Shown one piece after another: positions 1 through 64,000 of a stretch of 64,000 nt of DNA; the stretch's first letter is position 1, and the number at the start of each line of letters is the position of its first letter. The notes beneath the pieces are model-generated. The model was not told the DNA's origin. It did not search any database and worked only from the letters and a program-made list of their open reading frames with translations. The stretch is taken from the IMG/VR virus record IMGVR_UViG_3300049135_000064; one strand, written 5' to 3'. The position numbers were made by a program, and so were the translations under genes. Source of the stretch: an uncultured virus (IMG/VR IMGVR_UViG_3300049135_000064). Its lineage: Duplodnaviria; Heunggongvirae; Uroviricota; Caudoviricetes.

Positions 1-3000
1 GACCAGCGCGTGGTGCAGATGGCAGCCGACGCCGACCGTGCCGCCGACGAGGCAGCGGCGGCCGAAGCGGCAGCGACCGCCGCGAAGAACGACGCCACCA
101 CGGCGCAGAACAACGCCGCCACGTCCGCGTCGGAAGCCGCCGCGTCCAAGGCAGCCGCCGACGCAGCGGAGGCAGCGGCGAACCAGGCACGCGCCGAAGC
201 GGACGCCGCCGAGGCCGCAGCCGCGGCGTCCGCAGCCGAAGCCGCCGCAGCTGCCGGGAGGGCCGACGACGCCGCGGTGTCGGCCGGTTCCTCCAGCGCC
301 GCCGCAGCTGCAGCCGAGCAGGCCGCGGAGGACGCGCAGACCGCCGCCGACGCATCGGCCGCCGCCGCCGTGCGGGCACTGGAATCCTCGCGGACCTACC
401 AGAACGACGCCTCCAGCACCGCCGGGATCCTGATCAAGCAGGGTGTCGCCCCGACCGTGATCGACTCGCCCACCGCGATCGGCGGCAAGGCGCTGCGCAA
501 GGCCGGGTCGCTGCACGGCTGGTGGGAGGACTCCACCATCGCCGAGCCGATCGACGCGAACACGCTGTACCGGATGAGCCTCCGGGTGCGGATCACCACC
601 GTGCAGACCACAACCTCGGGCGGCGGTCTTTACTGGGGCGCGGTCGGGCTCGCCGCGGACAAGACCACGTACGTCAACTCGTCCAACGCGAACTCCTACT
701 CCAGCCAGCAGTGGACCAACCAGAACGTCAAGCCGCGCACCGACGGTGTCTGGGTCGACTACATCGTCTACTACAAGGGCATCTCCGCCGGGAACTCGTC
801 GGGGTCCGGCACGCTGGCCGCCCCCCGCATGTTCGCCAGTAACACCAAGTATTTCCGGCCGGGCATGATCCTGGACTACAACAACGGCAACGGCACGTGG
901 GAAGTCTCGCACTGGTCGCTGGACGCCATCGACCCGGTCGGGCATCAGGCGCTGCTCGACGCCGCCGCCGCGCAGACCAAGGCGAACGACGCGCACACCA
1001 ACGCGGGCAAGGCGCAGACCACCGCGAACAACGCGATCAACGCGCTGAGCCATCAGGGCAAGAACCTGTTCTCCCCGGACCCGCCGTCGGGCACCGCACC
1101 GCTCGGCACGGTCTGGACCCAGCACGACGAGACCGGCAAGTCGCTGGCGGTGTGGCAGCAGACCGCCGGGTCCGCCCCCGCCGCGGACGGCACCGGCGGC
1201 GTCGACGGCTCCAACTGGGTCAAGCGCCCGGTGCGCTCGGAGATGATCGACAACCTCGACGTCACGAAGCTCTCCGGCGGGTACATCGACGCCCTGCACA
1301 TCAACGCCTCGCAGCTGCTGATCGGCGAAACCACGCTCGGCGCGAAGATCGGCGAGTTCGACGAGACCACGCAGACCGTCGGCGGGATCACGGACCCGAC
1401 CACCGGGTTCGTCGTCGGCTCCAAGATCAGCGGCACCCTGCCCGAGGTGACGATCCCGCAGCTGGGGCAGGAGAAGATCACCAACCTGACCACCGATCTG
1501 AGCACGTTGTCGCAGGCGGCGCAGGATGCGCAGGACGCCGCGGACGCCGCCGCCGCCCAGGCCGTCTCCATCGGCCTGCTCACGGACAACAAGCTCGTGA
1601 ACCCCGGCTGGGAGGACGCCTTCGCCGGCTGGGACAGCGCCGCCCAGCACGTGCTCGACACCACCGTGTTCCGCAGCGGCAAGCAGTCCGTGCGGGTGGA
1701 CGGCCCGTCCGCGGGCGTGCGCCTCTCCCCCGAAGTCGTGAAGATCCCGGTGAACCCCGGCGAACGCTGGCTGATGGGCGTCTGGTACAGGACCACCGCC
1801 GACTACAACGGCACCGCCAGCTGGGGCAAGCTGCGCTGGGGCGCGCAGCCCAACAGCCAGTTCATCACCGCGACCACGTTCATGCCGGGCAAGGCCGAGT
1901 GGACGTGGATCCAGCTGGAGCGCACCATCGGCTCGGGCGAGACGCACCTTGAAATGATCCTCGGCACCGACCACACGGTCGGCTCCATCTGGTTCGACGA
2001 CGCGGAAATCAAGAACGTCACCGCGCTGAGGGCGGCCGAGGCAGCCGCCGCGGACGCCAAGACACAGGCCATCGCCGCCGCCGCGACCGACGCCACGAAC
2101 AAGGCCAATACCGCCCAGAGCAATGCGGAGACCACCGCCGCGAACGCCCTCGCGCCGGTGTCCAGCACCGCCACCACCGCCAAGAGCAAGGTCGACGCGG
2201 TCACCGATGCCAACGGCAAGCTGCTGGCCGGGCAAGTCGCCGGAACCCTGGCCGACACGAACATCCCGCAGCTGGCACAGTCGAAGATCACGAACCTGAC
2301 CACGGACCTCTCCGCCGTGAGCGCGTCCGCCGCCGCGGCCATGATCGCCGGGGCGCAGGTGAAGAACCCGTCCTTTGAGGACTGGCCCTCCACCGTGCCC
2401 ACCAGCTACGCGACGTTCACCACCGCCCCGACCAAGGAGACCGCCGACAAGCGGATCGGCTCGTTCGCCGCACGCTGGAACATCACCACCGCCAGTACGC
2501 AGGCAGGGCTGGGTACCGGCAGCGCGATGTCCGACCTGCCGAACCTGCAGTACGTCACGGTGGAGGTGGACTTCAAGCTGCGCTCGGGCGTGCTTTCCGG
2601 CGCGGGCATCCTGGTCGACTGGAACGGGCTCACCCCGGCCACGCTGCGCGCCAGCATCCGGCTCGCGGACGAGGTGCCGACGCCGTCGCTGAACAAGTGG
2701 TACCGGCTGACCAAGACGGTCAAGCGGCCCACCAGCACCGGCGGCACGTGGACGTCCATGGGCGGCTACCTGATGGCGAACTACTCCTCGCTGGGCACCA
2801 GCTCGGTAAAGGACATCGTCTTCGACTGGTTCAACGTCCGGCCCGCGTCGGCGCAGGAAATCGAGGCGTACGAAACGAGCCTCAAGGTCACCGCGGTCAC
2901 CGACGCCAGCGGCAAGCTCAAAGCCGATCAGGTCGCCGGGACCCTGCCGGAAGTCACCGTCCCGCTGCTGACCACCGGCAAGATTCCGAGCCTCGACGCG

Positions 3001-5103
3001 TCCAAGGTCACGACCGGCACGTTCGGCACCGCCGTGAAGATCAACGACGGCAGTCTCAACTCGGGCATCTCCCCCGAGAAGCTGACCGGCACCGGGACGA
3101 TCCCGGAGACGAAGGTGCCGGTGCTGACCACGGCGAAGATTCCGACCCTGCCGCAGGACAAGATCACGGACCTGCCCGCGAAGATCATCGAGTTCAACGG
3201 CACCACCTCCCGGGTGGCCGGCTGGGCCGCCAGCGACGCCACGTTCATCGACGGCGGCAAGATTTTCACCGACTCGGTGAAGGCGCTGCAGATCGACACG
3301 AACGATTTCTGGGCCGACAACGCGAACATCGGCGCGGTCAAGGCCGGGCACATCGCCACGGCCGCGCTGGAGACCAAGCACTTCCGCGTCGGCGAGGTGC
3401 CGCAGAACGCGCTGGCCGTCGGGCAGGACAACCTGCTGCCCAACCCGACGTGGGCGTTCGCCGACATCCGCGAAATCTACCCGATGTCCTCCCCGTTCGA
3501 GTACAACTCGTCGGCGTCGACGTATCAGGTCGGCACCATGTCGGCGCTGCTGCGCGGCAACCAAGCCTCGAACTACGCCACCCGCGACATCGGGCCGAAG
3601 ATCAGGGTCACGCCGGGCGACAAGTTCTACATGCGCTGGACCGGCGTGCGCTACAACGCGACGATCCAGGCCTATTTCAACCTCGCGGTCTACGGGGCCG
3701 ACGGGGCGCTGGTCAACGCCAACCTGTACCCGGTGCTGATGACCTCCGCCGCGCCGAACCTCGCGTACGTCGTCTACGAAGGTGTCGTCACGGTCCCGGC
3801 AGGCGGCTTTGAAATCCTGCCGCAGCTCAAATACAACGGGGCCACCGCCGACCCGGTCTCCTCGTGGTGGGCGTTCTCCGACATGGCGCTGCGCAAGGTG
3901 CTGTCCTCGACCAACGCCGTCGGCCAGTCGGTGGAGGTCACCCCGCAGGGCGTGAAGATGTTCCACTCCAACGGCGCGAAGGCCATGGAGCTGATGGCCG
4001 ACGGCATCCGGCAGTGGAACTCCAGCGGCGGGCAGCTGGTGGACATCGGCTCCGGCGGGGAGAACCTGATCACGGGCCGGTTCCAGACCGCGCCGGACGG
4101 GCAGACCTCCGTCGTCGCCACGAACTTCACGTCGCTGGGCGCACGGCCGGGCATCTTCCTGACCCAGACCGGCACGATCAACGGCGCGGACGGCGGCATC
4201 TACTCCGACGACGAGTGGGACACCTACATCCGCGGCCGGAACATGGCGGGCACCGGGCAGGCGTACCTGCGTCTCGGCGTGGAGCCCGGCGGGGCCCGCC
4301 GCCCCTACATCCAGTCCACGACGATCCGCGACATCACGGTCAGCAAGAGCCAGGGCAACCCCGTGATGATCATGACCAACGGCAGCCTCGGCGTGCTCAC
4401 CGGCCCGCCGGACTTCACGTTCTACGGCGACGCGTACATCGCCACCTGCACCTCCGGGTACGCGGGCATCCAGGGCTGGTCCGGCGTCGGCAACGACTGG
4501 TCGGTGCCGCTCAAGAACACCTACGACGGCGGGCTGGTGGGCATCCGCAACGGCTCCGGCGGCGACTCGCACGTCTACTCCAACATCATCTACCCCAAGA
4601 CCACCGGATCCAGCGCGAACGTGCACATCTCCTCCGGCGGCTACCTCCTGCGCTACTCCAGCTCCGACAAGTACAAGGTAGCGGTGGAGCAGGAGACCGG
4701 TGCCGACGTCGCGCAGCGGTTCGTCGACGACGTCGACTTCTACTCGTGGTACGACAAGGGGCAGTCCGAGCGGCTGGCCGAGTTCCTGGACCGCAAGGCC
4801 AAGGGCAAGCCGCTGACCAACAGCGAGGGCGAACCGCTGGACATCATGGTCCCGCCGGGCGGGCCGCAGAAGCGGATCGGCCTGATGGCCGAACAGCTGA
4901 TGGCGAAGGGCCTGGACAAGTACGTGCAGGTCGACGACGACACCGGCGAGCCCGAAGGCGTCGAGTACGACAAGATCGGCATCCTGTGGATCCCGGCCAT
5001 CCGGGAGCGGGACAAGACCATCGCCGCGCAGTCGCAGCGGATCGACGACCTCGAACAGCGCCTCGCTCGGCTGGAGAAGCTGGTAGCGGGAGGGAAGCCA
5101 TGA
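1..5103 (+). CDS. Giant tail fibre / minor tail protein, C-terminal part (5'-truncated), with carbohydrate-binding-like domains and a C-terminal intramolecular chaperone (peptidase S74-like)
   Basis: Open from base 1. Ala-rich stalk; jelly-roll-like modules starting NPGWE/NPSFE/NLLPNP; C-terminus SSSDKYK...IGLMAEQL...GVEYDKIG...LEQRLARLE is typical of tail-fibre chaperones. Confidence 0.85.
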   Translation, partial: DQRVVQMAADADRAADEAAAAEAAATAAKNDATTAQNNAATSASEAAASKAAADAAEAAANQARAEADAAEAAAAASAAEAAAAAGRADDAAVSAGSSSAAAAAAEQAAEDAQTAADASAAAAVRALESSRTYQNDASSTAGILIKQGVAPTVIDSPTAIGGKALRKAGSLHGWWEDSTIAEPIDANTLYRMSLRVRITTVQTTTSGGGLYWGAVGLAADKTTYVNSSNANSYSSQQWTNQNVKPRTDGVWVDYIVYYKGISAGNSSGSGTLAAPRMFASNTKYFRPGMILDYNNGNGTWEVSHWSLDAIDPVGHQALLDAAAAQTKANDAHTNAGKAQTTANNAINALSHQGKNLFSPDPPSGTAPLGTVWTQHDETGKSLAVWQQTAGSAPAADGTGGVDGSNWVKRPVRSEMIDNLDVTKLSGGYIDALHINASQLLIGETTLGAKIGEFDETTQTVGGITDPTTGFVVGSKISGTLPEVTIPQLGQEKITNLTTDLSTLSQAAQDAQDAADAAAAQAVSIGLLTDNKLVNPGWEDAFAGWDSAAQHVLDTTVFRSGKQSVRVDGPSAGVRLSPEVVKIPVNPGERWLMGVWYRTTADYNGTASWGKLRWGAQPNSQFITATTFMPGKAEWTWIQLERTIGSGETHLEMILGTDHTVGSIWFDDAEIKNVTALRAAEAAAADAKTQAIAAAATDATNKANTAQSNAETTAANALAPVSSTATTAKSKVDAVTDANGKLLAGQVAGTLADTNIPQLAQSKITNLTTDLSAVSASAAAAMIAGAQVKNPSFEDWPSTVPTSYATFTTAPTKETADKRIGSFAARWNITTASTQAGLGTGSAMSDLPNLQYVTVEVDFKLRSGVLSGAGILVDWNGLTPATLRASIRLADEVPTPSLNKWYRLTKTVKRPTSTGGTWTSMGGYLMANYSSLGTSSVKDIVFDWFNVRPASAQEIEAYETSLKVTAVTDASGKLKADQVAGTLPEVTVPLLTTGKIPSLDASKVTTGTFGTAVKINDGSLNSGISPEKLTGTGTIPETKVPVLTTAKIPTLPQDKITDLPAKIIEFNGTTSRVAGWAASDATFIDGGKIFTDSVKALQIDTNDFWADNANIGAVKAGHIATAALETKHFRVGEVPQNALAVGQDNLLPNPTWAFADIREIYPMSSPFEYNSSASTYQVGTMSALLRGNQASNYATRDIGPKIRVTPGDKFYMRWTGVRYNATIQAYFNLAVYGADGALVNANLYPVLMTSAAPNLAYVVYEGVVTVPAGGFEILPQLKYNGATADPVSSWWAFSDMALRKVLSSTNAVGQSVEVTPQGVKMFHSNGAKAMELMADGIRQWNSSGGQLVDIGSGGENLITGRFQTAPDGQTSVVATNFTSLGARPGIFLTQTGTINGADGGIYSDDEWDTYIRGRNMAGTGQAYLRLGVEPGGARRPYIQSTTIRDITVSKSQGNPVMIMTNGSLGVLTGPPDFTFYGDAYIATCTSGYAGIQGWSGVGNDWSVPLKNTYDGGLVGIRNGSGGDSHVYSNIIYPKTTGSSANVHISSGGYLLRYSSSDKYKVAVEQETGADVAQRFVDDVDFYSWYDKGQSERLAEFLDRKAKGKPLTNSEGEPLDIMVPPGGPQKRIGLMAEQLMAKGLDKYVQVDDDTGEPEGVEYDKIGILWIPAIRERDKTIAAQSQRIDDLEQRLARLEKLVAGGKP

Positions 5104-5423
5104 ACATCGTGATGGCGGCAACGCTGGATCCTGGCATCACGGAATGGCTGGGGTTCACACCGCAGCAGTGGACGCTGGCGGGTCTGCTCGGGGTGTCCGT
5201 GATGATGATCCTCACCGGTTTCCTGCGTCCCCGCCCGGATGTGATGCGCGAACTGAAAGAGGTCAAGGCGGACCGGGACCACTGGAAGGAGATGGCGTTG
5301 AGCCTGCAGGAGACGACGCGGATGCTTGCTGCCGCCACCAAGGAGAACACCGAACCGGCCAAGGCCGTCGCCGAGTTCGTTTCGGCGATGGAGGAACGTC
5401 TGGGGGCCAGCCGTGCTGAGTAG
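5100..5423 (+). CDS. Membrane protein (lysis/holin cassette)
   Basis: ATGA overlap with fibre stop; one TM segment (WTLAGLLGVSVMMILTGFL) followed by a coiled coil. Confidence 0.7.
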   Translation: MNIVMAATLDPGITEWLGFTPQQWTLAGLLGVSVMMILTGFLRPRPDVMRELKEVKADRDHWKEMALSLQETTRMLAAATKENTEPAKAVAEFVSAMEERLGASRAE

Positions 5424-5652
5424 ATGGTGGGCCCGGCTGACGGGCCGGGAACGGGATGTACATACATCCGACGAGGACGTCGCGGACATGGTCCGCGCCA
5501 AATACGAGGCGTCGCGGCTGCGCGACGAGGCCCAGGAGCTGCTCGACGACGCCCATTCCAATGCGGAAATGGTGCGCGACGGCAAGCGCGAGGACCACTA
5601 CATCGAAATCATCGACGCACTGTTCAGGGGTGAACGCAATGCAGCTGGATGA
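5413..5652 (+). CDS. Hypothetical protein
   Basis: GTG start overlapping the upstream gene; contains an in-frame palindrome copy (RDVHTS). Confidence 0.65.
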   Translation: MLSRWWARLTGRERDVHTSDEDVADMVRAKYEASRLRDEAQELLDDAHSNAEMVRDGKREDHYIEIIDALFRGERNAAG

Positions 5653-6016
5653 ATATCAGCCGGACCCGCTGATGCTGGGGGCCACTGCCCTGGCGTTTGC
5701 GGCGGTGCTCTCGGCGACGCTGGCCTACGGGCTGCTCGCGCCGTGGTGGACCTCGCGCACCGGGATCGGGTTCATGTCCACCAAGGTGTCGTTCACGGTC
5801 ATCATCGGGCTCACCCTGCTGCGCCGGATGGGGATGCCGCCGGAATACTGGCTGGCCGTCACGGCATGGCTGCTGGTGGCGGTGACGATGTTCGTCGGCG
5901 TGACGTGGAACATCCTCGACCAGCAGTTTTTCAGGAGGAGGTCCGACCGGATCAGTCCGACCGGCCGGCGGAGGAAGCACAACGATCCGAAGGGAAGAAC
6001 CAATGGAACCGACTGA
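5639..6016 (+). CDS. Putative holin (3 TM)
   Basis: Three hydrophobic segments and a basic C-terminal tail; end of late operon. Confidence 0.6.
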   Translation: MQLDEYQPDPLMLGATALAFAAVLSATLAYGLLAPWWTSRTGIGFMSTKVSFTVIIGLTLLRRMGMPPEYWLAVTAWLLVAVTMFVGVTWNILDQQFFRRRSDRISPTGRRRKHNDPKGRTNGTD

Positions 6017-6248
6017 CGAAGGCGCTCCCCCGGCCGTCACGGCCCGGACGCGCACCTATATATACGTGGGCTGCCTGATCCTGAATGTCCTCGCCGTGCT
6101 GATCTTCGGGCTCGGCGTGGTATTCGAGCTGCTCGACGCGCAGAAGGCGCTGGAGGCCGGGGCGATCGTGGTTGCCGCCATCTCCCTGATTTCCAACGGA
6201 CTCGCCGTCGGGTACCGGCCGACCCGGCCCGGCACCGACGGCCGCTAG
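6003..6248 (+). CDS. Putative holin / membrane protein (2 TM)
   Basis: RTYIY motif and two TM helices. Confidence 0.6.
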   Translation: MEPTDEGAPPAVTARTRTYIYVGCLILNVLAVLIFGLGVVFELLDAQKALEAGAIVVAAISLISNGLAVGYRPTRPGTDGR

Positions 6249-6249
6249 G

Positions 6250-6328
6250 TTTCCTTCCGCGCGCTGCCCCCCCAGGCGGAAGGAAAAACAGAGAAGCCCC
6301 GGACGATGTCTCCCGTCCGGGGCTTCTC
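6250..6328. terminator. Twin hairpins between convergent arms (bidirectional terminator)
   Basis: TTTCCTTCCGC..GCGGAAGGAAA and GAGAAGCCCCGGACG..CGTCCGGGGCTTCTC lie between convergent stop codons. Confidence 0.7.
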
Positions 6329-6341
6329 CATATATAAGGTG

Positions 6342-6743
6342 TCATTTTCCGGATGTATGTACGTCCGGCTCCAGCTCGGTGATGGTCACGTCGAACCGGT
6401 ACCAGTCCTTGCGGCCCGACTTCTCCCCGCTGGGGTGCAGGAACGGGCCGGACACGTAGGAGTCGTTGTCATCCGGCAGGATTCCCTTCCCGCCGTCGAC
6501 CAGCCCGTCGAGGACGGTCTTCATGGTCGGGTGCAGGTTCGCCACATCCCGCGGCTGCCGCGCCGGGTAGGACACGTAGGCGTCGATCTTCACGCGCCCC
6601 GTCCACTTGGGCAGTGTGCGGTGCTGGAGGCTCCCCAGCTGCCGCAGCACTTTCTTCCGCTCGGCCTCCGGTCCCCAGTGCAGGCGCTGGTTGGCGTTGA
6701 GGATGTAGCCCTTGTGGATGTAGAGGGTGAAACTCTCGGCCAT
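6342..6743 (-). CDS. RusA-like Holliday junction resolvase
   Basis: RDVANLHPTMKTVLDGLVD...DDN matches the RusA-type acidic motif pattern. Confidence 0.75.
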   Translation of the reverse strand: MAESFTLYIHKGYILNANQRLHWGPEAERKKVLRQLGSLQHRTLPKWTGRVKIDAYVSYPARQPRDVANLHPTMKTVLDGLVDGGKGILPDDNDSYVSGPFLHPSGEKSGRKDWYRFDVTITELEPDVHTSGK

Positions 6744-6753
6744 GACGGACCTC

Positions 6754-6936
6754 CTATGCGGCGTAGCGTTCTTCCACCATCATCTCCTTCGCCAGCTTCA
6801 GGTCGCGGTCGAAGTTGTCATCCGTGTTGTCGAGGTGGATGTCGCAGTATTCGCCGTCGACAGCGAGGTTGGTGCACGGTTCCGGCTGGTGGTAGTAGCC
6901 GAATCCGTAATTGACGTGTGAGCAGTATTCAGGCAT
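6754..6936 (-). CDS. Hypothetical protein
   Basis: 60-aa ORF (MPEYCSH...) with RBS, fitting the operon. Confidence 0.55.
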   Translation of the reverse strand: MPEYCSHVNYGFGYYHQPEPCTNLAVDGEYCDIHLDNTDDNFDRDLKLAKEMMVEERYAA

Positions 6937-7026
6937 GGCTTCCGTCCTTTGGGATAGGTTTGTTGTGGGGGTTGCAGGAGGCACGGTGAATGGTCAGGCA
7001 CCGTGCCTCCTGTCTGTCCGGGCGTG

Positions 7027-7314
7027 CTACCCGGCCAGATCGTTTCCATCCGGGTAGGCCTCGGCGTACTCCTCCAGCTCCCGCTGTATCCGGATGCGGT
7101 CCATCTTCTCGTCGGCGCAGGACTTGCACAGTGTGTATGTCCACGACCCTGCATCCCCGAAGCTGCGGCTGCCGCCCTCGTGGGAGGCGTACTTCTCCTT
7201 GCGGCAGCCGGAACACACGTGGTTGACCCAGCCCCTGAACCATGTGTAGCCGGTGTCATGGTCGATCAGTCGGTCTCCGACGATGGTGATGTTGTTGGTC
7301 TTGGTTGTAGGCAT
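7027..7314 (-). CDS. Zn-ribbon protein (CxxC...CxxC), paralogue of 23489-23773
   Basis: CSGC and CKSC motifs; GAAGGA RBS. Confidence 0.65.
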   Translation of the reverse strand: MPTTKTNNITIVGDRLIDHDTGYTWFRGWVNHVCSGCRKEKYASHEGGSRSFGDAGSWTYTLCKSCADEKMDRIRIQRELEEYAEAYPDGNDLAG

Positions 7315-7346
7315 GTCGATTCCTTCTTCTTGTGAACGTGTGTAGA

Positions 7347-7547
7347 TCAAAACGGCGACCCGCCGTAGATTCCCCGGAAGTCGTCCAGGGTCCAGCCCTC
7401 CAGCACCAGTCTGTGTTCGCCAACGAGGTGGATGATGATCCCCTCCTCCCCGGTGGAGCAGTATCGCTCCACGAAACAGATGCTGTGCTTCGGGATTAGC
7501 TTCCCGCCAACCTCCAGCAGGTCCGTCTTGTTTATGGTGGTAGCCAT
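7347..7547 (-). CDS. Hypothetical protein
   Basis: MATTINK... start after the palindrome and an AAAGG RBS. Confidence 0.65.
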   Translation of the reverse strand: MATTINKTDLLEVGGKLIPKHSICFVERYCSTGEEGIIIHLVGEHRLVLEGWTLDDFRGIYGGSPF

Positions 7548-7579
7548 TTCGTTTACCTTTCCGGATGTATGTACATCCC

Positions 7580-7810
7580 CTATCTGATGTGGCCCATCTT
7601 CTTCAGCTGGGCCATCAGGTTCAGCGCACCCCTGCGGTCGCTGACAGTGAAGTGGGCGACGACGGCGGCGTCCCCATCCCCGTAGATCATCACCCCCTTC
7701 CGCGTCATCTTGTACCGCGCACCGTTGGCCAGCGCGGCGGTGATCGCGGCGCGGATGTCCCGGTTGTGGCATCCGCGCCGGATCGTCTTGAGGTCCCTAG
7801 CAGAGGCCAT
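7580..7810 (-). CDS. HicA-like small protein
   Basis: Basic 76 aa; HxTxSDxR...NLxAxL pattern resembles phage HicA-like proteins. Confidence 0.45.
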   Translation of the reverse strand: MASARDLKTIRRGCHNRDIRAAITAALANGARYKMTRKGVMIYGDGDAAVVAHFTVSDRRGALNLMAQLKKMGHIR

Positions 7811-8078
7811 CGAGCCGGTCCCGGTTCTCCTGATCCTGCTTGTGCGGGAAACAGAGCATGAGCTGGACCCCGAGGTGCAGCCGGACGTACGTCGGTTCGT
7901 TGATCCCCGGCCGCTTCCCCGCCAGGAACTCGTTCCGGCACACGTCGCACTGGTAGCGGCCCTTGGCCTTGAACCGCCGCCAGTGCACCTTGTTGTGCTC
8001 CTCGTTCGCCATCTTGAGGTTCACGGCCGGCGGCTCCGGCTCCGGTTCGCCGAACAGCGGCACATCCTGGAACATCAC
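7797..8078 (-). CDS. Hypothetical Zn-binding protein
   Basis: CDVC...CxxH; coupled to both neighbours. Confidence 0.6.
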   Translation of the reverse strand: MMFQDVPLFGEPEPEPPAVNLKMANEEHNKVHWRRFKAKGRYQCDVCRNEFLAGKRPGINEPTYVRLHLGVQLMLCFPHKQDQENRDRLDGLC

Positions 8079-9151
8079 GACGACTCCTTGGCGGGAACCT
8101 CCGTCGGCGCCTTCTTCTTGGCCCGGATCTTCGGCGGCTTGGGTCCCGGGACCGGTTTGATGTCGAGTTTCTTGTACCCCTTGCGGGTGAAGCCCTCGAT
8201 GAACGTCTCGTTGTAGTCGATCCAGCGCACGTTCACCTTGCCGGTGGAACCCTGCTTGCCCTCCAGCGTCGGCTTAACCTGCTCCTGCCGCTTCTTCTGC
8301 GCCTTGATGATTTCGGCTGCCTCCTGATGCACCTCGGCTGCCGCGATCACCTCCGGATCCTCGATCAGGCCCTCGACGTCGGTGTCGTTGCCCCGGCACG
8401 TGGTCGCGTATTCGCACCACGACCAGCACCAATCACGCGGCATGTCCTTGGATGCTTCCTCGTTCTGCATCACGGCGTACTTGACGTCGTTGACCCAGTC
8501 GTCGATGAACTGGATGACATCCTCGGTGTACCGGTGAAACACCGTGTAGGGCACGATGTCCCTGCCGGACCGGTCGAAGAACACGTCGGCGACGAAGATC
8601 GGATGGTCCGCGTTGAGCGTGCCGTCGGCGATCTTGGCGCTGGCGTAGGCGTGGACCTGGAACACCTGCTGCTGGCTGGGCCCGTAGATGCGGATGGTCT
8701 CCAGTTCGGCCTTGGACTTGAGGTCCCAGACGCCTTGGTAGATGCCGTCCTCCGGCCGCTGCGCCACGAAAGGAATCACGATGTCCGCGGTGCCCGGTAT
8801 CTCGCCGCCGGACGGCAGCTTGAACGTGCCCTTGCACTGCGTCTGCCAGTCCGGGTGCAGCTTCTGGATGGCTTTCTCCACCGCGTCCCCGGCGGCTGTC
8901 CCGAAGAACGCCGCCGTCTTGTCCCGCTCGTCGCTGAACGGGGTCTGCAGCATGAGCAGTCTCGCGTAGTTCCGGCAGTGCCCTAAGTTGCTGATGCCGA
9001 TGAAATGGTCCTGCTGCTGTTTGGACCTCGGGGTGGAGTTCGCGCCATATTGGATGGCGTCGTACACCGTCTGGGACGCGGCCTCCGCCAGCGCCTTGAG
9101 GTCTATCTCCTGCTCGTTCTCCCCGAAATCGGGGATGAAGTCGTCGCTCAT
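8075..9151 (-). CDS. Cas4-like PD-(D/E)xK exonuclease
   Basis: GHC, GTADIV, WDLKS, QVHAYA and C-terminal CxxxCxxxxxC; adjacent to the annealase. Confidence 0.8.
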   Translation of the reverse strand: MSDDFIPDFGENEQEIDLKALAEAASQTVYDAIQYGANSTPRSKQQQDHFIGISNLGHCRNYARLLMLQTPFSDERDKTAAFFGTAAGDAVEKAIQKLHPDWQTQCKGTFKLPSGGEIPGTADIVIPFVAQRPEDGIYQGVWDLKSKAELETIRIYGPSQQQVFQVHAYASAKIADGTLNADHPIFVADVFFDRSGRDIVPYTVFHRYTEDVIQFIDDWVNDVKYAVMQNEEASKDMPRDWCWSWCEYATTCRGNDTDVEGLIEDPEVIAAAEVHQEAAEIIKAQKKRQEQVKPTLEGKQGSTGKVNVRWIDYNETFIEGFTRKGYKKLDIKPVPGPKPPKIRAKKKAPTEVPAKESS

Positions 9152-9226
9152 GTCAGTCTCCTGTGAAAACACATTGTGTGGGGGAATGTGTGTGCTGGTT
9201 CCGGATGTATCTACATCCGGGTTTCG

Positions 9227-9964
9227 TTACTGATTCGGTGTGGTCGAGTCGATTTCCGCCTGCTGGCGTTCGTACTCGGCCTGCCGTTCCCGGTCGCGTT
9301 CCGCGTTCATGTTCATGCTGCGCTGGAGCAGTGCCTCGTTCGCCTTGCGCTGCTCGTCGGTCAGCCCGTTGCCCGCCGGAAGCACGCGCGGCCCTTCCGC
9401 CGGCTGCTGCTCCTTCGGCGGCTTCGGCCACAGCTGGTCCGGCGAGAACACCTTCTTCACGATGTCCTGCGTCCGCCCGTTGTCGTACAGACTCAGTCCG
9501 AACTGCGTGCCAAGGTAGATCGCTGCCCGTTTCAGCGCGTCCGACTCCGCCGACTTGAGCGCCATGTCCATCGACTCCGTGATGTCCGGCTGCGCCGACC
9601 CGGCGATCGCGGACTCGGTGTAGATGGCACCGGTCTGGTGGATGGTCAGCCGCACGCTCGCCTGTGCGGTGACCTTCCAGTTCTTGCCCTGCCCCTGCGA
9701 CTGGGGCACTTCGCGCATGTCGACGATCTTCGCCTCCAGGCACTCGGCGCTGAATCCGCCGAACCCGAACACCCTGATCAATGTGGCCTTCACGTCGTAG
9801 GCCTCAAGGTACGAGAGCTGCGCCCGGCCCTGCTGGCGGTTCGCCACCCGGTCCGGATTCAGCGAGGACATCAGCACCTTCTGCTGCAGCTCGGTGATCG
9901 GTGTCCCGACCGGCAGCACCGGCTGCGGCTCGACCTGTACTTCTTCTTGCGTCTCCGTGGTCAT
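9227..9964 (-). CDS. Rad52/Rad22-family (Sak-like) single-strand annealing protein
   Basis: LSYLEAYDVKATLIRVFGFGGFS...ALKSAESDALKRAAIYLGTQFGLSLYD. Confidence 0.88.
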   Translation of the reverse strand: MTTETQEEVQVEPQPVLPVGTPITELQQKVLMSSLNPDRVANRQQGRAQLSYLEAYDVKATLIRVFGFGGFSAECLEAKIVDMREVPQSQGQGKNWKVTAQASVRLTIHQTGAIYTESAIAGSAQPDITESMDMALKSAESDALKRAAIYLGTQFGLSLYDNGRTQDIVKKVFSPDQLWPKPPKEQQPAEGPRVLPAGNGLTDEQRKANEALLQRSMNMNAERDRERQAEYERQQAEIDSTTPNQ

Positions 9965-10130
9965 TGGGTTCCTTCCGTCTTGTCTGGCTTGTCTATCTAT
10001 TGTCTCACATCTTGACATTTTTGTCTACACTTATTATCCGTAGACGGCTCTCTAAGCGTCTACAAAAACGACTCCGCCCTCCGGTGCCCCGAGGCCGTGA
10101 AAGGCCGCGAGAGGTGGCAAATCTGGCCGC

Positions 10131-10328
10131 TCAGCGGGTCGGAACGGACAGACCGCAGGCTGCCATGAACCGGTCGACGTCGAAATTGCCGTTTTCCGCC
10201 TTCAGCACCCGGGCCGTGATGCCGACCATGCGGCACCACGTGTCGTGGCCAGGGTCATTGAAGTCCGGTTTAGCGTCCTTGTACTCCGCCGCAACCGCCT
10301 TATAAAACTTCCGTGTACAGCTAGCCAT
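10131..10328 (-). CDS. Hypothetical protein
   Basis: TRKFYKAVA...ENGNFDVDRFMAACG; compact ORF with RBS. Confidence 0.6.
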   Translation of the reverse strand: MASCTRKFYKAVAAEYKDAKPDFNDPGHDTWCRMVGITARVLKAENGNFDVDRFMAACGLSVPTR

Positions 10329-10391
10329 CAGATATTTCCTCCACATAATCCAGTATTCCTATTCACTCATCTAGCACTGACACTTTGTGCG

Positions 10392-10703
10392 CTAGGTCGG
10401 TGCCCACTCGACGTCACCAGCCGCCGTCAGAATCACCCATCCCATGAACGTCTTGATCGGTACCGCCTCCGGCGTACTCTCATGGACGCTGATGATGTAG
10501 CCGTTCTCACGGGCTTGTGCCGGATGCCCATGGGCCCAGCTATGACAAGACGGGCACAGGCTGATGATGTTCCAGTACCCGTGCCCGCCTTCGCGCCGCC
10601 GTTGCCGATGGTGCTTGTGTCCTGCAGGATTCCCGCACCTCACGCACTGGCGCTGATCCCGCTCGTCGACAACTTCCCGCGCCTTCGTCGGGATCGCACT
10701 CAT
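10392..10703 (-). CDS. HNH endonuclease
   Basis: ERDQRQCVRCG...HHR...NIISLCPSCHSWAH. Confidence 0.85.
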   Translation of the reverse strand: MSAIPTKAREVVDERDQRQCVRCGNPAGHKHHRQRRREGGHGYWNIISLCPSCHSWAHGHPAQARENGYIISVHESTPEAVPIKTFMGWVILTAAGDVEWAPT

Positions 10704-11200
10704 GTCAGAACCTGGAGCAACCGCTTCGCCTGCTCCACGGTGAGGTCGGCCCCGACCACGGCGATTGCATACTCGATGTCTTCGTCGTCCCACTCCGTTG
10801 CGGGGCGGCGTGCTTCATATGCGGCGGTGGCTCTGCCGTCCACATCTTCCGGCAGAACGTAGACGCCGGAACCCATGCGGTCCTTGGCCAGCCGCGCGAG
10901 GTAGCCGGCGCGGTGCAGATTCTCGAGGATTCGCTTCGCGTCCTCGACGCGGAGGTTGGTATCCATGGCGACCGTGGCTGCGGTGACGCCGGAGTAACCC
11001 TCCTCACGTGCAAGGCAGTAGACCTGCACGGAACGCGTCCCGGTGTACGCCGCGAAGACCGGCCTAGCGACCTCGCCGAGCGTGATCGGCATGCGGTGCG
11101 CTTCTTCGTAGTCGAACTCCTGCCCCGCGTAGTAGGAAGCGATCGAGTCGTCGTCGCCTCCGCCCAGCGGAACATAGTTGTAGTTGGCGGTCATCGCCAT
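10700..11200 (-). CDS. Winged-helix DNA-binding protein
   Basis: TAATVAMDTNLRVEDAKRILENLHRAGYL resembles a wHTH. Confidence 0.55.
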   Translation of the reverse strand: MAMTANYNYVPLGGGDDDSIASYYAGQEFDYEEAHRMPITLGEVARPVFAAYTGTRSVQVYCLAREEGYSGVTAATVAMDTNLRVEDAKRILENLHRAGYLARLAKDRMGSGVYVLPEDVDGRATAAYEARRPATEWDDEDIEYAIAVVGADLTVEQAKRLLQVLT

Positions 11201-11288
11201 TTCCTTCCTGTTGTGGCGGATGTATGTACGTCCGCCCTTGGTTATGAATCTAGTGTGGTAGCACTTTGTTCGTTACTTCGTCGACGGC

Positions 11289-12878
11289 TCAGTAGATGTT
11301 GCCGTCGCCATCCATCTCGCACGGGGTCCATGGCCACTCTGCCGTATTGGGTTTGCCCCAGCGGAGATGCGTTGGGAACTGTCGTTCACGCACACGCGGG
11401 AATCTGAACTTCGACCACTCATAGACACCCTCGTTGTCCGGCACCGGCAACAGGCCGTAACCGAAGTCCGGCCAGCGCAGGAAAATACTGGAACCATAGG
11501 GGCGGATACTCCGAACCAGCGCACCCTGCTCCTTGAGCGGCGCGTGGTGCTCCATGATGAACGCGCTGCCGCAGATTCCCCGGGCAGCATTGACCACGGC
11601 TTTCAGTTTGCGGACAACTTCCTCGTCCTTGGGGTCACGCCCCACCATGTTGTAGAGCGGGCCCATGCAGACAACATCCGGCTGGTGTCCATGGATGCGC
11701 TCCATCAGCCACTGGGCTCCGGCATTGCTGGTGAGGTCCGGTTCAGACTGCCACTTCCACAGCTGCACGAGATTCTTATCGTCGACCATGCGGCCGTGAT
11801 ACGCGGCCAGCCCGGCCAGCATCCTCCAGCTGCTGCGCACCTGATCCTTAGAGTTCTCGGCGTCGATGTACAGCACCTTCTGCGGCGGCATCTCCAGCCC
11901 GGTCCAGGGGTGGATCCCGGCAGCCAGCTGGACCGCGAACTGCCGCAGAAGCTTTGACTTGCCGTGCCCCTCGTAGGCCGTGACCAGCAGACGCTCCCCC
12001 CGCGCCAGCACATTCGGGATCACGAACTCCTCGTTCTCCGATTCCTCCTCGATGTAGACACTGAACGGCGCGCCCGTCTCGTCGTCCACGGCATCCTGGG
12101 CAGGCACGGTTTCGATCAGATCCGTGAACCGGCCGCCCTTGTTCAGGTGGTCGGTGATGTCCTTGCACTCGTGCATCGGCTCCATGATCGCCACGGTGCA
12201 GCCGTGCTCGATCAGCGATTCCCTGACCTCATGGGCGTGAGCCCGGCCAGCCTTGTCCGCATCGGAGATGATGATGACGTTTGCGCCGGCCAGTATCTGC
12301 GAATACTCGTCCGCCCACTTTCCGGCACCCATGGGGGACGTCGTGGCCACCACTCCCTTGGCCCGGAGCGAGTCCGCGTCCTTCTCGCCCTCGACGATGT
12401 AGACCGTCTGGCCCTCGTCGATTGCCCGGATGACATCGGGCAGCCGGTACAGCACCCTGCGCACGCCGCGCATGTTCCACGCCCAGCCGTGACGCTTGGC
12501 CGGGTCGTGGTGCCGTTGCATGAACGTCTTCTTGCCGTTCTCCTGCGGCACCCGCAGAACCTGGAACAGCTCCTTGCCGTCCTCGTCGGTGTAGACGTAG
12601 CAGTGGCTGGCGGGCCCGTTCGGCGTCCAGATTTCCTCCGTGGTCCGGCTCAGGTCCGCGGCACGCTCCGCCATCAGTGCCTGCTGGTCGATTCCGGACG
12701 CGTCCAGGATCGCCCCGAACTCACATCCGGCATGGCATGTCATCAGTACCGGCTGGCTGTCGCCGGGGGAAACGTGAAGCGAGGCGTGTCCGTCGTCATG
12801 TGCTGGGCAACGGGTCATGGACTGTTGTCCGCGGGACGCCAGTTCGATCGCCTCGGCCAGGGTGTTGGCCGTGATCAT
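11289..12878 (-). CDS. DNA primase-helicase (Zn finger, TOPRIM, AAA/RecA-type helicase)
   Basis: CPAHDD...CHAGC; IVEGEKDAD; DADKAG; Walker A AYEGHGKS; VLYIDAEN. Confidence 0.9.
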   Translation of the reverse strand: MITANTLAEAIELASRGQQSMTRCPAHDDGHASLHVSPGDSQPVLMTCHAGCEFGAILDASGIDQQALMAERAADLSRTTEEIWTPNGPASHCYVYTDEDGKELFQVLRVPQENGKKTFMQRHHDPAKRHGWAWNMRGVRRVLYRLPDVIRAIDEGQTVYIVEGEKDADSLRAKGVVATTSPMGAGKWADEYSQILAGANVIIISDADKAGRAHAHEVRESLIEHGCTVAIMEPMHECKDITDHLNKGGRFTDLIETVPAQDAVDDETGAPFSVYIEEESENEEFVIPNVLARGERLLVTAYEGHGKSKLLRQFAVQLAAGIHPWTGLEMPPQKVLYIDAENSKDQVRSSWRMLAGLAAYHGRMVDDKNLVQLWKWQSEPDLTSNAGAQWLMERIHGHQPDVVCMGPLYNMVGRDPKDEEVVRKLKAVVNAARGICGSAFIMEHHAPLKEQGALVRSIRPYGSSIFLRWPDFGYGLLPVPDNEGVYEWSKFRFPRVRERQFPTHLRWGKPNTAEWPWTPCEMDGDGNIY

Positions 12879-12940
12879 GGGAGGTTCCTTCCTGCCGGAC
12901 GTATGTACATCCGGGGTCTAGTGGTGATGGTGGTAGCCAT

Positions 12941-13894
12941 TTATCCGACGTCGTACCACTGGGGCTTGGCCTGCTTCGCCTGTCCCGTGGTGTTGGAGTA
13001 TTGCTTCGCCCTGTTCGAGTCGAGCTGGGCCATGTAGGCCAGCTCTGCTTTCTGTTCGTCTTCCCCGAACCACCTGACCCAGCGCCGGTCCTGCCATCGA
13101 CGGTCTGTGTTCGGGTGATCCTTCAGGAACTCCCGGTAGTTGTTGATGCTGGTCGTCACGTTGGCGTACTGCCTGCTGCCGATCGTTTTGTCGTAGACAT
13201 CTCCCGTCGGCCAGTAGCCGCCGCGGACCAAGTGCTCGGGATAGTTCAACCGTGATGTGGATGTGGTTTCCGGGGCAGGTGACTTAACCACCTGAGTGCC
13301 ACCACCACCACCGCCAAGAGAATTAGGGGCAGCGCCAGCTGCCTCCTTTTCAGTAATAGTTTCTAAGTAATGGTTCTCAGTAATAGTTAATAGGCCCTGA
13401 GAAACCGAGTCCTGGTTAACCGAGTCCTGGAAACCCGTCTCCGGTGGATCTACCGGGCCCTGAGAATCCGTTTCCGGTGTGACCGGGCCCTGAATATCCG
13501 TCTCCGGTGATTCCTGTGGCTCGGGGTCACTGTCCGTGGGCGGGGTTGGTTCCGGTTGCGGGGGCATGCCGCCGTGCCTGTCCTTCGGCATATCGAACAC
13601 GAACATCTTGGTGGACCAGCGCCCGTCCTTGCCCTGGCTTTTGCGGTACTCGATGTAGCCGTGCTTCTCCAGCTCCTTGAACGCGGTGCGGATTGCGTCA
13701 CGGCCCTCGGGCATTTGCGTGGCAAGGCGTTCGGCGTTGGTCCGCCAGTTGTCCGGCCGGGTCAGGAGGTAGATCAGGATGAGTCTGGCCCGGCAGGTGA
13801 TGTTGTTGTTCTCGATGATTTCGTTATCCACCACGGAGAAATTGGTGTACCGGCGCTTCTCCCGTACTACCTCCATGCCGCTGCCGCCGCTCAC
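12941..13894 (-). CDS. Replication initiator protein (N-terminal wHTH, repeat-containing linker)
   Basis: NFSVVDNEII...ARLILIYLLTRPDNW...GRDAIRTAFKELEKHGYI; internal direct repeats; upstream of primase-helicase. Confidence 0.75.
   Translation of the reverse strand: MSGGSGMEVVREKRRYTNFSVVDNEIIENNNITCRARLILIYLLTRPDNWRTNAERLATQMPEGRDAIRTAFKELEKHGYIEYRKSQGKDGRWSTKMFVFDMPKDRHGGMPPQPEPTPPTDSDPEPQESPETDIQGPVTPETDSQGPVDPPETGFQDSVNQDSVSQGLLTITENHYLETITEKEAAGAAPNSLGGGGGGTQVVKSPAPETTSTSRLNYPEHLVRGGYWPTGDVYDKTIGSRQYANVTTSINNYREFLKDHPNTDRRWQDRRWVRWFGEDEQKAELAYMAQLDSNRAKQYSNTTGQAKQAKPQWYDVG
13347..13510. other. Putative replication origin (iterons plus AT-rich tract) inside the initiator gene
   Basis: AACCGAGTCCTGG x2, CCGTYTCCGGTG x3 and ACCGGGCCCTGA x2 beside an AT-rich tract with AGTAAT x3. 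Confidence 0.6.
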
Positions 13895-14280
13895 TTGTCG
13901 CCGCCGGTGGAGTCTGCACCCTCACGTGCAAGGTATGCGCGATGTTCGTCGAGGCTGAACAGGAACACATCACGGCCGAGGAACGTCCGACCGAGAGCGG
14001 TCACGGCGTGGGTGCCCACGGTGACGTAGCCCTTCTCCTGCAGCTCGACCCACCCGTCCTCCATTGCGTCCCATTCGGGGCTGCTGGACGGGCCAGTGCA
14101 CAGGTCGTGCGGCGAGTCGGCACCCCAGTCCCGGTCCATGAACGCGAGGCGGGTAAGAATCCCGAGTGCGTTGTTCGAGAGGATGCCGCGCTTCGCTGCG
14201 CGGCGGAGGTTTAGAAGAACCTGGAGGTCGGTGATGGGCTCGAAGGCGTCAGCGGCCCTCTCATATCTTGGGGTTTCCAT
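13891..14280 (-). CDS. Hypothetical protein, possibly wHTH related to the initiator N-terminus
   Basis: LSNNALGILTRL...WVELQEKGYV; 4-bp overlap with the initiator. Confidence 0.55.
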   Translation of the reverse strand: METPRYERAADAFEPITDLQVLLNLRRAAKRGILSNNALGILTRLAFMDRDWGADSPHDLCTGPSSSPEWDAMEDGWVELQEKGYVTVGTHAVTALGRTFLGRDVFLFSLDEHRAYLAREGADSTGGDK

Positions 14281-14577
14281 AGCAATTGTCCCTTGCTTGT
14301 TGTCAAGAGACGCGCCACATCTGTTAAGATGGTAAAAGCGTTGAGGCTTTACGTGGGGCCGGTAAGCCGGTTGTAAGACCTTTCGCTGGTACCTTGCAGA
14401 TGTTGGCGCATCTCTTGGTTGTTAGTAAGTCCAGAACTGAAACTTGAATTGCATTGGGTGTCGTTAGCAGCGGCACCCTTTGCGTTTAAACACCATAATC
14501 CTAAACGTGTAATTCCGGGTTCGGTTACACTGGGGTGTTGGTGAACGAAGATAGTGTGGTAGCCATCTAGTGAAGCC

Positions 14578-14622
14578 GCACGACAGGCCCCGGGGTTCCT
14601 TCCTGCAGGGGCCTGTCGTGTT
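14578..14622. terminator. GC-rich hairpin downstream of the SSB operon
   Basis: CACGACAGGCCCC...GGGGCCTGTCGTG. Confidence 0.55.
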
Positions 14623-14634
14623 TCCTGGCTACGG

Positions 14635-15075
14635 TCAGACGCCGAACTGCTTGCGCAGCGACGGGTACTTCGCCAGCTTTTCCGCGATTTCCTTCGCCGC
14701 CTTCTCCTCGTCCGACAAGCGGCGCTCGAACTTGAGGCCGTGCTCCTCGAACTTCTTCCCGGCCAGATCGTAGAACCGCTCCTTGTTTTCGGGCAGGTTC
14801 AGGATCTCCCGTTCGGCCTCGTTTCTGAGGCGGTTCTTGAGCTGCTGCACGGACTCCTTCTTGGCTGGCTTCTCGACCGGCTTCTCAGCTGGCTTCGGGT
14901 CTGCCTTGACGTCCGCCTTGGGCGTGGCCTTCGGTGCAGCGGTAGCCCGTGCGGGCACCGCCTTCGGTGCGGCGGCAGGCTTGGCCGGCGCGGGCTTGGC
15001 CTCGGAGCTGAACTCCGGCTTGGCCGCCCCACCCGGCTGCTGCACGGATTCCTTGGTTACTCCCTCAACTGTCAT
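14635..15075 (-). CDS. Hypothetical protein (Ala/Pro/Lys-rich N-terminus)
   Basis: GGAGAAGG RBS before MTVEG. Confidence 0.7.
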   Translation of the reverse strand: MTVEGVTKESVQQPGGAAKPEFSSEAKPAPAKPAAAPKAVPARATAAPKATPKADVKADPKPAEKPVEKPAKKESVQQLKNRLRNEAEREILNLPENKERFYDLAGKKFEEHGLKFERRLSDEEKAAKEIAEKLAKYPSLRKQFGV

Positions 15076-15163
15076 TGTCCTTCTCCTTGTTCGTGTTGCG
15101 TTTGCTCTGGAACGTGCCACTTACTTCTCTCTTACCTCGCCGGATGTATGTACGTCCGGTGTC

Positions 15164-15667
15164 TTAGAACGGAGGCTCGTCGCTGTTGGACTGCGGTCCC
15201 CACGAACCGCCTCCCTGCTGCCCTCCCTGTGCGCTGGCATACGCATCCTCCCTCGGCGCGTTCTGCTCCGGCCGCTGCTGCTGGCCGCGGCTGGACGACG
15301 CACGCTGTGCCCCCTGCCTGGACTGCGTCACGACGAAGCGCAGCGACGGGCCGACCGAGGTCGCCTCAATCTCCACGCTCATGCGCTTCTCGCCTTCCTT
15401 GGTCTGGAACTGCCGGGTGTGGATTTCGCCGCTGACCACTACCAGATCCTTGTCCTTCACGGACTCGACCACGTTCTCCGCCAGCTCACGCCAAGCGTTG
15501 ACCGTGACCCACAGGACCTTGTCGTCCTCCCACTCGCCGGACTGCTCGTTCTTCTTCTTCTTGTCGGCGACGGCGCGGAAGCTGCAGATCGCTGCGCCGG
15601 CTGGCGTGAATCTAAGCTCCGGATTACCCACGACGCGGAACTCGTGGCCGATAATCGGTAGTGCCAT
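15164..15667 (-). CDS. ssb: Single-stranded DNA-binding protein
   Basis: PELRFTPAGAA...VNAWRELAENVVES...VGPSLRF; acidic tail DEPPF. Confidence 0.95.
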   Translation of the reverse strand: MALPIIGHEFRVVGNPELRFTPAGAAICSFRAVADKKKKNEQSGEWEDDKVLWVTVNAWRELAENVVESVKDKDLVVVSGEIHTRQFQTKEGEKRMSVEIEATSVGPSLRFVVTQSRQGAQRASSSRGQQQRPEQNAPREDAYASAQGGQQGGGSWGPQSNSDEPPF

Positions 15668-15678
15668 GGCTTATCTCC

Positions 15679-15969
15679 TTAGTCTTCGGGCTGGTTCGGT
15701 ACCCATGTGAAATAGATGTCCCCGACCCGCACGCCGTTGTCGTCGACGCGGGTGCGGGATTCGATGCGGATGCGTCCGTTGTTCTGGATGAACGGCGGTC
15801 GGTTGTAGCCGCGCACGCTCTTGATCCTGGACACGGGCACATCCTTGTAAGCGAGCAGTGCCACCCCCGGCCGTGTCATTGCCTTGCGGGCCATGCCGTC
15901 CCAGTCGTAGTCGGACTTGTAGCCGCTGCTCTTGGGCGGCGGGGCGCTGACGAAAGTTCCTTCCTCCAT
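15679..15969 (-). CDS. Hypothetical protein
   Basis: AAGGAG RBS. Confidence 0.65.
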   Translation of the reverse strand: MEEGTFVSAPPPKSSGYKSDYDWDGMARKAMTRPGVALLAYKDVPVSRIKSVRGYNRPPFIQNNGRIRIESRTRVDDNGVRVGDIYFTWVPNQPED

Positions 15970-16056
15970 TGTTGTCTCCTTAGTAGTTATGGCTAGCCTT
16001 TCGGCTGGTCCAAGTTTACGCCTGAGTCAAGCCCAGACACATGACCAACACGCAGA

Positions 16057-16416
16057 CTAGAACTCCGACGGGGCCAGCTTCCGGGCAATGCCCATCAGCT
16101 GCGCGACCTGCGCCTCAAGGATCGTCAGCCTGTCCTCGGGGCTGGTCACCACGTGCGTGGCGTCGCGGTTGATCACGTCGCCCGGGTCCGACGACGACCG
16201 CACCATCAGGCCGCTCTCGCGCAGTGCGTTCTCCACCATCTCCGGGCTGGCGTTGAAGCTTGCCACCGAAGACAGCGTGGTGATGATGTTGTCGGCGATG
16301 GCGTAGTCGCGCTCGATCAGCTTGTCTGCGACAAAGTCGATCGTACTCAGGTACGGGTCGGCCATGCCGATGTTCTCGTTAACGGCCTCGACGATGATGT
16401 TGCGGATGTCATACAT
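16057..16416 (-). CDS. Hypothetical protein
   Basis: MYDIRN... start with GAAAGAGAG RBS. Confidence 0.65.
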   Translation of the reverse strand: MYDIRNIIVEAVNENIGMADPYLSTIDFVADKLIERDYAIADNIITTLSSVASFNASPEMVENALRESGLMVRSSSDPGDVINRDATHVVTSPEDRLTILEAQVAQLMGIARKLAPSEF

Positions 16417-16521
16417 AACGTGCTCTCTTTCGTGTGGTAGCTGGACGCATTTATCCATGATGGGCGGGCTTGCCCGGACCCGCCACCCCAATGTCAGGGA
16501 TGGCGGACCCGCACAATCCGA

Positions 16522-17343
16522 TCAGTCGGACTCGACGGCGGACTCCGCCGACCAGTCTTCGAGTTCGTACTCCCCGTTGAGCTCTTCATCGAGGACATTC
16601 CGGACGTCGGAGCGGGTGACCGCGTCCTTCGCTTCGCTCTCGTCGGGCACGCCGCCCACGCTGACCGTAATCTCGAACGTCCCGGTGAACGTGACCTCCG
16701 TGGCCTCCATTCTCCGCAGGCCGTACATGTCTTCCAGCTTGCGGTCCGCCTCCACCGACGGACTGGGGTCGGTGTACTTGACGGTAACTCTGACAGTCAC
16801 GTCGTAGTCCCGCTTGATGTTGCGGCCGAACAGCCCGAGCGGAACGATCACCGCCTCGTAGTCCGGGCAGCACCCCCACGAATCCGCGAGTTCGTTGAGG
16901 TTGTCGTTCAGCTCGGTGAACGCGTCGTTCTCCGCCGCCAGCTGCTGCTGCAGCTCGTGCACCCGGTCCCGCTTGAGCGTGGCGATCGGCCGCTCGGCCC
17001 TGGCCTCGGCCCAGAACACCCCGTCGGCGTCGGCCCGGATCCGCATGGGCTGCATCCGCCGGCTGAACCCGCCCTCCGTCCGGACCAGCGCGGTGTGGGT
17101 GTAGAAGATCCAGTCGCCGGTGCCCGGTTCGAGGAGCGCGGTGCCCACCCGGGTGACGGTCTCGCCGTCGGTCCAGACAAGGTAGTCCGTGCAGGACTGC
17201 GGGGCCGGGTTCTGGTAGGCCCAGTTGTCGTCGTCGACTGCGGCCATGCCGAACGTGAAGTTGTTCTCGTCGTTCTGCAGCGGCTCCGGCTCAGACGTAT
17301 GTACATCCGGAGTGTTGTTCTCGGTGGTAGCCATGGTGGTCAT
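16522..17343 (-). CDS. Hypothetical protein
   Basis: 273-aa acidic ORF; in-frame palindrome (PDVHTS). Confidence 0.75.
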   Translation of the reverse strand: MTTMATTENNTPDVHTSEPEPLQNDENNFTFGMAAVDDDNWAYQNPAPQSCTDYLVWTDGETVTRVGTALLEPGTGDWIFYTHTALVRTEGGFSRRMQPMRIRADADGVFWAEARAERPIATLKRDRVHELQQQLAAENDAFTELNDNLNELADSWGCCPDYEAVIVPLGLFGRNIKRDYDVTVRVTVKYTDPSPSVEADRKLEDMYGLRRMEATEVTFTGTFEITVSVGGVPDESEAKDAVTRSDVRNVLDEELNGEYELEDWSAESAVESD

Positions 17344-17356
17344 TGCTCTCTCTCGC

Positions 17357-18274
17357 TCAGTAGTCGGTGAGGGTACGGATGAACGCCTCGGGTTCGGCGT
17401 TCTGGATGCGGGCCCCGGGGATGTCGAACAGCGCCCGGGCGGTGCGCTGGTAGGAATCGTTGTGCACGTTGTTGAAGTCCGGCTCCTCCAGGTGCACGTC
17501 CGCGGGGAACGCGACGGCCAGCGAGACGTACGCCTGCCCGGTCCAGGGGATGGCGCCGGACACCTCGCTCACCCGTTCCTTGATGGCCCTGAACGCCGGG
17601 GTGTCGAGCGCCGCCTGCGGTGTCTCCACCGGGATCTGCAGCTGCGCCGAGACGTACCCGCCGTAGCGCGGGGTGGGCATCTTGCTGCCCCGGGAGGTCA
17701 GCTGCTCGATCCGTTCCGGCCAGCCCCGGTCGGTGGCCTCGCCGGTCAGCGCCGCCTTGGTCCGGGCGTGCTCCCACTTGGACCGTGCCAGCGCGAGCTT
17801 CGCCTCCACCACGGTGTCCGCGTCGTCGACGCACGGCATCAGCTCCTTCGCCCACGGTGCCGCCGCGACCCACTGCGCCACCGGCTGGCGCGGCTGGCGG
17901 TAGCCCTCGCCGTCGGCGGCGTGCAGTACCTTCTGGTCCGAGCGGACGGGCTCGGTTATCTCCGCGATGTCGGTGCGGGCCCCGATGTACAGCGACTCGC
18001 CGACCACGAACGCGTCGCCGAGCAGGCCCAGCACCGGGGTGCCCGGGCTCATGACCGGGTTCAGCGGCACGCCGTCGACCCAGTCGCCCTCGGTCGTGAT
18101 GTACCAGAGCTGGCCGCGGCTGAGGTGGCGGGTCTTCTTCACGTCCACGATGGCGTTGGCGAACTCGTACCGGCGCTGCGGGTTGAGCGCGTCGGTCACG
18201 AGGACCTGCTTGGTCTGCGGAACCTTGTCCGCGAAGGGGTCGGTGAAGTAGATGCGGTCGTTGTAGGCAAGCAT
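17357..18274 (-). CDS. Hypothetical protein
   Basis: 305-aa ORF with high GC3 and RBS. Confidence 0.75.
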   Translation of the reverse strand: MLAYNDRIYFTDPFADKVPQTKQVLVTDALNPQRRYEFANAIVDVKKTRHLSRGQLWYITTEGDWVDGVPLNPVMSPGTPVLGLLGDAFVVGESLYIGARTDIAEITEPVRSDQKVLHAADGEGYRQPRQPVAQWVAAAPWAKELMPCVDDADTVVEAKLALARSKWEHARTKAALTGEATDRGWPERIEQLTSRGSKMPTPRYGGYVSAQLQIPVETPQAALDTPAFRAIKERVSEVSGAIPWTGQAYVSLAVAFPADVHLEEPDFNNVHNDSYQRTARALFDIPGARIQNAEPEAFIRTLTDY

Positions 18275-18366
18275 GGCGCAGCCTCTTTCTGTTGGTTGAA
18301 CGAAGCCGGGCCGGACGTATGTACATCCGGCCCGTATGGGTTGGTGAGTGTGGTAGCTCTTAGCCG

Positions 18367-18567
18367 TCAGCCGACGGCGATGAATTTCTCCAGCGCGGAT
18401 GCGAACATCTCGCGCTCGGTGCCTTGGTCGGGGTTGTTGTTCAGGTCTGCCAGCTCCAGCGCGGCCTGCTCCCGGTCCCCGTTGAACTCGCGCTCGGCCA
18501 GCGCCTCGACCAGGATCGGGTTGTGCCGGATCCAGTAGTCGGGGTCGTCGATGAACAGCTCAGGCAT
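18367..18567 (-). CDS. Hypothetical protein
   Basis: GGAGG RBS. Confidence 0.6.
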   Translation of the reverse strand: MPELFIDDPDYWIRHNPILVEALAEREFNGDREQAALELADLNNNPDQGTEREMFASALEKFIAVG

Positions 18568-18706
18568 CGGGGCCCACCTCCGCGTACTTGGCGTCGCAGT
18601 ATTTGCACCGCAGCTCGTTGAGCGGCTGCCCGCCCAGCGTTTCCTTGGTGCGCTTGGTGATCCAGTGGTGGCCTCCGCCGTCGGGGGCCTCGCTGCAGGG
18701 TTCCAT
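18560..18706 (-). CDS. Small Cys/His protein
   Basis: MEPCSEAPDGGGHHW...CKYC; GAAAGGA RBS; below the ORF-track length cutoff. Confidence 0.5.
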   Translation of the reverse strand: MEPCSEAPDGGGHHWITKRTKETLGGQPLNELRCKYCDAKYAEVGPDA

Positions 18707-18750
18707 CACGGTCCTTTCGTTGGTGGATGTATGTACGTCTCAGTGGGGGA

Positions 18751-19026
18751 TCAGGTAAACCACGACAGGCATACTGTGCAGAAGCTCGGTGGTTCCGGTG
18801 GGTGCGAGAGCAGGACAGGGAAGTCCCTGGCTAGGCAGTCGGTGGCCCGGCTGCGGTCGATGCCGTTCTCCTGTGCCAGCTCGTCGAGTTCGTCCTCGGT
18901 GTCGAGGTCTCCGGGCTGGCGCTTGTCGTCGGGCCATGCGTCGTACGGCGCGACGGTGACGATCGTTGGCACGATGTGCTGGTCGCAGTAGAACATGCCG
19001 CGCCATTGGTACGCAGGATGGCTCAC
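18751..19026 (-). CDS. Hypothetical protein
   Basis: AAGGAGG RBS; first gene after the promoter at 19111-19139. Confidence 0.65.
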   Translation of the reverse strand: MSHPAYQWRGMFYCDQHIVPTIVTVAPYDAWPDDKRQPGDLDTEDELDELAQENGIDRSRATDCLARDFPVLLSHPPEPPSFCTVCLSWFT

Positions 19027-19110
19027 ATTCTTTCCTCCTTACTCTGGTCTTGCCGGATGTATGTACGTCCGGCTTGTCTGTGCCATGTCTGGAACATGGC
19101 CTAATACTCT

Positions 19111-19139
19111 ATTCTACCACAAGGTCTTGCCTTTGTCAA
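19111..19139 (-). promoter_or_regulatory. SigA-type promoter
   Basis: Minus strand TTGACA-17 bp-TAGAAT. Confidence 0.8.
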
Positions 19140-19195
19140 GACCTTAGGCAAGACGGAGGACAGAGAGCGGGGAAGGAAACTTCCCCGGCCCCGTA

Positions 19196-19672
19196 CTACA
19201 CGCCGCTCAGCGCCTCCTGCTCATGCTCCTGGTCGGCAGGCTCGGCCTCACCGGCCGGACGGAACACCGTCTTGCCGTTGACCAGCGCCTTGCTGACCCG
19301 GCCCGCGGCCGCGAGCTGCGACAGCTTCTGGTACAGCGCACCCGGGGTGCGGCCCGACTCCTTGGCCATGTCGGCCCGCTTCATCGTGACGTTGTCGACC
19401 ACCCACTGCTCCTCCTCGGCAGTCCACGCCTTCTGCGTGCCGCCGCGGTTGGACGTGGGTTTCTCAAAGACCTTGAAGTTCGGCCGGCCCTTCTTCTGGC
19501 CGATGCCGATCGCCTCAGCGACCTTCGCGTTGCAGTCCAGGCAGATGTCGAACTTCCCGTTCTGGTCCGTGACAGGTCCCGCGAGGGTGACCACCGTGAC
19601 GATGTTCTCTTCCTCGTTGGGGATGGTCTTCCCGCACGAGTCGCACAGGATTGCGGGGATCTTGATTCTCAT
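19196..19672 (-). CDS. DNA-binding protein (N-terminal Zn/Lsr2-like module, C-terminal wHTH)
   Basis: CDSC...CLDC; KRADMAKESGRTPGALYQKLSQLAAAGRV. Confidence 0.55.
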   Translation of the reverse strand: MRIKIPAILCDSCGKTIPNEEENIVTVVTLAGPVTDQNGKFDICLDCNAKVAEAIGIGQKKGRPNFKVFEKPTSNRGGTQKAWTAEEEQWVVDNVTMKRADMAKESGRTPGALYQKLSQLAAAGRVSKALVNGKTVFRPAGEAEPADQEHEQEALSGV

Positions 19673-19911
19673 TGGTCGAAGTTCTCCTCGGGTGACTGCG
19701 AGCCGCCGTCACGTGGGGTCCAGTAGCAGATGGAATAGATGGTGTGCTCGGAGACCGAGAACATCTCGGCCAGATCAGAGACTTTGTCGCCTTGCCGGAA
19801 GCGGTCACAAATATCTAACATCGCGCCGTCCGAGAGTTTCCTCGGTCGGCCCGTCATGCTCGACATGTTGAGCTGGGGTTCGCTTCGCATAATGGTGCGG
19901 GTCCTATTCAT
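19669..19911 (-). CDS. Stand-alone Hin/resolvase-type HTH protein
   Basis: GRPRKLS...G..VSDLAEMFSVSEHTIY. Confidence 0.7.
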   Translation of the reverse strand: MNRTRTIMRSEPQLNMSSMTGRPRKLSDGAMLDICDRFRQGDKVSDLAEMFSVSEHTIYSICYWTPRDGGSQSPEENFDQ

Positions 19912-19964
19912 AGGGTGGGGTCCTCAAAAATAGTGTGGAGTATTGCCTTTGGGGTGATGCAATG

Positions 19965-20213
19965 TTAGAGCCCGTTCCTCCGTTTCTCCTGCTCAATGGG
20001 GGCGATCAGGTACTTGGGGATCACGTGAGGATCGTGCTCGGCCGGGCCGATAAGGCACAGGCCCTGCCTCAATAAGCTCCGCTTGAACGAGTCGATGACG
20101 GCACCGCTCATGACCACCGCAATGGTGTCCGGCGTGGGCTGCTCTGCTCTTTTCAAGGGTGACTCTCCGTGTCCGAAGACGGTGACGCGTGGTTGCTCAT
20201 TCATGGTAGCCAC
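19965..20213 (-). CDS. Hypothetical protein, paralogue of 21126-21329
   Basis: AAGGAG RBS; shared VVM...F...L...GL.L.GP...P.Y.I.P pattern. Confidence 0.6.
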   Translation of the reverse strand: MATMNEQPRVTVFGHGESPLKRAEQPTPDTIAVVMSGAVIDSFKRSLLRQGLCLIGPAEHDPHVIPKYLIAPIEQEKRRNGL

Positions 20214-20406
20214 AACTGGTGCTCCTTATAGGTAGGTTACTTCCTTGAGTCCCGCGTCATCTCGGTGTGGTAGCCAATCGGGCGGGGTCTTATCGGGGTG
20301 TCGTTTTGGACGTACATACATCCATCGGGTAGTTTCTTTGAGGCGGAAGGAACGACCAAGCGGTTTCCCCCAACACGCGCGGTCGTTCCTTCCGTTTCTT
20401 TATGCC

Positions 20407-21018
20407 CTAGTAGGTGAACTCGAAGCCGCCGTCCCAGGTCGGCTCGAAGACCAGGGTTCCCTCCTCGGCCGGCAGGTCCAGCACGATCTTGCCCGTAACC
20501 TTCTCGCCCGGCCCGATGGTCGACGGCACCAGCTCCGACTCCGGCAGGCAGGAGTAGGTGGACATCGCGCCCAGGTCCCCGTTGTAGCGCGTGCCCTCCT
20601 CGGAGAAGTACGTGAACGAGTAGCTGGAGAAGTTGGCCATGCCCTCCTCCAGGTCCTTCGTCGTCACGGCGGAGAGGTCCACCGCATACATGTGCCCGTT
20701 CTCGACGCCGTCCCAATACTGCTCGGTGCACTCGACCGGCTTGATGGACTTGACCGTGAACTGCAGGACCTCGTTGCCGGTGGTGGAGTCGGAGACCACG
20801 CCGGTCTCGCCGGTCTTCATGATCAGGTTGCCGCGGTCGCTGGTCTTCTCGTCCTCGGTGGGCTCCGGCTCCGGCGTCTCGACCGGCGCGACAGCCTCGG
20901 GCGTGGAGTCCACGGGCACGACTTCCTCCGGTGAGTCGGTGGTCCCGGCGGACTGGCCGCACGCAGCCAGCGACAGGACGGCGAGGGACAGGGCAGCGGT
21001 GGTGATGATCTTCTTCAT
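20407..21018 (-). CDS. Lipoprotein (DUF4352-like Ig fold)
   Basis: MKKIITTAALSLAVLSLAAC lipobox; IGPGEKVTGKIVLDLP. Confidence 0.75.
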   Translation of the reverse strand: MKKIITTAALSLAVLSLAACGQSAGTTDSPEEVVPVDSTPEAVAPVETPEPEPTEDEKTSDRGNLIMKTGETGVVSDSTTGNEVLQFTVKSIKPVECTEQYWDGVENGHMYAVDLSAVTTKDLEEGMANFSSYSFTYFSEEGTRYNGDLGAMSTYSCLPESELVPSTIGPGEKVTGKIVLDLPAEEGTLVFEPTWDGGFEFTY

Positions 21019-21125
21019 GGTGTGAGTGTTCTTTCTGTGTGGTGAATGAGTGCACGGCGGACGTATGTACATCCGCCGTGCGGTTGGTGTGGGTAGCCGA
21101 TCGTTCGATTCCCCCGGGTAAAACT

Positions 21126-21329
21126 CTAGCCAGCTTGCGGCTTGAACCTGTCCCACGTTTCCTGCGTGGGCGAGATGACGTAGGCGGGCGGTGCCTCCGG
21201 ATCGTCGGACGGGATGGGCCCGGCCAGCATCAGTCCCCGTGAGTCGAGGTAGTCCTCGAACGTCGCCAGGAACGGCTGCATCATGACGACGTCGATCATG
21301 TCGTGCTCGATGCGGTTAGGTCGCGGCAT
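21126..21329 (-). CDS. Hypothetical protein
   Basis: GGAGG RBS; paralogue of 19965-20213. Confidence 0.6.
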   Translation of the reverse strand: MPRPNRIEHDMIDVVMMQPFLATFEDYLDSRGLMLAGPIPSDDPEAPPAYVISPTQETWDRFKPQAG

Positions 21330-21522
21330 TGTCCGCCTCCTTCTGCACCAGCCGGTGCCTGTCGTATTCGATCAGCGCCTCGTTCAGCTCGTCGTACTCC
21401 TGCTGGTACGCCGCCTCCTCCGACGGGTCGCAGTCGGGGATGACGTAGTCGCCGAGTTCGTCCAGCCATTTCTGCGCGGCCGTGCGGATGACGTACTGCA
21501 GGCTGTCCGGATCCACGGTCAC
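21316..21522 (-). CDS. Hypothetical protein
   Basis: GTGA overlap; acidic 68 aa. Confidence 0.55.
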   Translation of the reverse strand: MTVDPDSLQYVIRTAAQKWLDELGDYVIPDCDPSEEAAYQQEYDELNEALIEYDRHRLVQKEADNAAT

Positions 21523-21683
21523 GCCTGCTTCCGCTTGGTGACGTCGCCGCAGTCCTGGCAGAACTCGTCCCCCGTCTCGCTGTCGGTGGAGCGCAGCTCC
21601 CGGGGGTGCGGGCACTTCAGGCTGTCCAGCGTCCGGCGCACCCGCCGGTTGCGCTCGGCCTCGTCGCGTTCGTGCCTGTTCAT
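21519..21683 (-). CDS. Small Zn-binding protein
   Basis: CPH...CQDC; ATGA overlap. Confidence 0.55.
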   Translation of the reverse strand: MNRHERDEAERNRRVRRTLDSLKCPHPRELRSTDSETGDEFCQDCGDVTKRKQA

Positions 21684-21946
21684 AACTTCTCCTCCTTGTC
21701 GTGGCGGTCGGCGCAGTCTCCGCAGCGCCCGTCTGCTCCCTCGCCGTCGTCGAGGGTGTGGTCGTGGCAGTCGATGCACAGGTTCTCGTACACCCAGTCA
21801 CGGTACGCATCTCCCAGCGATGCGAGCAGGTCCGTCCGTTCGCCGAGCACGGGTGTGTCCGCGCCCCACTGGATGTAGCTGCCCTCCTCCGTGAGCAGGA
21901 ACTCGCTGGACCTGCCGTTGATTTCGATCTTGCCTTCGAGTTTCAC
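21680..21946 (-). CDS. Hypothetical protein (C-terminal CxxC...CxxC)
   Basis: GTGA overlap. Confidence 0.55.
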   Translation of the reverse strand: MKLEGKIEINGRSSEFLLTEEGSYIQWGADTPVLGERTDLLASLGDAYRDWVYENLCIDCHDHTLDDGEGADGRCGDCADRHDKEEKL

Positions 21947-22383
21947 TGCCGCTTCCCCCAGTTCTCCTCGGCGGCGTAGTCGTGCATGTAGGCGATGACC
22001 GCGGTCGCCTCCTTCGCGGCGACCGCCTCCTTGATGACGGTGTTCCAGCGCCCGTCGTTGACCATCGTCTCGACCTCCGCCTCCACATCGGACACCTCGT
22101 AGAGGGTCGGGATTTCCTCCCGCAGCAGCTGCGCCATGGGTGCGGACCCCCAGTCGGGATCGCACCGCTCCGCCAGCTGGTCCAGCGCGATGCCGAACCG
22201 CCGGTGGACCTCGCGCAGCTCCTCCAGCGTGCCGGTCACGATCGCCCCGTCGGTGTTGCCCGCGGCGATCAGGTCGATGGCCGCTTCCTGGTCGACTGCC
22301 TGGTTGTCGACAGCGTCCTGCCCGTGCAGCAGGTACTGCGGGTAGGTGTGCCCCGCGTCGATCCACTCCAGTGTCATACCCAT
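21943..22383 (-). CDS. Hypothetical protein
   Basis: GAAGGAG RBS directly after a palindrome copy. Confidence 0.65.
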   Translation of the reverse strand: MGMTLEWIDAGHTYPQYLLHGQDAVDNQAVDQEAAIDLIAAGNTDGAIVTGTLEELREVHRRFGIALDQLAERCDPDWGSAPMAQLLREEIPTLYEVSDVEAEVETMVNDGRWNTVIKEAVAAKEATAVIAYMHDYAAEENWGKRQ

Positions 22384-22679
22384 GATGTGTCTCCTTCCGG
22401 ATGTACATACGTCCGGCCTTCGGCGTATGCGATCAGGCCCTCGTGGCCGTGCTCGTTGCTGATGCTGATGGCGATCTGCAGGTCGGGGAATCCCATCGCC
22501 AGCCGCATGTAGTTCATGTCGTCGGCGTGGTCCCACGCCGAGAGCAGCCGGGCCGTGAACGTGCCCGGTTCCCAGCCGACATCGCGCCGGCCGAAGTGCC
22601 AGAGCAGGTGGCGGCAGTGCTCCTGTACCTGCGGGTCGAACACTTGGTCCGGTTCGTTCGTGGCCATCAGCCTCTCCAT
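22374..22679 (-). CDS. Hypothetical protein
   Basis: PGTFTARLLSAWDHADDMNYMRLAMGFP; fits the operon. Confidence 0.65.
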   Translation of the reverse strand: MERLMATNEPDQVFDPQVQEHCRHLLWHFGRRDVGWEPGTFTARLLSAWDHADDMNYMRLAMGFPDLQIAISISNEHGHEGLIAYAEGRTYVHPEGDTSWV

Positions 22680-22969
22680 CCTGCATCGAGGCGGGCCTTG
22701 TTCACTGCCCGCAGTGCCTTGAAGTACGCGCGGCCCAGCTCCACCACTTCCGGCAGGTCGCCGAAGTCGTTGGCCTTCTCCTCCGGCGTGGCACTGGACT
22801 CCAGCTCGCTGAAATAGTCCGGCCCGCTGTCGATCCGGAACTCGTTCATGAACTCCAGCACGTCCGTCTCCGCTACCTCCCGCAGATCGTCGAGGTAGTA
22901 GCCGACGTGTTCGATGGCGACCTGGATTTCGGGGATGGCGTCCAGCCGCTGTACCAGTTCGTCGCTCAT
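22667..22969 (-). CDS. Hypothetical protein
   Basis: ATGA overlap; GAGGAG RBS. Confidence 0.6.
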   Translation of the reverse strand: MSDELVQRLDAIPEIQVAIEHVGYYLDDLREVAETDVLEFMNEFRIDSGPDYFSELESSATPEEKANDFGDLPEVVELGRAYFKALRAVNKARLDAGWRG

Positions 22970-23502
22970 GACCGCTCCTCGATGCTGTCCGCGATGACGG
23001 CGATGGCCTCGGGGATGGAGCTGTTCGGGATCGCCTCGTCCAGCTGTGCCACTTGCTCGTCGGTCAGTGACATCCCTGCCCACGCCTCCAGCTGGTCACG
23101 GGTGAGCGTGACGCCAGGGCGCTCGTCCTCGTCCGGCACGGCGGAGAGGATTTCCGCCAGCGGATTCCGGTACACCGGTGGCGGCGGGTTCAGGATCTTC
23201 TCCGCGTCCTCGCCCCGCTTGGTGAGGAACGTCTTGACCGGGCGCAGCAGTGTCTTGAGTTCGGCGTCGGTCAGGTCGGTGACCTCGCGGCCCCGCCGGT
23301 TCTCGATGTCCGCCTCGTGCAGCCGCTCCATCAGGCGGTTCGCTGCCCGTGCCGGCGGATTCCAATAAGGCCATCCATCGCTGTTGCTGTTGACCCATGC
23401 CACCAGCCGCTCCAGCTGCACCGCGCCCTTGTACAGGTTCGGTGTCTGCTCCTCGTCGAACCGCGCCAGCGCCTCCTCGACTTCGTACTCATTCATCCAC
23501 AT
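22966..23502 (-). CDS. Hypothetical protein
   Basis: MWMNEYEV...WVNSNSDGWPYW; GGAGGAG RBS. Confidence 0.65.
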   Translation of the reverse strand: MWMNEYEVEEALARFDEEQTPNLYKGAVQLERLVAWVNSNSDGWPYWNPPARAANRLMERLHEADIENRRGREVTDLTDAELKTLLRPVKTFLTKRGEDAEKILNPPPPVYRNPLAEILSAVPDEDERPGVTLTRDQLEAWAGMSLTDEQVAQLDEAIPNSSIPEAIAVIADSIEERS

Positions 23503-23773
23503 CGTCGTTCTCCTCCTCGTTGTCGGCGTCGGCCAGTGCCCGGCGCTTGTATCCTTCTTCCACGCATGCCTTGCAGATGTCGTACCAGAACGACTCGCCG
23601 AACAGCCTGATGCTGCCGCCCGCGTAGGTGCTGAACTTCTTCTTGCGGCAGTCGGAGCAGTACAGCACGTGGCCCAGCTTGAAGTAGCTGCGTCCGGTCT
23701 GCATGTCGACGACGATGTCGCCGACCCGCCGGTACCGTTCGGTGTCGGTGGTGTCTTCGGTGGTGGTAGCCAT
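23489..23773 (-). CDS. Zn-ribbon protein, paralogue of 7027-7314
   Basis: CSDC and CKAC motifs. Confidence 0.65.
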   Translation of the reverse strand: MATTTEDTTDTERYRRVGDIVVDMQTGRSYFKLGHVLYCSDCRKKKFSTYAGGSIRLFGESFWYDICKACVEEGYKRRALADADNEEENDDVDE

Positions 23774-23840
23774 GGTGCGGTTCCTTTCATGGGTGGCGGG
23801 CCGGACGTATGTACATCCGGCCCGCCGTGGTGTGTTGTGG

Positions 23841-24848
23841 TCAGACGGCGCAGAGGTCGAACGCCTGCTCCTTGATGCGGGCTACCAGCGGGCTGGTCAG
23901 CGTGCGCAGTGCGCGGCGGTCCTTCAGGTCCTCGCCCTCCACTCCGCGGATGGTGGAGAAGTGGTCGACGTACTCGGTGACCGCTTGGTATCCGGCCCAG
24001 CGCGTGCCCTTCACGTTCTGCATGGTGTCGGATTCGAGGAACAGCCGGTTCAGTTCGACCTCGCGGATGGCGGTGGTCTCCTGCTGTGCCTTGGACGGCT
24101 TGTCCAGCGGCTCCCAGATGGACTCGATGATGTCCATGAACTCGTCCTCGGCCATGGTCTCCTGAATCATGCGCTCCGCTGCCTGCTGGAACTCGTCGAT
24201 GTACTTGAACGTGAGCCCGAGTGCCTCGCGTGCCTGCTGCAGCTCGTTCGTGCTGCCGGAGGTGTGGCGGATGGCGAACTGGGACGTCGCGTCGTGCAGT
24301 GCGGCTGCCTGGGTGTTGGCGCACACGATCCGGGTCTGGGTGACCAGGAAACGGAAGCTGGAGTTGCCGTTGTGGCTGTTCAGTGCCGCAAGGTTCGTGG
24401 TGAGCGGATCCACGCCGCCGATCATGATGGTGTCGGGCATCTTCATGGTGATGAACACCTCCGACCCGCCGCGCAGTGAGCCGGCGGTCTCGAAGTGGGC
24501 CCCGGACTCGTCGACCAGCGCGTTGAGCAGGTCGATGTGGTCCTCGTTCTGGATGGGGTGGTACTTCTCGCCGACGTCGCCCAGATAATTGGGCATCCCG
24601 TCCACGGGGTTGTCGCGGATGGTGGCGTACCTGCCATCGGCGGGCAGCTGGATCGTGCTGCCGTCCGCAAGCTCGACCGGCGCGAACAGCGGGATCTTGC
24701 GGACATTCCAGTTGGCCAGCCGGGCTTTCTCCATCGCCTCGGCGGCATCGAACGTGTGGTCCAGCACGTGGCCTAACCTGTGCCACGCATCTTCGCGGGC
24801 CGAGACAAACGAGGCAACGCCTTCAATGATTTCGAGTTCGTGGGACAT
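23841..24848 (-). CDS. DUF932-family phage/plasmid protein
   Basis: AWHRLG...YHPIQNED...FETAGSLRGG...NSHNG...RIVCANT...IRHT...GTRWAGYQAVTEYVDH. Confidence 0.88.
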   Translation of the reverse strand: MSHELEIIEGVASFVSAREDAWHRLGHVLDHTFDAAEAMEKARLANWNVRKIPLFAPVELADGSTIQLPADGRYATIRDNPVDGMPNYLGDVGEKYHPIQNEDHIDLLNALVDESGAHFETAGSLRGGSEVFITMKMPDTIMIGGVDPLTTNLAALNSHNGNSSFRFLVTQTRIVCANTQAAALHDATSQFAIRHTSGSTNELQQAREALGLTFKYIDEFQQAAERMIQETMAEDEFMDIIESIWEPLDKPSKAQQETTAIREVELNRLFLESDTMQNVKGTRWAGYQAVTEYVDHFSTIRGVEGEDLKDRRALRTLTSPLVARIKEQAFDLCAV

Positions 24849-24912
24849 GGTGTTTCTCCTTGGTGAACGGGATGTATGTACATCCGGTGAAATTGTCCAG
24901 ACAGTTGCTGGA

Positions 24913-25146
24913 CTATTGCGCAGCGGGTTGCTGCGCGGGGTGTGTGGTAGCCATCAGCCGCAGTTCACGGGTGATGATGGCGGCGTCGGTGTACGAGAGT
25001 CCGTGGACCCACATGTGCCAGCGCAGGGTGGTCGGGCACTTCCGGCACGTGACGGTGAGTGCGTCCGTGGTCACGGCCGCCTTCCTGCCTCCGGTTCCGC
25101 AGGCGGTGGGCCCGTCGGCACCCTCACGGTAGTGGACGGTTTTCAT
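24913..25146 (-). CDS. Small Zn-binding protein
   Basis: VHY...TACG...VTCRKC. Confidence 0.55.
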   Translation of the reverse strand: MKTVHYREGADGPTACGTGGRKAAVTTDALTVTCRKCPTTLRWHMWVHGLSYTDAAIITRELRLMATTHPAQQPAAQ

Positions 25147-25456
25147 CCTCCTCCTCCAGCTCCGTGCAGTAGTGTTCGCTGGCGTTCTCGTCCGCGAGCA
25201 GGTAGTCGAGCCCGGACTGCAGGGCGAAGTGGCGCAGGTCGCAGAGCAGATCCTGCAGTGCCAGCTGCACCTCGTCCTTGTCGTCCGGGTCCTCCGTCGA
25301 TTCGGGGAACTCGTCGACCGGGTGCGTGGCCTTGTAGTGCGTGGCCAGTGCCAGCGATGCCCAGTCCGCACGCCGGACGTTGTCCGGGTCGGTGAGCACG
25401 TCGTCGACCCAGCTCGGGGTCCGCTTCTGCCCGTCGCCGGGGATGTGGTGTGCCAT
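25124..25456 (-). CDS. Hypothetical protein
   Basis: DLLCDLRHFA...HY; GAAGGAG RBS. Confidence 0.65.
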   Translation of the reverse strand: MAHHIPGDGQKRTPSWVDDVLTDPDNVRRADWASLALATHYKATHPVDEFPESTEDPDDKDEVQLALQDLLCDLRHFALQSGLDYLLADENASEHYCTELEEEDENRPLP

Positions 25457-25486
25457 GGTTGTCTCCTTCTAGTTGGTGGCCGTAGC

Positions 25487-26494
25487 TTATGCCAGCGGCC
25501 CGTTGATCAGTCGTGCGGGCAGGATGCCCTGCCCCAGCATGGTCTTGAACAGTCCGGCCAGCGCGTAGTCCGGCTTGGTGCGCAGTGCCGCGTCGAGGTA
25601 CAGGTCGGCCTTCGATGACTCGCCCTGCCACCACTTGACCCAGCCCAGGACCGTGAGCAGGGGTGCCCGGTTCTCCGGCGTGGCGGCGTAGCGCAGCAGG
25701 TAGCGCAGCAGTCTTTCGGCCTGCTCGAACCGCTCCATCCGTGCGCCCAGATGCTTGCCGAGCAGCGCGTCCGCCATCTCCTCCCCGTCGTGGGAGTACG
25801 GTCCGGTGACGATGTCGGCGAGGTGCCGGTCGCGGACATGCCAGTTCGTGAAGTCCGCGACCATCTCGCATGCCTCCGCCTCCACCGGTCCGCCGTCGGA
25901 CATGAGCAGCGCCTCGAACTTCTCCCGCATGGGCGCCATCAGCTCCAGATCGTTGCGGTCGAGGATGTCGGCAAGGTACTCGTCGTCGTAGTCCTGCATG
26001 ATCTGCGCGGTGTGCTCGTCGGCGAGGTCGGGGTCGGGTATCTCCAGCTGCAGTCCCCTCCGTGGGAGCGGGAAGCCGTGGCTGATCATGGTGGCGGTGA
26101 CCGCGCACTCGTTGAGCACGTCGAGGTCGAACGACTCTCCGGCCGGGAAGACTTCGGTGAAGTGGGTGTCGTCCACGGTGATGGCTATCCCGACGGGCTG
26201 GTCTGCCTTGGCCAGCTCACGCCGTGCCGCGTTCAGTGCCGGTGCCACTATCTCCGGCGGCGCGTTGTACAGGATGACGATGGTGCTGTCCGCCTCGTGG
26301 GTGAGGTAACGCTCGGCCAGTCCGGCGAAGTACCCGTGCCAGTCGGGGTCCTTGGTCCAGTTCATCCGGAGGGTGGCGCCCATCTTCCGGTCCTTGAGCT
26401 GCGCGATGACGATGGCGTTCTCGGGGATGTGGCCGAGTGAGAAGTGGATGTGGGCCAGCATGTCGGCGGTGCGGGTTGCCTTGACGGTGCTCAT
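25487..26494 (-). CDS. DUF4192-family protein
   Basis: ADMLAHIHFSLGHIPENAIV...VRDR...LGWVKWWQG...PDYALAGL. Confidence 0.8.
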   Translation of the reverse strand: MSTVKATRTADMLAHIHFSLGHIPENAIVIAQLKDRKMGATLRMNWTKDPDWHGYFAGLAERYLTHEADSTIVILYNAPPEIVAPALNAARRELAKADQPVGIAITVDDTHFTEVFPAGESFDLDVLNECAVTATMISHGFPLPRRGLQLEIPDPDLADEHTAQIMQDYDDEYLADILDRNDLELMAPMREKFEALLMSDGGPVEAEACEMVADFTNWHVRDRHLADIVTGPYSHDGEEMADALLGKHLGARMERFEQAERLLRYLLRYAATPENRAPLLTVLGWVKWWQGESSKADLYLDAALRTKPDYALAGLFKTMLGQGILPARLINGPLA

Positions 26495-26532
26495 TTCGGT
26501 GCTGCCTTTCGTTGGATGTATGTACGTCTGGT

Positions 26533-26808
26533 CTAGTCGGTGATGGTGAACAGTTCGCCGAGCGGGTACCACGAGGCATCGAACCGCGACTCCGGGTACA
26601 TCCCGGCGTAGTCCGTGCCGAAGTAGCGTTGCGCCAGCGCATGGGCGGCGTTCCCGTCCGTGGCCCTGGCACGTACCCATCCCCGGGCATCGGGACGGAT
26701 CCCGTTCACGGTGGTGGGGTAGGGCCGGGACTTGTAGCGGATGCCGAAGGTGATGATGAAATCCTGCAGGGCCGTGGCCGTATCCGGCGTGGCCTGTTCG
26801 GTGGTCAT
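26533..26808 (-). CDS. Hypothetical protein
   Basis: ITFG...GWVRV-like motif; AGGAG RBS. Confidence 0.65.
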   Translation of the reverse strand: MTTEQATPDTATALQDFIITFGIRYKSRPYPTTVNGIRPDARGWVRARATDGNAAHALAQRYFGTDYAGMYPESRFDASWYPLGELFTITD

Positions 26809-26884
26809 GGTGGTAGCTCCTAGTCTGGTGGTAGGGCACCCGTCCGCGGGGAAGTTGGTCGTCACGGACGGGTGCCCGGTCATG

Positions 26885-27073
26885 TCAGTCAGTGGTGAGG
26901 ATGAGCCGCTGGCCCTTGCCGGTGCCCAGTCCCACCCCGTATGCAGCGAAGTGGCCGTCGCACATGTAGGCCCATGTCCCCAGTCTGGTGACCCCGTCGT
27001 AGGCGGCGGGGTGTCCGCCCCGGGTACAGAAGCTGCATCCGGGCAGTGCCTTGACGGTGACGGTGTCGCTCAT
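26885..27073 (-). CDS. Small Zn-binding protein
   Basis: CSFC...YDG.T..G.WAYMC..HF...GVGLG.GKGQ. Confidence 0.65.
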   Translation of the reverse strand: MSDTVTVKALPGCSFCTRGGHPAAYDGVTRLGTWAYMCDGHFAAYGVGLGTGKGQRLILTTD

Positions 27074-27519
27074 TCGGAGCACCCGCAATCCTTGTTCCCG
27101 TGGATGGTGCAGTCCCATCCGGCTTCGTCCTCCAGCGGTTCGGTGGCCGGCGGTTCGGTGACGGCCAGCTCCGCCATGTCGGCGTCGATCTGGTCCTGCT
27201 CCTGCTCCGCTGCAAGGCATGGCCCGTCGATGTCCTCGCGGTAGTGCGGTGAGTCCGCGGTGAACGGGACGAACTCGCACCAGTCCAGCTGCGCCTGTCC
27301 GATGCACCCGGATTCGTCCGGTGACGCCGCGCATTGTTCGATGGCCTCGTCGAACGTGGCCGGGATGGCCAGCTCGGCCAGCGCATCCTCGGTGGGTGCG
27401 GATGTATGTACGTCCGCCTCGGTGGTGATGTCGTAGCTGGCGGCTGTCAGTGCGGGCAGTGCGGGTATGCCGCATGCGGTGACGACGCAGGCGGCGAAGC
27501 CGATGGTCTTGAATTTCAT
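27070..27519 (-). CDS. Secreted Cys-containing protein
   Basis: Signal peptide; C-terminal WDCTIHGNKDCG; in-frame palindrome (ADVHTS). Confidence 0.65.
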   Translation of the reverse strand: MKFKTIGFAACVVTACGIPALPALTAASYDITTEADVHTSAPTEDALAELAIPATFDEAIEQCAASPDESGCIGQAQLDWCEFVPFTADSPHYREDIDGPCLAAEQEQDQIDADMAELAVTEPPATEPLEDEAGWDCTIHGNKDCGCSE

Positions 27520-27592
27520 GGTGTGGTAGCTCCTTGTGCTGGATGTATGTACGTCTATGGTCGATGATTGCGTGGCTATTCCGTACGCGGGG

Positions 27593-27868
27593 TTACTTGG
27601 TGACGCTAACCTCCTCCGGCCATGCCACTTCGGCCGCCTTCTCGCAGTCGCTGCGCATGGTGTCGTCGGTGGACAGATCGCGGCACTGGACCAGCGCCTC
27701 CTCGTACGTGTTCACGGGGGGCCATAGCGTGTCGGATGTATGTACGTCCGGGTTTACGGTGACGGTGTCCGTGGTGACGGGCAGCAGTCCGGCGGCAAGC
27801 CAGACGAATCCGGCGGCGGTGGCCGTGGCGGCGGTGAGGGCGGCGGCGGGTAGGGCGAAGCGAGGCAT
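27593..27868 (-). CDS. Membrane-anchored or secreted protein
   Basis: Hydrophobic N-terminus; in-frame palindrome (PDVHTS). Confidence 0.6.
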   Translation of the reverse strand: MPRFALPAAALTAATATAAGFVWLAAGLLPVTTDTVTVNPDVHTSDTLWPPVNTYEEALVQCRDLSTDDTMRSDCEKAAEVAWPEEVSVTK

Positions 27869-27927
27869 GGCGGTGTCCTGTCAGTGGTGTGTGGTAGCCG
27901 GTGGCGTGGGGGTGGTGCGGAGATTCA

Positions 27928-27956
27928 AGACTATCCTATAGGCAAGGAGAAGTCAA
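27928..27956 (-). promoter_or_regulatory. SigA-type promoter
   Basis: Minus strand TTGACT-17 bp-TAGTCT. Confidence 0.65.
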
Positions 27957-27997
27957 GGCTTAGGCAAGGCGTGGGCAAGGGTCCGTGGGCCGTGGGC

Positions 27998-28126
27998 CTA
28001 CACGGCCGGCGAATCGTAATACTCAAACTCCTGAGTGCAGACCATGCCCTTGAACTGCTCCGCAAAGGACATGGCCTTCGACTGGTAGGCGGACTCGGTT
28101 TCAGTGGTGCGGGTGTCGTACGGCAT
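27998..28126 (-). CDS. Small hypothetical protein
   Basis: GAAGGAG RBS fused to a palindrome copy; 42 aa. Confidence 0.5.
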   Translation of the reverse strand: MPYDTRTTETESAYQSKAMSFAEQFKGMVCTQEFEYYDSPAV

Positions 28127-28471
28127 GGCCGTGCTCCTTCGGATGTATGTACGTCTAGGCCGTGGGCCGTGACCGGCCGGGCCCAAGCTGGACCAGCGCC
28201 CCACGCCAATCACGGGGGTGGTGGTAGTGAGAGTACGGAGGGTTCAGTGACGGACCGTTCCGTGGCCCTAGGCCGTGACCGTTCAATGACGGACGGGCAT
28301 AGGCGGATATACGGATGTACGCATAGGGACGGGGGCGCATCCAGGCACCGGCGGGCATGCCTGGGCGGGGGCTGACGACACGGATGTATGTACGTCCGGA
28401 CCTGCCGACAGCACGGAGGAACAACGATAGGCCGGAGGTCCGAAGACCCCCGGCCTACTAGCCGATCTTGC

Positions 28472-29359
28472 CTAGCTGATGTTCAGCAGGGCGCTAACCT
28501 CCGCGATGACCTCCGCCAACCGGTCGGCCTCCGCCTTCGTCGGTGCCTTCGCGTCTTCCGCCTTCGTGTAGGTACCCGCCATGTTGAGCAGGGACTCAGC
28601 CTTCGCGATGACCTCAGCGAACGTCGGCGCGATGACCTTCGCCGGAACCTCCGGAGTCTCCTCCGCCGGTGCCTCCGGTGCCTCCGGTGTGGAGTCCTCC
28701 GGTGCCATGCCTTCGCCTTCGCCTTCCGGAGTCTGCTCCGGTGCCTCCGGCGTAGCCTCCGCCTCAGCCTTCCGCGCCGCCTCAGCCTCAGCCGCCTTAG
28801 CCTCCGCCTCAGCCGCCCGGACCTTCGCCGCCTCCGCCTCAGCCTCCGCCGCCTTCGTAGCCGCCTCAGCCGCCGCCAGTGCCGCCGCCGCGTCTTCCTC
28901 CGCCTTAGCCTTCGCTGCCTCCGCCGCTTCGCGCCGTGCTGCCTGCCTATCGGCCTCCGCCTTCCATACGTCGGCGACTGCCTGCCGGTCTTCGTCGGTA
29001 ACCTCCGCCTCCGGCATGAGCAGGGCGCGGGAACCGATCTTCGCGGCTACCAGAAAGTAGCTGTTGACGCCGCCCTTCGTGTTGTAGCCGAGCAGCTTCG
29101 CGATGGCGTCGCGGCCGCCTCCGGCGGTCTTCTGCAGTCGTGCCACTATGCGCGATGTCTGGACACGGGCCGTCAGCAGCGCGGTCTTAGCCGCGTCTAG
29201 GTCCTGCTCTGCCTTCGTTTCCACTGCCTTCGTGTCGTGCCACGTGGCGACTAGGTCCCGTACCTGCTGTTGCTTCGCTGAGTCCAAGCTATGCCCGGGC
29301 TTAGGCGGAACCGTTGCGATAACGGGGGCGGTCTTCGCGGTCTTCGTTGCTGTTGCCAT
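28472..29359 (-). CDS. Ala/Glu-rich protein, first gene of the early arm
   Basis: 295-aa ORF with coiled coil and PEAPE linker; downstream of the promoter at 29414-29442. Confidence 0.75.
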   Translation of the reverse strand: MATATKTAKTAPVIATVPPKPGHSLDSAKQQQVRDLVATWHDTKAVETKAEQDLDAAKTALLTARVQTSRIVARLQKTAGGGRDAIAKLLGYNTKGGVNSYFLVAAKIGSRALLMPEAEVTDEDRQAVADVWKAEADRQAARREAAEAAKAKAEEDAAAALAAAEAATKAAEAEAEAAKVRAAEAEAKAAEAEAARKAEAEATPEAPEQTPEGEGEGMAPEDSTPEAPEAPAEETPEVPAKVIAPTFAEVIAKAESLLNMAGTYTKAEDAKAPTKAEADRLAEVIAEVSALLNIS

Positions 29360-29413
29360 TGTTCTCTAGTCCTTAGCTAGTTCGGTGCCGGTCCGACCGG
29401 ACCAACACAACAA

Positions 29414-29442
29414 ACTATGCCTTAGACATGGCCTTAGGTCAA
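29414..29442 (-). promoter_or_regulatory. Probable SigA-type promoter
   Basis: Minus strand TTGACC-17 bp-CATAGT, with the same upstream CTTGCCTA box as the other two promoters. Confidence 0.55.
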
Positions 29443-29959
29443 GCCTAGGCAAGATGTACATACATCCGCACCGTGACTAGGCCGTGGCCATGCCGGGCCG
29501 ATATTCCGGACGTACATACATCCGCCATTCAATGGCCATTCAATGGCCAAATTCCGCGCGGGCATTGACAAAACCGACCCCCGTACCCCCGGACAACCGC
29601 CCCGAACGGCCCCCGGATGCACGGTAGGCGTCCTGGTAAATGGATCCGACCTGGGGATGGTTTCCGTAGACGGTTTTGCCGGTCCGGGTGGGGGATTTGA
29701 GGCCGTCCGTGGACGGTTCGATCCAGTTTTGGGCCTTCGGCTGGACAAAAGTGTCGAGCCCTAACGGGCTGGGAAAAAAACTTGAAGCCCTGACGGGCTT
29801 TTCGTCTACGTTCCGTCCACCATCCGGGAAATTTCCGGACATTCGGGGGTGGTAGTAGGAGTTTCGGGGCATTTCCGTCTACACTTTCAATACACCGTCC
29901 TTTGGGGATGTGGTATTCAGGCTCCGTGGGGGAGCCGTGTGCAGGGAAAGGGGACCGTT

Positions 29960-30232
29960 ATGGCCGACTCTGAGGAAGCAATGGCGGTCCCCGGACCCGA
30001 CGACTTCGACACTTTTGAGGATCTGCTCCGCGGATTCACGCGAGACAGGGTTCCGTCCTGGTCTGACGTCCAGAAGCTGTCATTTGAACAGAACTCCGCC
30101 GCCCGGGTGTGCACCAAGGCGTTCATCGACGGGAACATGGAGCTGGTGCGCGCCGCAGCGGACGACTACGCGCGGATTGACGCCGAGAAGTCGCGGATGA
30201 TCGGGATTTTGCAGGAACTGCAGGACATCTGA
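29960..30232 (+). CDS. Hypothetical protein
   Basis: AAAGGGG RBS; first rightward gene. Confidence 0.65.
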   Translation: MADSEEAMAVPGPDDFDTFEDLLRGFTRDRVPSWSDVQKLSFEQNSAARVCTKAFIDGNMELVRAAADDYARIDAEKSRMIGILQELQDI

Positions 30233-30233
30233 C

Positions 30234-30539
30234 ATGGATAACGTCACGGAGGCCGGTGGGAGAACGCTTCCCGCCGGCCTTCCGGCATCTTCCGCCCCGG
30301 TAAGGCTCGGTCCGCACCCGCCGTCGGTCGAAATGGTCCTCGACGAACACGACATGGCTGCCGGGGCGGCCCGGATGTGCGCTTACTGGGTGCTCGACCG
30401 CGACGTCACGCAGAAAACCCGGCTGGAGTACGCCGAACGGTACGCCAACGAGATGCGCCGCCACGACGCGAACGCGAGGGCGATGCTGTCGTGGATGGAC
30501 GCCGAAAACCGCCGGATGATCGAGGAGACCCGGCCGTGA
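30234..30539 (+). CDS. Hypothetical protein
   Basis: Fits the operon. Confidence 0.6.
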   Translation: MDNVTEAGGRTLPAGLPASSAPVRLGPHPPSVEMVLDEHDMAAGAARMCAYWVLDRDVTQKTRLEYAERYANEMRRHDANARAMLSWMDAENRRMIEETRP

Positions 30540-30778
30540 ACGGGCCCGACCAGTACGGATTCCGGGCCGTCGACAAGCTGGAGGACATCATCCGCGTGGG
30601 GCTCGGCCTGAACCAGGGCGTCACCGAGATAGCCGAGACCATCCGCCGCGAAATGCTGGAGCCGATGTCCGAACTGCTGCCGGACTCCTGCCCGTACGAC
30701 TGCGACTACTGCCGCGACGACGGCGGCGTCGTGGAATGGGGAGCGAACGACCCGTCTCGCCCGCGGAGGTCACCGTGA
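30536..30778 (+). CDS. Hypothetical protein
   Basis: GTGA overlap; CPYDCDYC. Confidence 0.55.
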   Translation: MNGPDQYGFRAVDKLEDIIRVGLGLNQGVTEIAETIRREMLEPMSELLPDSCPYDCDYCRDDGGVVEWGANDPSRPRRSP

Positions 30779-30996
30779 AGGGCTGGACCGAGGAGGACTC
30801 GGGGAAGCTGGAGCACCTGCGCAACCAGCTGGCCACCTCCGGCTACGCCGTCGCCGCAAACGTCCGCTGCGGCAACTTCGAGCGGGCGAAAATCGAGACC
30901 GAACGGTACTTCGAGCTGGACGGGCAGATCGAGGAGCTGAACCGGAAATGGCAGGACGCGTTCCACGGAAGGTACCGGAACCGGGCGGAACCGTAG
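30775..30996 (+). CDS. Hypothetical protein
   Basis: GTGA overlap; GGAGG RBS. Confidence 0.6.
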   Translation: MKGWTEEDSGKLEHLRNQLATSGYAVAANVRCGNFERAKIETERYFELDGQIEELNRKWQDAFHGRYRNRAEP

Positions 30997-31340
30997 GCGA
31001 CACCCAGGTTTATTACAAGGCTGGACCCCCAAGATGGGGGTATTTGTCCAAGACCCGGACTTACTCTGGTGAAACGCCACACTCCCTGTGTACCCTCATT
31101 AGTAAGTCCCCTGAGCGTTTCTGGACCACGCTCACCATCCCCACTGGACGGGGACTTTGGCGTCCTTGCTCTGGACCGCCCGAAGGCCCCGGCAGCCCCC
31201 ACGCAGCCCGGGGCCTTCCTTCTGTCCTCGCTAGCGTGGCTACTTTGCGACGTAATTCCCCGGCTTATGGGGGATTTCTGTTTACACTGAAAGGTGAAAC
31301 AAGTCTCAGGGCCGACGGCTCGCTCATAAAGGGGAACGGC

Positions 31341-31475
31341 ATGGTTAGTACGCAGCACGACGACCGTATCGCACGGCTCAGGGAAAAGGGCGCAGACCTT
31401 GCTCCTGTGATTGATACTGACAGCGACTCAGTGTGCTGGATAGACGAGGTACCTCAGACCACGGACGCCGAATAA
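31341..31475 (+). CDS. Small hypothetical protein
   Basis: AAAGGGG RBS; TAATG coupling to the next gene. Confidence 0.45.
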   Translation: MVSTQHDDRIARLREKGADLAPVIDTDSDSVCWIDEVPQTTDAE

Positions 31476-31681
31476 TGTTCGCCGAACCGTCCTGGCTCAC
31501 CTTCGCCATCTGGGCCGCCACCGTCCTGCTCCTGATCGCGGCCAACATATTCAACCTACGCACCATAAAAGCGCAGCGCAAAACTATTACACGCCTCCGC
31601 GGGGAAGCCCACGTCTACGCCGCCCTCGCCTCCGCCTACCGGAGGCACTACGGACCGCTCGACGAAAAGGACAAGAAATGA
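31475..31681 (+). CDS. Membrane protein
   Basis: N-terminal TM helix. Confidence 0.6.
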   Translation: MFAEPSWLTFAIWAATVLLLIAANIFNLRTIKAQRKTITRLRGEAHVYAALASAYRRHYGPLDEKDKK

Positions 31682-31869
31682 TCACCCCGCACCGGCTGAT
31701 AAAAACCATGCTCCTGATCCGGGTCATCTCCGCGGTCATGCTCGCCATCGCGCTGATCTGCTTCACCGCGACCGGCTCGTTCATCTACTTCACGTCCGCC
31801 GGATTCTTCGCCGTCGCGTTCGGCTTCTCCTCCAAGGCGGCACTCGGCCTGCTGATGAAGGAGCAGTAA
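31678..31869 (+). CDS. Membrane protein
   Basis: Two TM helices. Confidence 0.6.
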   Translation: MITPHRLIKTMLLIRVISAVMLAIALICFTATGSFIYFTSAGFFAVAFGFSSKAALGLLMKEQ

Positions 31870-32144
31870 TGCTGTACCGGATCACCGAAGACATCGTCAT
31901 CGACCTCGACCACCTCGTCGCCATGGAGACCCGCACCGCCGGAGGCTTCGGCCCCTCCACCATCCTCACCCTGCAGGTCGGCAACGAAGCGGTCACCATC
32001 AGCGCGCCCGGCCCGTGCGCCGAGGACATCATGCGCGAGCTGGAGGAAGCGGCCCGGAAGGAAGCCGAAGCCGCCGAGGAGCAGTTCAACCGGCCGTTCA
32101 AGCGGCCCCACTTCCCCTCCCCCTACAGCCGGTCCGGGGACTGA
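31869..32144 (+). CDS. Hypothetical protein
   Basis: TAATG coupling. Confidence 0.6.
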   Translation: MLYRITEDIVIDLDHLVAMETRTAGGFGPSTILTLQVGNEAVTISAPGPCAEDIMRELEEAARKEAEAAEEQFNRPFKRPHFPSPYSRSGD

Positions 32145-32145
32145 C

Positions 32146-32397
32146 ATGGGAGCCATCACCCTCGACTTCTCCCAGGTCGAACCCGGCACCCTGGTCACCG
32201 TCGGCGACGAACTCGTTGCCGCCGAACCCGGCTCCGTCATGTTCACGCTCTCCCGCGACGACGGCGACGGATGCGAGCACCTCGTCTCGCAGCTGTACTC
32301 CCCCGAGGAGGTCGGCGAACTCGCCGGGTCCCTCTTCATGCTCTCCAGAATGGCCCGCCGGCAGCGCCGCCGGTGGCGCAGAAAGGGCCTGCCCTAA
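32146..32397 (+). CDS. Hypothetical protein
   Basis: Fits the operon. Confidence 0.6.
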   Translation: MGAITLDFSQVEPGTLVTVGDELVAAEPGSVMFTLSRDDGDGCEHLVSQLYSPEEVGELAGSLFMLSRMARRQRRRWRRKGLP

Positions 32398-32600
32398 TGA
32401 ACCTCTCGCTGATCCACATCGCCGGGAACATCGTCATCAACCCGGTCGAAATCGTGTACATGGCCGAATCCCCCACAGACACCGGCCCCAAGACCCACAT
32501 CCAGATGACGCACGGCCACATCAACGTCGACACCACGGTCGACGACATCATGGGCAAGATCCACGACTCCCTCAAAAACGTAGGCTGGGGAGGTTTCTGA
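32397..32600 (+). CDS. Hypothetical protein
   Basis: TAATG coupling; IVINPVEIVYM. Confidence 0.6.
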   Translation: MNLSLIHIAGNIVINPVEIVYMAESPTDTGPKTHIQMTHGHINVDTTVDDIMGKIHDSLKNVGWGGF

Positions 32601-32776
32601 TGCCAGCCGGACGCCCCGCACTCGGCGACGCCGCCAAGAAGGTCACCATCTCCGTGCGCGTCACGAAGGCCGAAGCCGAAGAACTCCGCCGTGATTTCGG
32701 CACCACCTCCAAGGCGCTGCGCGCACTCCTGAGCGCCCACCAACAGGCCCGCAGTAAACGAAAGGAGACCGGATAA
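32600..32776 (+). CDS. Ribbon-helix-helix DNA-binding protein
   Basis: GRP...VTISVRVTKAEAEEL...SKALRALL. Confidence 0.65.
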   Translation: MPAGRPALGDAAKKVTISVRVTKAEAEELRRDFGTTSKALRALLSAHQQARSKRKETG

Positions 32777-32778
32777 CC

Positions 32779-33063
32779 ATGAGCATCACCCCCAAAGGAC
32801 CCCGTCCCATCCCCCACACACAGTGGGACGGCAGCATCAAAAAGGCAGCACAGATCATCGAAACGGTCATCGACCAGGGCGGCAAGGAAGCCGACGCCGA
32901 CATCCGCGTCCTGCACAACCGCACCGTCATCCGCGTCATCGACCGGGGCACCTACGACGACATCGAGGTCGGCGACTGGCTGGTCCGCACCGGAGACTAC
33001 TGGCACGTCATGACCGACGAGCGGGTACGCCAGATGGAAGCCGCCGAGAGGCAGATGGCATGA
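32779..33063 (+). CDS. Hypothetical protein
   Basis: QWDG...GDWLV; AAGGAG RBS. Confidence 0.65.
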   Translation: MSITPKGPRPIPHTQWDGSIKKAAQIIETVIDQGGKEADADIRVLHNRTVIRVIDRGTYDDIEVGDWLVRTGDYWHVMTDERVRQMEAAERQMA

Positions 33064-33212
33064 ACGCGCTGCTGCGGTTCCTCCGCCACGTGTTCAAGCC
33101 CCGGCCCGACGGGATCAGCGACGAGTTCCGCGACCACTACTGCGACCCGGTCAGATGCTGCGCCATCTGCGGCCGGCACACCATGCCGCACCGGGGGTGC
33201 ATGCTGCGGTGA
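33060..33212 (+). CDS. Small Cys/His-rich protein
   Basis: ATGA overlap; CCAIC..H..PHRGC. Confidence 0.5.
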   Translation: MNALLRFLRHVFKPRPDGISDEFRDHYCDPVRCCAICGRHTMPHRGCMLR

Positions 33213-33217
33213 GCGAC

Positions 33218-33589
33218 ATGACCACGATCACTGTCCGCGTCAGCACCGAGGAGAAGGCCGAGCTGGTGCGCAAATACGGCTCCCCCACCAAGGCGGTCCG
33301 CTCCCTGCTGGAACCGAAGCCCGTGCTCGCGCACAGCAAACCCGCCTACGTGCTGTGCGGGTCCTACCAGCAGTTCCGCGTCTGGCAGGAGGAACAGGTG
33401 CGGCTGCGCTCACAGGGCCGCGAGCACCTGCGCCCCGGCAACGCCGTGTACGTCGACCGGCCCGAGAAGCTGCGCGGGCTGGCGCTGCACCCGAAACAGC
33501 TGGTGCGCACCGGCACGTGGCACTCGGTCATGGACGCCGAAATGTCCGCCGCCGTCGCGCTGGCCCTGATGGCGGGAGGGCAGCGGTGA
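33218..33589 (+). CDS. RHH-domain fusion protein
   Basis: TTITVRVSTEEKAELVRKYGSPTKAVRSLL resembles 32600-32776. Confidence 0.6.
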   Translation: MTTITVRVSTEEKAELVRKYGSPTKAVRSLLEPKPVLAHSKPAYVLCGSYQQFRVWQEEQVRLRSQGREHLRPGNAVYVDRPEKLRGLALHPKQLVRTGTWHSVMDAEMSAAVALALMAGGQR

Positions 33590-34173
33590 AAGCGGTGAAA
33601 TTCGCCGAGTCCCTGTCCCCGCTGCTGGTGCCCCTCGACCGGGTCCAGCAACACAAGTTCAACCCCAACAACGGCGACCTCGAAAAGCTGATCGAGTCCA
33701 TCAAGGTCAACGGGTTCCTCACCGCGATCACCGCGGACTGGAAGACCGGGAACATCATCGCGGGCAACCACCGCTGGCAGGCGCTGCACGCGCTGGGGGC
33801 CACGCACATCCCGGTGATCTGGCACGACTTCACCACCGAATCCGGCACCCGGTTCCTGATCGGCGACAACGCCGTCGGGCAGGCCGCGCGGATGGACCAC
33901 GGCCTGCTCACCTCGCTGATGAACGACCTCCGCGAGACCGAGCTGGGCCTGCTGGGCACCGGTTACGAGGAGGCGCAGCTGGACCAGATGATGCTGGACA
34001 TGCTCAACGACCAGGACAAGCCGATCGACGGCCACGGTTTCGGAGCGGGCGAGGCCCCGATGGGCATCTTCCAGGTCGTCGTGGTCTTCAACGATTCGGA
34101 GGAGCGCGACGAGATGGCCACCGCCATCACCGACCGCTGGCCCGACGCCATGGTCCGGACGGTGAACCTGTGA
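33586..34173 (+). CDS. ParB/Srx-like N-terminal domain protein
   Basis: NPNNGD...LIESIKVNGF...IIAGNHRWQAL..LG...IPV...DN. Confidence 0.85.
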   Translation: MKAVKFAESLSPLLVPLDRVQQHKFNPNNGDLEKLIESIKVNGFLTAITADWKTGNIIAGNHRWQALHALGATHIPVIWHDFTTESGTRFLIGDNAVGQAARMDHGLLTSLMNDLRETELGLLGTGYEEAQLDQMMLDMLNDQDKPIDGHGFGAGEAPMGIFQVVVVFNDSEERDEMATAITDRWPDAMVRTVNL

Positions 34174-34727
34174 CCGAGCGCGAACCGTTCACCGGACCGG
34201 CCTCGATCGACCGGGCGCTGGAGCAGGGCTCCGACCCGAACGCGGACCTGAACGAAGTGGACAAGTCCGTCACCAAGGCCGAGGCCGGGCTGACGCTGGC
34301 GATGTCCGGTGCCAGCTACAGCCAGATCGCCAAGATGCTCGGCTACTCCAGCGCCTACCGGGCCCGGGTCGCCGTCGAAAGAATCCTGGCATCGGCGTCC
34401 GACTCCGCCGAATCCCGCGAGCACATGCGCGAACTGAACAAGCGCCGGTACAACCGGCTGCTGCAGTCCGTCATGGGCAAGGCCGTCGACCCGGAAGACC
34501 CCGAGCACCTGCCCTACAACGCCCGGGCGCTGGCCATCGTCGACCGGATCGGCAAACTGTACGGGCTGGACGCGCCCACCCAGATCCAGATCACGCCCAC
34601 CGACGACCAGATCAACCAGCACATCGCCTACATCCGGCAGATCGCCGGGCGGGAGAACGACGCCTCCGAGGCCGACATCTTCGACATGGGCGAAGTCATG
34701 ACGGAGAAGGATACCGACGATGTCTGA
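34170..34727 (+). CDS. Probable terminase small subunit (HTH)
   Basis: GASYSQIAKMLGY...IVDRIGKLYGLDAP motif. Confidence 0.65.
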   Translation: MTEREPFTGPASIDRALEQGSDPNADLNEVDKSVTKAEAGLTLAMSGASYSQIAKMLGYSSAYRARVAVERILASASDSAESREHMRELNKRRYNRLLQSVMGKAVDPEDPEHLPYNARALAIVDRIGKLYGLDAPTQIQITPTDDQINQHIAYIRQIAGRENDASEADIFDMGEVMTEKDTDDV

Positions 34728-34875
34728 CAAACCGGGCCGGCTGACCCTGCACGCCACCGACGGGATGGACGTCGCCTCGCTGCGGCTCGCCATGGAACAC
34801 ATCCCCGACGACGCCATCGACCCCCGGGCCTACTTCCACGAGGACGAGGTCACGTTCCGGTGGGACCATGCCTAA
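34720..34875 (+). CDS. Small hypothetical protein
   Basis: GAAGGA RBS; overlaps both neighbours. Confidence 0.5.
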   Translation: MSDKPGRLTLHATDGMDVASLRLAMEHIPDDAIDPRAYFHEDEVTFRWDHA

Positions 34876-35251
34876 CCCCTACGGCAACCTTGCCGGATTC
34901 ACCGACCCCGAGGACCCCAATTGGAGAGAGAACGCGCTGGCGCGGGTCCGCGCCCGGCAGAAGAAAACCCACCGCAACAAGGAGCGGACCAATGGGATGT
35001 ACTTGTTCTACGACGAGGGGATGCGGGCGCTGCTCGACGAAGCGGCCCGGCGGCGCGGCATCTCACGGGTGGGATACGGCAGGCGGGCCGTCGCCGCGTT
35101 TATCGCGCACGACCTCAATCTCCCCATCGAAGAAGTGCTGCAGTACACGGCGAAGCCCGCCCCGTACGAGGGTACCCCGGGCGGAGTGGTGAAGAAGATC
35201 AACGACGACGGGGAAGGCTACGGGCCATGGCCGATCGCCGCACTGGAGTAA
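34868..35251 (+). CDS. RHH-like DNA-binding protein
   Basis: LLDEAARRRGISRVGYGRRAV. Confidence 0.55.
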   Translation: MPNPYGNLAGFTDPEDPNWRENALARVRARQKKTHRNKERTNGMYLFYDEGMRALLDEAARRRGISRVGYGRRAVAAFIAHDLNLPIEEVLQYTAKPAPYEGTPGGVVKKINDDGEGYGPWPIAALE

Positions 35252-35363
35252 GGATCCTCTGGCTGCTGGTCTGCACCGCCGCGACCATCGTCACGACCCT
35301 GGCCCTGTACTCGGCGTACCTCTACTTCCTCTACACGTGGCTGACCAAGGGGAGCATCGCCGC

Positions 35364-35717
35364 ATGAGCTGGGACTATCAGGGGCGGGTGGTCCGCTGGG
35401 TCGACGGCGACACCGTGGACCTGACCGTCTCCAAGGAAATCGACATCGGCTTCCGCATCGTCCAGCGCGCCGAGTACACCGGTCGGTTCCGGCTGGTCAC
35501 GGTGGACACCCCCGAACGCGGCCAGCCCGGATACAACGAGGCGCGGGAGTTCTGCGAAGGCTGGCTCCCTCCCGGGTCGGCGGTCACCGTGGTGACCTAC
35601 AAGACCGACAGTTTCGGCCGTTGGCTGGCCGACCTGCGTTTCCCCGCCGTCGGAACGGCGTCGACATCAATATCGGAGCTGCTGCTGCGGCACAACCTAG
35701 CGGAAGTCTGGGCATGA
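35364..35717 (+). CDS. Staphylococcal-nuclease-like (thermonuclease) protein
   Basis: VVRWVDGDTV...RLVTVDTPE...DSFGRWLA. Confidence 0.88.
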   Translation: MSWDYQGRVVRWVDGDTVDLTVSKEIDIGFRIVQRAEYTGRFRLVTVDTPERGQPGYNEAREFCEGWLPPGSAVTVVTYKTDSFGRWLADLRFPAVGTASTSISELLLRHNLAEVWA

Positions 35718-36058
35718 TCCTCTACCACTACACCTGCAAACACAGCATCGAGCAGATCGAGAAGGACGGCTACCTCAAGCCGCACCTCGGGCTGGTCTGG
35801 GCGACCGACCTGTTCCCGCCGGTCCGCGAGGCGCTGGGCCTGACCTCCCACCTGCTCAAGTGCGACCGGATGGAGGCGGCGTACACCCTCGACTCCTCCA
35901 ACATGATGCGGTGGATGGACTTCCGCAAGCACCTGCCCGGCTGGTACCGGGAGCGGCTCGAATCCGCCGACGGCGCCATGCCCGTCCACTGGTGGGTATC
36001 CACCCGCAAGGTTCCGGTCAAACGCCTGGACACGTACCGCGGACTGGTGCGCGGGTAG
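35714..36058 (+). CDS. Hypothetical protein, possible ADP-ribosyltransferase fold
   Basis: LYHYT...I...G.L.P...VWAT. Confidence 0.5.
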   Translation: MILYHYTCKHSIEQIEKDGYLKPHLGLVWATDLFPPVREALGLTSHLLKCDRMEAAYTLDSSNMMRWMDFRKHLPGWYRERLESADGAMPVHWWVSTRKVPVKRLDTYRGLVRG

Positions 36059-36074
36059 GATCAGGGCCGTGAAG

Positions 36075-36266
36075 ATGAGGCACAGGGACAAGAACAAGCT
36101 GGGCGCGACGGCGACCGCAACGCTCACCAACGAGGACACCGGGAAGATCATGGTCAAGGTCACGGGCGGCTACCCGAAGACCGTGTGGAAGAAGTTCCAG
36201 CGGGCGCACCGGGAGTACGTCCGGCGGCAGCGTCCGCCGCTGCTGCACAACGGGCGGAAGCCATGA
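36075..36266 (+). CDS. Small basic protein
   Basis: Ends PLLHNGRKP. Confidence 0.5.
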   Translation: MRHRDKNKLGATATATLTNEDTGKIMVKVTGGYPKTVWKKFQRAHREYVRRQRPPLLHNGRKP

Positions 36267-36387
36267 CCCCGGGCTGGTCCTCCAGCGGCACGAGACTGGT
36301 CGCGGGAATCCTGATCCGCCGCCGGCTCAAATGCCGGAGGGCGGGCACCCATACCATCCGCCACTGTCAGAACTGCGGGGTGCACGC

Positions 36388-36531
36388 ATGAGCCGCCGCG
36401 GATGCTACATGACCGTCCAGTTCTGGAAGCGGTACAGCGTCTGCCCGAGATGCGGCCACGTCAGGCGCAGCTGGTGGGCCGACCCGCTGCTCCACAACGG
36501 ACGCAAACCGCGGAAGCGGGCCCGGGCATGA
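36388..36531 (+). CDS. Small basic Cys protein
   Basis: CPRC; PLLHNGRKPR. Confidence 0.5.
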   Translation: MSRRGCYMTVQFWKRYSVCPRCGHVRRSWWADPLLHNGRKPRKRARA

Positions 36532-36803
36532 GGATGATTGCCGCACGCGGTCCGGAGGAGCTGCTGGAAGCGGTCCGCGAAGGATTGAAACAGCGCGGCG
36601 TCACACAGGTGGAGCTGGCCAAGCATCTTGGCTTCTCCGCCAAGCACATGAACCAAGTCATCCACGGCAAGGCCGGGCTGGGCCTGCACCACATGTTCGA
36701 GATTCTGGCCTACCTTGAGGTCGGTGTCATGCTCGTCCCGATGGAACGGCAGCCAACTATGATCAATGGGAAAACCAACGACTACAAGAGGGCTGCCACA
36801 TGA
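36528..36803 (+). CDS. XRE-family HTH transcriptional regulator
   Basis: RGVTQVELAKHLGFSAKHMNQVIHGK. Confidence 0.85.
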   Translation: MRMIAARGPEELLEAVREGLKQRGVTQVELAKHLGFSAKHMNQVIHGKAGLGLHHMFEILAYLEVGVMLVPMERQPTMINGKTNDYKRAAT

Positions 36804-37123
36804 GCGACGACATCCGCAACGACCCCGAGTTCATCAAGTACGCGGAGGACGTCAAGAAGAACCTGATCCCCAAGCTGCGAGGCTCCGCGTGCACGGTGTC
36901 GATCGTGCCGGAGGGCGACACCGACGTGAAGTTCGCCGTCGAGCTGGGATTCAGCATCATGCTCGACAAGCCGGTGATCGCGGTGGTCGCGCCGGGCACC
37001 AAGATCCCGTCGAAGCTGGCGCTGGTCGCGGACGTCATCGTCGAGGCCGACTGGAAGAACCCGGAGAAGATGCAGGGGCGCATCGGCGAAGCCATCGAGA
37101 AGGTGCTTGGCCCGGAGTCATGA
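36800..37123 (+). CDS. Hypothetical protein, nucleoside 2-deoxyribosyltransferase/TIR-like fold possible
   Basis: AVELGFSIMLDKPVIAV resembles the ELG-x-A-xx-L-x-KPV motif. Confidence 0.5.
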   Translation: MSDDIRNDPEFIKYAEDVKKNLIPKLRGSACTVSIVPEGDTDVKFAVELGFSIMLDKPVIAVVAPGTKIPSKLALVADVIVEADWKNPEKMQGRIGEAIEKVLGPES

Positions 37124-37530
37124 TGGACTACAAGGACTGGGAGCACGTCGACGAGTTCTCGCTCACCCGGGAACAGTGGGACGCGTGGATGACGCCGATC
37201 CCCACCTTCACGGTGCGCGGGTCCTTCATCTCGCTGGTGCTGTACGTGATCGGCTCGCTCACCTCGCTCTGGGGGGTGCGCAACTTCATCTACCCGGTGG
37301 AGCCAGCGTTCCTGGCCATCATGCTGCTGCTGCTGGCGGCGCAGATCGCGGGCACGCTCAAGGCCTACACCGCGTGGAAGGTGGCCAAGATCCGGGCTGC
37401 CACCCCGAAGCTGCCGTGGTGGCTGGAGCACCACTTCCTGGGCATCCGCTGCGCGGAGTACGCGCGGCGGGACAAACTGCGCCAATCCCGGCTACGCGCT
37501 ATCCGGAATGTCTTCCGCCCCGTACGGTAG
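37120..37530 (+). CDS. Membrane protein
   Basis: Two TM helices; ATGA overlap. Confidence 0.6.
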   Translation: MMDYKDWEHVDEFSLTREQWDAWMTPIPTFTVRGSFISLVLYVIGSLTSLWGVRNFIYPVEPAFLAIMLLLLAAQIAGTLKAYTAWKVAKIRAATPKLPWWLEHHFLGIRCAEYARRDKLRQSRLRAIRNVFRPVR

Positions 37531-37784
37531 GGAACTGCTACCATCCATGTAGGCCCGGTGCCTTTCCTCGGATACCCGGGGGTCGCCCAAGACACGACGG
37601 CACCGGGCCTGCACACATAAGAGGCCCCCACCTCCGGAAGTCCTGATGTCCCTCCCGGGCACATTTGGTCCAAGTCAGCCGGACGGTGGGGGCCTTTTTG
37701 CTGCCCGAAAACGGGCGTCTCAGTTTCCTCAAAGTGGAACAGCTTCCGGACCACTTCCGGATGTACATACATCCCGGCGGATTC

Positions 37785-37849
37785 CGTATCAAAACTGTCT
37801 TCAAAAGAGCGTGTCTAAACACGGGTACGGAACGGACTTTTGGTACGCT
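37785..37849 (+). promoter_or_regulatory. Putative res/recombinase-binding region and leaderless promoter
   Basis: CGTATCAAAA...TTTTGGTACG inverted repeat; TACGCT 6 bp before the ATG; no RBS. Confidence 0.45.
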
Positions 37850-37855
37850 CGGCGC

Positions 37856-38449
37856 ATGGACATCGGATACGCGCGGGTATCGACCGCACAACAGGACCTC
37901 GCCCGCCAGCTCGATGCGCTGCAGGGTCACGGCATCGACCCGAAACACATCTACATCGACAAGAAGTCCGGAGCCACCACGAAGCGCGAAGGTCTGCAGA
38001 AGGCGCTGGACTTCGCCCGGGAGGGCGACGTCATCGTGGTCTACACGCTGGACCGGCTCGGCCGCACGGTGCGGGACACGCTGAACATGATCCACGACCT
38101 GCAGGAGCGCGGCATCGGGGTGCGGACCCTGGCCGATCCGATCAAGGTCGACTCCACCAACCGGGACGATCCGATGGCGCAGCTGGGCGTGGTGCTGCTG
38201 GCGATGTTCGCGCAGATGGAGCGCACCTACACGATGGAGCGGGCCGCGCACGCCCGGGCGGTCGCGCTGAAAGAGGGACGGCAGATCGGCCGGCCGTCGG
38301 TGCTGGACGAGAAGAAGCTGCGCGACGCCAAGGCTCTGCGGGAGAAGGGGGTGGCGCTGGCCGACATCGCCCGGCACCTCGGCGTCTCCCGGGCCACGCT
38401 GTACCGGCACCTGCCGCCGCTTCCGCCGGAATCCGTCACGGTAGATTAG
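37856..38449 (+). CDS. Small serine recombinase (resolvase/invertase family)
   Basis: GYARVST..QDL.RQ...SG...REGL...GDVIVV..LDRLGR; C-terminal GRP...GVSRATLYR HTH; 197 aa. Confidence 0.95.
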   Translation: MDIGYARVSTAQQDLARQLDALQGHGIDPKHIYIDKKSGATTKREGLQKALDFAREGDVIVVYTLDRLGRTVRDTLNMIHDLQERGIGVRTLADPIKVDSTNRDDPMAQLGVVLLAMFAQMERTYTMERAAHARAVALKEGRQIGRPSVLDEKKLRDAKALREKGVALADIARHLGVSRATLYRHLPPLPPESVTVD

Positions 38450-38551
38450 GAGGGTGCGGGGCCGGTCCGGCAAACCGGACAGGCTCAATAAGGAGTGGAC
38501 ATTGCGAACCACATCCTGGACGTACCGTGCCCCGCACACCCAAGTCGAGGA

Positions 38552-38580
38552 TTGACGTAGACGCAAATCGGGTCCATCCT
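38552..38580 (+). promoter_or_regulatory. SigA-type leaderless promoter
   Basis: TTGACG-17 bp-CATCCT, 6 bp before the ATG at 38587. Confidence 0.5.
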
Positions 38581-38586
38581 GTCGGC

Positions 38587-39099
38587 ATGAAACGGACACT
38601 GTCCGTCGCCGCCGCGCTGGCGCTGGCCGCATCCCTGCTGGGAGCCGCCCCGACCTCCGACGACCCGGATCCCCAAGGACCGCCCTGCTGCAAGAACGGC
38701 ACGGTCACCCGCGTAGAGAACGTCCGCAAGTACCGCAAGGTCGTGGACTACTCCCAGGAACTCGCCCGCTGCCACTGGCGCACCAAGGGCGGAACCTGCT
38801 CCATCTCCCAGACGACATCGGCCGACACCACGGTGCAGGTCGGCGGCGGACTCACGGTGAAGATGGTCAGCGTGCAGCTGGGCATCAGCTCCACCAAGTC
38901 GGTCAGCATCTCGGTGCAGTGCGACTCCCCGCCGCTGCGGCGCGGGCAGTACCTCGTCGCGTTCCCGATCGGCACGCGCTACGTCTACAGCATCACGAAG
39001 CAGGACGCGATGGGCCTGTTCCCCAAGCAGACCGTCAAGAAGAACGCGCGCGCGTTCCGCCCGGACAGGAACGCGTTCTCATGCGGCGTGCGTGGCTGA
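38587..39099 (+). CDS. Secreted Cys-containing beta-rich protein
   Basis: MKRTLSVAAALALAASLLGA signal peptide; six Cys. Confidence 0.7.
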   Translation: MKRTLSVAAALALAASLLGAAPTSDDPDPQGPPCCKNGTVTRVENVRKYRKVVDYSQELARCHWRTKGGTCSISQTTSADTTVQVGGGLTVKMVSVQLGISSTKSVSISVQCDSPPLRRGQYLVAFPIGTRYVYSITKQDAMGLFPKQTVKKNARAFRPDRNAFSCGVRG

Positions 39100-39410
39100 T
39101 CCTCCTCATGCTGGCGGCGGGCGGGTGTTCGGCACCTGCCCCGGTGGAAGCGACCCCGCCCCCCGTCAATGTCCCGCTCTCCCAGCTCGGCGAGGGCGTC
39201 TTCCACATCCAGGACCTCTCCCCCGACATCACCGGCGAATCCGCCACGTTCGACAACACCAAGGACGAAAGGCTGTACATGGTGCTGGTCAACTGCCGGG
39301 GTGTCAACCAGAACGGGGTCGGTGTCCTGCCGTTCTCGAGCCTCACCTCCGACATCCTCGATAAAGCACAGGCCAGACAGTACGACTCGCTGGTTCCCGA
39401 CTGCTCATAG
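39081..39410 (+). CDS. Lipoprotein
   Basis: MRRAWLILLMLAAGGC lipobox-like N-terminus. Confidence 0.6.
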   Translation: MRRAWLILLMLAAGGCSAPAPVEATPPPVNVPLSQLGEGVFHIQDLSPDITGESATFDNTKDERLYMVLVNCRGVNQNGVGVLPFSSLTSDILDKAQARQYDSLVPDCS

Positions 39411-39476
39411 TCGACACCTTCCGCACTATCGTCGATAACGTCCCTTACACTGTCGATAGGACAGTGGAAGGGGTGG

Positions 39477-40910
39477 ATGCCTGTGGCGAAGTCGGAGGAC
39501 ATCGACCTCGACGACATCTCCAAGTGGGATGAAAAGTCCAAGGCCAAGGTGCTGGCCGCGCTGGAGGCGGAGAAAAAGACCAAGAAGGCTTGGTACTGCA
39601 AGCGCGGCCGGATGTGCGACGGCCTCCCCCACGAGGGCTACGACTACAAGCACGCACGCGGCGACCAGTGGCCGCCGCCCGGCACCGACTGGTTCGTCTG
39701 GCTGATCATCTCCGGGCGCGGCTCCGGCAAGACCCGGACCGGCGCGGAGTTCCTGCGCAAGATGTCCGAGCACGTCGGGCGCATGGCGATGGTCGGACGG
39801 CGCGGCCCCGACGTCCGCGGAACCATGGTCGAGGGCGAGTCCGGGCTGATCTACGTCTGCGAACGCGCCGGGATCGACTACGACTGGCAGCCCTCCAAAA
39901 AGGAGTTCCGCTTCGGCAACGGCGCACTGGTCACGGGCTACTCCGCCGAGGAACCGGACACGCTCCGCGGCCCGCAGCAGGGCGTTGCCTGGCTGGACGA
40001 ACCGGCGCACATGCCGCTGATCGAGTACGTCTGGGACAACCTCCTCATGGGCCTCCGGGTCGACGGCGTCCCGGGCGGCGCGAAGGCGCTGTGCACCTCC
40101 ACCCCGCTGCCGACGAAGTGGCTCAAGGATCTGCGCGACAAGGAATCCACGGTCACGGTCTCGGTCCCCACCCACGTGAACCTGCACAACCTTGACCCCC
40201 AGTTCCGGCAGAACATCATCGACAAATACGAGGGCACCCGCATCGGGCGGCAGGAGCTGTACGGCGAAATCCTGGAGGACGTCGAGGGCGCGCTGTGGAA
40301 CATGGACCTGATCGAGCCCTACCGCGACTTCGAGGCGCTGCCCGAGCACATGGACCGGATCGTCATCGGCATCGACCCGGCGGGCACCAGCTCCAAGAAG
40401 CGCGACGAGACGGGCATCGTCGTCGTCGGCCGGCGCGGCAATGCGCTCTACGTGCTCGACGATGTCTCCGGGCACTTCACGCCGAACGGCTGGGCCGAGG
40501 CGGCGTGGAAGGCCTACGACCAGTACCACGCCGACAAGATCGTCGCGGAGAAGAACTACGGCGGCGAGATGGTGCTCTCGACGCTGCGCAACTACCGCGA
40601 CAAGCAGAAGGGTTTCGTCGACGCCGAGCCCATCCTGGTCCATTCCCGGCGCGGCAAGGTCCTCCGCGCTGAACCCATCGTCGGGCTGTACGAGCAGAAG
40701 CGGGTGCACCACGTAAAGGTGCTGGAGGACCTTGAATCCCAGATGGTCGGCTGGGTACCGGATGCTTCCGACTCACCCGACCGCGTTGACGCGCTGGTCC
40801 ACGGCCTTACCGAACTGGGTGGCATAGCACACCGGGTCGAAATAGCGGCTCCCACTGCCACTAACATCCACGGAAACAGCACAATCCCTGCTTTCTTGCG
40901 AGCCAGCTAG
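39477..40910 (+). CDS. terL: Terminase large subunit
   Basis: GRGSGKT Walker A; AWLDE Walker B; IGIDPA; SPDRVDA nuclease motif. Confidence 0.95.
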   Translation: MPVAKSEDIDLDDISKWDEKSKAKVLAALEAEKKTKKAWYCKRGRMCDGLPHEGYDYKHARGDQWPPPGTDWFVWLIISGRGSGKTRTGAEFLRKMSEHVGRMAMVGRRGPDVRGTMVEGESGLIYVCERAGIDYDWQPSKKEFRFGNGALVTGYSAEEPDTLRGPQQGVAWLDEPAHMPLIEYVWDNLLMGLRVDGVPGGAKALCTSTPLPTKWLKDLRDKESTVTVSVPTHVNLHNLDPQFRQNIIDKYEGTRIGRQELYGEILEDVEGALWNMDLIEPYRDFEALPEHMDRIVIGIDPAGTSSKKRDETGIVVVGRRGNALYVLDDVSGHFTPNGWAEAAWKAYDQYHADKIVAEKNYGGEMVLSTLRNYRDKQKGFVDAEPILVHSRRGKVLRAEPIVGLYEQKRVHHVKVLEDLESQMVGWVPDASDSPDRVDALVHGLTELGGIAHRVEIAAPTATNIHGNSTIPAFLRAS

Positions 40911-40935
40911 CACAATTGCAGGTAATCTCGATTAC

Positions 40936-41247
40936 ATGGTTGAGATTCTTGTGGTAATTGGGGCTGTCGTAGTCGGCGTAATGTCGGCAGCGCGGCTGAC
41001 CCGCCTCCTTACCCAAGATAGCTTCCCGCCCGTCGTATGGTTCCGCATGAAGTGGGACGACAGAACCGACGGTAGCGGATGGAACATCCTGTTCCACTGC
41101 CACTGGTGCCTCAGTCTCTGGGTTACTCTCCCCATCCTGCTGTGGGGCATGCTGTCCGGTCTGGACATGTGGTGGTGGATCTTCAACGGCTGGCTTGCTG
41201 CAGGGTATGCCGCCGCGATGATCGTAGAACGCGACGAGGTGGAGTAG
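40936..41247 (+). CDS. Membrane protein (DUF1360-like)
   Basis: ARLTRLLT.D...CHWCLSLW. Confidence 0.7.
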   Translation: MVEILVVIGAVVVGVMSAARLTRLLTQDSFPPVVWFRMKWDDRTDGSGWNILFHCHWCLSLWVTLPILLWGMLSGLDMWWWIFNGWLAAGYAAAMIVERDEVE

Positions 41248-41250
41248 ACC

Positions 41251-43119
41251 ATGGGGCGCACCCGCAGGGTAGAAGGACCAAACTCTCTGGTGGCATCCGC
41301 CGCCCGGGTACGCAGCGGCAAGGACCTCCACAACTTTTCACGGATGTCGTCATCCTCCGGCTGGCAGGATCAGGCGTGGAGGATGTACCACGCGGTCGGC
41401 GAGTTCCGGTTCAGCTGCGACTGGGTCGGCAACATGCTCTCCAAGGCGCTGCTGCACGCCACCTTCGAGACGATGGGCGAGGGCACCGAGGCGCTCAAGA
41501 CCGGGCCCGCCGCCGAATGGGTCGACCAGCTGGGCGGGGACTCCGACGGCAGGGCCGAAATGCTGCGCCTGATCGGTGTCCACCTCACGGTCGCCGGTGA
41601 GTGCTGGGTCGTGGGCTGGACCGCCAAGGACGACTACGGCGTGGAGGTCGACCACTGGGAGGTTGCCGCCGCCGGGGCGCTCAAGAAGGCCGTCGGCGAC
41701 GACGGGACATGGACCCTGCACAACGAGGAAATCCCGGTCGACCCGGACGACGTGCTCGCGGTCCGCATCTGGAAGCCGGACCCCAAGGACCCGAAGAAGG
41801 CGATGTCACCGGCCCGCGCCGTGCTCTCCATTCTCGGCGAAATCGTCCGGCTCACCGACCACGTCGCCGCGCAGGTCGACTCCCGTCTCGCCGGGGCGGG
41901 CATCCTGCTCATGCCGTCGGAGATGACGCTCCCGGCCCCGGTCGAGGGCGAGGCCAAGGAAGGCGAACCGGCCCCGGTCGCCCGCTCCGCCAACGGTGCC
42001 GAAGACCTGATGAAGATCATCCAGGAAACGATGGCCACCGCCATCGAGGACCGGTCCAACGCGTCCGCGCTGGTGCCCATCGTGATCACGGCCCCCGCCG
42101 AATCCATCCAGGCCGTCAAGCACATGACGTTCTGGACCGAGCTGGACGCGCACGCGATCGAGCTGCGCAACGAGGCCATCCGCCGGCTGGCGCTCGGACT
42201 GGACATGCCGCCGGAGGTGCTGCAGGGCATCAGCGAGGCCAACCACTGGTCCGCGTGGCAGGCCGACGAATCCGCGATCAAGTCGCACACCGAGCCGCTG
42301 CTCAAGATCGTCACGTCCGCGCTGGCCGAGGGCTACCTCCGGCCGCTGCTGTACGAGGACGACACCATCCCCGTCGAGGACATCCCGCGCTACTCCATCA
42401 AGGCCGACACCTCCGAGATGCGGGTCCGCCCCAACCGGTCCAAGGAGGCGCTGGAGCTGTTCGACCGCGGCGTGCTCAACGAGGCCGCGCTGCGCCGCGA
42501 GACCGGGTTCGACGAGGAGGACGCCATGAGCGAGGACGATCGCGCCCTGTTCTTCCTCCGCAAGGTCGCCGCCGGATCCACCACGCCGGAACTGGTGGAG
42601 GCCGCGCTGCGCGCCCTCAAGGTTCCGCTCGGCACCGTCACCCCCGCAAACCCGGCGGCACCGGAGACGCAGGAGGGACGCCCGGTGCCGTCGCTGGTCG
42701 ATCATCCGTCCCGCGACATCCCCGACCAGGAACGCGGCCAGCGCCGCAAGGACGCCCGCGAACGCGGCGACGTGCCCAGCGCAGCCGCCCTCACCGCCGC
42801 CTGTGAACAGGTCGTCATCCGCGCGATGGAGCGGGCCGGGAACAAGCTCAAGAACCGGATGCAGGCGAGGCCCACCGTCGCCGCGGCCGAACTCTACCGG
42901 GTGGTACCGACAAATCCGGGCGACTACGCCCGGCTGCTCGACGATGCCTGGACGCAGGTGCCGCTGATCGCCAAGCGGCACAACGTCGACATCGCCGCGC
43001 TGCAGCGCAACCTCGACGCCTACTGCCGGATGCTGCTGAGCACCCGCGAGGCCCACTCCTATGAACGCTTCGACGAGTACCTGACCTTTGGGATCTTCCA
43101 GATGGAGGCAACAGCATGA
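41251..43119 (+). CDS. Portal protein
   Basis: Position after TerL; WQDQAW...GE...RRLALGLDMPPEVL.G...NHWSAW. Confidence 0.88.
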   Translation: MGRTRRVEGPNSLVASAARVRSGKDLHNFSRMSSSSGWQDQAWRMYHAVGEFRFSCDWVGNMLSKALLHATFETMGEGTEALKTGPAAEWVDQLGGDSDGRAEMLRLIGVHLTVAGECWVVGWTAKDDYGVEVDHWEVAAAGALKKAVGDDGTWTLHNEEIPVDPDDVLAVRIWKPDPKDPKKAMSPARAVLSILGEIVRLTDHVAAQVDSRLAGAGILLMPSEMTLPAPVEGEAKEGEPAPVARSANGAEDLMKIIQETMATAIEDRSNASALVPIVITAPAESIQAVKHMTFWTELDAHAIELRNEAIRRLALGLDMPPEVLQGISEANHWSAWQADESAIKSHTEPLLKIVTSALAEGYLRPLLYEDDTIPVEDIPRYSIKADTSEMRVRPNRSKEALELFDRGVLNEAALRRETGFDEEDAMSEDDRALFFLRKVAAGSTTPELVEAALRALKVPLGTVTPANPAAPETQEGRPVPSLVDHPSRDIPDQERGQRRKDARERGDVPSAAALTAACEQVVIRAMERAGNKLKNRMQARPTVAAAELYRVVPTNPGDYARLLDDAWTQVPLIAKRHNVDIAALQRNLDAYCRMLLSTREAHSYERFDEYLTFGIFQMEATA

Positions 43120-45509
43120 TCCGCACCGAACGGCTCGCAGCCGCCACCGACGAGTTCGCCGCCGAGCGAAAGTCCATCCTTGAACGCACAGAGGAGCGCA
43201 TCCGCGACGCCGTCCGCGCCTCCCTGATCCGCATCGGGCTCTCCGGCTGGACCGAGAACGCGGTGGAGGCCGCGGTGGACGTGTTCGAGGAGACCGCCTC
43301 GTACGAATCCGACGAGTGGGGGCCGGTGCTCGATGACATGCGCGCCGAGTTCAACCGCGAAATCACCGCCGCGCTGGAGAAGACCAAGCCCGTCTCCGCC
43401 GAGGACCGCGAGGGCCAGCTGAACACCATCACGCGCTGGCTCTCCGTCGCCGCCGTGAACGCCGGGACCGAGGCCGCCGCGACCGCCGACACCGACGAGG
43501 CCGTCGGGCTGGAGTGGATCACGATGGGCGACACGCATGTGCGCTCCCTGCATGCCGACGCCAACGGGCAGACCGTCCCCTCCGGCATGCCGTTCACCGT
43601 CGGCGAGGTGGAGCTGCTGTACCCGGGCCAGCCGGTCGGCTCCCCCGAGCACTGGATCAACTGCCGCTGCGTTGCCCGGCCCACGTCGCTGACCGAGCTT
43701 GCCGTCCGCAACGTTTCGATGGGCACCATCGACGCCTCCAAGATCACGCCGCACACGCTCATCGCCGCCGGACCCGGACCCCGCCCCGAAGGGGAGGAGC
43801 CGGATGTAGATACATCCGAACCGGTCCCCGAGGAGGTCACCGACGAACCGGCGCTGGAGGACATCGAGTCGCTGGAGGAGAACGCCTACCCGGAGGTGCC
43901 CTGGCACGGGGTGCTGGCCCCGGAGGGCAAGCCGTCCGGCGACGGGCGGATGTTCGCGCCCAACTCGCTGACCCACCGCCCGCTGCCGATCACGCTCAAG
44001 TACATGTGGGAGGACGACGAGGGCCACACCGGTTCCTACCCGGTCGCCCGCATCGACCGGATCGTCCGCCGCAACGGCATGGTCATGGGCGAGGGTGTGT
44101 TCGACACCTCCCCCGCCGCCTACGAAGCGGTGCGCGTCGTCGCCAACGGCATCATGAACGGCGTCTCCGTCGACGTCGACGCCGCCGTTGCCGCCATGAG
44201 CGAGGACGACGCGGAGGCCATCGAGTTCACCAGCGCCAGGATTTCCGCCGCCACCATCTGCGCGATCCCCGCGTTCGCCGAGGCGTTCATCGCGCTGGGC
44301 CCGCTGCCCGAGGAGGACGCCGACGCCGAGGAGGTCCCTGAGGAGGCCGAGGTGCCCGAGGAAGCGGTGCCGGCCGACACCGAGGAGGAGCCGGAGGCCC
44401 CGGCGGAGGACGAGGAGGAGAAGCCGTTCCCGCCGAAGAAGCTCGCCTCCGACACCGAGGACTTCGACATCCCGCCCCGGAAGACCAAGGACGGCCCGGG
44501 CTGGATCACCGACCCGAAGCCGACGAAGCAGATCACCGGCTACTGGGTCGACGGTCCCGGCGCGGCCAAGATCAGCTGGGGGGCACCGGGCGATTTCAAC
44601 AGGTGCAGGACTCAGCTGGTCAAGTACGTGCAGAATCCCGACTGGCTGGCCGGGCTGTGCGCCAACCTCCACTACCGCGCGCTCGGCGCATGGCCGGGGC
44701 AGGCATCCGGAAGGACAGAGGAAATCGACATGACGCAGAACATCACCGCATCGGTCACGCTGGCTGAGGCCGAAACCAAGGTCCTGCCAGCGGACTGGTT
44801 CAAGGACCCGCAGCTGCCGTTCGCCACCCCGCTGACCATCACGAACGAGGGCCGGATCTTCGGGCACATCGCGGACTGGTCCACCTGCCACATCTCGGTC
44901 GGCTCCAACCCGAACGAGTGCGTGCTGGCCCCGCGCTCGAACACCGACTACGCCTACTTCCTCACCGGGGAGGTCGACACCAACCAGGGCCCGGTGCCGG
45001 TCGGGCAGATCACCATGGGCGGCGGGCACGCCGACCTGCGCTCCGGGGTGCGCGCGGCGATCGCGCACTACGACTCGACCTCCACCGCCGTCGCGGACGT
45101 CACGGTCGGCGAGGACGAGCACGGCATCTGGTTCGCCGGGGCGCTGCGCGAGGGGCTGACTTCCAAGCAGCTGCGCGAGCTGAAGGCTGCCAGCCTCTCC
45201 GGCGACTGGCGCGGGGTGCGCAAGACCAGCGGCGGGGTGCAGCGCGAGCTGGTCGCGGCGCTGGCGGTCAACGTGCCCGGCTTCCCGATCCCCCGCCCGT
45301 CGTTCTCCACGTCCGGCACCGAGGTCATGGCGCTGGTCGCCGCCGGTATCCCCAAGCGGGAGGCCGACATCGACGACACCACCATCGACGCGCTGGTCGA
45401 GGCCGCGCTGGTCCGGCGCGAACGCCGTGCAAGGCTCGAGAAGGCTCAGGCCACCATTCGCAAGGCGCGTCTCATGCGCGCTAAGACCCTCATCAACAAC
45501 TACAAGTAG
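43116..45509 (+). CDS. MuF-like / capsid maturation protease fusion
   Basis: W..MGD.HVR..H...GQ...PF...YPG...INCRC (MuF); PEG.PSGDGR; GHIA.W..CH; GED.HGIWFAG; LSGDWR. Confidence 0.85.
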   Translation: MIRTERLAAATDEFAAERKSILERTEERIRDAVRASLIRIGLSGWTENAVEAAVDVFEETASYESDEWGPVLDDMRAEFNREITAALEKTKPVSAEDREGQLNTITRWLSVAAVNAGTEAAATADTDEAVGLEWITMGDTHVRSLHADANGQTVPSGMPFTVGEVELLYPGQPVGSPEHWINCRCVARPTSLTELAVRNVSMGTIDASKITPHTLIAAGPGPRPEGEEPDVDTSEPVPEEVTDEPALEDIESLEENAYPEVPWHGVLAPEGKPSGDGRMFAPNSLTHRPLPITLKYMWEDDEGHTGSYPVARIDRIVRRNGMVMGEGVFDTSPAAYEAVRVVANGIMNGVSVDVDAAVAAMSEDDAEAIEFTSARISAATICAIPAFAEAFIALGPLPEEDADAEEVPEEAEVPEEAVPADTEEEPEAPAEDEEEKPFPPKKLASDTEDFDIPPRKTKDGPGWITDPKPTKQITGYWVDGPGAAKISWGAPGDFNRCRTQLVKYVQNPDWLAGLCANLHYRALGAWPGQASGRTEEIDMTQNITASVTLAEAETKVLPADWFKDPQLPFATPLTITNEGRIFGHIADWSTCHISVGSNPNECVLAPRSNTDYAYFLTGEVDTNQGPVPVGQITMGGGHADLRSGVRAAIAHYDSTSTAVADVTVGEDEHGIWFAGALREGLTSKQLRELKAASLSGDWRGVRKTSGGVQRELVAALAVNVPGFPIPRPSFSTSGTEVMALVAAGIPKREADIDDTTIDALVEAALVRRERRARLEKAQATIRKARLMRAKTLINNYK

Positions 45510-45518
45510 GAGAGAATC

Positions 45519-45662
45519 ATGGCTTGTGGCGCATGCGGTTCGAGCAAGAGCAAAACCACATATCTGCACACCGCTAAAGACGGCACTAAGACCACCTATG
45601 CCACGGAAATTGAAGCCCGTGCAGCGGTTGCTCGTCGCGGTGGGTCGTATAAAGCACAGTAA
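45519..45662 (+). CDS. Small Cys-containing head-region protein
   Basis: MACGACG...EARAAVARRGG; AGGAG RBS; below the ORF-track cutoff. Confidence 0.65.
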   Translation: MACGACGSSKSKTTYLHTAKDGTKTTYATEIEARAAVARRGGSYKAQ

Positions 45663-45788
45663 ATCCCTGACAGGCTCACACTTATCGTCTATAGTGTGAG
45701 CCAGAAGGGCACTCTCCTGGCCGTAGGCCGTGTGTCGATATTTAGTTATCCCCCACACACCCCTACGATCCTCTTTAGGAGAGTTCCA

Positions 45789-47477
45789 ATGGGAAAGTTT
45801 AAAGCCCCCAAGGACATTACTGCCCTCGATAACGAGGCTCTCGAAGCTTCCATCGCCGATGCACTCGAAGCCCATTCCGAGTACGCCGCTCTGGCAGATG
45901 ACGAAATCACGGACGAACAGCTCGCCGAGTTCGAGGCCATCGCCAACTTCCTCTCCGACGCCAACGCCGAGGTCGGCAACCGCGAGGCAGCCGCCGCCGA
46001 ACGCGCCGAGAAGCTGAACGCGCTGCGCGCCGTCGGCAAGAAGGACGAAGGCGAAGACGACGGCGAGGAGGAAATGTCCTCCGAGCCGGGCGAACCCGCA
46101 CCGGAGCCCGCGGCCGAGCCCGAGCCGGAGGAAGACGACGAGGAGGAGGACGAGCCCGCCCCTGCCGCGAAGCAGAAGCAGGCCGCATCCATCCGCCGCC
46201 CGTCGGCCTCACGCGCCGCCCGCCGCCAGAAGGCCCCGGAAGCACCGGCCCGCGAGAGCTTCAACCTCGTCGCCGCCGCCGACGTCCCCGGATTCGCCTC
46301 CGGCCACCAGTTCGAGACCCTCTCCGACGCGGGCAAGGCGATCATGAACCGCCTCCGCGCACTGCCCACCACGGGCAAGCAGGTGGTCCGCACCGGAGCC
46401 GTCGTGTTCCAGATGCCCAAGAGCCAGTTCTCCCAGGAGAACTACCGGGGCCGCGACAGCGAAATGCTGCTCGACGCCGCCAACGAACACCGGCTGCAGG
46501 GCGGAAACCTTGTCGCCGCCGGTGGCTGGGGAGCGCCGTCCGACACCATCCTCGACTTCTGCAAGGTCGAATCCACGCAGGGCCTGCTGGATTTGCCGGA
46601 GGTCACCATCACCCGCGGCGGTGTGAACTACACGAGGGGCCCCGTCTTCTCCGACGTGTTCAACTCCGCCACCGGTTTCTGGGACATGACGGAAGCCACC
46701 GCCGAGGCCGGGGTCGAGGAGAAGACCTCCTACCGTCCCGAGGTGCCGGACTTCATCGAGCGCCGCCTCGACGCCGTCGGCGTCATGATGGAGGCCGGTC
46801 TGCTGCTCCGCGCCGGATGGCCGGAACTGGTCGACCGCTACGCCGAGCTGGGCCTCGTCGCGCACCAGCACAAGCTGGCCCGCAAGCAGTTGAACGAGAT
46901 CCGCGCCTACACCGGCCCGGCCGTCGACGTTCCGAACGGCTTCGGCAACGCGCTGGACATCATCAACATCCTCGAAGTGGTTGCCACCGGCGAGCGTGAG
47001 CGCAACGTCATGTCGCTGGACGCCACGCTGGAGGTCCTGCTCCCGCACTGGGCCAAGCAGGTCATCCGCGTGGATCTGTCCAACCGCACCGGCGTGGACC
47101 TGATCGACATCAACGACGCCCGGATCAACGCGTTCTTCGCCACCCGCAACCTGCGGATCCAGTGGCTGTACGACTACCAGAACCTCACGGTGGGAGCCTC
47201 CGGCATCGTCACCGAGTACCCGGACACCATCGAGGCGATCATGTACCCGGCCGGCACCTACGTGCGCGGCGTCTCGGACGTGATCACGCTGGACACGGTC
47301 TACGACTCGGTCAACCTGAAGCGCAACGATTACGTGCACTTCTTCATTGAACAGGGCCTGACGGTGACCAACCCCTGCCACGACGGACGCCGGATCAGCG
47401 TCCCGCTGGCCATCACCGGCCGGACCGCCGCAGCCGACATCACCAGCGAGTTCCTCGAAGCGCCTGCCGCCCCGTAG
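45789..47477 (+). CDS. Major capsid protein (hexamer type) with N-terminal scaffold-like extension
   Basis: AAADVPGF...LVAAGGWGAPS...LDLPEV...RGG; AGGAG RBS; follows the protease. Confidence 0.85.
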   Translation: MGKFKAPKDITALDNEALEASIADALEAHSEYAALADDEITDEQLAEFEAIANFLSDANAEVGNREAAAAERAEKLNALRAVGKKDEGEDDGEEEMSSEPGEPAPEPAAEPEPEEDDEEEDEPAPAAKQKQAASIRRPSASRAARRQKAPEAPARESFNLVAAADVPGFASGHQFETLSDAGKAIMNRLRALPTTGKQVVRTGAVVFQMPKSQFSQENYRGRDSEMLLDAANEHRLQGGNLVAAGGWGAPSDTILDFCKVESTQGLLDLPEVTITRGGVNYTRGPVFSDVFNSATGFWDMTEATAEAGVEEKTSYRPEVPDFIERRLDAVGVMMEAGLLLRAGWPELVDRYAELGLVAHQHKLARKQLNEIRAYTGPAVDVPNGFGNALDIINILEVVATGERERNVMSLDATLEVLLPHWAKQVIRVDLSNRTGVDLIDINDARINAFFATRNLRIQWLYDYQNLTVGASGIVTEYPDTIEAIMYPAGTYVRGVSDVITLDTVYDSVNLKRNDYVHFFIEQGLTVTNPCHDGRRISVPLAITGRTAAADITSEFLEAPAAP

Positions 47478-47543
47478 CTGACATAAGGCCGGGCTGCTGT
47501 GGCCCAGTAGCCCGGCCCCCAACCCCACGGAAGGGGGTAGGCC

Positions 47544-48302
47544 ATGTACGCAATCGAAGCACCTGCCGACGTATCGGCGGCGCGCGGCGGTTTGCTCACG
47601 GTCGCCAATGTCATCGACGGCGGGGACACCCAGCTGTACTACCAGGGTCCGACCTACCAGGAGTCCGCGCTGACCGGCCACAACCGGCCGGTCCCGGCAC
47701 CGGGCACCGACAAGGAGTTCGATCAGGTCGGCATCACCGAGGGCATCACGTTCCAGGTCTACCGGGGCGTCGAGTATTCGATGTTCCAGCGGGCCGACGC
47801 CGAACCGACCGTGCGCGCCGCGTTCGGTGCCGGTGAGGACTGGGCGGTCGAGCGGGCCGTGCAGGAACAGCTGCTCAACAGCGAGGCCGCGGACATCACG
47901 CCCGTGGCCGGGACCCCGGTAACCAACGTCAAGCAGGCGCTCGGCCTGCTCCAGCAGTACGCGGCGGACCAGTATTCGGGCCTGCCGCTGCTGCACGCGA
48001 ACCGGTACGGCACCGAGGTGCTCTCCGGCCAGCTGGAGCTGGGCGAGAACTGGACGCTCACCACGAAGCAGGGCACCCCGATCGCCAACGGCGGCGGGTA
48101 CTCGGCAACGGGTCCGGGCGGGGCAGCGGCTCCGGACGGCGCGTTCTGGGTCTACGTCACCGGGCAGGTCAACATCTGGCGCGGCGCGCTGGAAGTCGTC
48201 CCCGCCCCGGCGCTGAGGGCGAACCGCGCACAGGCGCTGGCCGAGGCAACCTACGCGGCCAGCGTGGACTCATTCACTGCGGCGATCCTCGTCGGAATCT
48301 AA
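47544..48302 (+). CDS. Second capsid protein (probable pentamer/vertex protein)
   Basis: Follows the major capsid gene; T..GTP...GGGY...W.Y.TG.V.IWRG. Confidence 0.65.
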   Translation: MYAIEAPADVSAARGGLLTVANVIDGGDTQLYYQGPTYQESALTGHNRPVPAPGTDKEFDQVGITEGITFQVYRGVEYSMFQRADAEPTVRAAFGAGEDWAVERAVQEQLLNSEAADITPVAGTPVTNVKQALGLLQQYAADQYSGLPLLHANRYGTEVLSGQLELGENWTLTTKQGTPIANGGGYSATGPGGAAAPDGAFWVYVTGQVNIWRGALEVVPAPALRANRAQALAEATYAASVDSFTAAILVGI

Positions 48303-48312
48303 GGAGAAAGTC

Positions 48313-48744
48313 ATGAAGATGCATCTGAATGACGGGGAAGCCTACATCAAGGGCCGTTCCCCGGAGAAGGCGGCGCAGCTGATCCAGGCGGCGGAGGACG
48401 CCGGACTGGAAGGCAGCGTCCGCACCACGAGCTACGGCTACATCGTGCCGGAACAGCTGGCGGACCCGTCCGATACCACCACCACCACCACCGGACGCCC
48501 GCTGCGCAAGAGCGCGACCTATCTTGACGAGGCCGAGGCCATCGTCAACGACCGGCCGTCCGCGGACAGCCCGGCCACCGTAACCGAAAGCGCCGGGTTC
48601 GACCCGGCCGACCACACCGTCGACGAAGTCACCGACTACCTCGACACCGCCGACGCCGCCGAGATTGACCGCGTGAAAGAGGCGGAAAAGACCGGCAAGA
48701 ACCGCACCACCATCCTGAACTACACAGCCGAGGGAGCTAAGTAA
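48313..48744 (+). CDS. Head-associated protein
   Basis: C-terminal TVDEV..YL...E..GKNR.TIL helical module. Confidence 0.6.
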   Translation: MKMHLNDGEAYIKGRSPEKAAQLIQAAEDAGLEGSVRTTSYGYIVPEQLADPSDTTTTTTGRPLRKSATYLDEAEAIVNDRPSADSPATVTESAGFDPADHTVDEVTDYLDTADAAEIDRVKEAEKTGKNRTTILNYTAEGAK

Positions 48745-49664
48745 TGCAGTCACGTAAGGTCTCTTACCTCCGCGGCCGTCGGCTGCGGGCGACCCGTCTC
48801 GACATCAACGGACGTCCGATCTACGGCGACAACGCCGCCGTGGTCACCAAGGGTTTCATCACCTTCGGCATGACCACGAACATGGAGGAGGGCGAGGCGA
48901 TCACGGTCACCGACGCCAACGGTGACAGCTGCGTGAACGAAGCCGCCGTCCCCACCTTCACCGGCATCTCCGGCGAGGCCGAGTTCTGCGCCGTGGACTT
49001 CGCGCTGTTCGAGATGCTCACCGGCATGCCGGTGGTGCTCGACGAGAACGGCCGGGCCATCGGCATCACCGAAACCACCCGGATCAACCTCGCCGACATC
49101 AACGTGGCGCTGGAGCTGTGGCTGGGCGCGTCGAGCGACGACGCACCCTCGACCGGTTCCGAGGGCCAGTTCGGTTACATCCTGCTGCCGTTCGTCGGCG
49201 GCGGCGTGATCGGCGACATCACCATCGAGAACGCGGGCATCACGTTCACCATCTCCAACCTCTCGACGAAGAACGGCTCCAACTGGGGAGCCGGTCCGTA
49301 CAACGTCGAGCTGGTCGACGGTGCGCCTGCCCCGCTGTCCACCCCGATCCAGTCCGGCGACCACCGGCGCATCCAGCACGTCGAGGTTGCGCCTCCGACC
49401 GTGTACGCGGGCTCCATCCCGCTGCTCGACCCCACCGATCCGGCGCTGACCGGAGTCACCGCAACGGCCACCGGCCTGAGCGTGGCACTCGCCCCGCAGC
49501 CCGCCGGCACCGACCCCGTCTTCTACGACTTCGGGGACGGCAGCTGGGATCTGGCGGAAACCGGCAGCTACACCCACGTGTACTCGGCTGCCGGGACCTA
49601 CACGATCACCGCACGCCGGGGATCGAGCACGGTCACCACCACGGTCACGGTAACCGCGGCCTAA
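48744..49664 (+). CDS. Major tail protein with C-terminal PKD/Ig domain
   Basis: RLRATRLD..G...ALELW...GYILLPF...WGAGPYNV; YDFGDG...THVY..AGTYT. Confidence 0.85.
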   Translation: MQSRKVSYLRGRRLRATRLDINGRPIYGDNAAVVTKGFITFGMTTNMEEGEAITVTDANGDSCVNEAAVPTFTGISGEAEFCAVDFALFEMLTGMPVVLDENGRAIGITETTRINLADINVALELWLGASSDDAPSTGSEGQFGYILLPFVGGGVIGDITIENAGITFTISNLSTKNGSNWGAGPYNVELVDGAPAPLSTPIQSGDHRRIQHVEVAPPTVYAGSIPLLDPTDPALTGVTATATGLSVALAPQPAGTDPVFYDFGDGSWDLAETGSYTHVYSAAGTYTITARRGSSTVTTTVTVTAA

Positions 49665-49668
49665 GAAC

Positions 49669-49718
49669 GGCCGGGGGGTGCGCCCAATGTCCCTTGCTGC
49701 GCACCCCCCGGCCCCTTT
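49669..49718 (+). terminator. Rho-independent terminator
   Basis: GGCCGGGGGGTGCGC...GCGCACCCCCCGGCC followed by CCTTT. Confidence 0.65.
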
Positions 49719-49732
49719 GCGAGGAGACACGC

Positions 49733-49882
49733 ATGGTCCGAATCCCAGGCATGGTCCCGCCGCGGACACTGCCGCCGCAACCCGAGCACGACGACCACTA
49801 CCTGCCCGACGACGTCTGGGGGCAGGTCCTCCGCGACGCAAAGCGCATCCGCGAGGAGTCCGACGAAAGCGAGACGCTCTGA
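49733..49882 (+). CDS. Small hypothetical protein
   Basis: GAGGAG RBS; TGATG coupling to the endolysin. Confidence 0.55.
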   Translation: MVRIPGMVPPRTLPPQPEHDDHYLPDDVWGQVLRDAKRIREESDESETL

Positions 49883-50769
49883 TGGTCTCCCCCGTCATCA
49901 ACCTGCCCTCCCTCAAGCACTCCGGGGTATCCGGGCTGGATACCCAGCTGTTCTGCCAGCACTCCGGGGAAACCCCGCTGCGCGGCGGGTTCGCGGAATC
50001 GCTGACCCGGGCGAACAACGCCGACCCGAAATGGCAGGCCAGCTGGCCCTCGTTCGTGGACCCGATCGCGCGGGTCCGGCAGGTCGCATGGCCGAACTCC
50101 GCGTGGACGCAGGGCATCGCCAACGCGATCGCCGTCGGGCTGGAGTGTGCCGGGTACGCCCGGTTCTCCAAGGCTGACTGGCTCACCCCGGAGGGCCTGA
50201 AACAGCTGGAGAACCTCGCCCACGAGTGGGTCTACTACTGGCGGCTGGAGGAGGAGGTGGGGAACATCATCCCGCTGCGCTGGCTGACCACCGCCGAGGT
50301 GCAGAAGGTGCTGGCGGGCAACCGTTCCATCAAGGGCTTCTGTACCCATGCGCAGATCGACCCAAACAGCCGGACCGATCCCGGCCCCAACTTCCCGTAC
50401 GACCGGCTGCTCCAGCGCATCGGCGAAATTCTCGGCGGCAAGGTCACCCCGGCAACAGCAAAGGACGAACTGGACATGGCAGGCGAAAAAGAGTTCAAGC
50501 AGTGGGTCCGCGAAGTCCTCAAGGAGGACGTCAACGGCGACTGGGACTACAACCGCAAGGGCGACAAGCAGGACGCGTCCGCGAAGCTGCACGAGACGCA
50601 GATGAACGTTCGCAAGCTGCTCAGCCTCGTCACGGCGCAGCAGGCGGCGCTCAAGGCGCTGGCCACCGATAAGAACGTCGACGCGTCCGTGCTGCAGAAA
50701 GCCATCGACGACGCGGTCTCCGATCTGCGGATCGTGCTGGTCGCCCAGTCGGACCCCGGGGCGCAGTAG
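49882..50769 (+). CDS. Endolysin, N-acetylmuramoyl-L-alanine amidase type
   Basis: QHS.E...AW...N...VGLE...GFCTHAQI...RTDPGPNFP. Confidence 0.8.
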   Translation: MVSPVINLPSLKHSGVSGLDTQLFCQHSGETPLRGGFAESLTRANNADPKWQASWPSFVDPIARVRQVAWPNSAWTQGIANAIAVGLECAGYARFSKADWLTPEGLKQLENLAHEWVYYWRLEEEVGNIIPLRWLTTAEVQKVLAGNRSIKGFCTHAQIDPNSRTDPGPNFPYDRLLQRIGEILGGKVTPATAKDELDMAGEKEFKQWVREVLKEDVNGDWDYNRKGDKQDASAKLHETQMNVRKLLSLVTAQQAALKALATDKNVDASVLQKAIDDAVSDLRIVLVAQSDPGAQ

Positions 50770-50771
50770 CC

Positions 50772-51047
50772 GTGCCCCTGTTCAAGCACAGGGAGCCGAC
50801 CGGGAAGTGGTGGATCGACCACTCCCTCTCCCTGGTGATCGGCGCGATCCTCGCGCTCCAGCTCACCGTGTCCGTGTTCACGGGCATCCGCGTCTGGGTC
50901 GCCGAGGGCAGCCAGGGCAGCTTCTGGACGTGGTGGTTCCACGAAATCAACCTCTCCACTCTCGCCGATACCTTCGGCGTCCTGCTGATCGTGCTCCTGT
51001 CCAAGTGGCTGTACGAGCGCGGCAGCAACGAATCGAAAGGTGAATGA
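50772..51047 (+). CDS. Membrane protein (holin candidate)
   Basis: Two TM helices; HSLSL...L.ERGS.ESK; next to the lysin. Confidence 0.6.
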   Translation: MPLFKHREPTGKWWIDHSLSLVIGAILALQLTVSVFTGIRVWVAEGSQGSFWTWWFHEINLSTLADTFGVLLIVLLSKWLYERGSNESKGE

Positions 51048-51048
51048 C

Positions 51049-51411
51049 ATGACCTACAACGCGATCGCCGACATGGCACGCAACGAATCCCTGCAGCTGC
51101 GGCTCACCGCCTCCGCCGCGCAGGAAGGCCTCTACAACCCGATGATGTGGGTCGGCCAGTACGTCTGGAACCTCGTCGCGCAGCCGGGCTGGCCGGAGGC
51201 GTTCGCCTACGCGCAGGCCACCCGCGACCCGGAGGACGTCGGCTGGGTCGACCCGGGCCGGGACGAGGGCGTGATCACGGACAGCATGATCCTCTCCGCC
51301 GTGCAGGCGCTGCTGATCGCCACCACCGCCGCGCCCGCGGAGGGCCCGGAGGCTCCGGTGCCGGCCGAGACGGAGCCGACCATGACCGACCAGCCGGACC
51401 CGACGGCCTGA
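51049..51411 (+). CDS. Hypothetical virion-region protein
   Basis: RLTASAAQEG...PGW..A...DPG.D..VITD.MILSAVQ. Confidence 0.65.
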   Translation: MTYNAIADMARNESLQLRLTASAAQEGLYNPMMWVGQYVWNLVAQPGWPEAFAYAQATRDPEDVGWVDPGRDEGVITDSMILSAVQALLIATTAAPAEGPEAPVPAETEPTMTDQPDPTA

Positions 51412-51413
51412 TC

Positions 51414-52139
51414 ATGGCCACCGCGATCTGGCCCATCGACTGGCCGACCGGAGCCACGGAGGGGGCGGACCCCGAGCGGGTGGCGCTGGCCGAGCGGTTC
51501 GCCGCGTCGGTGCTGCGCTTCCTCACGCTGGGCCGGGTCGGCGGGCTGCCGATCACCGTAATGCCGTGCGGGCGCGGCTGCCGCCACCCGTTCGACTCCG
51601 GCGCGGTGTTCCACCCGGTGCTGCTGGAATCCGGCGCGTACGCGAACTGCTGGTGCCGGGGCGGCTGCTCCTGCAAACCGGTCGAGCACGTGCTGCTGGC
51701 CGCGCCGGTGGGCCGGATCGACCAGGTTCTGCTGGACGGGACAATCCTGGATCCGTCCAGCTACCGGGTGGAGGACGGCAACAAGCTGGTCCGCACCGAC
51801 GGCGGGAGCTGGCCCAGCTGCGCCGGGGACAAGTTCACGGTCACCTACCTCAACGGCTACCCGGTGGACGCGGTCGGCGCGTACGCCGGCGGAGTCCTGG
51901 CCGCGGAATATTTGAAGGCGCTGGCCGGGGACAAGAAGTGCCGGCTGCCCTCCAACATCACCTCCGTGGCGCGGCAGGGCATCAGCTACGAGGTCGCCAA
52001 GGGCATGTTCCCCGACGGGATGACCGGTCTGCGCGAGGTCGACACCTACATCATGCAGTGGAATCCGCACGGCATGCGGACCGCCCCGGCGGTCTACTCC
52101 ATCGACGCTCCGAAACAGAGGCAGGTCACATGGCCGTGA
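51414..52139 (+). CDS. Head-to-tail adaptor
   Basis: LVRTDG..WP.C...VTY..G...CRLP...VARQGIS...TGL.EVD. Confidence 0.75.
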   Translation: MATAIWPIDWPTGATEGADPERVALAERFAASVLRFLTLGRVGGLPITVMPCGRGCRHPFDSGAVFHPVLLESGAYANCWCRGGCSCKPVEHVLLAAPVGRIDQVLLDGTILDPSSYRVEDGNKLVRTDGGSWPSCAGDKFTVTYLNGYPVDAVGAYAGGVLAAEYLKALAGDKKCRLPSNITSVARQGISYEVAKGMFPDGMTGLREVDTYIMQWNPHGMRTAPAVYSIDAPKQRQVTWP

Positions 52140-52630
52140 GGGAACCGCAGGTGATGGCCGACGTCCTGCTCGCCGCGCTGGTGGTGCAGCTGCGCGAGGA
52201 CGGGCTGGACGCGGACCTGTGCGCGAAGGCCATCTATCCGGGTGCGCTCGTGCCGCTGGACTACGGGCTGGAGAGCTGCGGCGGGCAGGCGTTCGTCCGG
52301 CTCACCGGCGCGGTGCCGACGACGACGTTCCCCAACCCCGACGCGTCGCCGATGTCCTGCCTCACCACGCTGGCCTACACGTTCGAGCTGGGGGTGTCCC
52401 GGCCCTCGACGTACCTGGACTTTGTCGCGGGCGAGGCGAACCTGCCCGACGACGAGGAGCAGATCGCATCCGCGCACGCCCAGTACGCGGACATGATGGC
52501 GGTCCGCGCCGCGGTGAAGCGGGTCCGCGATGACGTCGACCTCGTGGTGCTGGGCGCGTACACCCCGTTCGGCCCGGACGGCGGCACCGTCGGCGGGTAC
52601 TGGACCGTGCAGGTCGGGATGGAGGCGTAA
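52130..52630 (+). CDS. Tail terminator / completion protein
   Basis: Synteny; GP.GG.VGG.W.V motif. Confidence 0.6.
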   Translation: MAVREPQVMADVLLAALVVQLREDGLDADLCAKAIYPGALVPLDYGLESCGGQAFVRLTGAVPTTTFPNPDASPMSCLTTLAYTFELGVSRPSTYLDFVAGEANLPDDEEQIASAHAQYADMMAVRAAVKRVRDDVDLVVLGAYTPFGPDGGTVGGYWTVQVGMEA

Positions 52631-53103
52631 TGGCGGGTTACCGGCCGGTCTTCGTCCGGGTCGACGAGAAGGGCGTGCAGCGGTTCATCTCCCCCGGCGG
52701 CGACGTGTGGGACCTGATCGACGACATCGCGGTGAGGACCGCGCAGAACGCGGTGGCCATCCTCATCCTCGGCGGGCACGTCCGCAAGGGCCACGCCGGT
52801 GGCCTGATCGGAAACATCACGGCGAACAACCCGAAACGGACCGCGCCGTTCGGGATACAGGCCGCGGTGTGGGCCAACGTCCGCCACGCCGTCATCGTCC
52901 ACGAGGGCAGCAAGGCGCAAATCACCGCTGGCGGAAAGTTTATGCCGGTTCCCACGAACCGCAGGGCCATTCACCGGGGGTCTGTGCTGGCTGCAGCCGG
53001 TGATAGGGGCGCTTACGGGCTGCATAAACGGGTTAGCGGACAGAGAGCCATCAAGTATCTGGACAAGGGACTCGGACTAGCCATGGCCTCCAAACGCTTC
53101 TAG
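52630..53103 (+). CDS. HK97 gp10-like neck/tail protein
   Basis: HA..VHEG...V.GQRA..YL; synteny. Confidence 0.55.
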   Translation: MAGYRPVFVRVDEKGVQRFISPGGDVWDLIDDIAVRTAQNAVAILILGGHVRKGHAGGLIGNITANNPKRTAPFGIQAAVWANVRHAVIVHEGSKAQITAGGKFMPVPTNRRAIHRGSVLAAAGDRGAYGLHKRVSGQRAIKYLDKGLGLAMASKRF

Positions 53104-53170
53104 GCAGCTAATCTGGGATAACGGGCCGGGTATCCGGTTTATGGAGACGACAATCTAGGAGACTGAACAC

Positions 53171-53617
53171 ATGAAGGAATTTGTAACAGCCGCCAAGGAT
53201 GGTTTCGGTGAAGTCGACGATGAAGATGCCATTGTCTTCAAGCACGACGACCGCGAAGTCACGTTTTTCAAGCCGGCCACCGGGCAGATGGCAATCATGA
53301 TGGCGATGGCGGGCCGGGACATGGGGAGCAAGGAGGCCGGACAGTTCATCAACCTGTTCTTCTCCCTGATGGACGACGACACCAGCCGCTACTTCGAGTC
53401 ACGGCTCATGGACCGCAAGGACCCGTTCGACCTGGACTCCGAGGGCGGCATCTTCGACATCTGGTACGAGCTGGGCGAGGAGTGGTCCGCCCGCCCTACG
53501 AAAAAGCCTGCCGACTATCAGCCACCGCGGCGGGCAACTGGGAAGCCATCGACGGCACCTACACGGGCCAAGGCGTCGACCTCCTCAAAGCGCCGTTCGA
53601 CCGCTTCCTCTCAGTAG
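53171..53617 (+). CDS. Tail assembly chaperone
   Basis: Upstream of the tape measure gene; overlapping -1 frame extension. Confidence 0.8.
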   Translation: MKEFVTAAKDGFGEVDDEDAIVFKHDDREVTFFKPATGQMAIMMAMAGRDMGSKEAGQFINLFFSLMDDDTSRYFESRLMDRKDPFDLDSEGGIFDIWYELGEEWSARPTKKPADYQPPRRATGKPSTAPTRAKASTSSKRRSTASSQ

Positions 53618-53754
53618 TCCACCGGTGGGGGATGGAGCACCAGAGCGAGGAGGACGCCCGGAAGTGGGACGCCGGACTGGACGCCCCGCTGCCGCACCTG
53701 AACCGACGCATTGATCCGCAGAAGGAACTGGACCAGCTGACCGGCTTGGTCTGA
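53494..53754 (+). CDS. Tail assembly chaperone, frameshift extension (-1 frame)
   Basis: Open -1 frame PYEKACRL...WEAIDG... with no RBS, ending just before the tape measure gene. Confidence 0.6.
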   Translation, partial: PYEKACRLSATAAGNWEAIDGTYTGQGVDLLKAPFDRFLSVVHRWGMEHQSEEDARKWDAGLDAPLPHLNRRIDPQKELDQLTGLV

Positions 53755-53788
53755 ACGGGATGTACATACATCCGGAAGGGAGGCCGCC

Positions 53789-56700
53789 ATGGCCACCAAG
53801 GTGGGCGACGCCTACATCGAGGTCCATGGCGATCTTTCCCGTTTCCGGAAGGACCTGAACAAGGCCGCGAAGGCCGGGCGCGAGGCGGGCGCGGAGTCCG
53901 CCGAAAGCTTCTGGGACGGCTGGAACCGGCGCTCCGAGAAGGAGTGGACCGACCAGTGGCAGGGCCTGCTCGACGCCATGTACTCGGGCAAAAAGGTCGA
54001 CTGGGAGAAGGCGCTGGGCAGGCTCGATTCCGACGACCTCGACGCCGCGCGGAACAAGATGTACGACCTCGTCGAGGAAGCGGAGAACTTCAACAAGGTC
54101 ACGGACGAGGGCGAAAAGGAAGACCAGGAGCGGTACGGCAAGCTGATCGACGCGATCGACGCGGCCGTCGACTCCGTCAAGAAGCAGCGCAAGATCGAGG
54201 GCCAGCTCGCCGCGGACCGCAAGATGTGGGAGCGGGCCCACCTGACCATGATGGCCAACAAGGCCGCGTTCGAGGACGACTTCAACCGGGACTACGCGGC
54301 AGCGGTCCGGGAGAACATGCGGTTCGACAAGAACGCCGCGGCCGAGCGCGTCCGGCTGGCGAAGGAGGCAGCGCAGGCGGAAGTCGACCGGCTGGCCAAG
54401 GTCAAGGCCGCGATGGAGACGTACAAGCGCAGCTGGGTCGGCATGATCAAGGCCTCCAAGGAAGCCCGGATCGAGAAGGACATCCAGAAGATCGTCGACG
54501 CATGGGAACGCGCCGACTGGTCCGGCATGACCAAGGGCGCCAAGGACCTCGACGTGCTCGGGGCCCGGGTGCGCAACACCATCAAGACCATGGAGGACAT
54601 GGGCCGGGTCTCCACCGAGACGGCGGAGCAGATCCGCAAGTCCATCTCCCACCACCTCAACGACGAGGAAAACCGCCGGCTGGCGATCATCAAGACAAAG
54701 GAGGAGGCCGAGCGGTACAAGAAGTCACTGGTCGGCCTCTCCGACGCCCACAAGGATGCCACCACCGTCAAGGAGTGGAAGGCCCTCGCCGCGGCGATCG
54801 GCTCCATGGACTTCTCCAAGATTGCCAAGGGGCACAAAAACTGGAAATCGCTCGAGGACCAGATCCGCAAGACCGCCGCCGCCGCGGAGCAGATGGGCAT
54901 CGCCACCAAGGCGGACCTGGACACCATCTCCGTCCACACGCAGCGCGCGAAGAACAACATGCGCCAGTTCAACGTCGAGCTGAGCAACGGCTTCAAGCTG
55001 GCGAACCCGCTCAAGGGCATCTTCGAGAAGATGTCGACGTCGTGGGCCCGGATGGACGACACCGTGCGGACCGTGCTCACCCTGATCGCCACGGGTGCCG
55101 GGCCGATGGCCACGCTCGGCTCCGGGCTCGCCGGGTCCGTCACCGCCATCGCGTCCTCGATCGGCATGGCCGCCGCCGCGCTGATCCCGCTGGCCACCGG
55201 CGTGGTCGGCCTCGGTGCCGCAGCCGGGCTGGCCGTCACCAGCTGGGACGAGGTGGTCAAGCACCTGCCCCGGATCAACACCTCCCTCAAGGACATCGGG
55301 GCGACGTGGACCGAGCAGGCGTCCATCTTCGGCCGCGAATGGCGCGAGACCATCGACGAGCTGCTGCACGAGTTCTCCACCGGCTTCGCCAAGTACGACT
55401 TCGGCGAACCGTTCGGCATCGCCGCCGCCGAAATCACCAATGCCTTTCGCGGCATCGTCACGGGCGGTCCGTTCGCGGCCTTCATGGAGCAGATGGAGAC
55501 CAACATCCCCACCGCCACCGCCGGGCTCGGCGTCGGCTTCGCCGGGGTTTTCTCCACGCTTATCTCGCTGCTGGCCGGTGCCGCCCCGGTCGCGGCGGAG
55601 CTGGGCACCATGTTCGGCGAGTGGGGCACCAAGCTGGCCGAGGCCACCGAAAAGGCCCGGGAGACCGGCGTCCTGCAGACGGTGTTCGAGAAGGCCCGCG
55701 ACTCCCTGGTCGCCGTCCTCGACCTCGCCGGGTCGATCGGCAACGCGCTGGGCACGCTGTTCATGCTCGGGGCCGACTCCGGAAACCGGATGCTCGGCGT
55801 CCTGACCGGCCTCGTCGACAAGTTCAACGCGTGGATGCAGTCCGAAGCCGGGCGGGCGACGATGCTCGAATGGTTCCAGAACGCCGAGACCATCATGGGC
55901 GCGCTCGGCCCGGTGATCGGCTCCGTCGCCACCGCGCTGGCCGGGCTGGTCACCCCGGAATCCATCACCCAGTTCTCCGACCTGATGACCGGCGTCTCCG
56001 AGTTCATCCCGATCCTCGGGGAGCTGCTGGGGGCAATCTCCGCGCTGGGCATCTTCAACACCCTGGCCGCGCTGCTGAACACCGTGGGCGCGGCGCTGGA
56101 GCCGCTGCTGCCGCCGCTCAAGACGCTGCTCACCGCGCTCGGCGAAGGCATGCGCGGGGCCATCACGGCGCTGTCGCCGCTGTTCGCATCCATCGGCGCG
56201 GCACTGGCCCCGGTCATCCAGCATTTCGCCGAAATCGCGCAGCGCGTCGGGCCCAAGGTGGTCGAGCTGTTCGGCAAGGTCTCCGAAGCCCTCTCCCCCG
56301 TCATCGACGTGGTCGGGCAGGTGGCCGGCGCACTGCTGGGCTTCATCGGCCCGATCCTGGGCGACCTGCTGATCGGCATCATCGAGGCCGCCATCGACGT
56401 CATCGACGGGCTGATCGGCATCTTCAAGGGGCTCGGCGACATCGTGGCCGGTGTCGTGCAGATTTTCCAGGGCGATTTCGCCGGGGGCATGGCGACCGTC
56501 TGGGACGGCGTGGTGCAGGTCTTCACCGGCGCGGTGACGGCGCTGTGGGGCATCGTCCGGCTGTGGGTGGTCGGCAAGCTGATCGGCGGGCTCAAGGCCG
56601 CGTTCTCCGGGCTCGGCGGCTGGCTCGGCGGGATCGCCAAGAACCTGTGGACCGGCTTCATCAACGGCATCAAGTCCGGGTGGGCCGTCATCACCGCCGC

Positions 56701-58465
56701 GATCGCCACCGCCATCGGCGGGTTCATCGACTTCGTCAAGGGCCTGTTCGGCATCGCCTCCCCGTCGACGGTCTTCATGGAAATCGGCACGTTCCTGATC
56801 GAGGGCCTGATTCAGGGCATCCAGAACATGATCGGTTTCCTCGTCGAGGTGTTCACCACCATCGGCACCGCGATCCTCGACGCCGTCACCGCCTTCGTCA
56901 CCAATGTGGTGTCGTTCTTCTCGACCGCGTGGAACGGGCTGGTGACGATCGTGACCACGGTGTGGACCGCGATCCAGACCGCCATCCAGACCGCCATCAC
57001 CTTCATCCAGACCATCATCACCACCATCTTCACCGCGATCAGCGCCTACATCGGGCTCGCCATCGCGGGCTGGCAGCTGATCATCACCACCGTCTGGAAC
57101 GCGATCAAGACCGTGGTCTCCAACGCGGTCACCGGCGTGCAGACCGTCGTCACCAACGTGTTCAACGCCGTCTCGACGTTCATCCAGATGATCTGGACCG
57201 GGATCAAGGTCTACTTCGGCGTCGCCATGGCGCTGATCCGCATGGTCATCACCACCGCGTGGAACAACATCAAGACCAACATCACCAACACCATCAACAA
57301 CATCAAGGCGGTCATCACCACGGTCTGGAACGCCGTGAAGTCCTTCCTGTCCACCACGCTGAACAACATCAAGACCGGGGTCACCACGGCCTGGAACAAC
57401 ATCAAGACCAATGTCACGAACACCGTCAACGCGGTGAAGACCTTCCTGACCAATACGTGGAACAACATCAAGACCGCGGTCACGAACGCGGTGAACGGCG
57501 CGAAGTCGAACATCACCACCGCATGGAACAACGTGAAGTCCACGACCAACTCCGTCATCGGCGCGGTGAAGACGTTCCTGTCCAATACGTGGAACGGGAT
57601 CAAGACCACGATCACGAACGCAGTGAACGGGGCCAAGTCCAACATCACCACCGCGTTCAACAACGCGAAGTCCAGCGTCACCAACATCGTCAACGGCATC
57701 GTCGATTTCGTCCGCGGCATCCCGGGCAAGTTCCTCTCCGCCATCTCCGGGGTCTCCCAGCTGGCGGGCAAGCTCGGCGGCTACGTGCAGCAGGCCAGGA
57801 CCGCGGTCTCCAACAAGTTCTCCGAAGTGGTCTCCTACGTCTCGGGCATCCCGGGCCGGATCCTCTCCGCGCTGGGTAACCTCGGCTCCACCCTCTACAC
57901 CGCCGGTACGCAGGTGATTTCCGGGTTCATGAACGGCATCGGCTCGATGGCCGGCTCGCTGATTTCCAAGGCCACGGGCGTGGTGTCCGGCGCAATCAAC
58001 GCCGCGAAGAACCTGCTCAACCTCGGCTCGCCGTCGAAGCTGTTCCACCAGTTCGGTGTCTGGACCGGCGAGGGCCTCGTCGGCGGCCTCGACGCGATGG
58101 CCCGCCCGGTCGCGGACGCCGCGGAGAAGATGGCGGCGGCGACGACGGAGGCGTTTGCCTCCTCCAAGATGCGCGTCGCCGGGCAGGACGCCGGGCGCGG
58201 GCTGGCGGACGGGCTGCTGGCTTCCAAGTCCGCGATCGCCGGTGCCTACAAGACGCTGACCACCGGCTCGATCAGCGCCACCATCGGCACCACCGGGCAG
58301 ATCGCCATGAAGCCGGATGTACATACATCCGCGCCGGTCGTCCCGCCGGGGAAGTCGATCACCATCGAGTCCGGCGCGATCCAGCTGTCCACCCAGTCCA
58401 AGAACCCGGAGACCAGCGCGCACATCCTGCTCGACGAACTGGCCAGCTACGCGAGGATCGGATAG
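53789..58465 (+). CDS. Tape measure protein
   Basis: 1558 aa; VGDAYIEV N-terminus; W/F-periodic 11-residue repeats; GIASPS and LGSPSK motifs. Confidence 0.95.
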   Translation: MATKVGDAYIEVHGDLSRFRKDLNKAAKAGREAGAESAESFWDGWNRRSEKEWTDQWQGLLDAMYSGKKVDWEKALGRLDSDDLDAARNKMYDLVEEAENFNKVTDEGEKEDQERYGKLIDAIDAAVDSVKKQRKIEGQLAADRKMWERAHLTMMANKAAFEDDFNRDYAAAVRENMRFDKNAAAERVRLAKEAAQAEVDRLAKVKAAMETYKRSWVGMIKASKEARIEKDIQKIVDAWERADWSGMTKGAKDLDVLGARVRNTIKTMEDMGRVSTETAEQIRKSISHHLNDEENRRLAIIKTKEEAERYKKSLVGLSDAHKDATTVKEWKALAAAIGSMDFSKIAKGHKNWKSLEDQIRKTAAAAEQMGIATKADLDTISVHTQRAKNNMRQFNVELSNGFKLANPLKGIFEKMSTSWARMDDTVRTVLTLIATGAGPMATLGSGLAGSVTAIASSIGMAAAALIPLATGVVGLGAAAGLAVTSWDEVVKHLPRINTSLKDIGATWTEQASIFGREWRETIDELLHEFSTGFAKYDFGEPFGIAAAEITNAFRGIVTGGPFAAFMEQMETNIPTATAGLGVGFAGVFSTLISLLAGAAPVAAELGTMFGEWGTKLAEATEKARETGVLQTVFEKARDSLVAVLDLAGSIGNALGTLFMLGADSGNRMLGVLTGLVDKFNAWMQSEAGRATMLEWFQNAETIMGALGPVIGSVATALAGLVTPESITQFSDLMTGVSEFIPILGELLGAISALGIFNTLAALLNTVGAALEPLLPPLKTLLTALGEGMRGAITALSPLFASIGAALAPVIQHFAEIAQRVGPKVVELFGKVSEALSPVIDVVGQVAGALLGFIGPILGDLLIGIIEAAIDVIDGLIGIFKGLGDIVAGVVQIFQGDFAGGMATVWDGVVQVFTGAVTALWGIVRLWVVGKLIGGLKAAFSGLGGWLGGIAKNLWTGFINGIKSGWAVITAAIATAIGGFIDFVKGLFGIASPSTVFMEIGTFLIEGLIQGIQNMIGFLVEVFTTIGTAILDAVTAFVTNVVSFFSTAWNGLVTIVTTVWTAIQTAIQTAITFIQTIITTIFTAISAYIGLAIAGWQLIITTVWNAIKTVVSNAVTGVQTVVTNVFNAVSTFIQMIWTGIKVYFGVAMALIRMVITTAWNNIKTNITNTINNIKAVITTVWNAVKSFLSTTLNNIKTGVTTAWNNIKTNVTNTVNAVKTFLTNTWNNIKTAVTNAVNGAKSNITTAWNNVKSTTNSVIGAVKTFLSNTWNGIKTTITNAVNGAKSNITTAFNNAKSSVTNIVNGIVDFVRGIPGKFLSAISGVSQLAGKLGGYVQQARTAVSNKFSEVVSYVSGIPGRILSALGNLGSTLYTAGTQVISGFMNGIGSMAGSLISKATGVVSGAINAAKNLLNLGSPSKLFHQFGVWTGEGLVGGLDAMARPVADAAEKMAAATTEAFASSKMRVAGQDAGRGLADGLLASKSAIAGAYKTLTTGSISATIGTTGQIAMKPDVHTSAPVVPPGKSITIESGAIQLSTQSKNPETSAHILLDELASYARIG

Positions 58466-58468
58466 CCC

Positions 58469-59698
58469 ATGTACGACGGATACCTGCTGTTCAACGAGAC
58501 GGAGCTGATCAACAAGGGACGCACCGCCGCGTACCTCCGGGCGAACTTCCCCTTCCTCGACGTCAAGTGCAAGGCCGACTACCTGCACCACGCGCTGGCC
58601 CAGTCCGCGTACGTCTCCCCCGCCGCGGACGCCGCCCCGTGGTACCGCTCGTCCGTCCCGCACACCGGGGAGTTCTACGGTTTGTTCCCCTCCGGCGTCG
58701 ACGGCGACCAGGACTCCAGCCGCGAGGTCACCGTCACGGAGCTGGCCAACGACGGCGCGATCCAGTCGCTGCCCCGGCACGGGTCCAAGGAGGTCCGGGT
58801 GCGGGCGACGATGTTCGCCAAGACCGAGCGCGGCATGGCCGCCGGGCTGGCATGGCTGCGCTCGGTCCTCGACGACGCCCCGTGCGGGCCCCGGGACTGG
58901 AACTGCGCGGGCCGGGAGCTGCGCTTCTACACCGCCGACCCGTCCAATGCGGACGCAACGGCGGCGCGGGCGAACCACCGCGCCTATCTGCGGACCATGT
59001 TCCGGGTGGAGCCGCTGGAAGGCCCGCGCGTGGTGTACCAGCGCAAAAGCCCGCGCGGCGTGCACATGGCGGAGGTCGAGTTCATCTTCACCGTCGGCCT
59101 GCCGTGGCAGTTCACCATCCAGGAACCTGCCGCCACCACCTCCGGGGTGTCCGCCGCCGCGGCGTCCGAGGTGTTCTGCCCGCGCCGCACCGACTCCTAC
59201 GACGACCTCGTCACGGACCCGACGCAGCCCGCCGTGGTGCGCCCGCCGCGCCCGCCGGAGATTGCGCCGCTGGCGATGCCGACCGAATGGTCGCGCTACC
59301 AGATGACCATCGGCACCACCTTCGGGCACCGGCACGGGCGGGTCATCCCGCAGGTGCACGTGATCACCGGGGCGGTGGACCGCCGCCAGCTGCGGGTGCG
59401 CTTCTACCGGGACGGCCACGACGGGGACTGCGACTTCGAGGGCGAGTTCTACGTCACCTACGTGCCTGCCGATTCCGTCCTCAGCATCGACGCCGTCGAC
59501 CGCACCGTCATGCTCTCCGTCGGCGGGGCGACCGGCGTCGGGGAGTCCAAGCCCGCCGCGAACCTCGTCGTCGGCTCCAACGGCCGCCCGCCGAAGTGGC
59601 CGTCGATGGCCTGCAACAGCTCGTACAAGGTCATCGTCGACGCGGCCGGCGGACTCAACGGCACCACCGTGCTCACCGACGTCATGATCAGGGAGTAG
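58469..59698 (+). CDS. Minor tail protein (distal tail-like)
   Basis: Follows the tape measure; GYL..NE.ELIN..RT.AY...APWY...EFYG. Confidence 0.8.
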   Translation: MYDGYLLFNETELINKGRTAAYLRANFPFLDVKCKADYLHHALAQSAYVSPAADAAPWYRSSVPHTGEFYGLFPSGVDGDQDSSREVTVTELANDGAIQSLPRHGSKEVRVRATMFAKTERGMAAGLAWLRSVLDDAPCGPRDWNCAGRELRFYTADPSNADATAARANHRAYLRTMFRVEPLEGPRVVYQRKSPRGVHMAEVEFIFTVGLPWQFTIQEPAATTSGVSAAAASEVFCPRRTDSYDDLVTDPTQPAVVRPPRPPEIAPLAMPTEWSRYQMTIGTTFGHRHGRVIPQVHVITGAVDRRQLRVRFYRDGHDGDCDFEGEFYVTYVPADSVLSIDAVDRTVMLSVGGATGVGESKPAANLVVGSNGRPPKWPSMACNSSYKVIVDAAGGLNGTTVLTDVMIRE

Positions 59699-59701
59699 CC
59701 C

Positions 59702-60835
59702 ATGGCATTGTTCTGCGACCTCCACTCGGCCCGCATCTACGACCGCGGCGGGGAGCGGCTGATCGGCTCGCTGGGCAACCTCTCCCGCGTGAAGTGGGAG
59801 CGGCTGCGCGACGACATCTCCCAGGCCACCGTGTACATCGCGGCCCGCAGCGTGGACTGCGACACCACGCTGGGCCTGTCGGCGGCGGGGCGGCACGAGC
59901 TGGTGATCTTCCGCGGCAACGAGCGGGTCTGGGAGGGCCCGATCACGCACATCGCCTACACCAAGAACACGGTGGAGCTGACCGCCCGCGACGTCGGGCA
60001 CTACCCGTACCGGGCGTTCATGACGCAGGAGTACGACAACACCTATCCGAACATCGGCACCGTCACCGCCCGGATGAAGCGGATCCTGGAAACGGAGATG
60101 GTGCGGTTCGAGGCCCAGGACCCGCCGATCAACTTCCTGCCGCATCTGGTGGTGCACGAGGACCCGGGCAACGCCGGGACATCCGCGCACACGCTGCCGT
60201 ACGAGATGACGGTCTACGAGCACCTCGACAACTTCGCGGCCCGCGGCGGGCTGGACTACACGTGCGTGGGCCGGTCCATGCACCTGTGGGACGTGCACAA
60301 GCAGAAGATGGGCAAGACCGCGCCGATCACCGAGGAGGATTTCATCGGCGAGGTCGTGATCACCGAGTACGGCATGGAGCTGGCCACCGTGTCCGCGATC
60401 ACGGACGGCAAGGGCCGGGCGGGCATCGCCGGGGCGGCCGACCCCTACTACGGGCTGGTGGAAGTCCTCGACACCGCCTACGACGAGGCCACCGGCGACG
60501 AGTGGGACACCGCGGACGGCGTGGCCGGGGAGCCCGAGCCGCCCTCTGTGGCGGAGATGAAGTCACAGGCCCAGCGCGTACTGGCCGGTAGAAACCCTAC
60601 GCCCATCGTTGTCCGGGTTCCCGACAATTCCACCCTGAATCCGCTCGGAGTATTGACGATAGCGGACCTTGTACCCGGGGTAATGATCCCGCTGCAGGCG
60701 AATTTGCCGGGTCGTGCTCTGTCACAGCTGCAGAAGCTGGATAGAGTGACGGTAGAAGAAACCGGAGAAGGGGAGACTATCCAGGTTGTTTTGTCTCCTG
60801 CACCGGTTGAGGGCAGCAATGAGGAGGATACCTAG
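59702..60835 (+). CDS. Minor tail protein (baseplate hub-like)
   Basis: V.WERLRDDISQA...HELVIFR..ERVWEGPI...LVPG. Confidence 0.8.
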   Translation: MALFCDLHSARIYDRGGERLIGSLGNLSRVKWERLRDDISQATVYIAARSVDCDTTLGLSAAGRHELVIFRGNERVWEGPITHIAYTKNTVELTARDVGHYPYRAFMTQEYDNTYPNIGTVTARMKRILETEMVRFEAQDPPINFLPHLVVHEDPGNAGTSAHTLPYEMTVYEHLDNFAARGGLDYTCVGRSMHLWDVHKQKMGKTAPITEEDFIGEVVITEYGMELATVSAITDGKGRAGIAGAADPYYGLVEVLDTAYDEATGDEWDTADGVAGEPEPPSVAEMKSQAQRVLAGRNPTPIVVRVPDNSTLNPLGVLTIADLVPGVMIPLQANLPGRALSQLQKLDRVTVEETGEGETIQVVLSPAPVEGSNEEDT

Positions 60836-60837
60836 AC

Positions 60838-63800
60838 GTGTCTACGCCACCTCGGGATCTGCGCGAATGGATGCGGACGGTAGAGCGTAAGCTTGCCGCC
60901 GCCTCGCGCTCTGGTAACTCCTCTGTAGCCGCCAAAGCACAGCAGGAGTTCGAGAAAGTCCGGCAGGAAATACTGGATAAGGCACCGGACGACCGGACTC
61001 CGGCCAAGCCTGTAGAACTCACTGTCCAGACTTCACTGGATACCAACGCCAACGGCACACCCTTCGGGCGGGTATTCATAGACTTCCCGCCCGTCATCTA
61101 CGCTACCGACGGCACCAACATCGAAATCGAGCAGTACGAACTGTGGGGGCGGCAGGTCACCCTCTGGGACGGGCAGGGCGCGGGCCCGGCATGGTCGCTG
61201 TGGGCATCCTCCGCCAATTCGGAGCTGACGTACGAACCGTTCAAGGTCGGCCTCGACTGGGAGTTCCGCGTCCGCGCCATGGGCAAGACCACCGTGCTGC
61301 CCGGCGAATGGTCCTCCACCCTGTACGTGAACATCGGCGTCGACACCACCCCGCCGCCGATCCTGCCCGCCCCGGCGCTGAGCCAGTCGCTCGGCGTCGT
61401 CACGCTCGACTGGAACGGACTCGGGGCCACCGGCGGCGGGATGCCCGCCGACTACCGGCACACCGAAATCGCCGTCGGGTCCGTCTCCCCGCCGGACACC
61501 GTGATCAACACGCGGCTGCAGGGCGCGGGCTCCGTCCCGTTCGTCGGCCTGCCCTACAACGTGCCCACCTACTTCCGCATCCGCGCCGTCGACTGGTCGG
61601 GCAACAAGTCGCCGTGGTCGGCCGTCTCCGACATCACGGTGCAGCCGCTGGTCTCCGGCGACATTTCCGGCCTCGACACCACGCTGGCCGATCAGGTCCA
61701 GCGCGCCGAGAACGCCGAGGCCGCCGCCGCCCAGGCGCTGGCCGACGCGCAGGCAGCGCACGCCGCCGCCGTCGCCGCGCAGGAAGCCGCCGAAGCCGCC
61801 GACGGGCGGGCCGACTCCTCCGAACTGTCCGCCCTGCAGGCAGCCGCCGACGCGGCGGCGGCACAGTCGGCAGCCTCAGCGGCGCAGGCCGAAGCGGCAC
61901 AGGCGCAGGCGGACGCGGAAAACGCCCGGCTCGCCGCCGTGCAGGCCGAGGCCGACGCCGCCCAGTCGCTGTCTGACCTGCAGGCCTACATGGACTACTC
62001 CGGCCGGGTGATCCAGTCCGAGACCGAACCCGGCGTCGACGACCAGTCGCCGAACAACCTGTGGATCAAGCCGTCCACGGGCGAAACGTTCGTCTGGAAA
62101 ACCGACCCCGACACCGGGGCCTCCTCGTGGGTGGAGGTCGAAAACGCCGACTACGCCGCAGCCGCCGCCAACGCTGCCGCCGCGCAGAACGCCGCCGAAA
62201 CCGCCCGCGACGCCGCCACCGCAGCCGAAGCCAACGCCACCGCGTCCGCCGACCGCGCCGCCGCAGCCGAAGCCTCCGCCGCAACGCTGGAGACGCAGGC
62301 CGCGGACTCGCTGGCCGCAGCCCAGGCGGCGCAGGCCGCAGCCGACACCGCGCAGGCAGCGGCAACAGCGGCGGAAACCCGGGCCACCGAAGCGGAAGCC
62401 AACGCCGCCGCCGCGCAGACCTCCGCCGACCAGTCCTACACGGACCTGCAGGCCGCCATCGGGGCCAGCGCACAGATCGTGCGGCAGGAGCTGCCGCCGG
62501 AGGGGGACCTCCAGCGCAACGGGGTGCTGTGGATCAAGGACTCCACCGGGGAATCCTTCACGTGGCACGACGTCGAACTCGTGTGGAAGCTGGTCGACAA
62601 CGTCCGCATCGCGCAGATGGCTTTCGACGCGGACGCCGCAGCGGACGCCGCCGAAGCCTCCCGGGTGGCAGCCGAGGGGGCGCGCACCGAAGCCGACGCC
62701 GCAGCAGCCGAGGCCGCCACGGCGCAGTCCAACGCCGCCGCCGCCCAGACCGCGGCCCAGACCGCCGAGTCCCGGGCCGCCGCAGCGGAAGCGGACGCAC
62801 TGGCCGCGCAGACCGCAGCCGAGACCGCGCAGGCCAACGCCGCCGCAGCCGAGGCCCGCGCCGTCGACGCCGAAGCCAGCGCCGACCAGTCCCTGGCCAA
62901 CCTCAACACCTACATCGCCACCGCCGGGCAGATCATCCGGCAGGAAACCGAGCCCACCGGCGACCTCGCCCGCGCCGGGGTGCTGTGGATCAAGGACTCC
63001 ACCGGCCAGTCCTTCACCTACGACACGACCGCCGCGATGTGGGTCGAGGTCGAGAACGAGGTCTACGCCCAGGCCGCCCGCGACGCCGACGCGGCAGCGG
63101 ACCGGGCCGAAGCGGCGGAAGCGGCAGCGGTGCTCGCGGAGGCGGACGCCGCAGCCGCCCAGTCAGCGGCCGACACGGCGGCAGCGACCGCAGCAGCCGC
63201 CGAATCCGACGCCGCAGCGGCACAGGCGGCAGCCGAAGCGGCGCAGTCCGCGGCCACCACCGCGCAGAACAACGCCGCCGCATCCCAGACCGCCGCCGAA
63301 GCGGCCGAGCAGACCGCCATCGCCGCCGACGCCAAGGCCGACGCCGCCGAGGTGAAGGCGCTCGAAGCCGCCGGGGTCGCCGCCGGGAAGGGGCAGGTCT
63401 GGACGCAGCCGGACACCCCGCCCAACGGCGTCACCTACAGCTGGACCGGCGCGGTCAACGGCTCGGTCTCCAAGAAGTACGACGCCGACGGGGTCGAGGT
63501 CGGAACCAACCTTGCCAAGCGTTCCGACGCGATGATCGGCGTGGCGGGCGGCTGGTTCGCCGCCGGGACGGGCTTCACCCTCGCCTACGCCGGGTGGCTT
63601 TCCAACCGGGGCGCAAGCGTCCTGAAGTTCACCAAGACCGCCCTCTCCGGGGCCGTGTCGGTGCGCACCCCGACCGCCGACATCATCCGCGACACCCCCG
63701 TGACGTTCCAGATGCAGGTCCGCTCCAACGTCGACATCACCGTCCAGCTGCGCGTCCGCACCTACCCCACCGGCAGCCAGACCATCTCGCACGAGTCGAC

Positions 63801-64000
63801 CGCGACCAACGTCACGCTCAAGGCCAAGACCTGGACGTTCATCAGCCGCACCTACACCATCCCCGCCAGCGCCACCGGCGACCAGATGGGCCTCGTGCTC
63901 TGGCACGGCGGCAACGTGCTGTTCCAGATCGAGGTGACCGACCCGATGATCGAGACCGGGTCCGTGCGCAGCGACCCTTTCAGCGGCTCCCGCCCGGACG
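60838..64000 (+). CDS. Giant tail fibre / minor tail protein, N-terminal part (3'-truncated; absent from the ORF track)
   Basis: GTG after GAGGAGG; open to the window end; FN3-like domains (EFRVRAM...WS, FRIRAVDWSGNKSPWS), then Ala-rich coils alternating with LWIKxSTG knob repeats. Confidence 0.85.
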   Translation, partial: MSTPPRDLREWMRTVERKLAAASRSGNSSVAAKAQQEFEKVRQEILDKAPDDRTPAKPVELTVQTSLDTNANGTPFGRVFIDFPPVIYATDGTNIEIEQYELWGRQVTLWDGQGAGPAWSLWASSANSELTYEPFKVGLDWEFRVRAMGKTTVLPGEWSSTLYVNIGVDTTPPPILPAPALSQSLGVVTLDWNGLGATGGGMPADYRHTEIAVGSVSPPDTVINTRLQGAGSVPFVGLPYNVPTYFRIRAVDWSGNKSPWSAVSDITVQPLVSGDISGLDTTLADQVQRAENAEAAAAQALADAQAAHAAAVAAQEAAEAADGRADSSELSALQAAADAAAAQSAASAAQAEAAQAQADAENARLAAVQAEADAAQSLSDLQAYMDYSGRVIQSETEPGVDDQSPNNLWIKPSTGETFVWKTDPDTGASSWVEVENADYAAAAANAAAAQNAAETARDAATAAEANATASADRAAAAEASAATLETQAADSLAAAQAAQAAADTAQAAATAAETRATEAEANAAAAQTSADQSYTDLQAAIGASAQIVRQELPPEGDLQRNGVLWIKDSTGESFTWHDVELVWKLVDNVRIAQMAFDADAAADAAEASRVAAEGARTEADAAAAEAATAQSNAAAAQTAAQTAESRAAAAEADALAAQTAAETAQANAAAAEARAVDAEASADQSLANLNTYIATAGQIIRQETEPTGDLARAGVLWIKDSTGQSFTYDTTAAMWVEVENEVYAQAARDADAAADRAEAAEAAAVLAEADAAAAQSAADTAAATAAAAESDAAAAQAAAEAAQSAATTAQNNAAASQTAAEAAEQTAIAADAKADAAEVKALEAAGVAAGKGQVWTQPDTPPNGVTYSWTGAVNGSVSKKYDADGVEVGTNLAKRSDAMIGVAGGWFAAGTGFTLAYAGWLSNRGASVLKFTKTALSGAVSVRTPTADIIRDTPVTFQMQVRSNVDITVQLRVRTYPTGSQTISHESTATNVTLKAKTWTFISRTYTIPASATGDQMGLVLWHGGNVLFQIEVTDPMIETGSVRSDPFSGSRPD

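What the first reader, a model, noticed from the sequence alone, without database searches (positions are those of the whole stretch)
5454..58330. Genome-wide polar palindrome system: 28 copies of GGAYGTA-CA-TACRTCC oriented with transcription
Seen: 7-bp inverted arms (often extended to CCGGATGTA..TACATCCGG) flank an asymmetric 2-bp centre, CA in 26 copies and GA in two (9203, 43802). The centre reads CA/GA on the sense strand in 19 of 21 copies in the leftward arm and 5 of 5 in the rightward arm. The exceptions are 20308 and 22399; two more copies lie in the divergent gap (29452, 29508). The T/C variation hits one arm or the other, never both, so there is no compensatory pairing, which favours a dsDNA protein-binding site over an RNA hairpin. 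Known parallel: mycobacteriophage L5 stoperators are also numerous and transcription-oriented, but they are asymmetric 13-mers bound by an immunity repressor. Inference: this is a different, palindromic network in a phage with no recognisable integrase or immunity cassette. It could be a roadblock/operator system, an array of recombination sites, or a DNA-organising (parS-like) mark.
Basis: partly seen in the sequence, partly recalled or inferred. Interest (0 to 1): 0.9.

Follow-up and report, generated by a model that had tools for sequence, protein, structure and literature searches.

The report
Repeated polar palindrome in soil phage
An uncultured soil phage carries 28 copies of one short palindrome, mostly just ahead of its early genes, which is a new example of a repeat type already described but never explained in related phages of actinobacteria.

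Summary
GGAYGTA-NN-TACRTCC occurs 22 times exactly and 28 times with up to 2 mismatches, against 0.43 expected. The centre, orientation and one-arm-only T/C counts are as reported. The window is a lytic-type actinophage from a soil metagenome. Its large terminase is about 55% identical to Arthrobacter phages SilentRX and Tank and to Microbacterium Cluster EG phages.

It is not a new kind of thing. Cluster EG phages have an 18-bp inverted repeat with a 2-bp spacer 14-22 bp upstream of start codons. Cluster O mycobacteriophages have more than 30 copies of a 17-bp dyad. Both are of unknown function.

I found that each of ten relatives checked carries its own multi-copy palindrome, and the six distinct relatives scanned for the window's motif lack it. 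Some positions are conserved while the sequence differs.

The orientation bias is real but partly compositional (p about 0.007-0.015).

Best reading (0.4): DNA operators for a phage-encoded dimeric regulator of the early arm. Main rival (0.27): an RNA-level element between cistrons. The binder is not identified.

The parts
5454..5469 (+). Site 1. Perfect arms, CA centre. Lies after the minor-tail gene (1-5103) and ahead of the holin-like region.
6351..6366 (-). Site 2. C4 type. Lies inside the last 8 codons of the RusA-like gene 6342-6743 (…EPDVHTSGK*), at the junction where the two arms converge.
7563..7578 (-). Site 3. Perfect arms. Lies just after the stop of 7580-7810, with a start codon 15 nt downstream.
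9203..9218 (-). Site 4. Perfect arms, GA centre. Lies between the Rad52-like gene (9227-10018) and the exonuclease gene (8075-9172).
11218..11233 (-). Site 5. C4 type. Lies 17 nt upstream of the winged-helix gene 10700-11200.
12897..12912 (-). Site 6. G13 type. Lies 18 nt upstream of the primase/helicase start.
15142..15157 (-). Site 7. C4 type. Lies between the SSB gene and 14635-15120.
17293..17308 (-). Site 8. G13 type with T at position 16. Intragenic, at the N-terminus of 16522-17343 (TPDVHTSEP).
18313..18328 (-). Site 9. G13 type, the core of a 28-nt perfect palindrome. Lies 38 nt upstream of 17357-18274.
18725..18740 (-). Site 10. AGAC variant. Lies 15 nt upstream of 18560-18709.
19055..19070 (-). 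Site 11. C4 type. Lies between the SigA-like promoter 19139-19111 and the start of 18751-19026.
20308..20323 (+). Site 12. C4 type. Its centre is reversed relative to the direction of the genes.
21059..21074 (-). Site 13. G13 type, the core of a 28-nt palindrome. Lies 40 nt upstream of the ATG at 21018.
22399..22414 (+). Site 14. G13 type with a reversed centre. Lies 15 nt upstream of the ATG at 22383.
23803..23818 (-). Site 15. G13 type. The 28-nt palindrome is identical to that at site 9. Lies 29 nt upstream of 23489-23773.
24870..24885 (-). Site 16. Perfect arms. Lies 21 nt upstream of the DUF932 gene.
26514..26529 (-). Site 17. AGAC variant. Lies 19 nt upstream of the DUF4192 gene start at 26494.
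27400..27415 (-). Site 18. C4 type. Intragenic in 27070-27519 (EADVHTSAP).
27541..27556 (-). Site 19. AGAC variant. Lies 21 nt upstream of the start of 27070-27519.
27734..27749 (-). Site 20. C4 type. Intragenic in 27593-27868 (NPDVHTSDT).
28141..28156 (-). Site 21. AGAC variant. Lies 14 nt upstream of the ATG at 28126.
28382..28397 (-). Site 22. C4 type. Lies about 30 nt beyond the terminator-like hairpin 28458-28427.
29452..29467 (+). Site 23. AGAT variant in the divergent gap. Lies 10 nt from the -35-like hexamer of the leftward promoter-like site 29442-29414.
29508..29523 (+). Site 24. C4 type in the divergent gap. Followed by two 11-nt direct repeats.
37759..37774 (+). Site 25. Perfect arms. 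Lies 36 nt upstream of the GTG start (37811) of the serine invertase gene.
43802..43817 (+). Site 26. Perfect arms, GA centre. Intragenic, in an acidic linker of the MuF-protease gene (EPDVDTSEP).
53758..53773 (+). Site 27. Perfect arms. Lies 15 nt upstream of the tape-measure gene start.
58315..58330 (+). Site 28. Perfect arms. Intragenic in the tape-measure gene, at residue 1508 of 1558 (KPDVHTSAP). SilentRX, AWGoat and Tank carry their own palindrome at the homologous position.
10700..11200 (-). Candidate binder. A MarR/ArsR-like winged-helix protein of 166 aa.
36402..36803 (+). Candidate binder. A Cro/C1-type HTH protein of 133 aa, specific to this lineage.
19669..19911 (-). Candidate binder. 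A small HTH_7-type protein of 80 aa.
37811..38449 (+). Serine invertase/resolvase (212 aa from the GTG start). Considered as a site user and disfavoured.

Best explanation
The 18-bp dyad C-GGAYGTA-CA-TACRTCC-G is most likely the DNA recognition site of a phage-encoded dimeric DNA-binding protein of HTH or winged-helix type.

The two 8-bp arms are centred 10 bp apart. That would place two recognition helices in successive major grooves on one face of the DNA. The 2-bp centre would not be contacted base by base, and a flexible pyrimidine-purine step would be preferred there.

The sites are spread through the leftward early arm. They sit in the short gaps between a stop codon and the next ribosome-binding site, beside the early promoter region in the divergent gap, and at the end of the arm. 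A few lie at fixed places in the late arm. Occupancy would therefore control transcription of the early arm as a whole, as a distributed operator/roadblock network like stoperators but with dyad symmetry.

Shown: the sites, their numbers, their positions, the lack of compensatory change, the lineage-specific sequence and the positional conservation.

Inferred: that a protein binds them, that it acts on DNA, and that the effect is repression or timing. The binder is not identified. The MarR-like protein 10700-11200 is the best lead, followed by 36402-36803 and 19669-19911.
For: 1. Both arms keep their sequence in all 28 copies. Positions 2, 3, 5-7, 9-12, 14 and 15 are invariant in 28 of 28. Variants break pairing rather than compensate: 13 C4, 6 G13, 0 double.

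2. The 2-nt spacer and weak stems argue against a hairpin. Three of the four AGAC-type copies have a predicted sense-RNA fold of 0 kcal/mol and the fourth -1.8. Mean sense energy is -9.25 and antisense -10.24. Pairing does not extend into the flanks in general: 3 of 28 copies extend by 4 bp or more, against 2.4% of shuffled flank pairs.

3. Each of the ten relatives checked has its own palindrome at equivalent places. None of the six distinct relatives scanned for the window's motif has it. Five were found by my own de novo scan: SilentRX 41 copies, AWGoat 47, Tank 29, Odyssey395 25, Ranunculus 34 and Sunfish 12. Rizwana (31) and BruhMoment (32) were then found with the SilentRX pattern, and OneinaGillian (12) with the published Cluster EG pattern. 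Spacers are 0-4 bp and total length 14-24 bp. This is what co-evolution with a trans-acting specificity factor predicts.

4. Sites lie next to promoter-like elements and outside coding units. Site 29452 is 10 nt from a -35-like hexamer. In SilentRX and AWGoat, sites stand about 20 nt upstream of TTGACA boxes in the terminal repeat.

5. In the MarR-like family the winged-helix region is identical in SilentRX and AWGoat, which share a motif. It is nearly identical in Odyssey395 and Ranunculus, which share motif arms. It differs in the window.

6. The authors who described the Cluster O repeats also predicted a dimeric DNA-binding protein (passages read).
Against: 1. The centre is polar. It is co-oriented in 24 of 26 copies here, with p 0.007-0.015 even against composition-aware nulls. 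Relatives are polar too:
- GNNA versus TNNC loops on the coding strand are 18:2 in SilentRX, 13:2 in AWGoat and 20:1 in Tank.
- The centre is CC 12 versus GG 0 in Odyssey395.
- In SilentRX plus AWGoat, non-Watson-Crick stem positions on the coding strand are G.U 17 versus A.C 2. These two genomes are close relatives, so the counts are not independent.
A symmetric dimer on duplex DNA does not predict any of this. It points to reading on RNA or single-stranded DNA, at least in those lineages.

2. No binder conserved across all lineages was found. The MarR-like family has no detectable homologue in Tank, which shares the SilentRX motif, or in Sunfish. The RHH family is present in 7 of 7 genomes but does not co-vary with the motif. 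I saw no HTH in the ParB-like family alignment.

3. All six intragenic copies share one frame and orientation. A pure DNA site needs an extra assumption to explain this, namely selection for a harmless peptide.

4. No experiment exists for this repeat class in the papers I read.
Confidence: 0.4

Rival explanations
1. The element is read on the polycistronic early transcript. It would be a short hairpin or sequence tag just 5' of each ribosome-binding site, recognised by a phage factor or acting by structure. It would set translation, processing or stability of each cistron and mark operon ends.
For: - Polarity is seen here and in relatives.
- Tank and Rizwana have 7-bp G+C-rich stems. Their loops are GCAA or GTAA on the coding strand in 19 of 26 Tank sites, and in most Rizwana sites.
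- Stem variants in SilentRX and AWGoat are G.U 17 versus A.C 2 on the coding strand.
- 17 of 28 sites here have a plausible start codon 14-40 nt downstream, 11 of them at 14-21 nt.
- In 6 of 6 genomes with a RusA-like gene, a site lies within 10 nt of, or inside, the 3' end of that gene at the operon end.
- Tank, SilentRX and AWGoat have a site after the major tail gene, and Tank also has one after the capsid gene.
- Three sites here are 28-nt perfect palindromes with fold energies of -21 to -23.5 kcal/mol.
Against: - In this phage 13 of 28 copies have a C.A mismatch mid-stem in the sense RNA.
- Three of the four AGAC-type copies do not fold at all and the fourth only weakly (-1.8).
- The antisense strand folds better in 17 of 28 copies.
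- The spacer is 2 nt here and 0 nt in Ranunculus.
- There are no compensatory changes and no general flank pairing.
- A purely structural role does not need identical sequence at every copy.
- No Rfam family matches.
- There are no U-tracts after the sites on the coding strand.
Confidence: 0.27
2. The repeats are module-boundary or recombination sequences. They would be shared microhomology at which related phages exchange gene cassettes, using the phage's own exonuclease, Rad52-like annealing protein and RusA. A variant is that they are crossover sites for the serine invertase at 37811-38449, with the asymmetric 2-bp centre setting polarity.
For: - Soil-metagenome relatives keep the motif. 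Among the rows shown, five contig ends or joints fall exactly on a site edge: 11233 twice, 17308, 18725 and 20323. About 0.56 is expected. The rows shown are a selected subset, so this figure is rough.
- 4 of 52 SilentRX-AWGoat homology-block ends lie within 3 nt of a site edge, against 0.78 expected.
- The phage encodes an exonuclease, a Rad52-like protein and a RusA-like protein.
One copy lies 36 nt upstream of the invertase gene.
Against: - The other genome pairs show 0-2 coincident ends.
- The sites are the only conserved islands in the intergenic gaps, so alignments and assemblies tend to stop there anyway.
- The Cluster O authors saw few if any repeats at indel or rearrangement boundaries.
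- 0 of 5 relatives with equivalent palindromes encode a resolvase.
- Arms of 7-9 bp are shorter than the roughly 12-bp half-sites of invertases (recalled).
- 28 co-oriented sites would invite deletions.
Confidence: 0.1
3. The sites act on single-stranded or bulk DNA rather than on gene expression. Examples are hairpin signals on the lagging-strand template for the phage primase/helicase, or a parS-like organising mark bound by the conserved ParB-like protein.
For: - If replication starts near the divergent gap or terminal repeat, site polarity cannot be told apart from fork direction. This follows from the arm layout.
- A ParB-like protein is present in 7 of 7 genomes compared.
- Every genome has one or two sites in or near the terminal repeat.
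Against: - The ParB-like proteins align as about 195-aa ParB N-terminal (nuclease-type) domain proteins. I saw no HTH and no region that varies with the motif.
- Site density follows gene junctions.
- No strand preference for wobble pairs over mismatches is seen here: 13 versus 6.
Confidence: 0.08
4. The repeat has no function for the phage. It would be a self-spreading or gene-conversion-homogenised palindrome tolerated in gaps and protein linkers.
For: - Copies sit in linkers of proteins, always in the frame that gives a harmless peptide.
- Two identical 28-nt copies exist.
- A at position 1 and C at position 4 co-occur on the same arm, as copying would give (Fisher p=0.014).
Against: - Positions are conserved across lineages while the sequence is replaced. 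Examples are the tape-measure site in four genomes and the RusA-end site in six.
- The trait is retained in all ten relatives checked.
- No transposase-like gene was found.
Confidence: 0.05

Closest known systems
Cluster EG Microbacterium phage 18-bp inverted repeats (GATCAACCNNGGTTGATC; Jacobs-Sera et al. 2020, PMC7302621; PMC9224216)
   Same: - Arms of 8 bp with a 2-bp spacer.
- Multiple copies in short gaps, typically 14-22 bp upstream of start codons.
- Concentrated in the leftward non-structural arm.
- No repressor or integrase reported, and function unknown.
- The phages are related to this one: TerL is about 54.5% identical.
- In OneinaGillian I found 12 copies. Outside the terminal repeat, the centre on the coding strand is CA in 4, CG in 5 and CT in 1.
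   Different: - The arm sequence is different.
- There are 8-12 copies against 28.
- Here there are also copies in the late arm and inside genes.
- Here the T/C half-site variant splits the sites into classes.
- I could not see their S10D figure, which is an image.
Cluster O mycobacteriophage 17-bp dyad repeats (TGTTCGGNNNCCGAACA; Cresawn et al. 2015, PMC4351075)
   Same: - More than 30 copies.
- Denser in the leftward arm.
- About a third lie inside genes.
- Apparently lytic phage.
- The authors predict a dimeric DNA-binding protein, and function is unknown.
   Different: - The spacer is 3 bp and the arms are invariant.
- The authors saw little evidence of orientation with transcription.
- The repeats are not closely start-linked.
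- The phage is unrelated, with a prolate head.
Mycobacteriophage L5 / Cluster A stoperators
   Same: - Tens of copies.
- Oriented with transcription.
- Spread through the transcription units. As described in the Cluster O paper's discussion; the rest is recalled.
   Different: - Asymmetric 13-mers bound by the immunity repressor of a temperate phage.
- Here the site is a dyad, no immunity repressor is identified, and no integrase was found.
Conserved inverted repeats of Streptomyces phage phiC31 bound by its repressor (recalled; not found in the library)
   Same: A highly conserved palindrome in many intergenic regions of an actinophage, bound by one phage protein (recalled).
   Different: Temperate phage with a known repressor. 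I could not read the source, so this comparison is untested.
Start-associated sequences of Cluster K mycobacteriophages and Cluster EF/EC Microbacterium phages
   Same: Conserved motifs just upstream of start codons in actinophages, of unknown role.
   Different: Those motifs are asymmetric and overlap or adjoin the ribosome-binding site. This one is a dyad that ends 3-10 nt before it.

Membership tests
Cluster EG-type start-associated inverted repeats | Inverted repeat of about 18 bp with a 2-bp spacer | tested here: met
   7-bp core arms plus C at -1 in 20 of 28 and G at +1 in 22 of 28, with a 2-bp centre.
Cluster EG-type start-associated inverted repeats | [quoted passage not shown] | tested here: met
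   17 of 28 sites have a start 14-40 nt downstream, 11 of them at 14-21 nt. 15 of 27 early-arm gaps of 30 nt or more hold a site, and 0 of 10 shorter ones do, using my own crude gene calls.
Cluster EG-type start-associated inverted repeats | Concentrated in the leftward non-structural arm of a related phage | tested here: met
   21 sites in the leftward arm plus 2 in the gap, of 28. TerL is 54.5% identical to OneinaGillian.
Cluster EG-type start-associated inverted repeats | Same repeat sequence | tested here: not met
   The EG consensus differs from GGAYGTA-CA-TACRTCC in the arms. Only the layout and the CA centre are shared.
Cluster O dyad repeats | 7-bp arms, 3-bp A/T-rich spacer, no orientation | tested here: not met
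   The spacer is 2 bp and 24 of 26 sites are co-oriented.
L5-type stoperators | Asymmetric site | tested here: not met
   The arms have dyad symmetry.
L5-type stoperators | Bound by an immunity repressor of a temperate phage | not testable with these tools
   No integrase family was found in the 74 ORFs scanned. A Cro/C1-type HTH is present. Binding is untested.
Serine-recombinase crossover sites | Dyad with an asymmetric 2-bp centre shared by partner sites | tested here: met
   CA in 26 of 28.
Serine-recombinase crossover sites | A cognate recombinase goes with the sites | tested here: not met
   An invertase is present here, but 0 of 5 relatives with equivalent palindromes have a Resolvase-domain match.
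ParB/parS | ParB with a sequence-specific HTH domain | tested here: inconclusive
   Only the ParB N-terminal domain is matched. I saw no HTH in the alignment of seven homologues. No structure was predicted.
RNA hairpin elements (terminators, processing sites) | Stem kept by compensatory or wobble changes on the transcribed strand | tested here: not met
   Here C.A mismatches number 13 and U.G wobbles 6 on the CA-oriented (mostly coding) strand, with no double changes. In SilentRX and AWGoat the feature is met: G.U 17 versus A.C 2.
RNA hairpin elements (terminators, processing sites) | Match to a curated RNA family | tested here: not met
   0 Rfam matches at gathering score in the window.

The most novel reading that the evidence does not exclude
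These lineage-specific palindromes form a polar 'punctuation code' of a whole group of lytic actinophages. The code would be read on the transcript or on single-stranded DNA by a fast-evolving phage factor that processes or gates each early cistron. In logic it would resemble CRISPR-repeat or integron attC recognition rather than an operator. The window's AT-rich 8-2-8 form would be one dialect. Its split into perfect sites (all five late-arm sites) and half-variant sites (19 of 23 early-arm and gap sites) would encode two regulatory classes.
Probability: 0.15. Interest if true: 0.8.

Novelty: new member of a known kind. Interest (0 to 1): 0.5.

Why it matters
Multi-copy short palindromes ahead of early genes have been noted in Cluster EG and Cluster O phages, but nobody knows what they do.

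This window and the ten relatives checked show the trait is wider than reported. It also occurs in the Arthrobacter phages Tank and Rizwana (Cluster AP), SilentRX, AWGoat and BruhMoment, Odyssey395 and Ranunculus, and in a Curtobacterium phage. The 2017 Arthrobacter paper does not contain any of the six repeat terms I searched.

Three properties stand out:
- Each lineage has its own sequence.
- Some positions are kept while the sequence is replaced.
- The centre is polar.

Together these describe a regulatory system whose specificity turns over quickly, in phages that have no known repressor. Because cultured relatives exist, the question can be tested directly. If the binder is found, it would give a family of orthogonal site-protein pairs for actinobacterial genetics.

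Tried and rejected
**Searches that found no close relative**
- Near-DNA search of 8 kb against GenBank phages gave only a 230-bp match to KellEzio.
- The exact motif in IMG/VR gave 3 single hits, taken as chance.
Each listed stretch held a single exact match. Mean G+C of all loci held at that point was 0.48. With up to 2 mismatches, 8 loci held two copies. I judged none of these a relative.
- The 20-mer form in 185,579 species genomes gave 0 hits.
- The primase/helicase had no relative in IMG/VR.

**Resources not available**
- No whole genome is held for the window.
- Earlier findings were not open.
- No RNA holder is listed for this DNA.

**Read laying**
- The read laying tables were truncated: 40 of about 2,300 differences were shown. 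Per-site conservation in relatives could not be measured.

**Ideas tested and dropped**
- Restriction-site avoidance: GTAC, ACGT and TGTACA occur at expected frequency outside the motif.
- SigA promoter within the motif: I saw no -10-like hexamer by eye. The scan found only 2 promoter-like sites in 14 kb, neither inside a site.
- RHH protein 34868-35251 as binder: present in 7 of 7 genomes, but its beta-strand is alike in the window and SilentRX, which have different motifs, and differs in Tank, which shares the SilentRX motif.
- ParB-like protein as binder: I saw no HTH.
- A screen for proteins unusually conserved between SilentRX and Tank flagged only the RusA-like protein and a minor tail protein.

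**Uninformative results**
- Atlas look-alikes for 28472-29359 gave nothing useful. For 10700-11200 there was only weak winged-helix likeness, TM 0.40-0.48.

**Checks with flaws**
- The PHROG scan of 20407-21019 (protein 21) was mis-framed by one base. The gene is 20407-21018, so that blank is void.
- The in-frame count used 11 of 17. My recount gives 10 of 17, so that p-value is too small.

**Not done**
- No structure was predicted and no complex was modelled.

Full report
**1. The observation**

GGAYGTANNTACRTCC occurs 22 times exactly, against 0 in 100 shuffles. With up to 2 mismatches it occurs 28 times, against a mean of 0.43.

- In the orientation where the centre reads CA, eleven arm positions are invariant in 28 of 28 copies.
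- The centre is CA in 26 copies and GA in 2.
- C precedes the motif in 20 of 28 copies and G follows it in 22 of 28. The unit is therefore an 18-bp dyad with 8-bp arms and a 2-bp centre.
- Thirteen sites have C at position 4, six have G at position 13, nine have neither and none has both. About 2.8 with both are expected, so P(0)=0.053.

- All five late-arm sites are the perfect form, against 4 of 23 elsewhere. Fisher p=0.0013, a post-hoc test.
- A at position 1 goes with C at position 4 on the same arm (p=0.014).
- Three sites are 28-nt perfect palindromes, and two of these are identical.

**2. What the window is**

The window is 65.7% G+C and has no tRNA genes. The gene layout is as follows.

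- A rightward late arm: ParB-like, TerS-like, RHH protein, TerL, portal, MuF-protease fusion, capsid, tape measure, minor tail, holin-like.
- A leftward early arm at 6342-29359: RusA-like, exonuclease, Rad52-like, winged-helix protein, primase/helicase, RepA-like initiator, SSB, DUF932, DUF4192 and many small ORFs.
- A divergent gap at about 29360-29850.

TerL is 54-59% identical to Arthrobacter phages SilentRX, Tank and Odyssey395, to Curtobacterium phage Sunfish and to Microbacterium Cluster EG phages. Those phages have the same two-arm layout. Tank and OneinaGillian have direct terminal repeats, and SilentRX shows repeated ends in my scan.

The DNA comes from soil metagenomes. Relatives are present in other soil runs.

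**3. Where the sites lie**

- Seventeen of 28 have a plausible start codon with a purine-rich ribosome-binding site 14-40 nt downstream. Eleven of these are at 14-21 nt.
- By my crude gene calls, 15 of 27 early-arm gaps of 30 nt or more hold a site. None of the 10 shorter gaps or overlaps does.
- Six sites are inside genes. All are in the same frame and orientation, and they encode (P/A)DVHTS or DVDTS in linker-like regions.
- One site lies in the last codons of the RusA-like gene, at the junction where the two arms converge.
- Two lie in the gap. One of these is 10 nt from a -35-like hexamer.
- One lies between a strong SigA-like promoter (19139-19111) and the next start codon.

**4. Orientation**

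Twenty-four of 26 sites have CA on the coding strand. Against a 50:50 null p=5e-6. However, the coding strand favours A over T.

- CA versus TG runs 59% overall.
- ACAT versus ATGT runs 69-74%.
- The site flanks predict 73%.

Against nulls of 0.70-0.73, p is 0.007-0.015. The bias is probably real, but it is much weaker evidence than the raw count suggests.

**5. What is already known**

Jacobs-Sera et al. 2020 describe 8-10 copies of an 18-bp inverted repeat with a 2-bp spacer in Cluster EG phages. The copies lie typically 14-22 bp upstream of start codons at the right genome end. The authors compare them with the 17-bp repeats of Cluster O (passages read). A second paper gives 10 intergenic copies in OneinaGillian (passages read).

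Cresawn et al. 2015 describe 34 copies in Corndog. About a third are inside genes. The authors saw little orientation, predicted a dimeric DNA-binding protein, and left the function unknown (passages read).

So the kind is described but unexplained. The 2017 Arthrobacter phage paper contains none of the terms 'inverted repeat', 'stem-loop', 'repeated sequence', 'palindrom' or 'conserved sequence'.

**6. Relatives**

None of the six distinct relatives scanned has the window's motif. Rizwana, BruhMoment, MellowYellow and OneinaGillian were not scanned for it. Each of the ten relatives checked has its own palindrome:

| Phage | Repeat | Copies |
|---|---|---|
| SilentRX | GGGTCGG-N4-CCGACCC | 41 |
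| AWGoat | GGGTCGG-N4-CCGACCC | 47 |
| Tank | GGGTCGG-N4-CCGACCC | 29 |
| Rizwana | GGGTCGG-N4-CCGACCC | 31 |
| BruhMoment | GGGTCGG-N4-CCGACCC | 32 |
| Odyssey395 | a 24-bp dyad | 25 |
| Ranunculus | a 24-bp dyad, different centre | 34 |
| Sunfish | CGTCTAGC-S-GCTAGACG | 12 |
| OneinaGillian | the published EG repeat | 12 |

MellowYellow lacks the GGGTCGG form and was not examined further.

In all of these the sites crowd the promoter-proximal part of the leftward arm and sit between stop codon and ribosome-binding site.

Some positions are conserved while the sequence differs.
- The window, SilentRX, AWGoat and Tank each have their own palindrome at the homologous place about 41-50 codons before the end of the tape-measure gene.
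- All six genomes with a RusA-like gene have a site within 10 nt of, or inside, its 3' end.
- The MuF-gene sites are not at homologous positions.

**7. DNA or RNA?**

*For DNA in this phage.*
- There is no compensatory change.
- The spacer is 2 nt.
- Thirteen copies have mid-stem C.A mismatches.
- Three of the four AGAC-type copies have zero predicted sense folding and the fourth folds only weakly (-1.8).
- The antisense strand folds better in 17 of 28 copies.
- There is no general flank pairing and no Rfam match.
- Across lineages, spacers of 0-4 bp and lengths of 14-24 bp suit dimeric HTH proteins better than hairpins.

*Against DNA.* Polarity recurs in relatives even after allowing for composition.
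- GNNA versus TNNC loops are 18:2 (p=7e-4), 13:2 (p=0.009) and 20:1 (p=5e-5).
- The centre in Odyssey395 is CC 12 versus GG 0 (p=0.008).
- Tank-type loops are GCAA or GTAA.
- Stem variants in SilentRX and AWGoat are G.U 17 versus A.C 2 on the coding strand, although T is the rarest base there.

For the G+C-rich N4 lineages, an RNA or single-strand hairpin is therefore well supported. For the 8-2-8 lineages, which are the window and EG, it is not. In EG, by my reading, three variants give A.C on the coding strand and one gives G.U.

A mixed model fits all the data but is untested. In it, the arms are read on duplex DNA and the uncontacted centre is shaped by the transcript.

**8. Who binds?**

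| Candidate | Finding |
|---|---|
| RHH family (34868-35251) | In all seven genomes, but does not co-vary with the motif |
| ParB-like family | In all seven genomes, but I saw no HTH |
| Serine invertase | Private to this phage; 0 of 5 relatives have one |
| MarR-like winged-helix family (10700-11200) | Co-varies as a binder should in five genomes, but is undetectable in Tank and Sunfish |
| Cro/C1-type HTH (36402-36803) | Specific to this lineage |
| HTH_7 protein (19669-19911) | A homologue in Ranunculus and a weak match in Odyssey395 |

The binder remains open.

**9. Recombination**

Contig ends and joints of soil relatives fall on site edges more often than expected among the rows shown: 5 against 0.56. 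So do 4 of 52 SilentRX-AWGoat block ends, against 0.78 expected. Other genome pairs show nothing. The sites are also the only conserved islands in the gaps, which would produce this pattern anyway. I treat it as a side effect at most.

**10. Verdict**

The repeat is real and well above chance. It is a new member of a described but unexplained class. It is not a new kind of system, and stoperators are not its nearest relative.

- Best mechanism: a distributed dyad-operator network for a phage-encoded dimeric regulator of the early arm (0.4).
- Main rival: an RNA-level element between cistrons (0.27).

Interest is moderate. The value lies in the cross-lineage pattern and in the fact that cultured relatives make it testable.

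Noticed in passing
SilentRX L004+L005; Tank, AWGoat, Odyssey395, Ranunculus, Sunfish L127-L146: Each relative carries 12-47 copies of its own palindrome. On the coding strand, Tank and Rizwana loops are almost all GCAA or GTAA, and stem variants in SilentRX and AWGoat are nearly all G.U. The 2017 Arthrobacter paper contains none of the six repeat terms I searched.
   Followed up: partly
window 18307-18334 and 23797-23824: Two identical 28-nt perfect palindromes are built around the motif. A third, different one lies at 21053-21080. Predicted fold energies are -21 to -23.5 kcal/mol.
   Followed up: partly
window 28427-28458 (- strand): A strong terminator-like hairpin (14 pairs followed by a T-rich tail) lies right after the first early gene, 28472-29359. 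This suggests the early arm needs read-through or further promoters.
   Followed up: no
window 19111-19139 (- strand): A near-consensus SigA-type promoter, TTGACA-17-TAGAAT with a TG extension, lies inside the early arm.
   Followed up: no
window 29524-29545: Two tandem 11-nt direct repeats lie directly after gap site 29508. Other short repeats occur nearby. This may be an origin or packaging region, and by analogy with relatives it is probably the collapsed terminal repeat.
   Followed up: no
window 7027-7350 and 23489-23773; 19965-20213 and 21126-21329: Two pairs of paralogous small early genes have no homologue in the six relatives compared. The first pair has a four-cysteine zinc-ribbon pattern, and 23489-23773 has a site 29 nt upstream.
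   Followed up: no
window 35337-38449: A lineage-specific module sits between the RHH gene and TerL. It holds an endonuclease-like ORF, a Cro/C1-type HTH, phrog_18163 and a serine invertase. It is absent from SilentRX at that place.
   Followed up: partly
window 34868-35251: A conserved 127-aa protein (phrog_31270) is annotated 'DNA binding protein' in SilentRX. By eye it shows a ribbon-helix-helix sequence pattern. It lies next to the TerS-like gene in all seven genomes, so it is probably packaging-related.
   Followed up: partly
window 24886-24920; SilentRX 44270 and 63236 regions: A second shared motif, TCCAG…CTGGACA, lies next to some palindrome sites. In SilentRX and AWGoat it is followed by TTGACA boxes. 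It may be a set of early promoters or operators.
   Followed up: no
window, 17 start-associated sites: In 10 of 17 cases the distance from motif end to start codon is a multiple of three, against about 6 expected. The DVHTS frame therefore often runs in frame into the next gene. This is weak and unexplained.
   Followed up: partly
window 1-5103 and 60838-63999: Both ends of the window are open reading frames of the minor-tail family. The record therefore continues beyond the window, or is a circular or permuted assembly.
   Followed up: no
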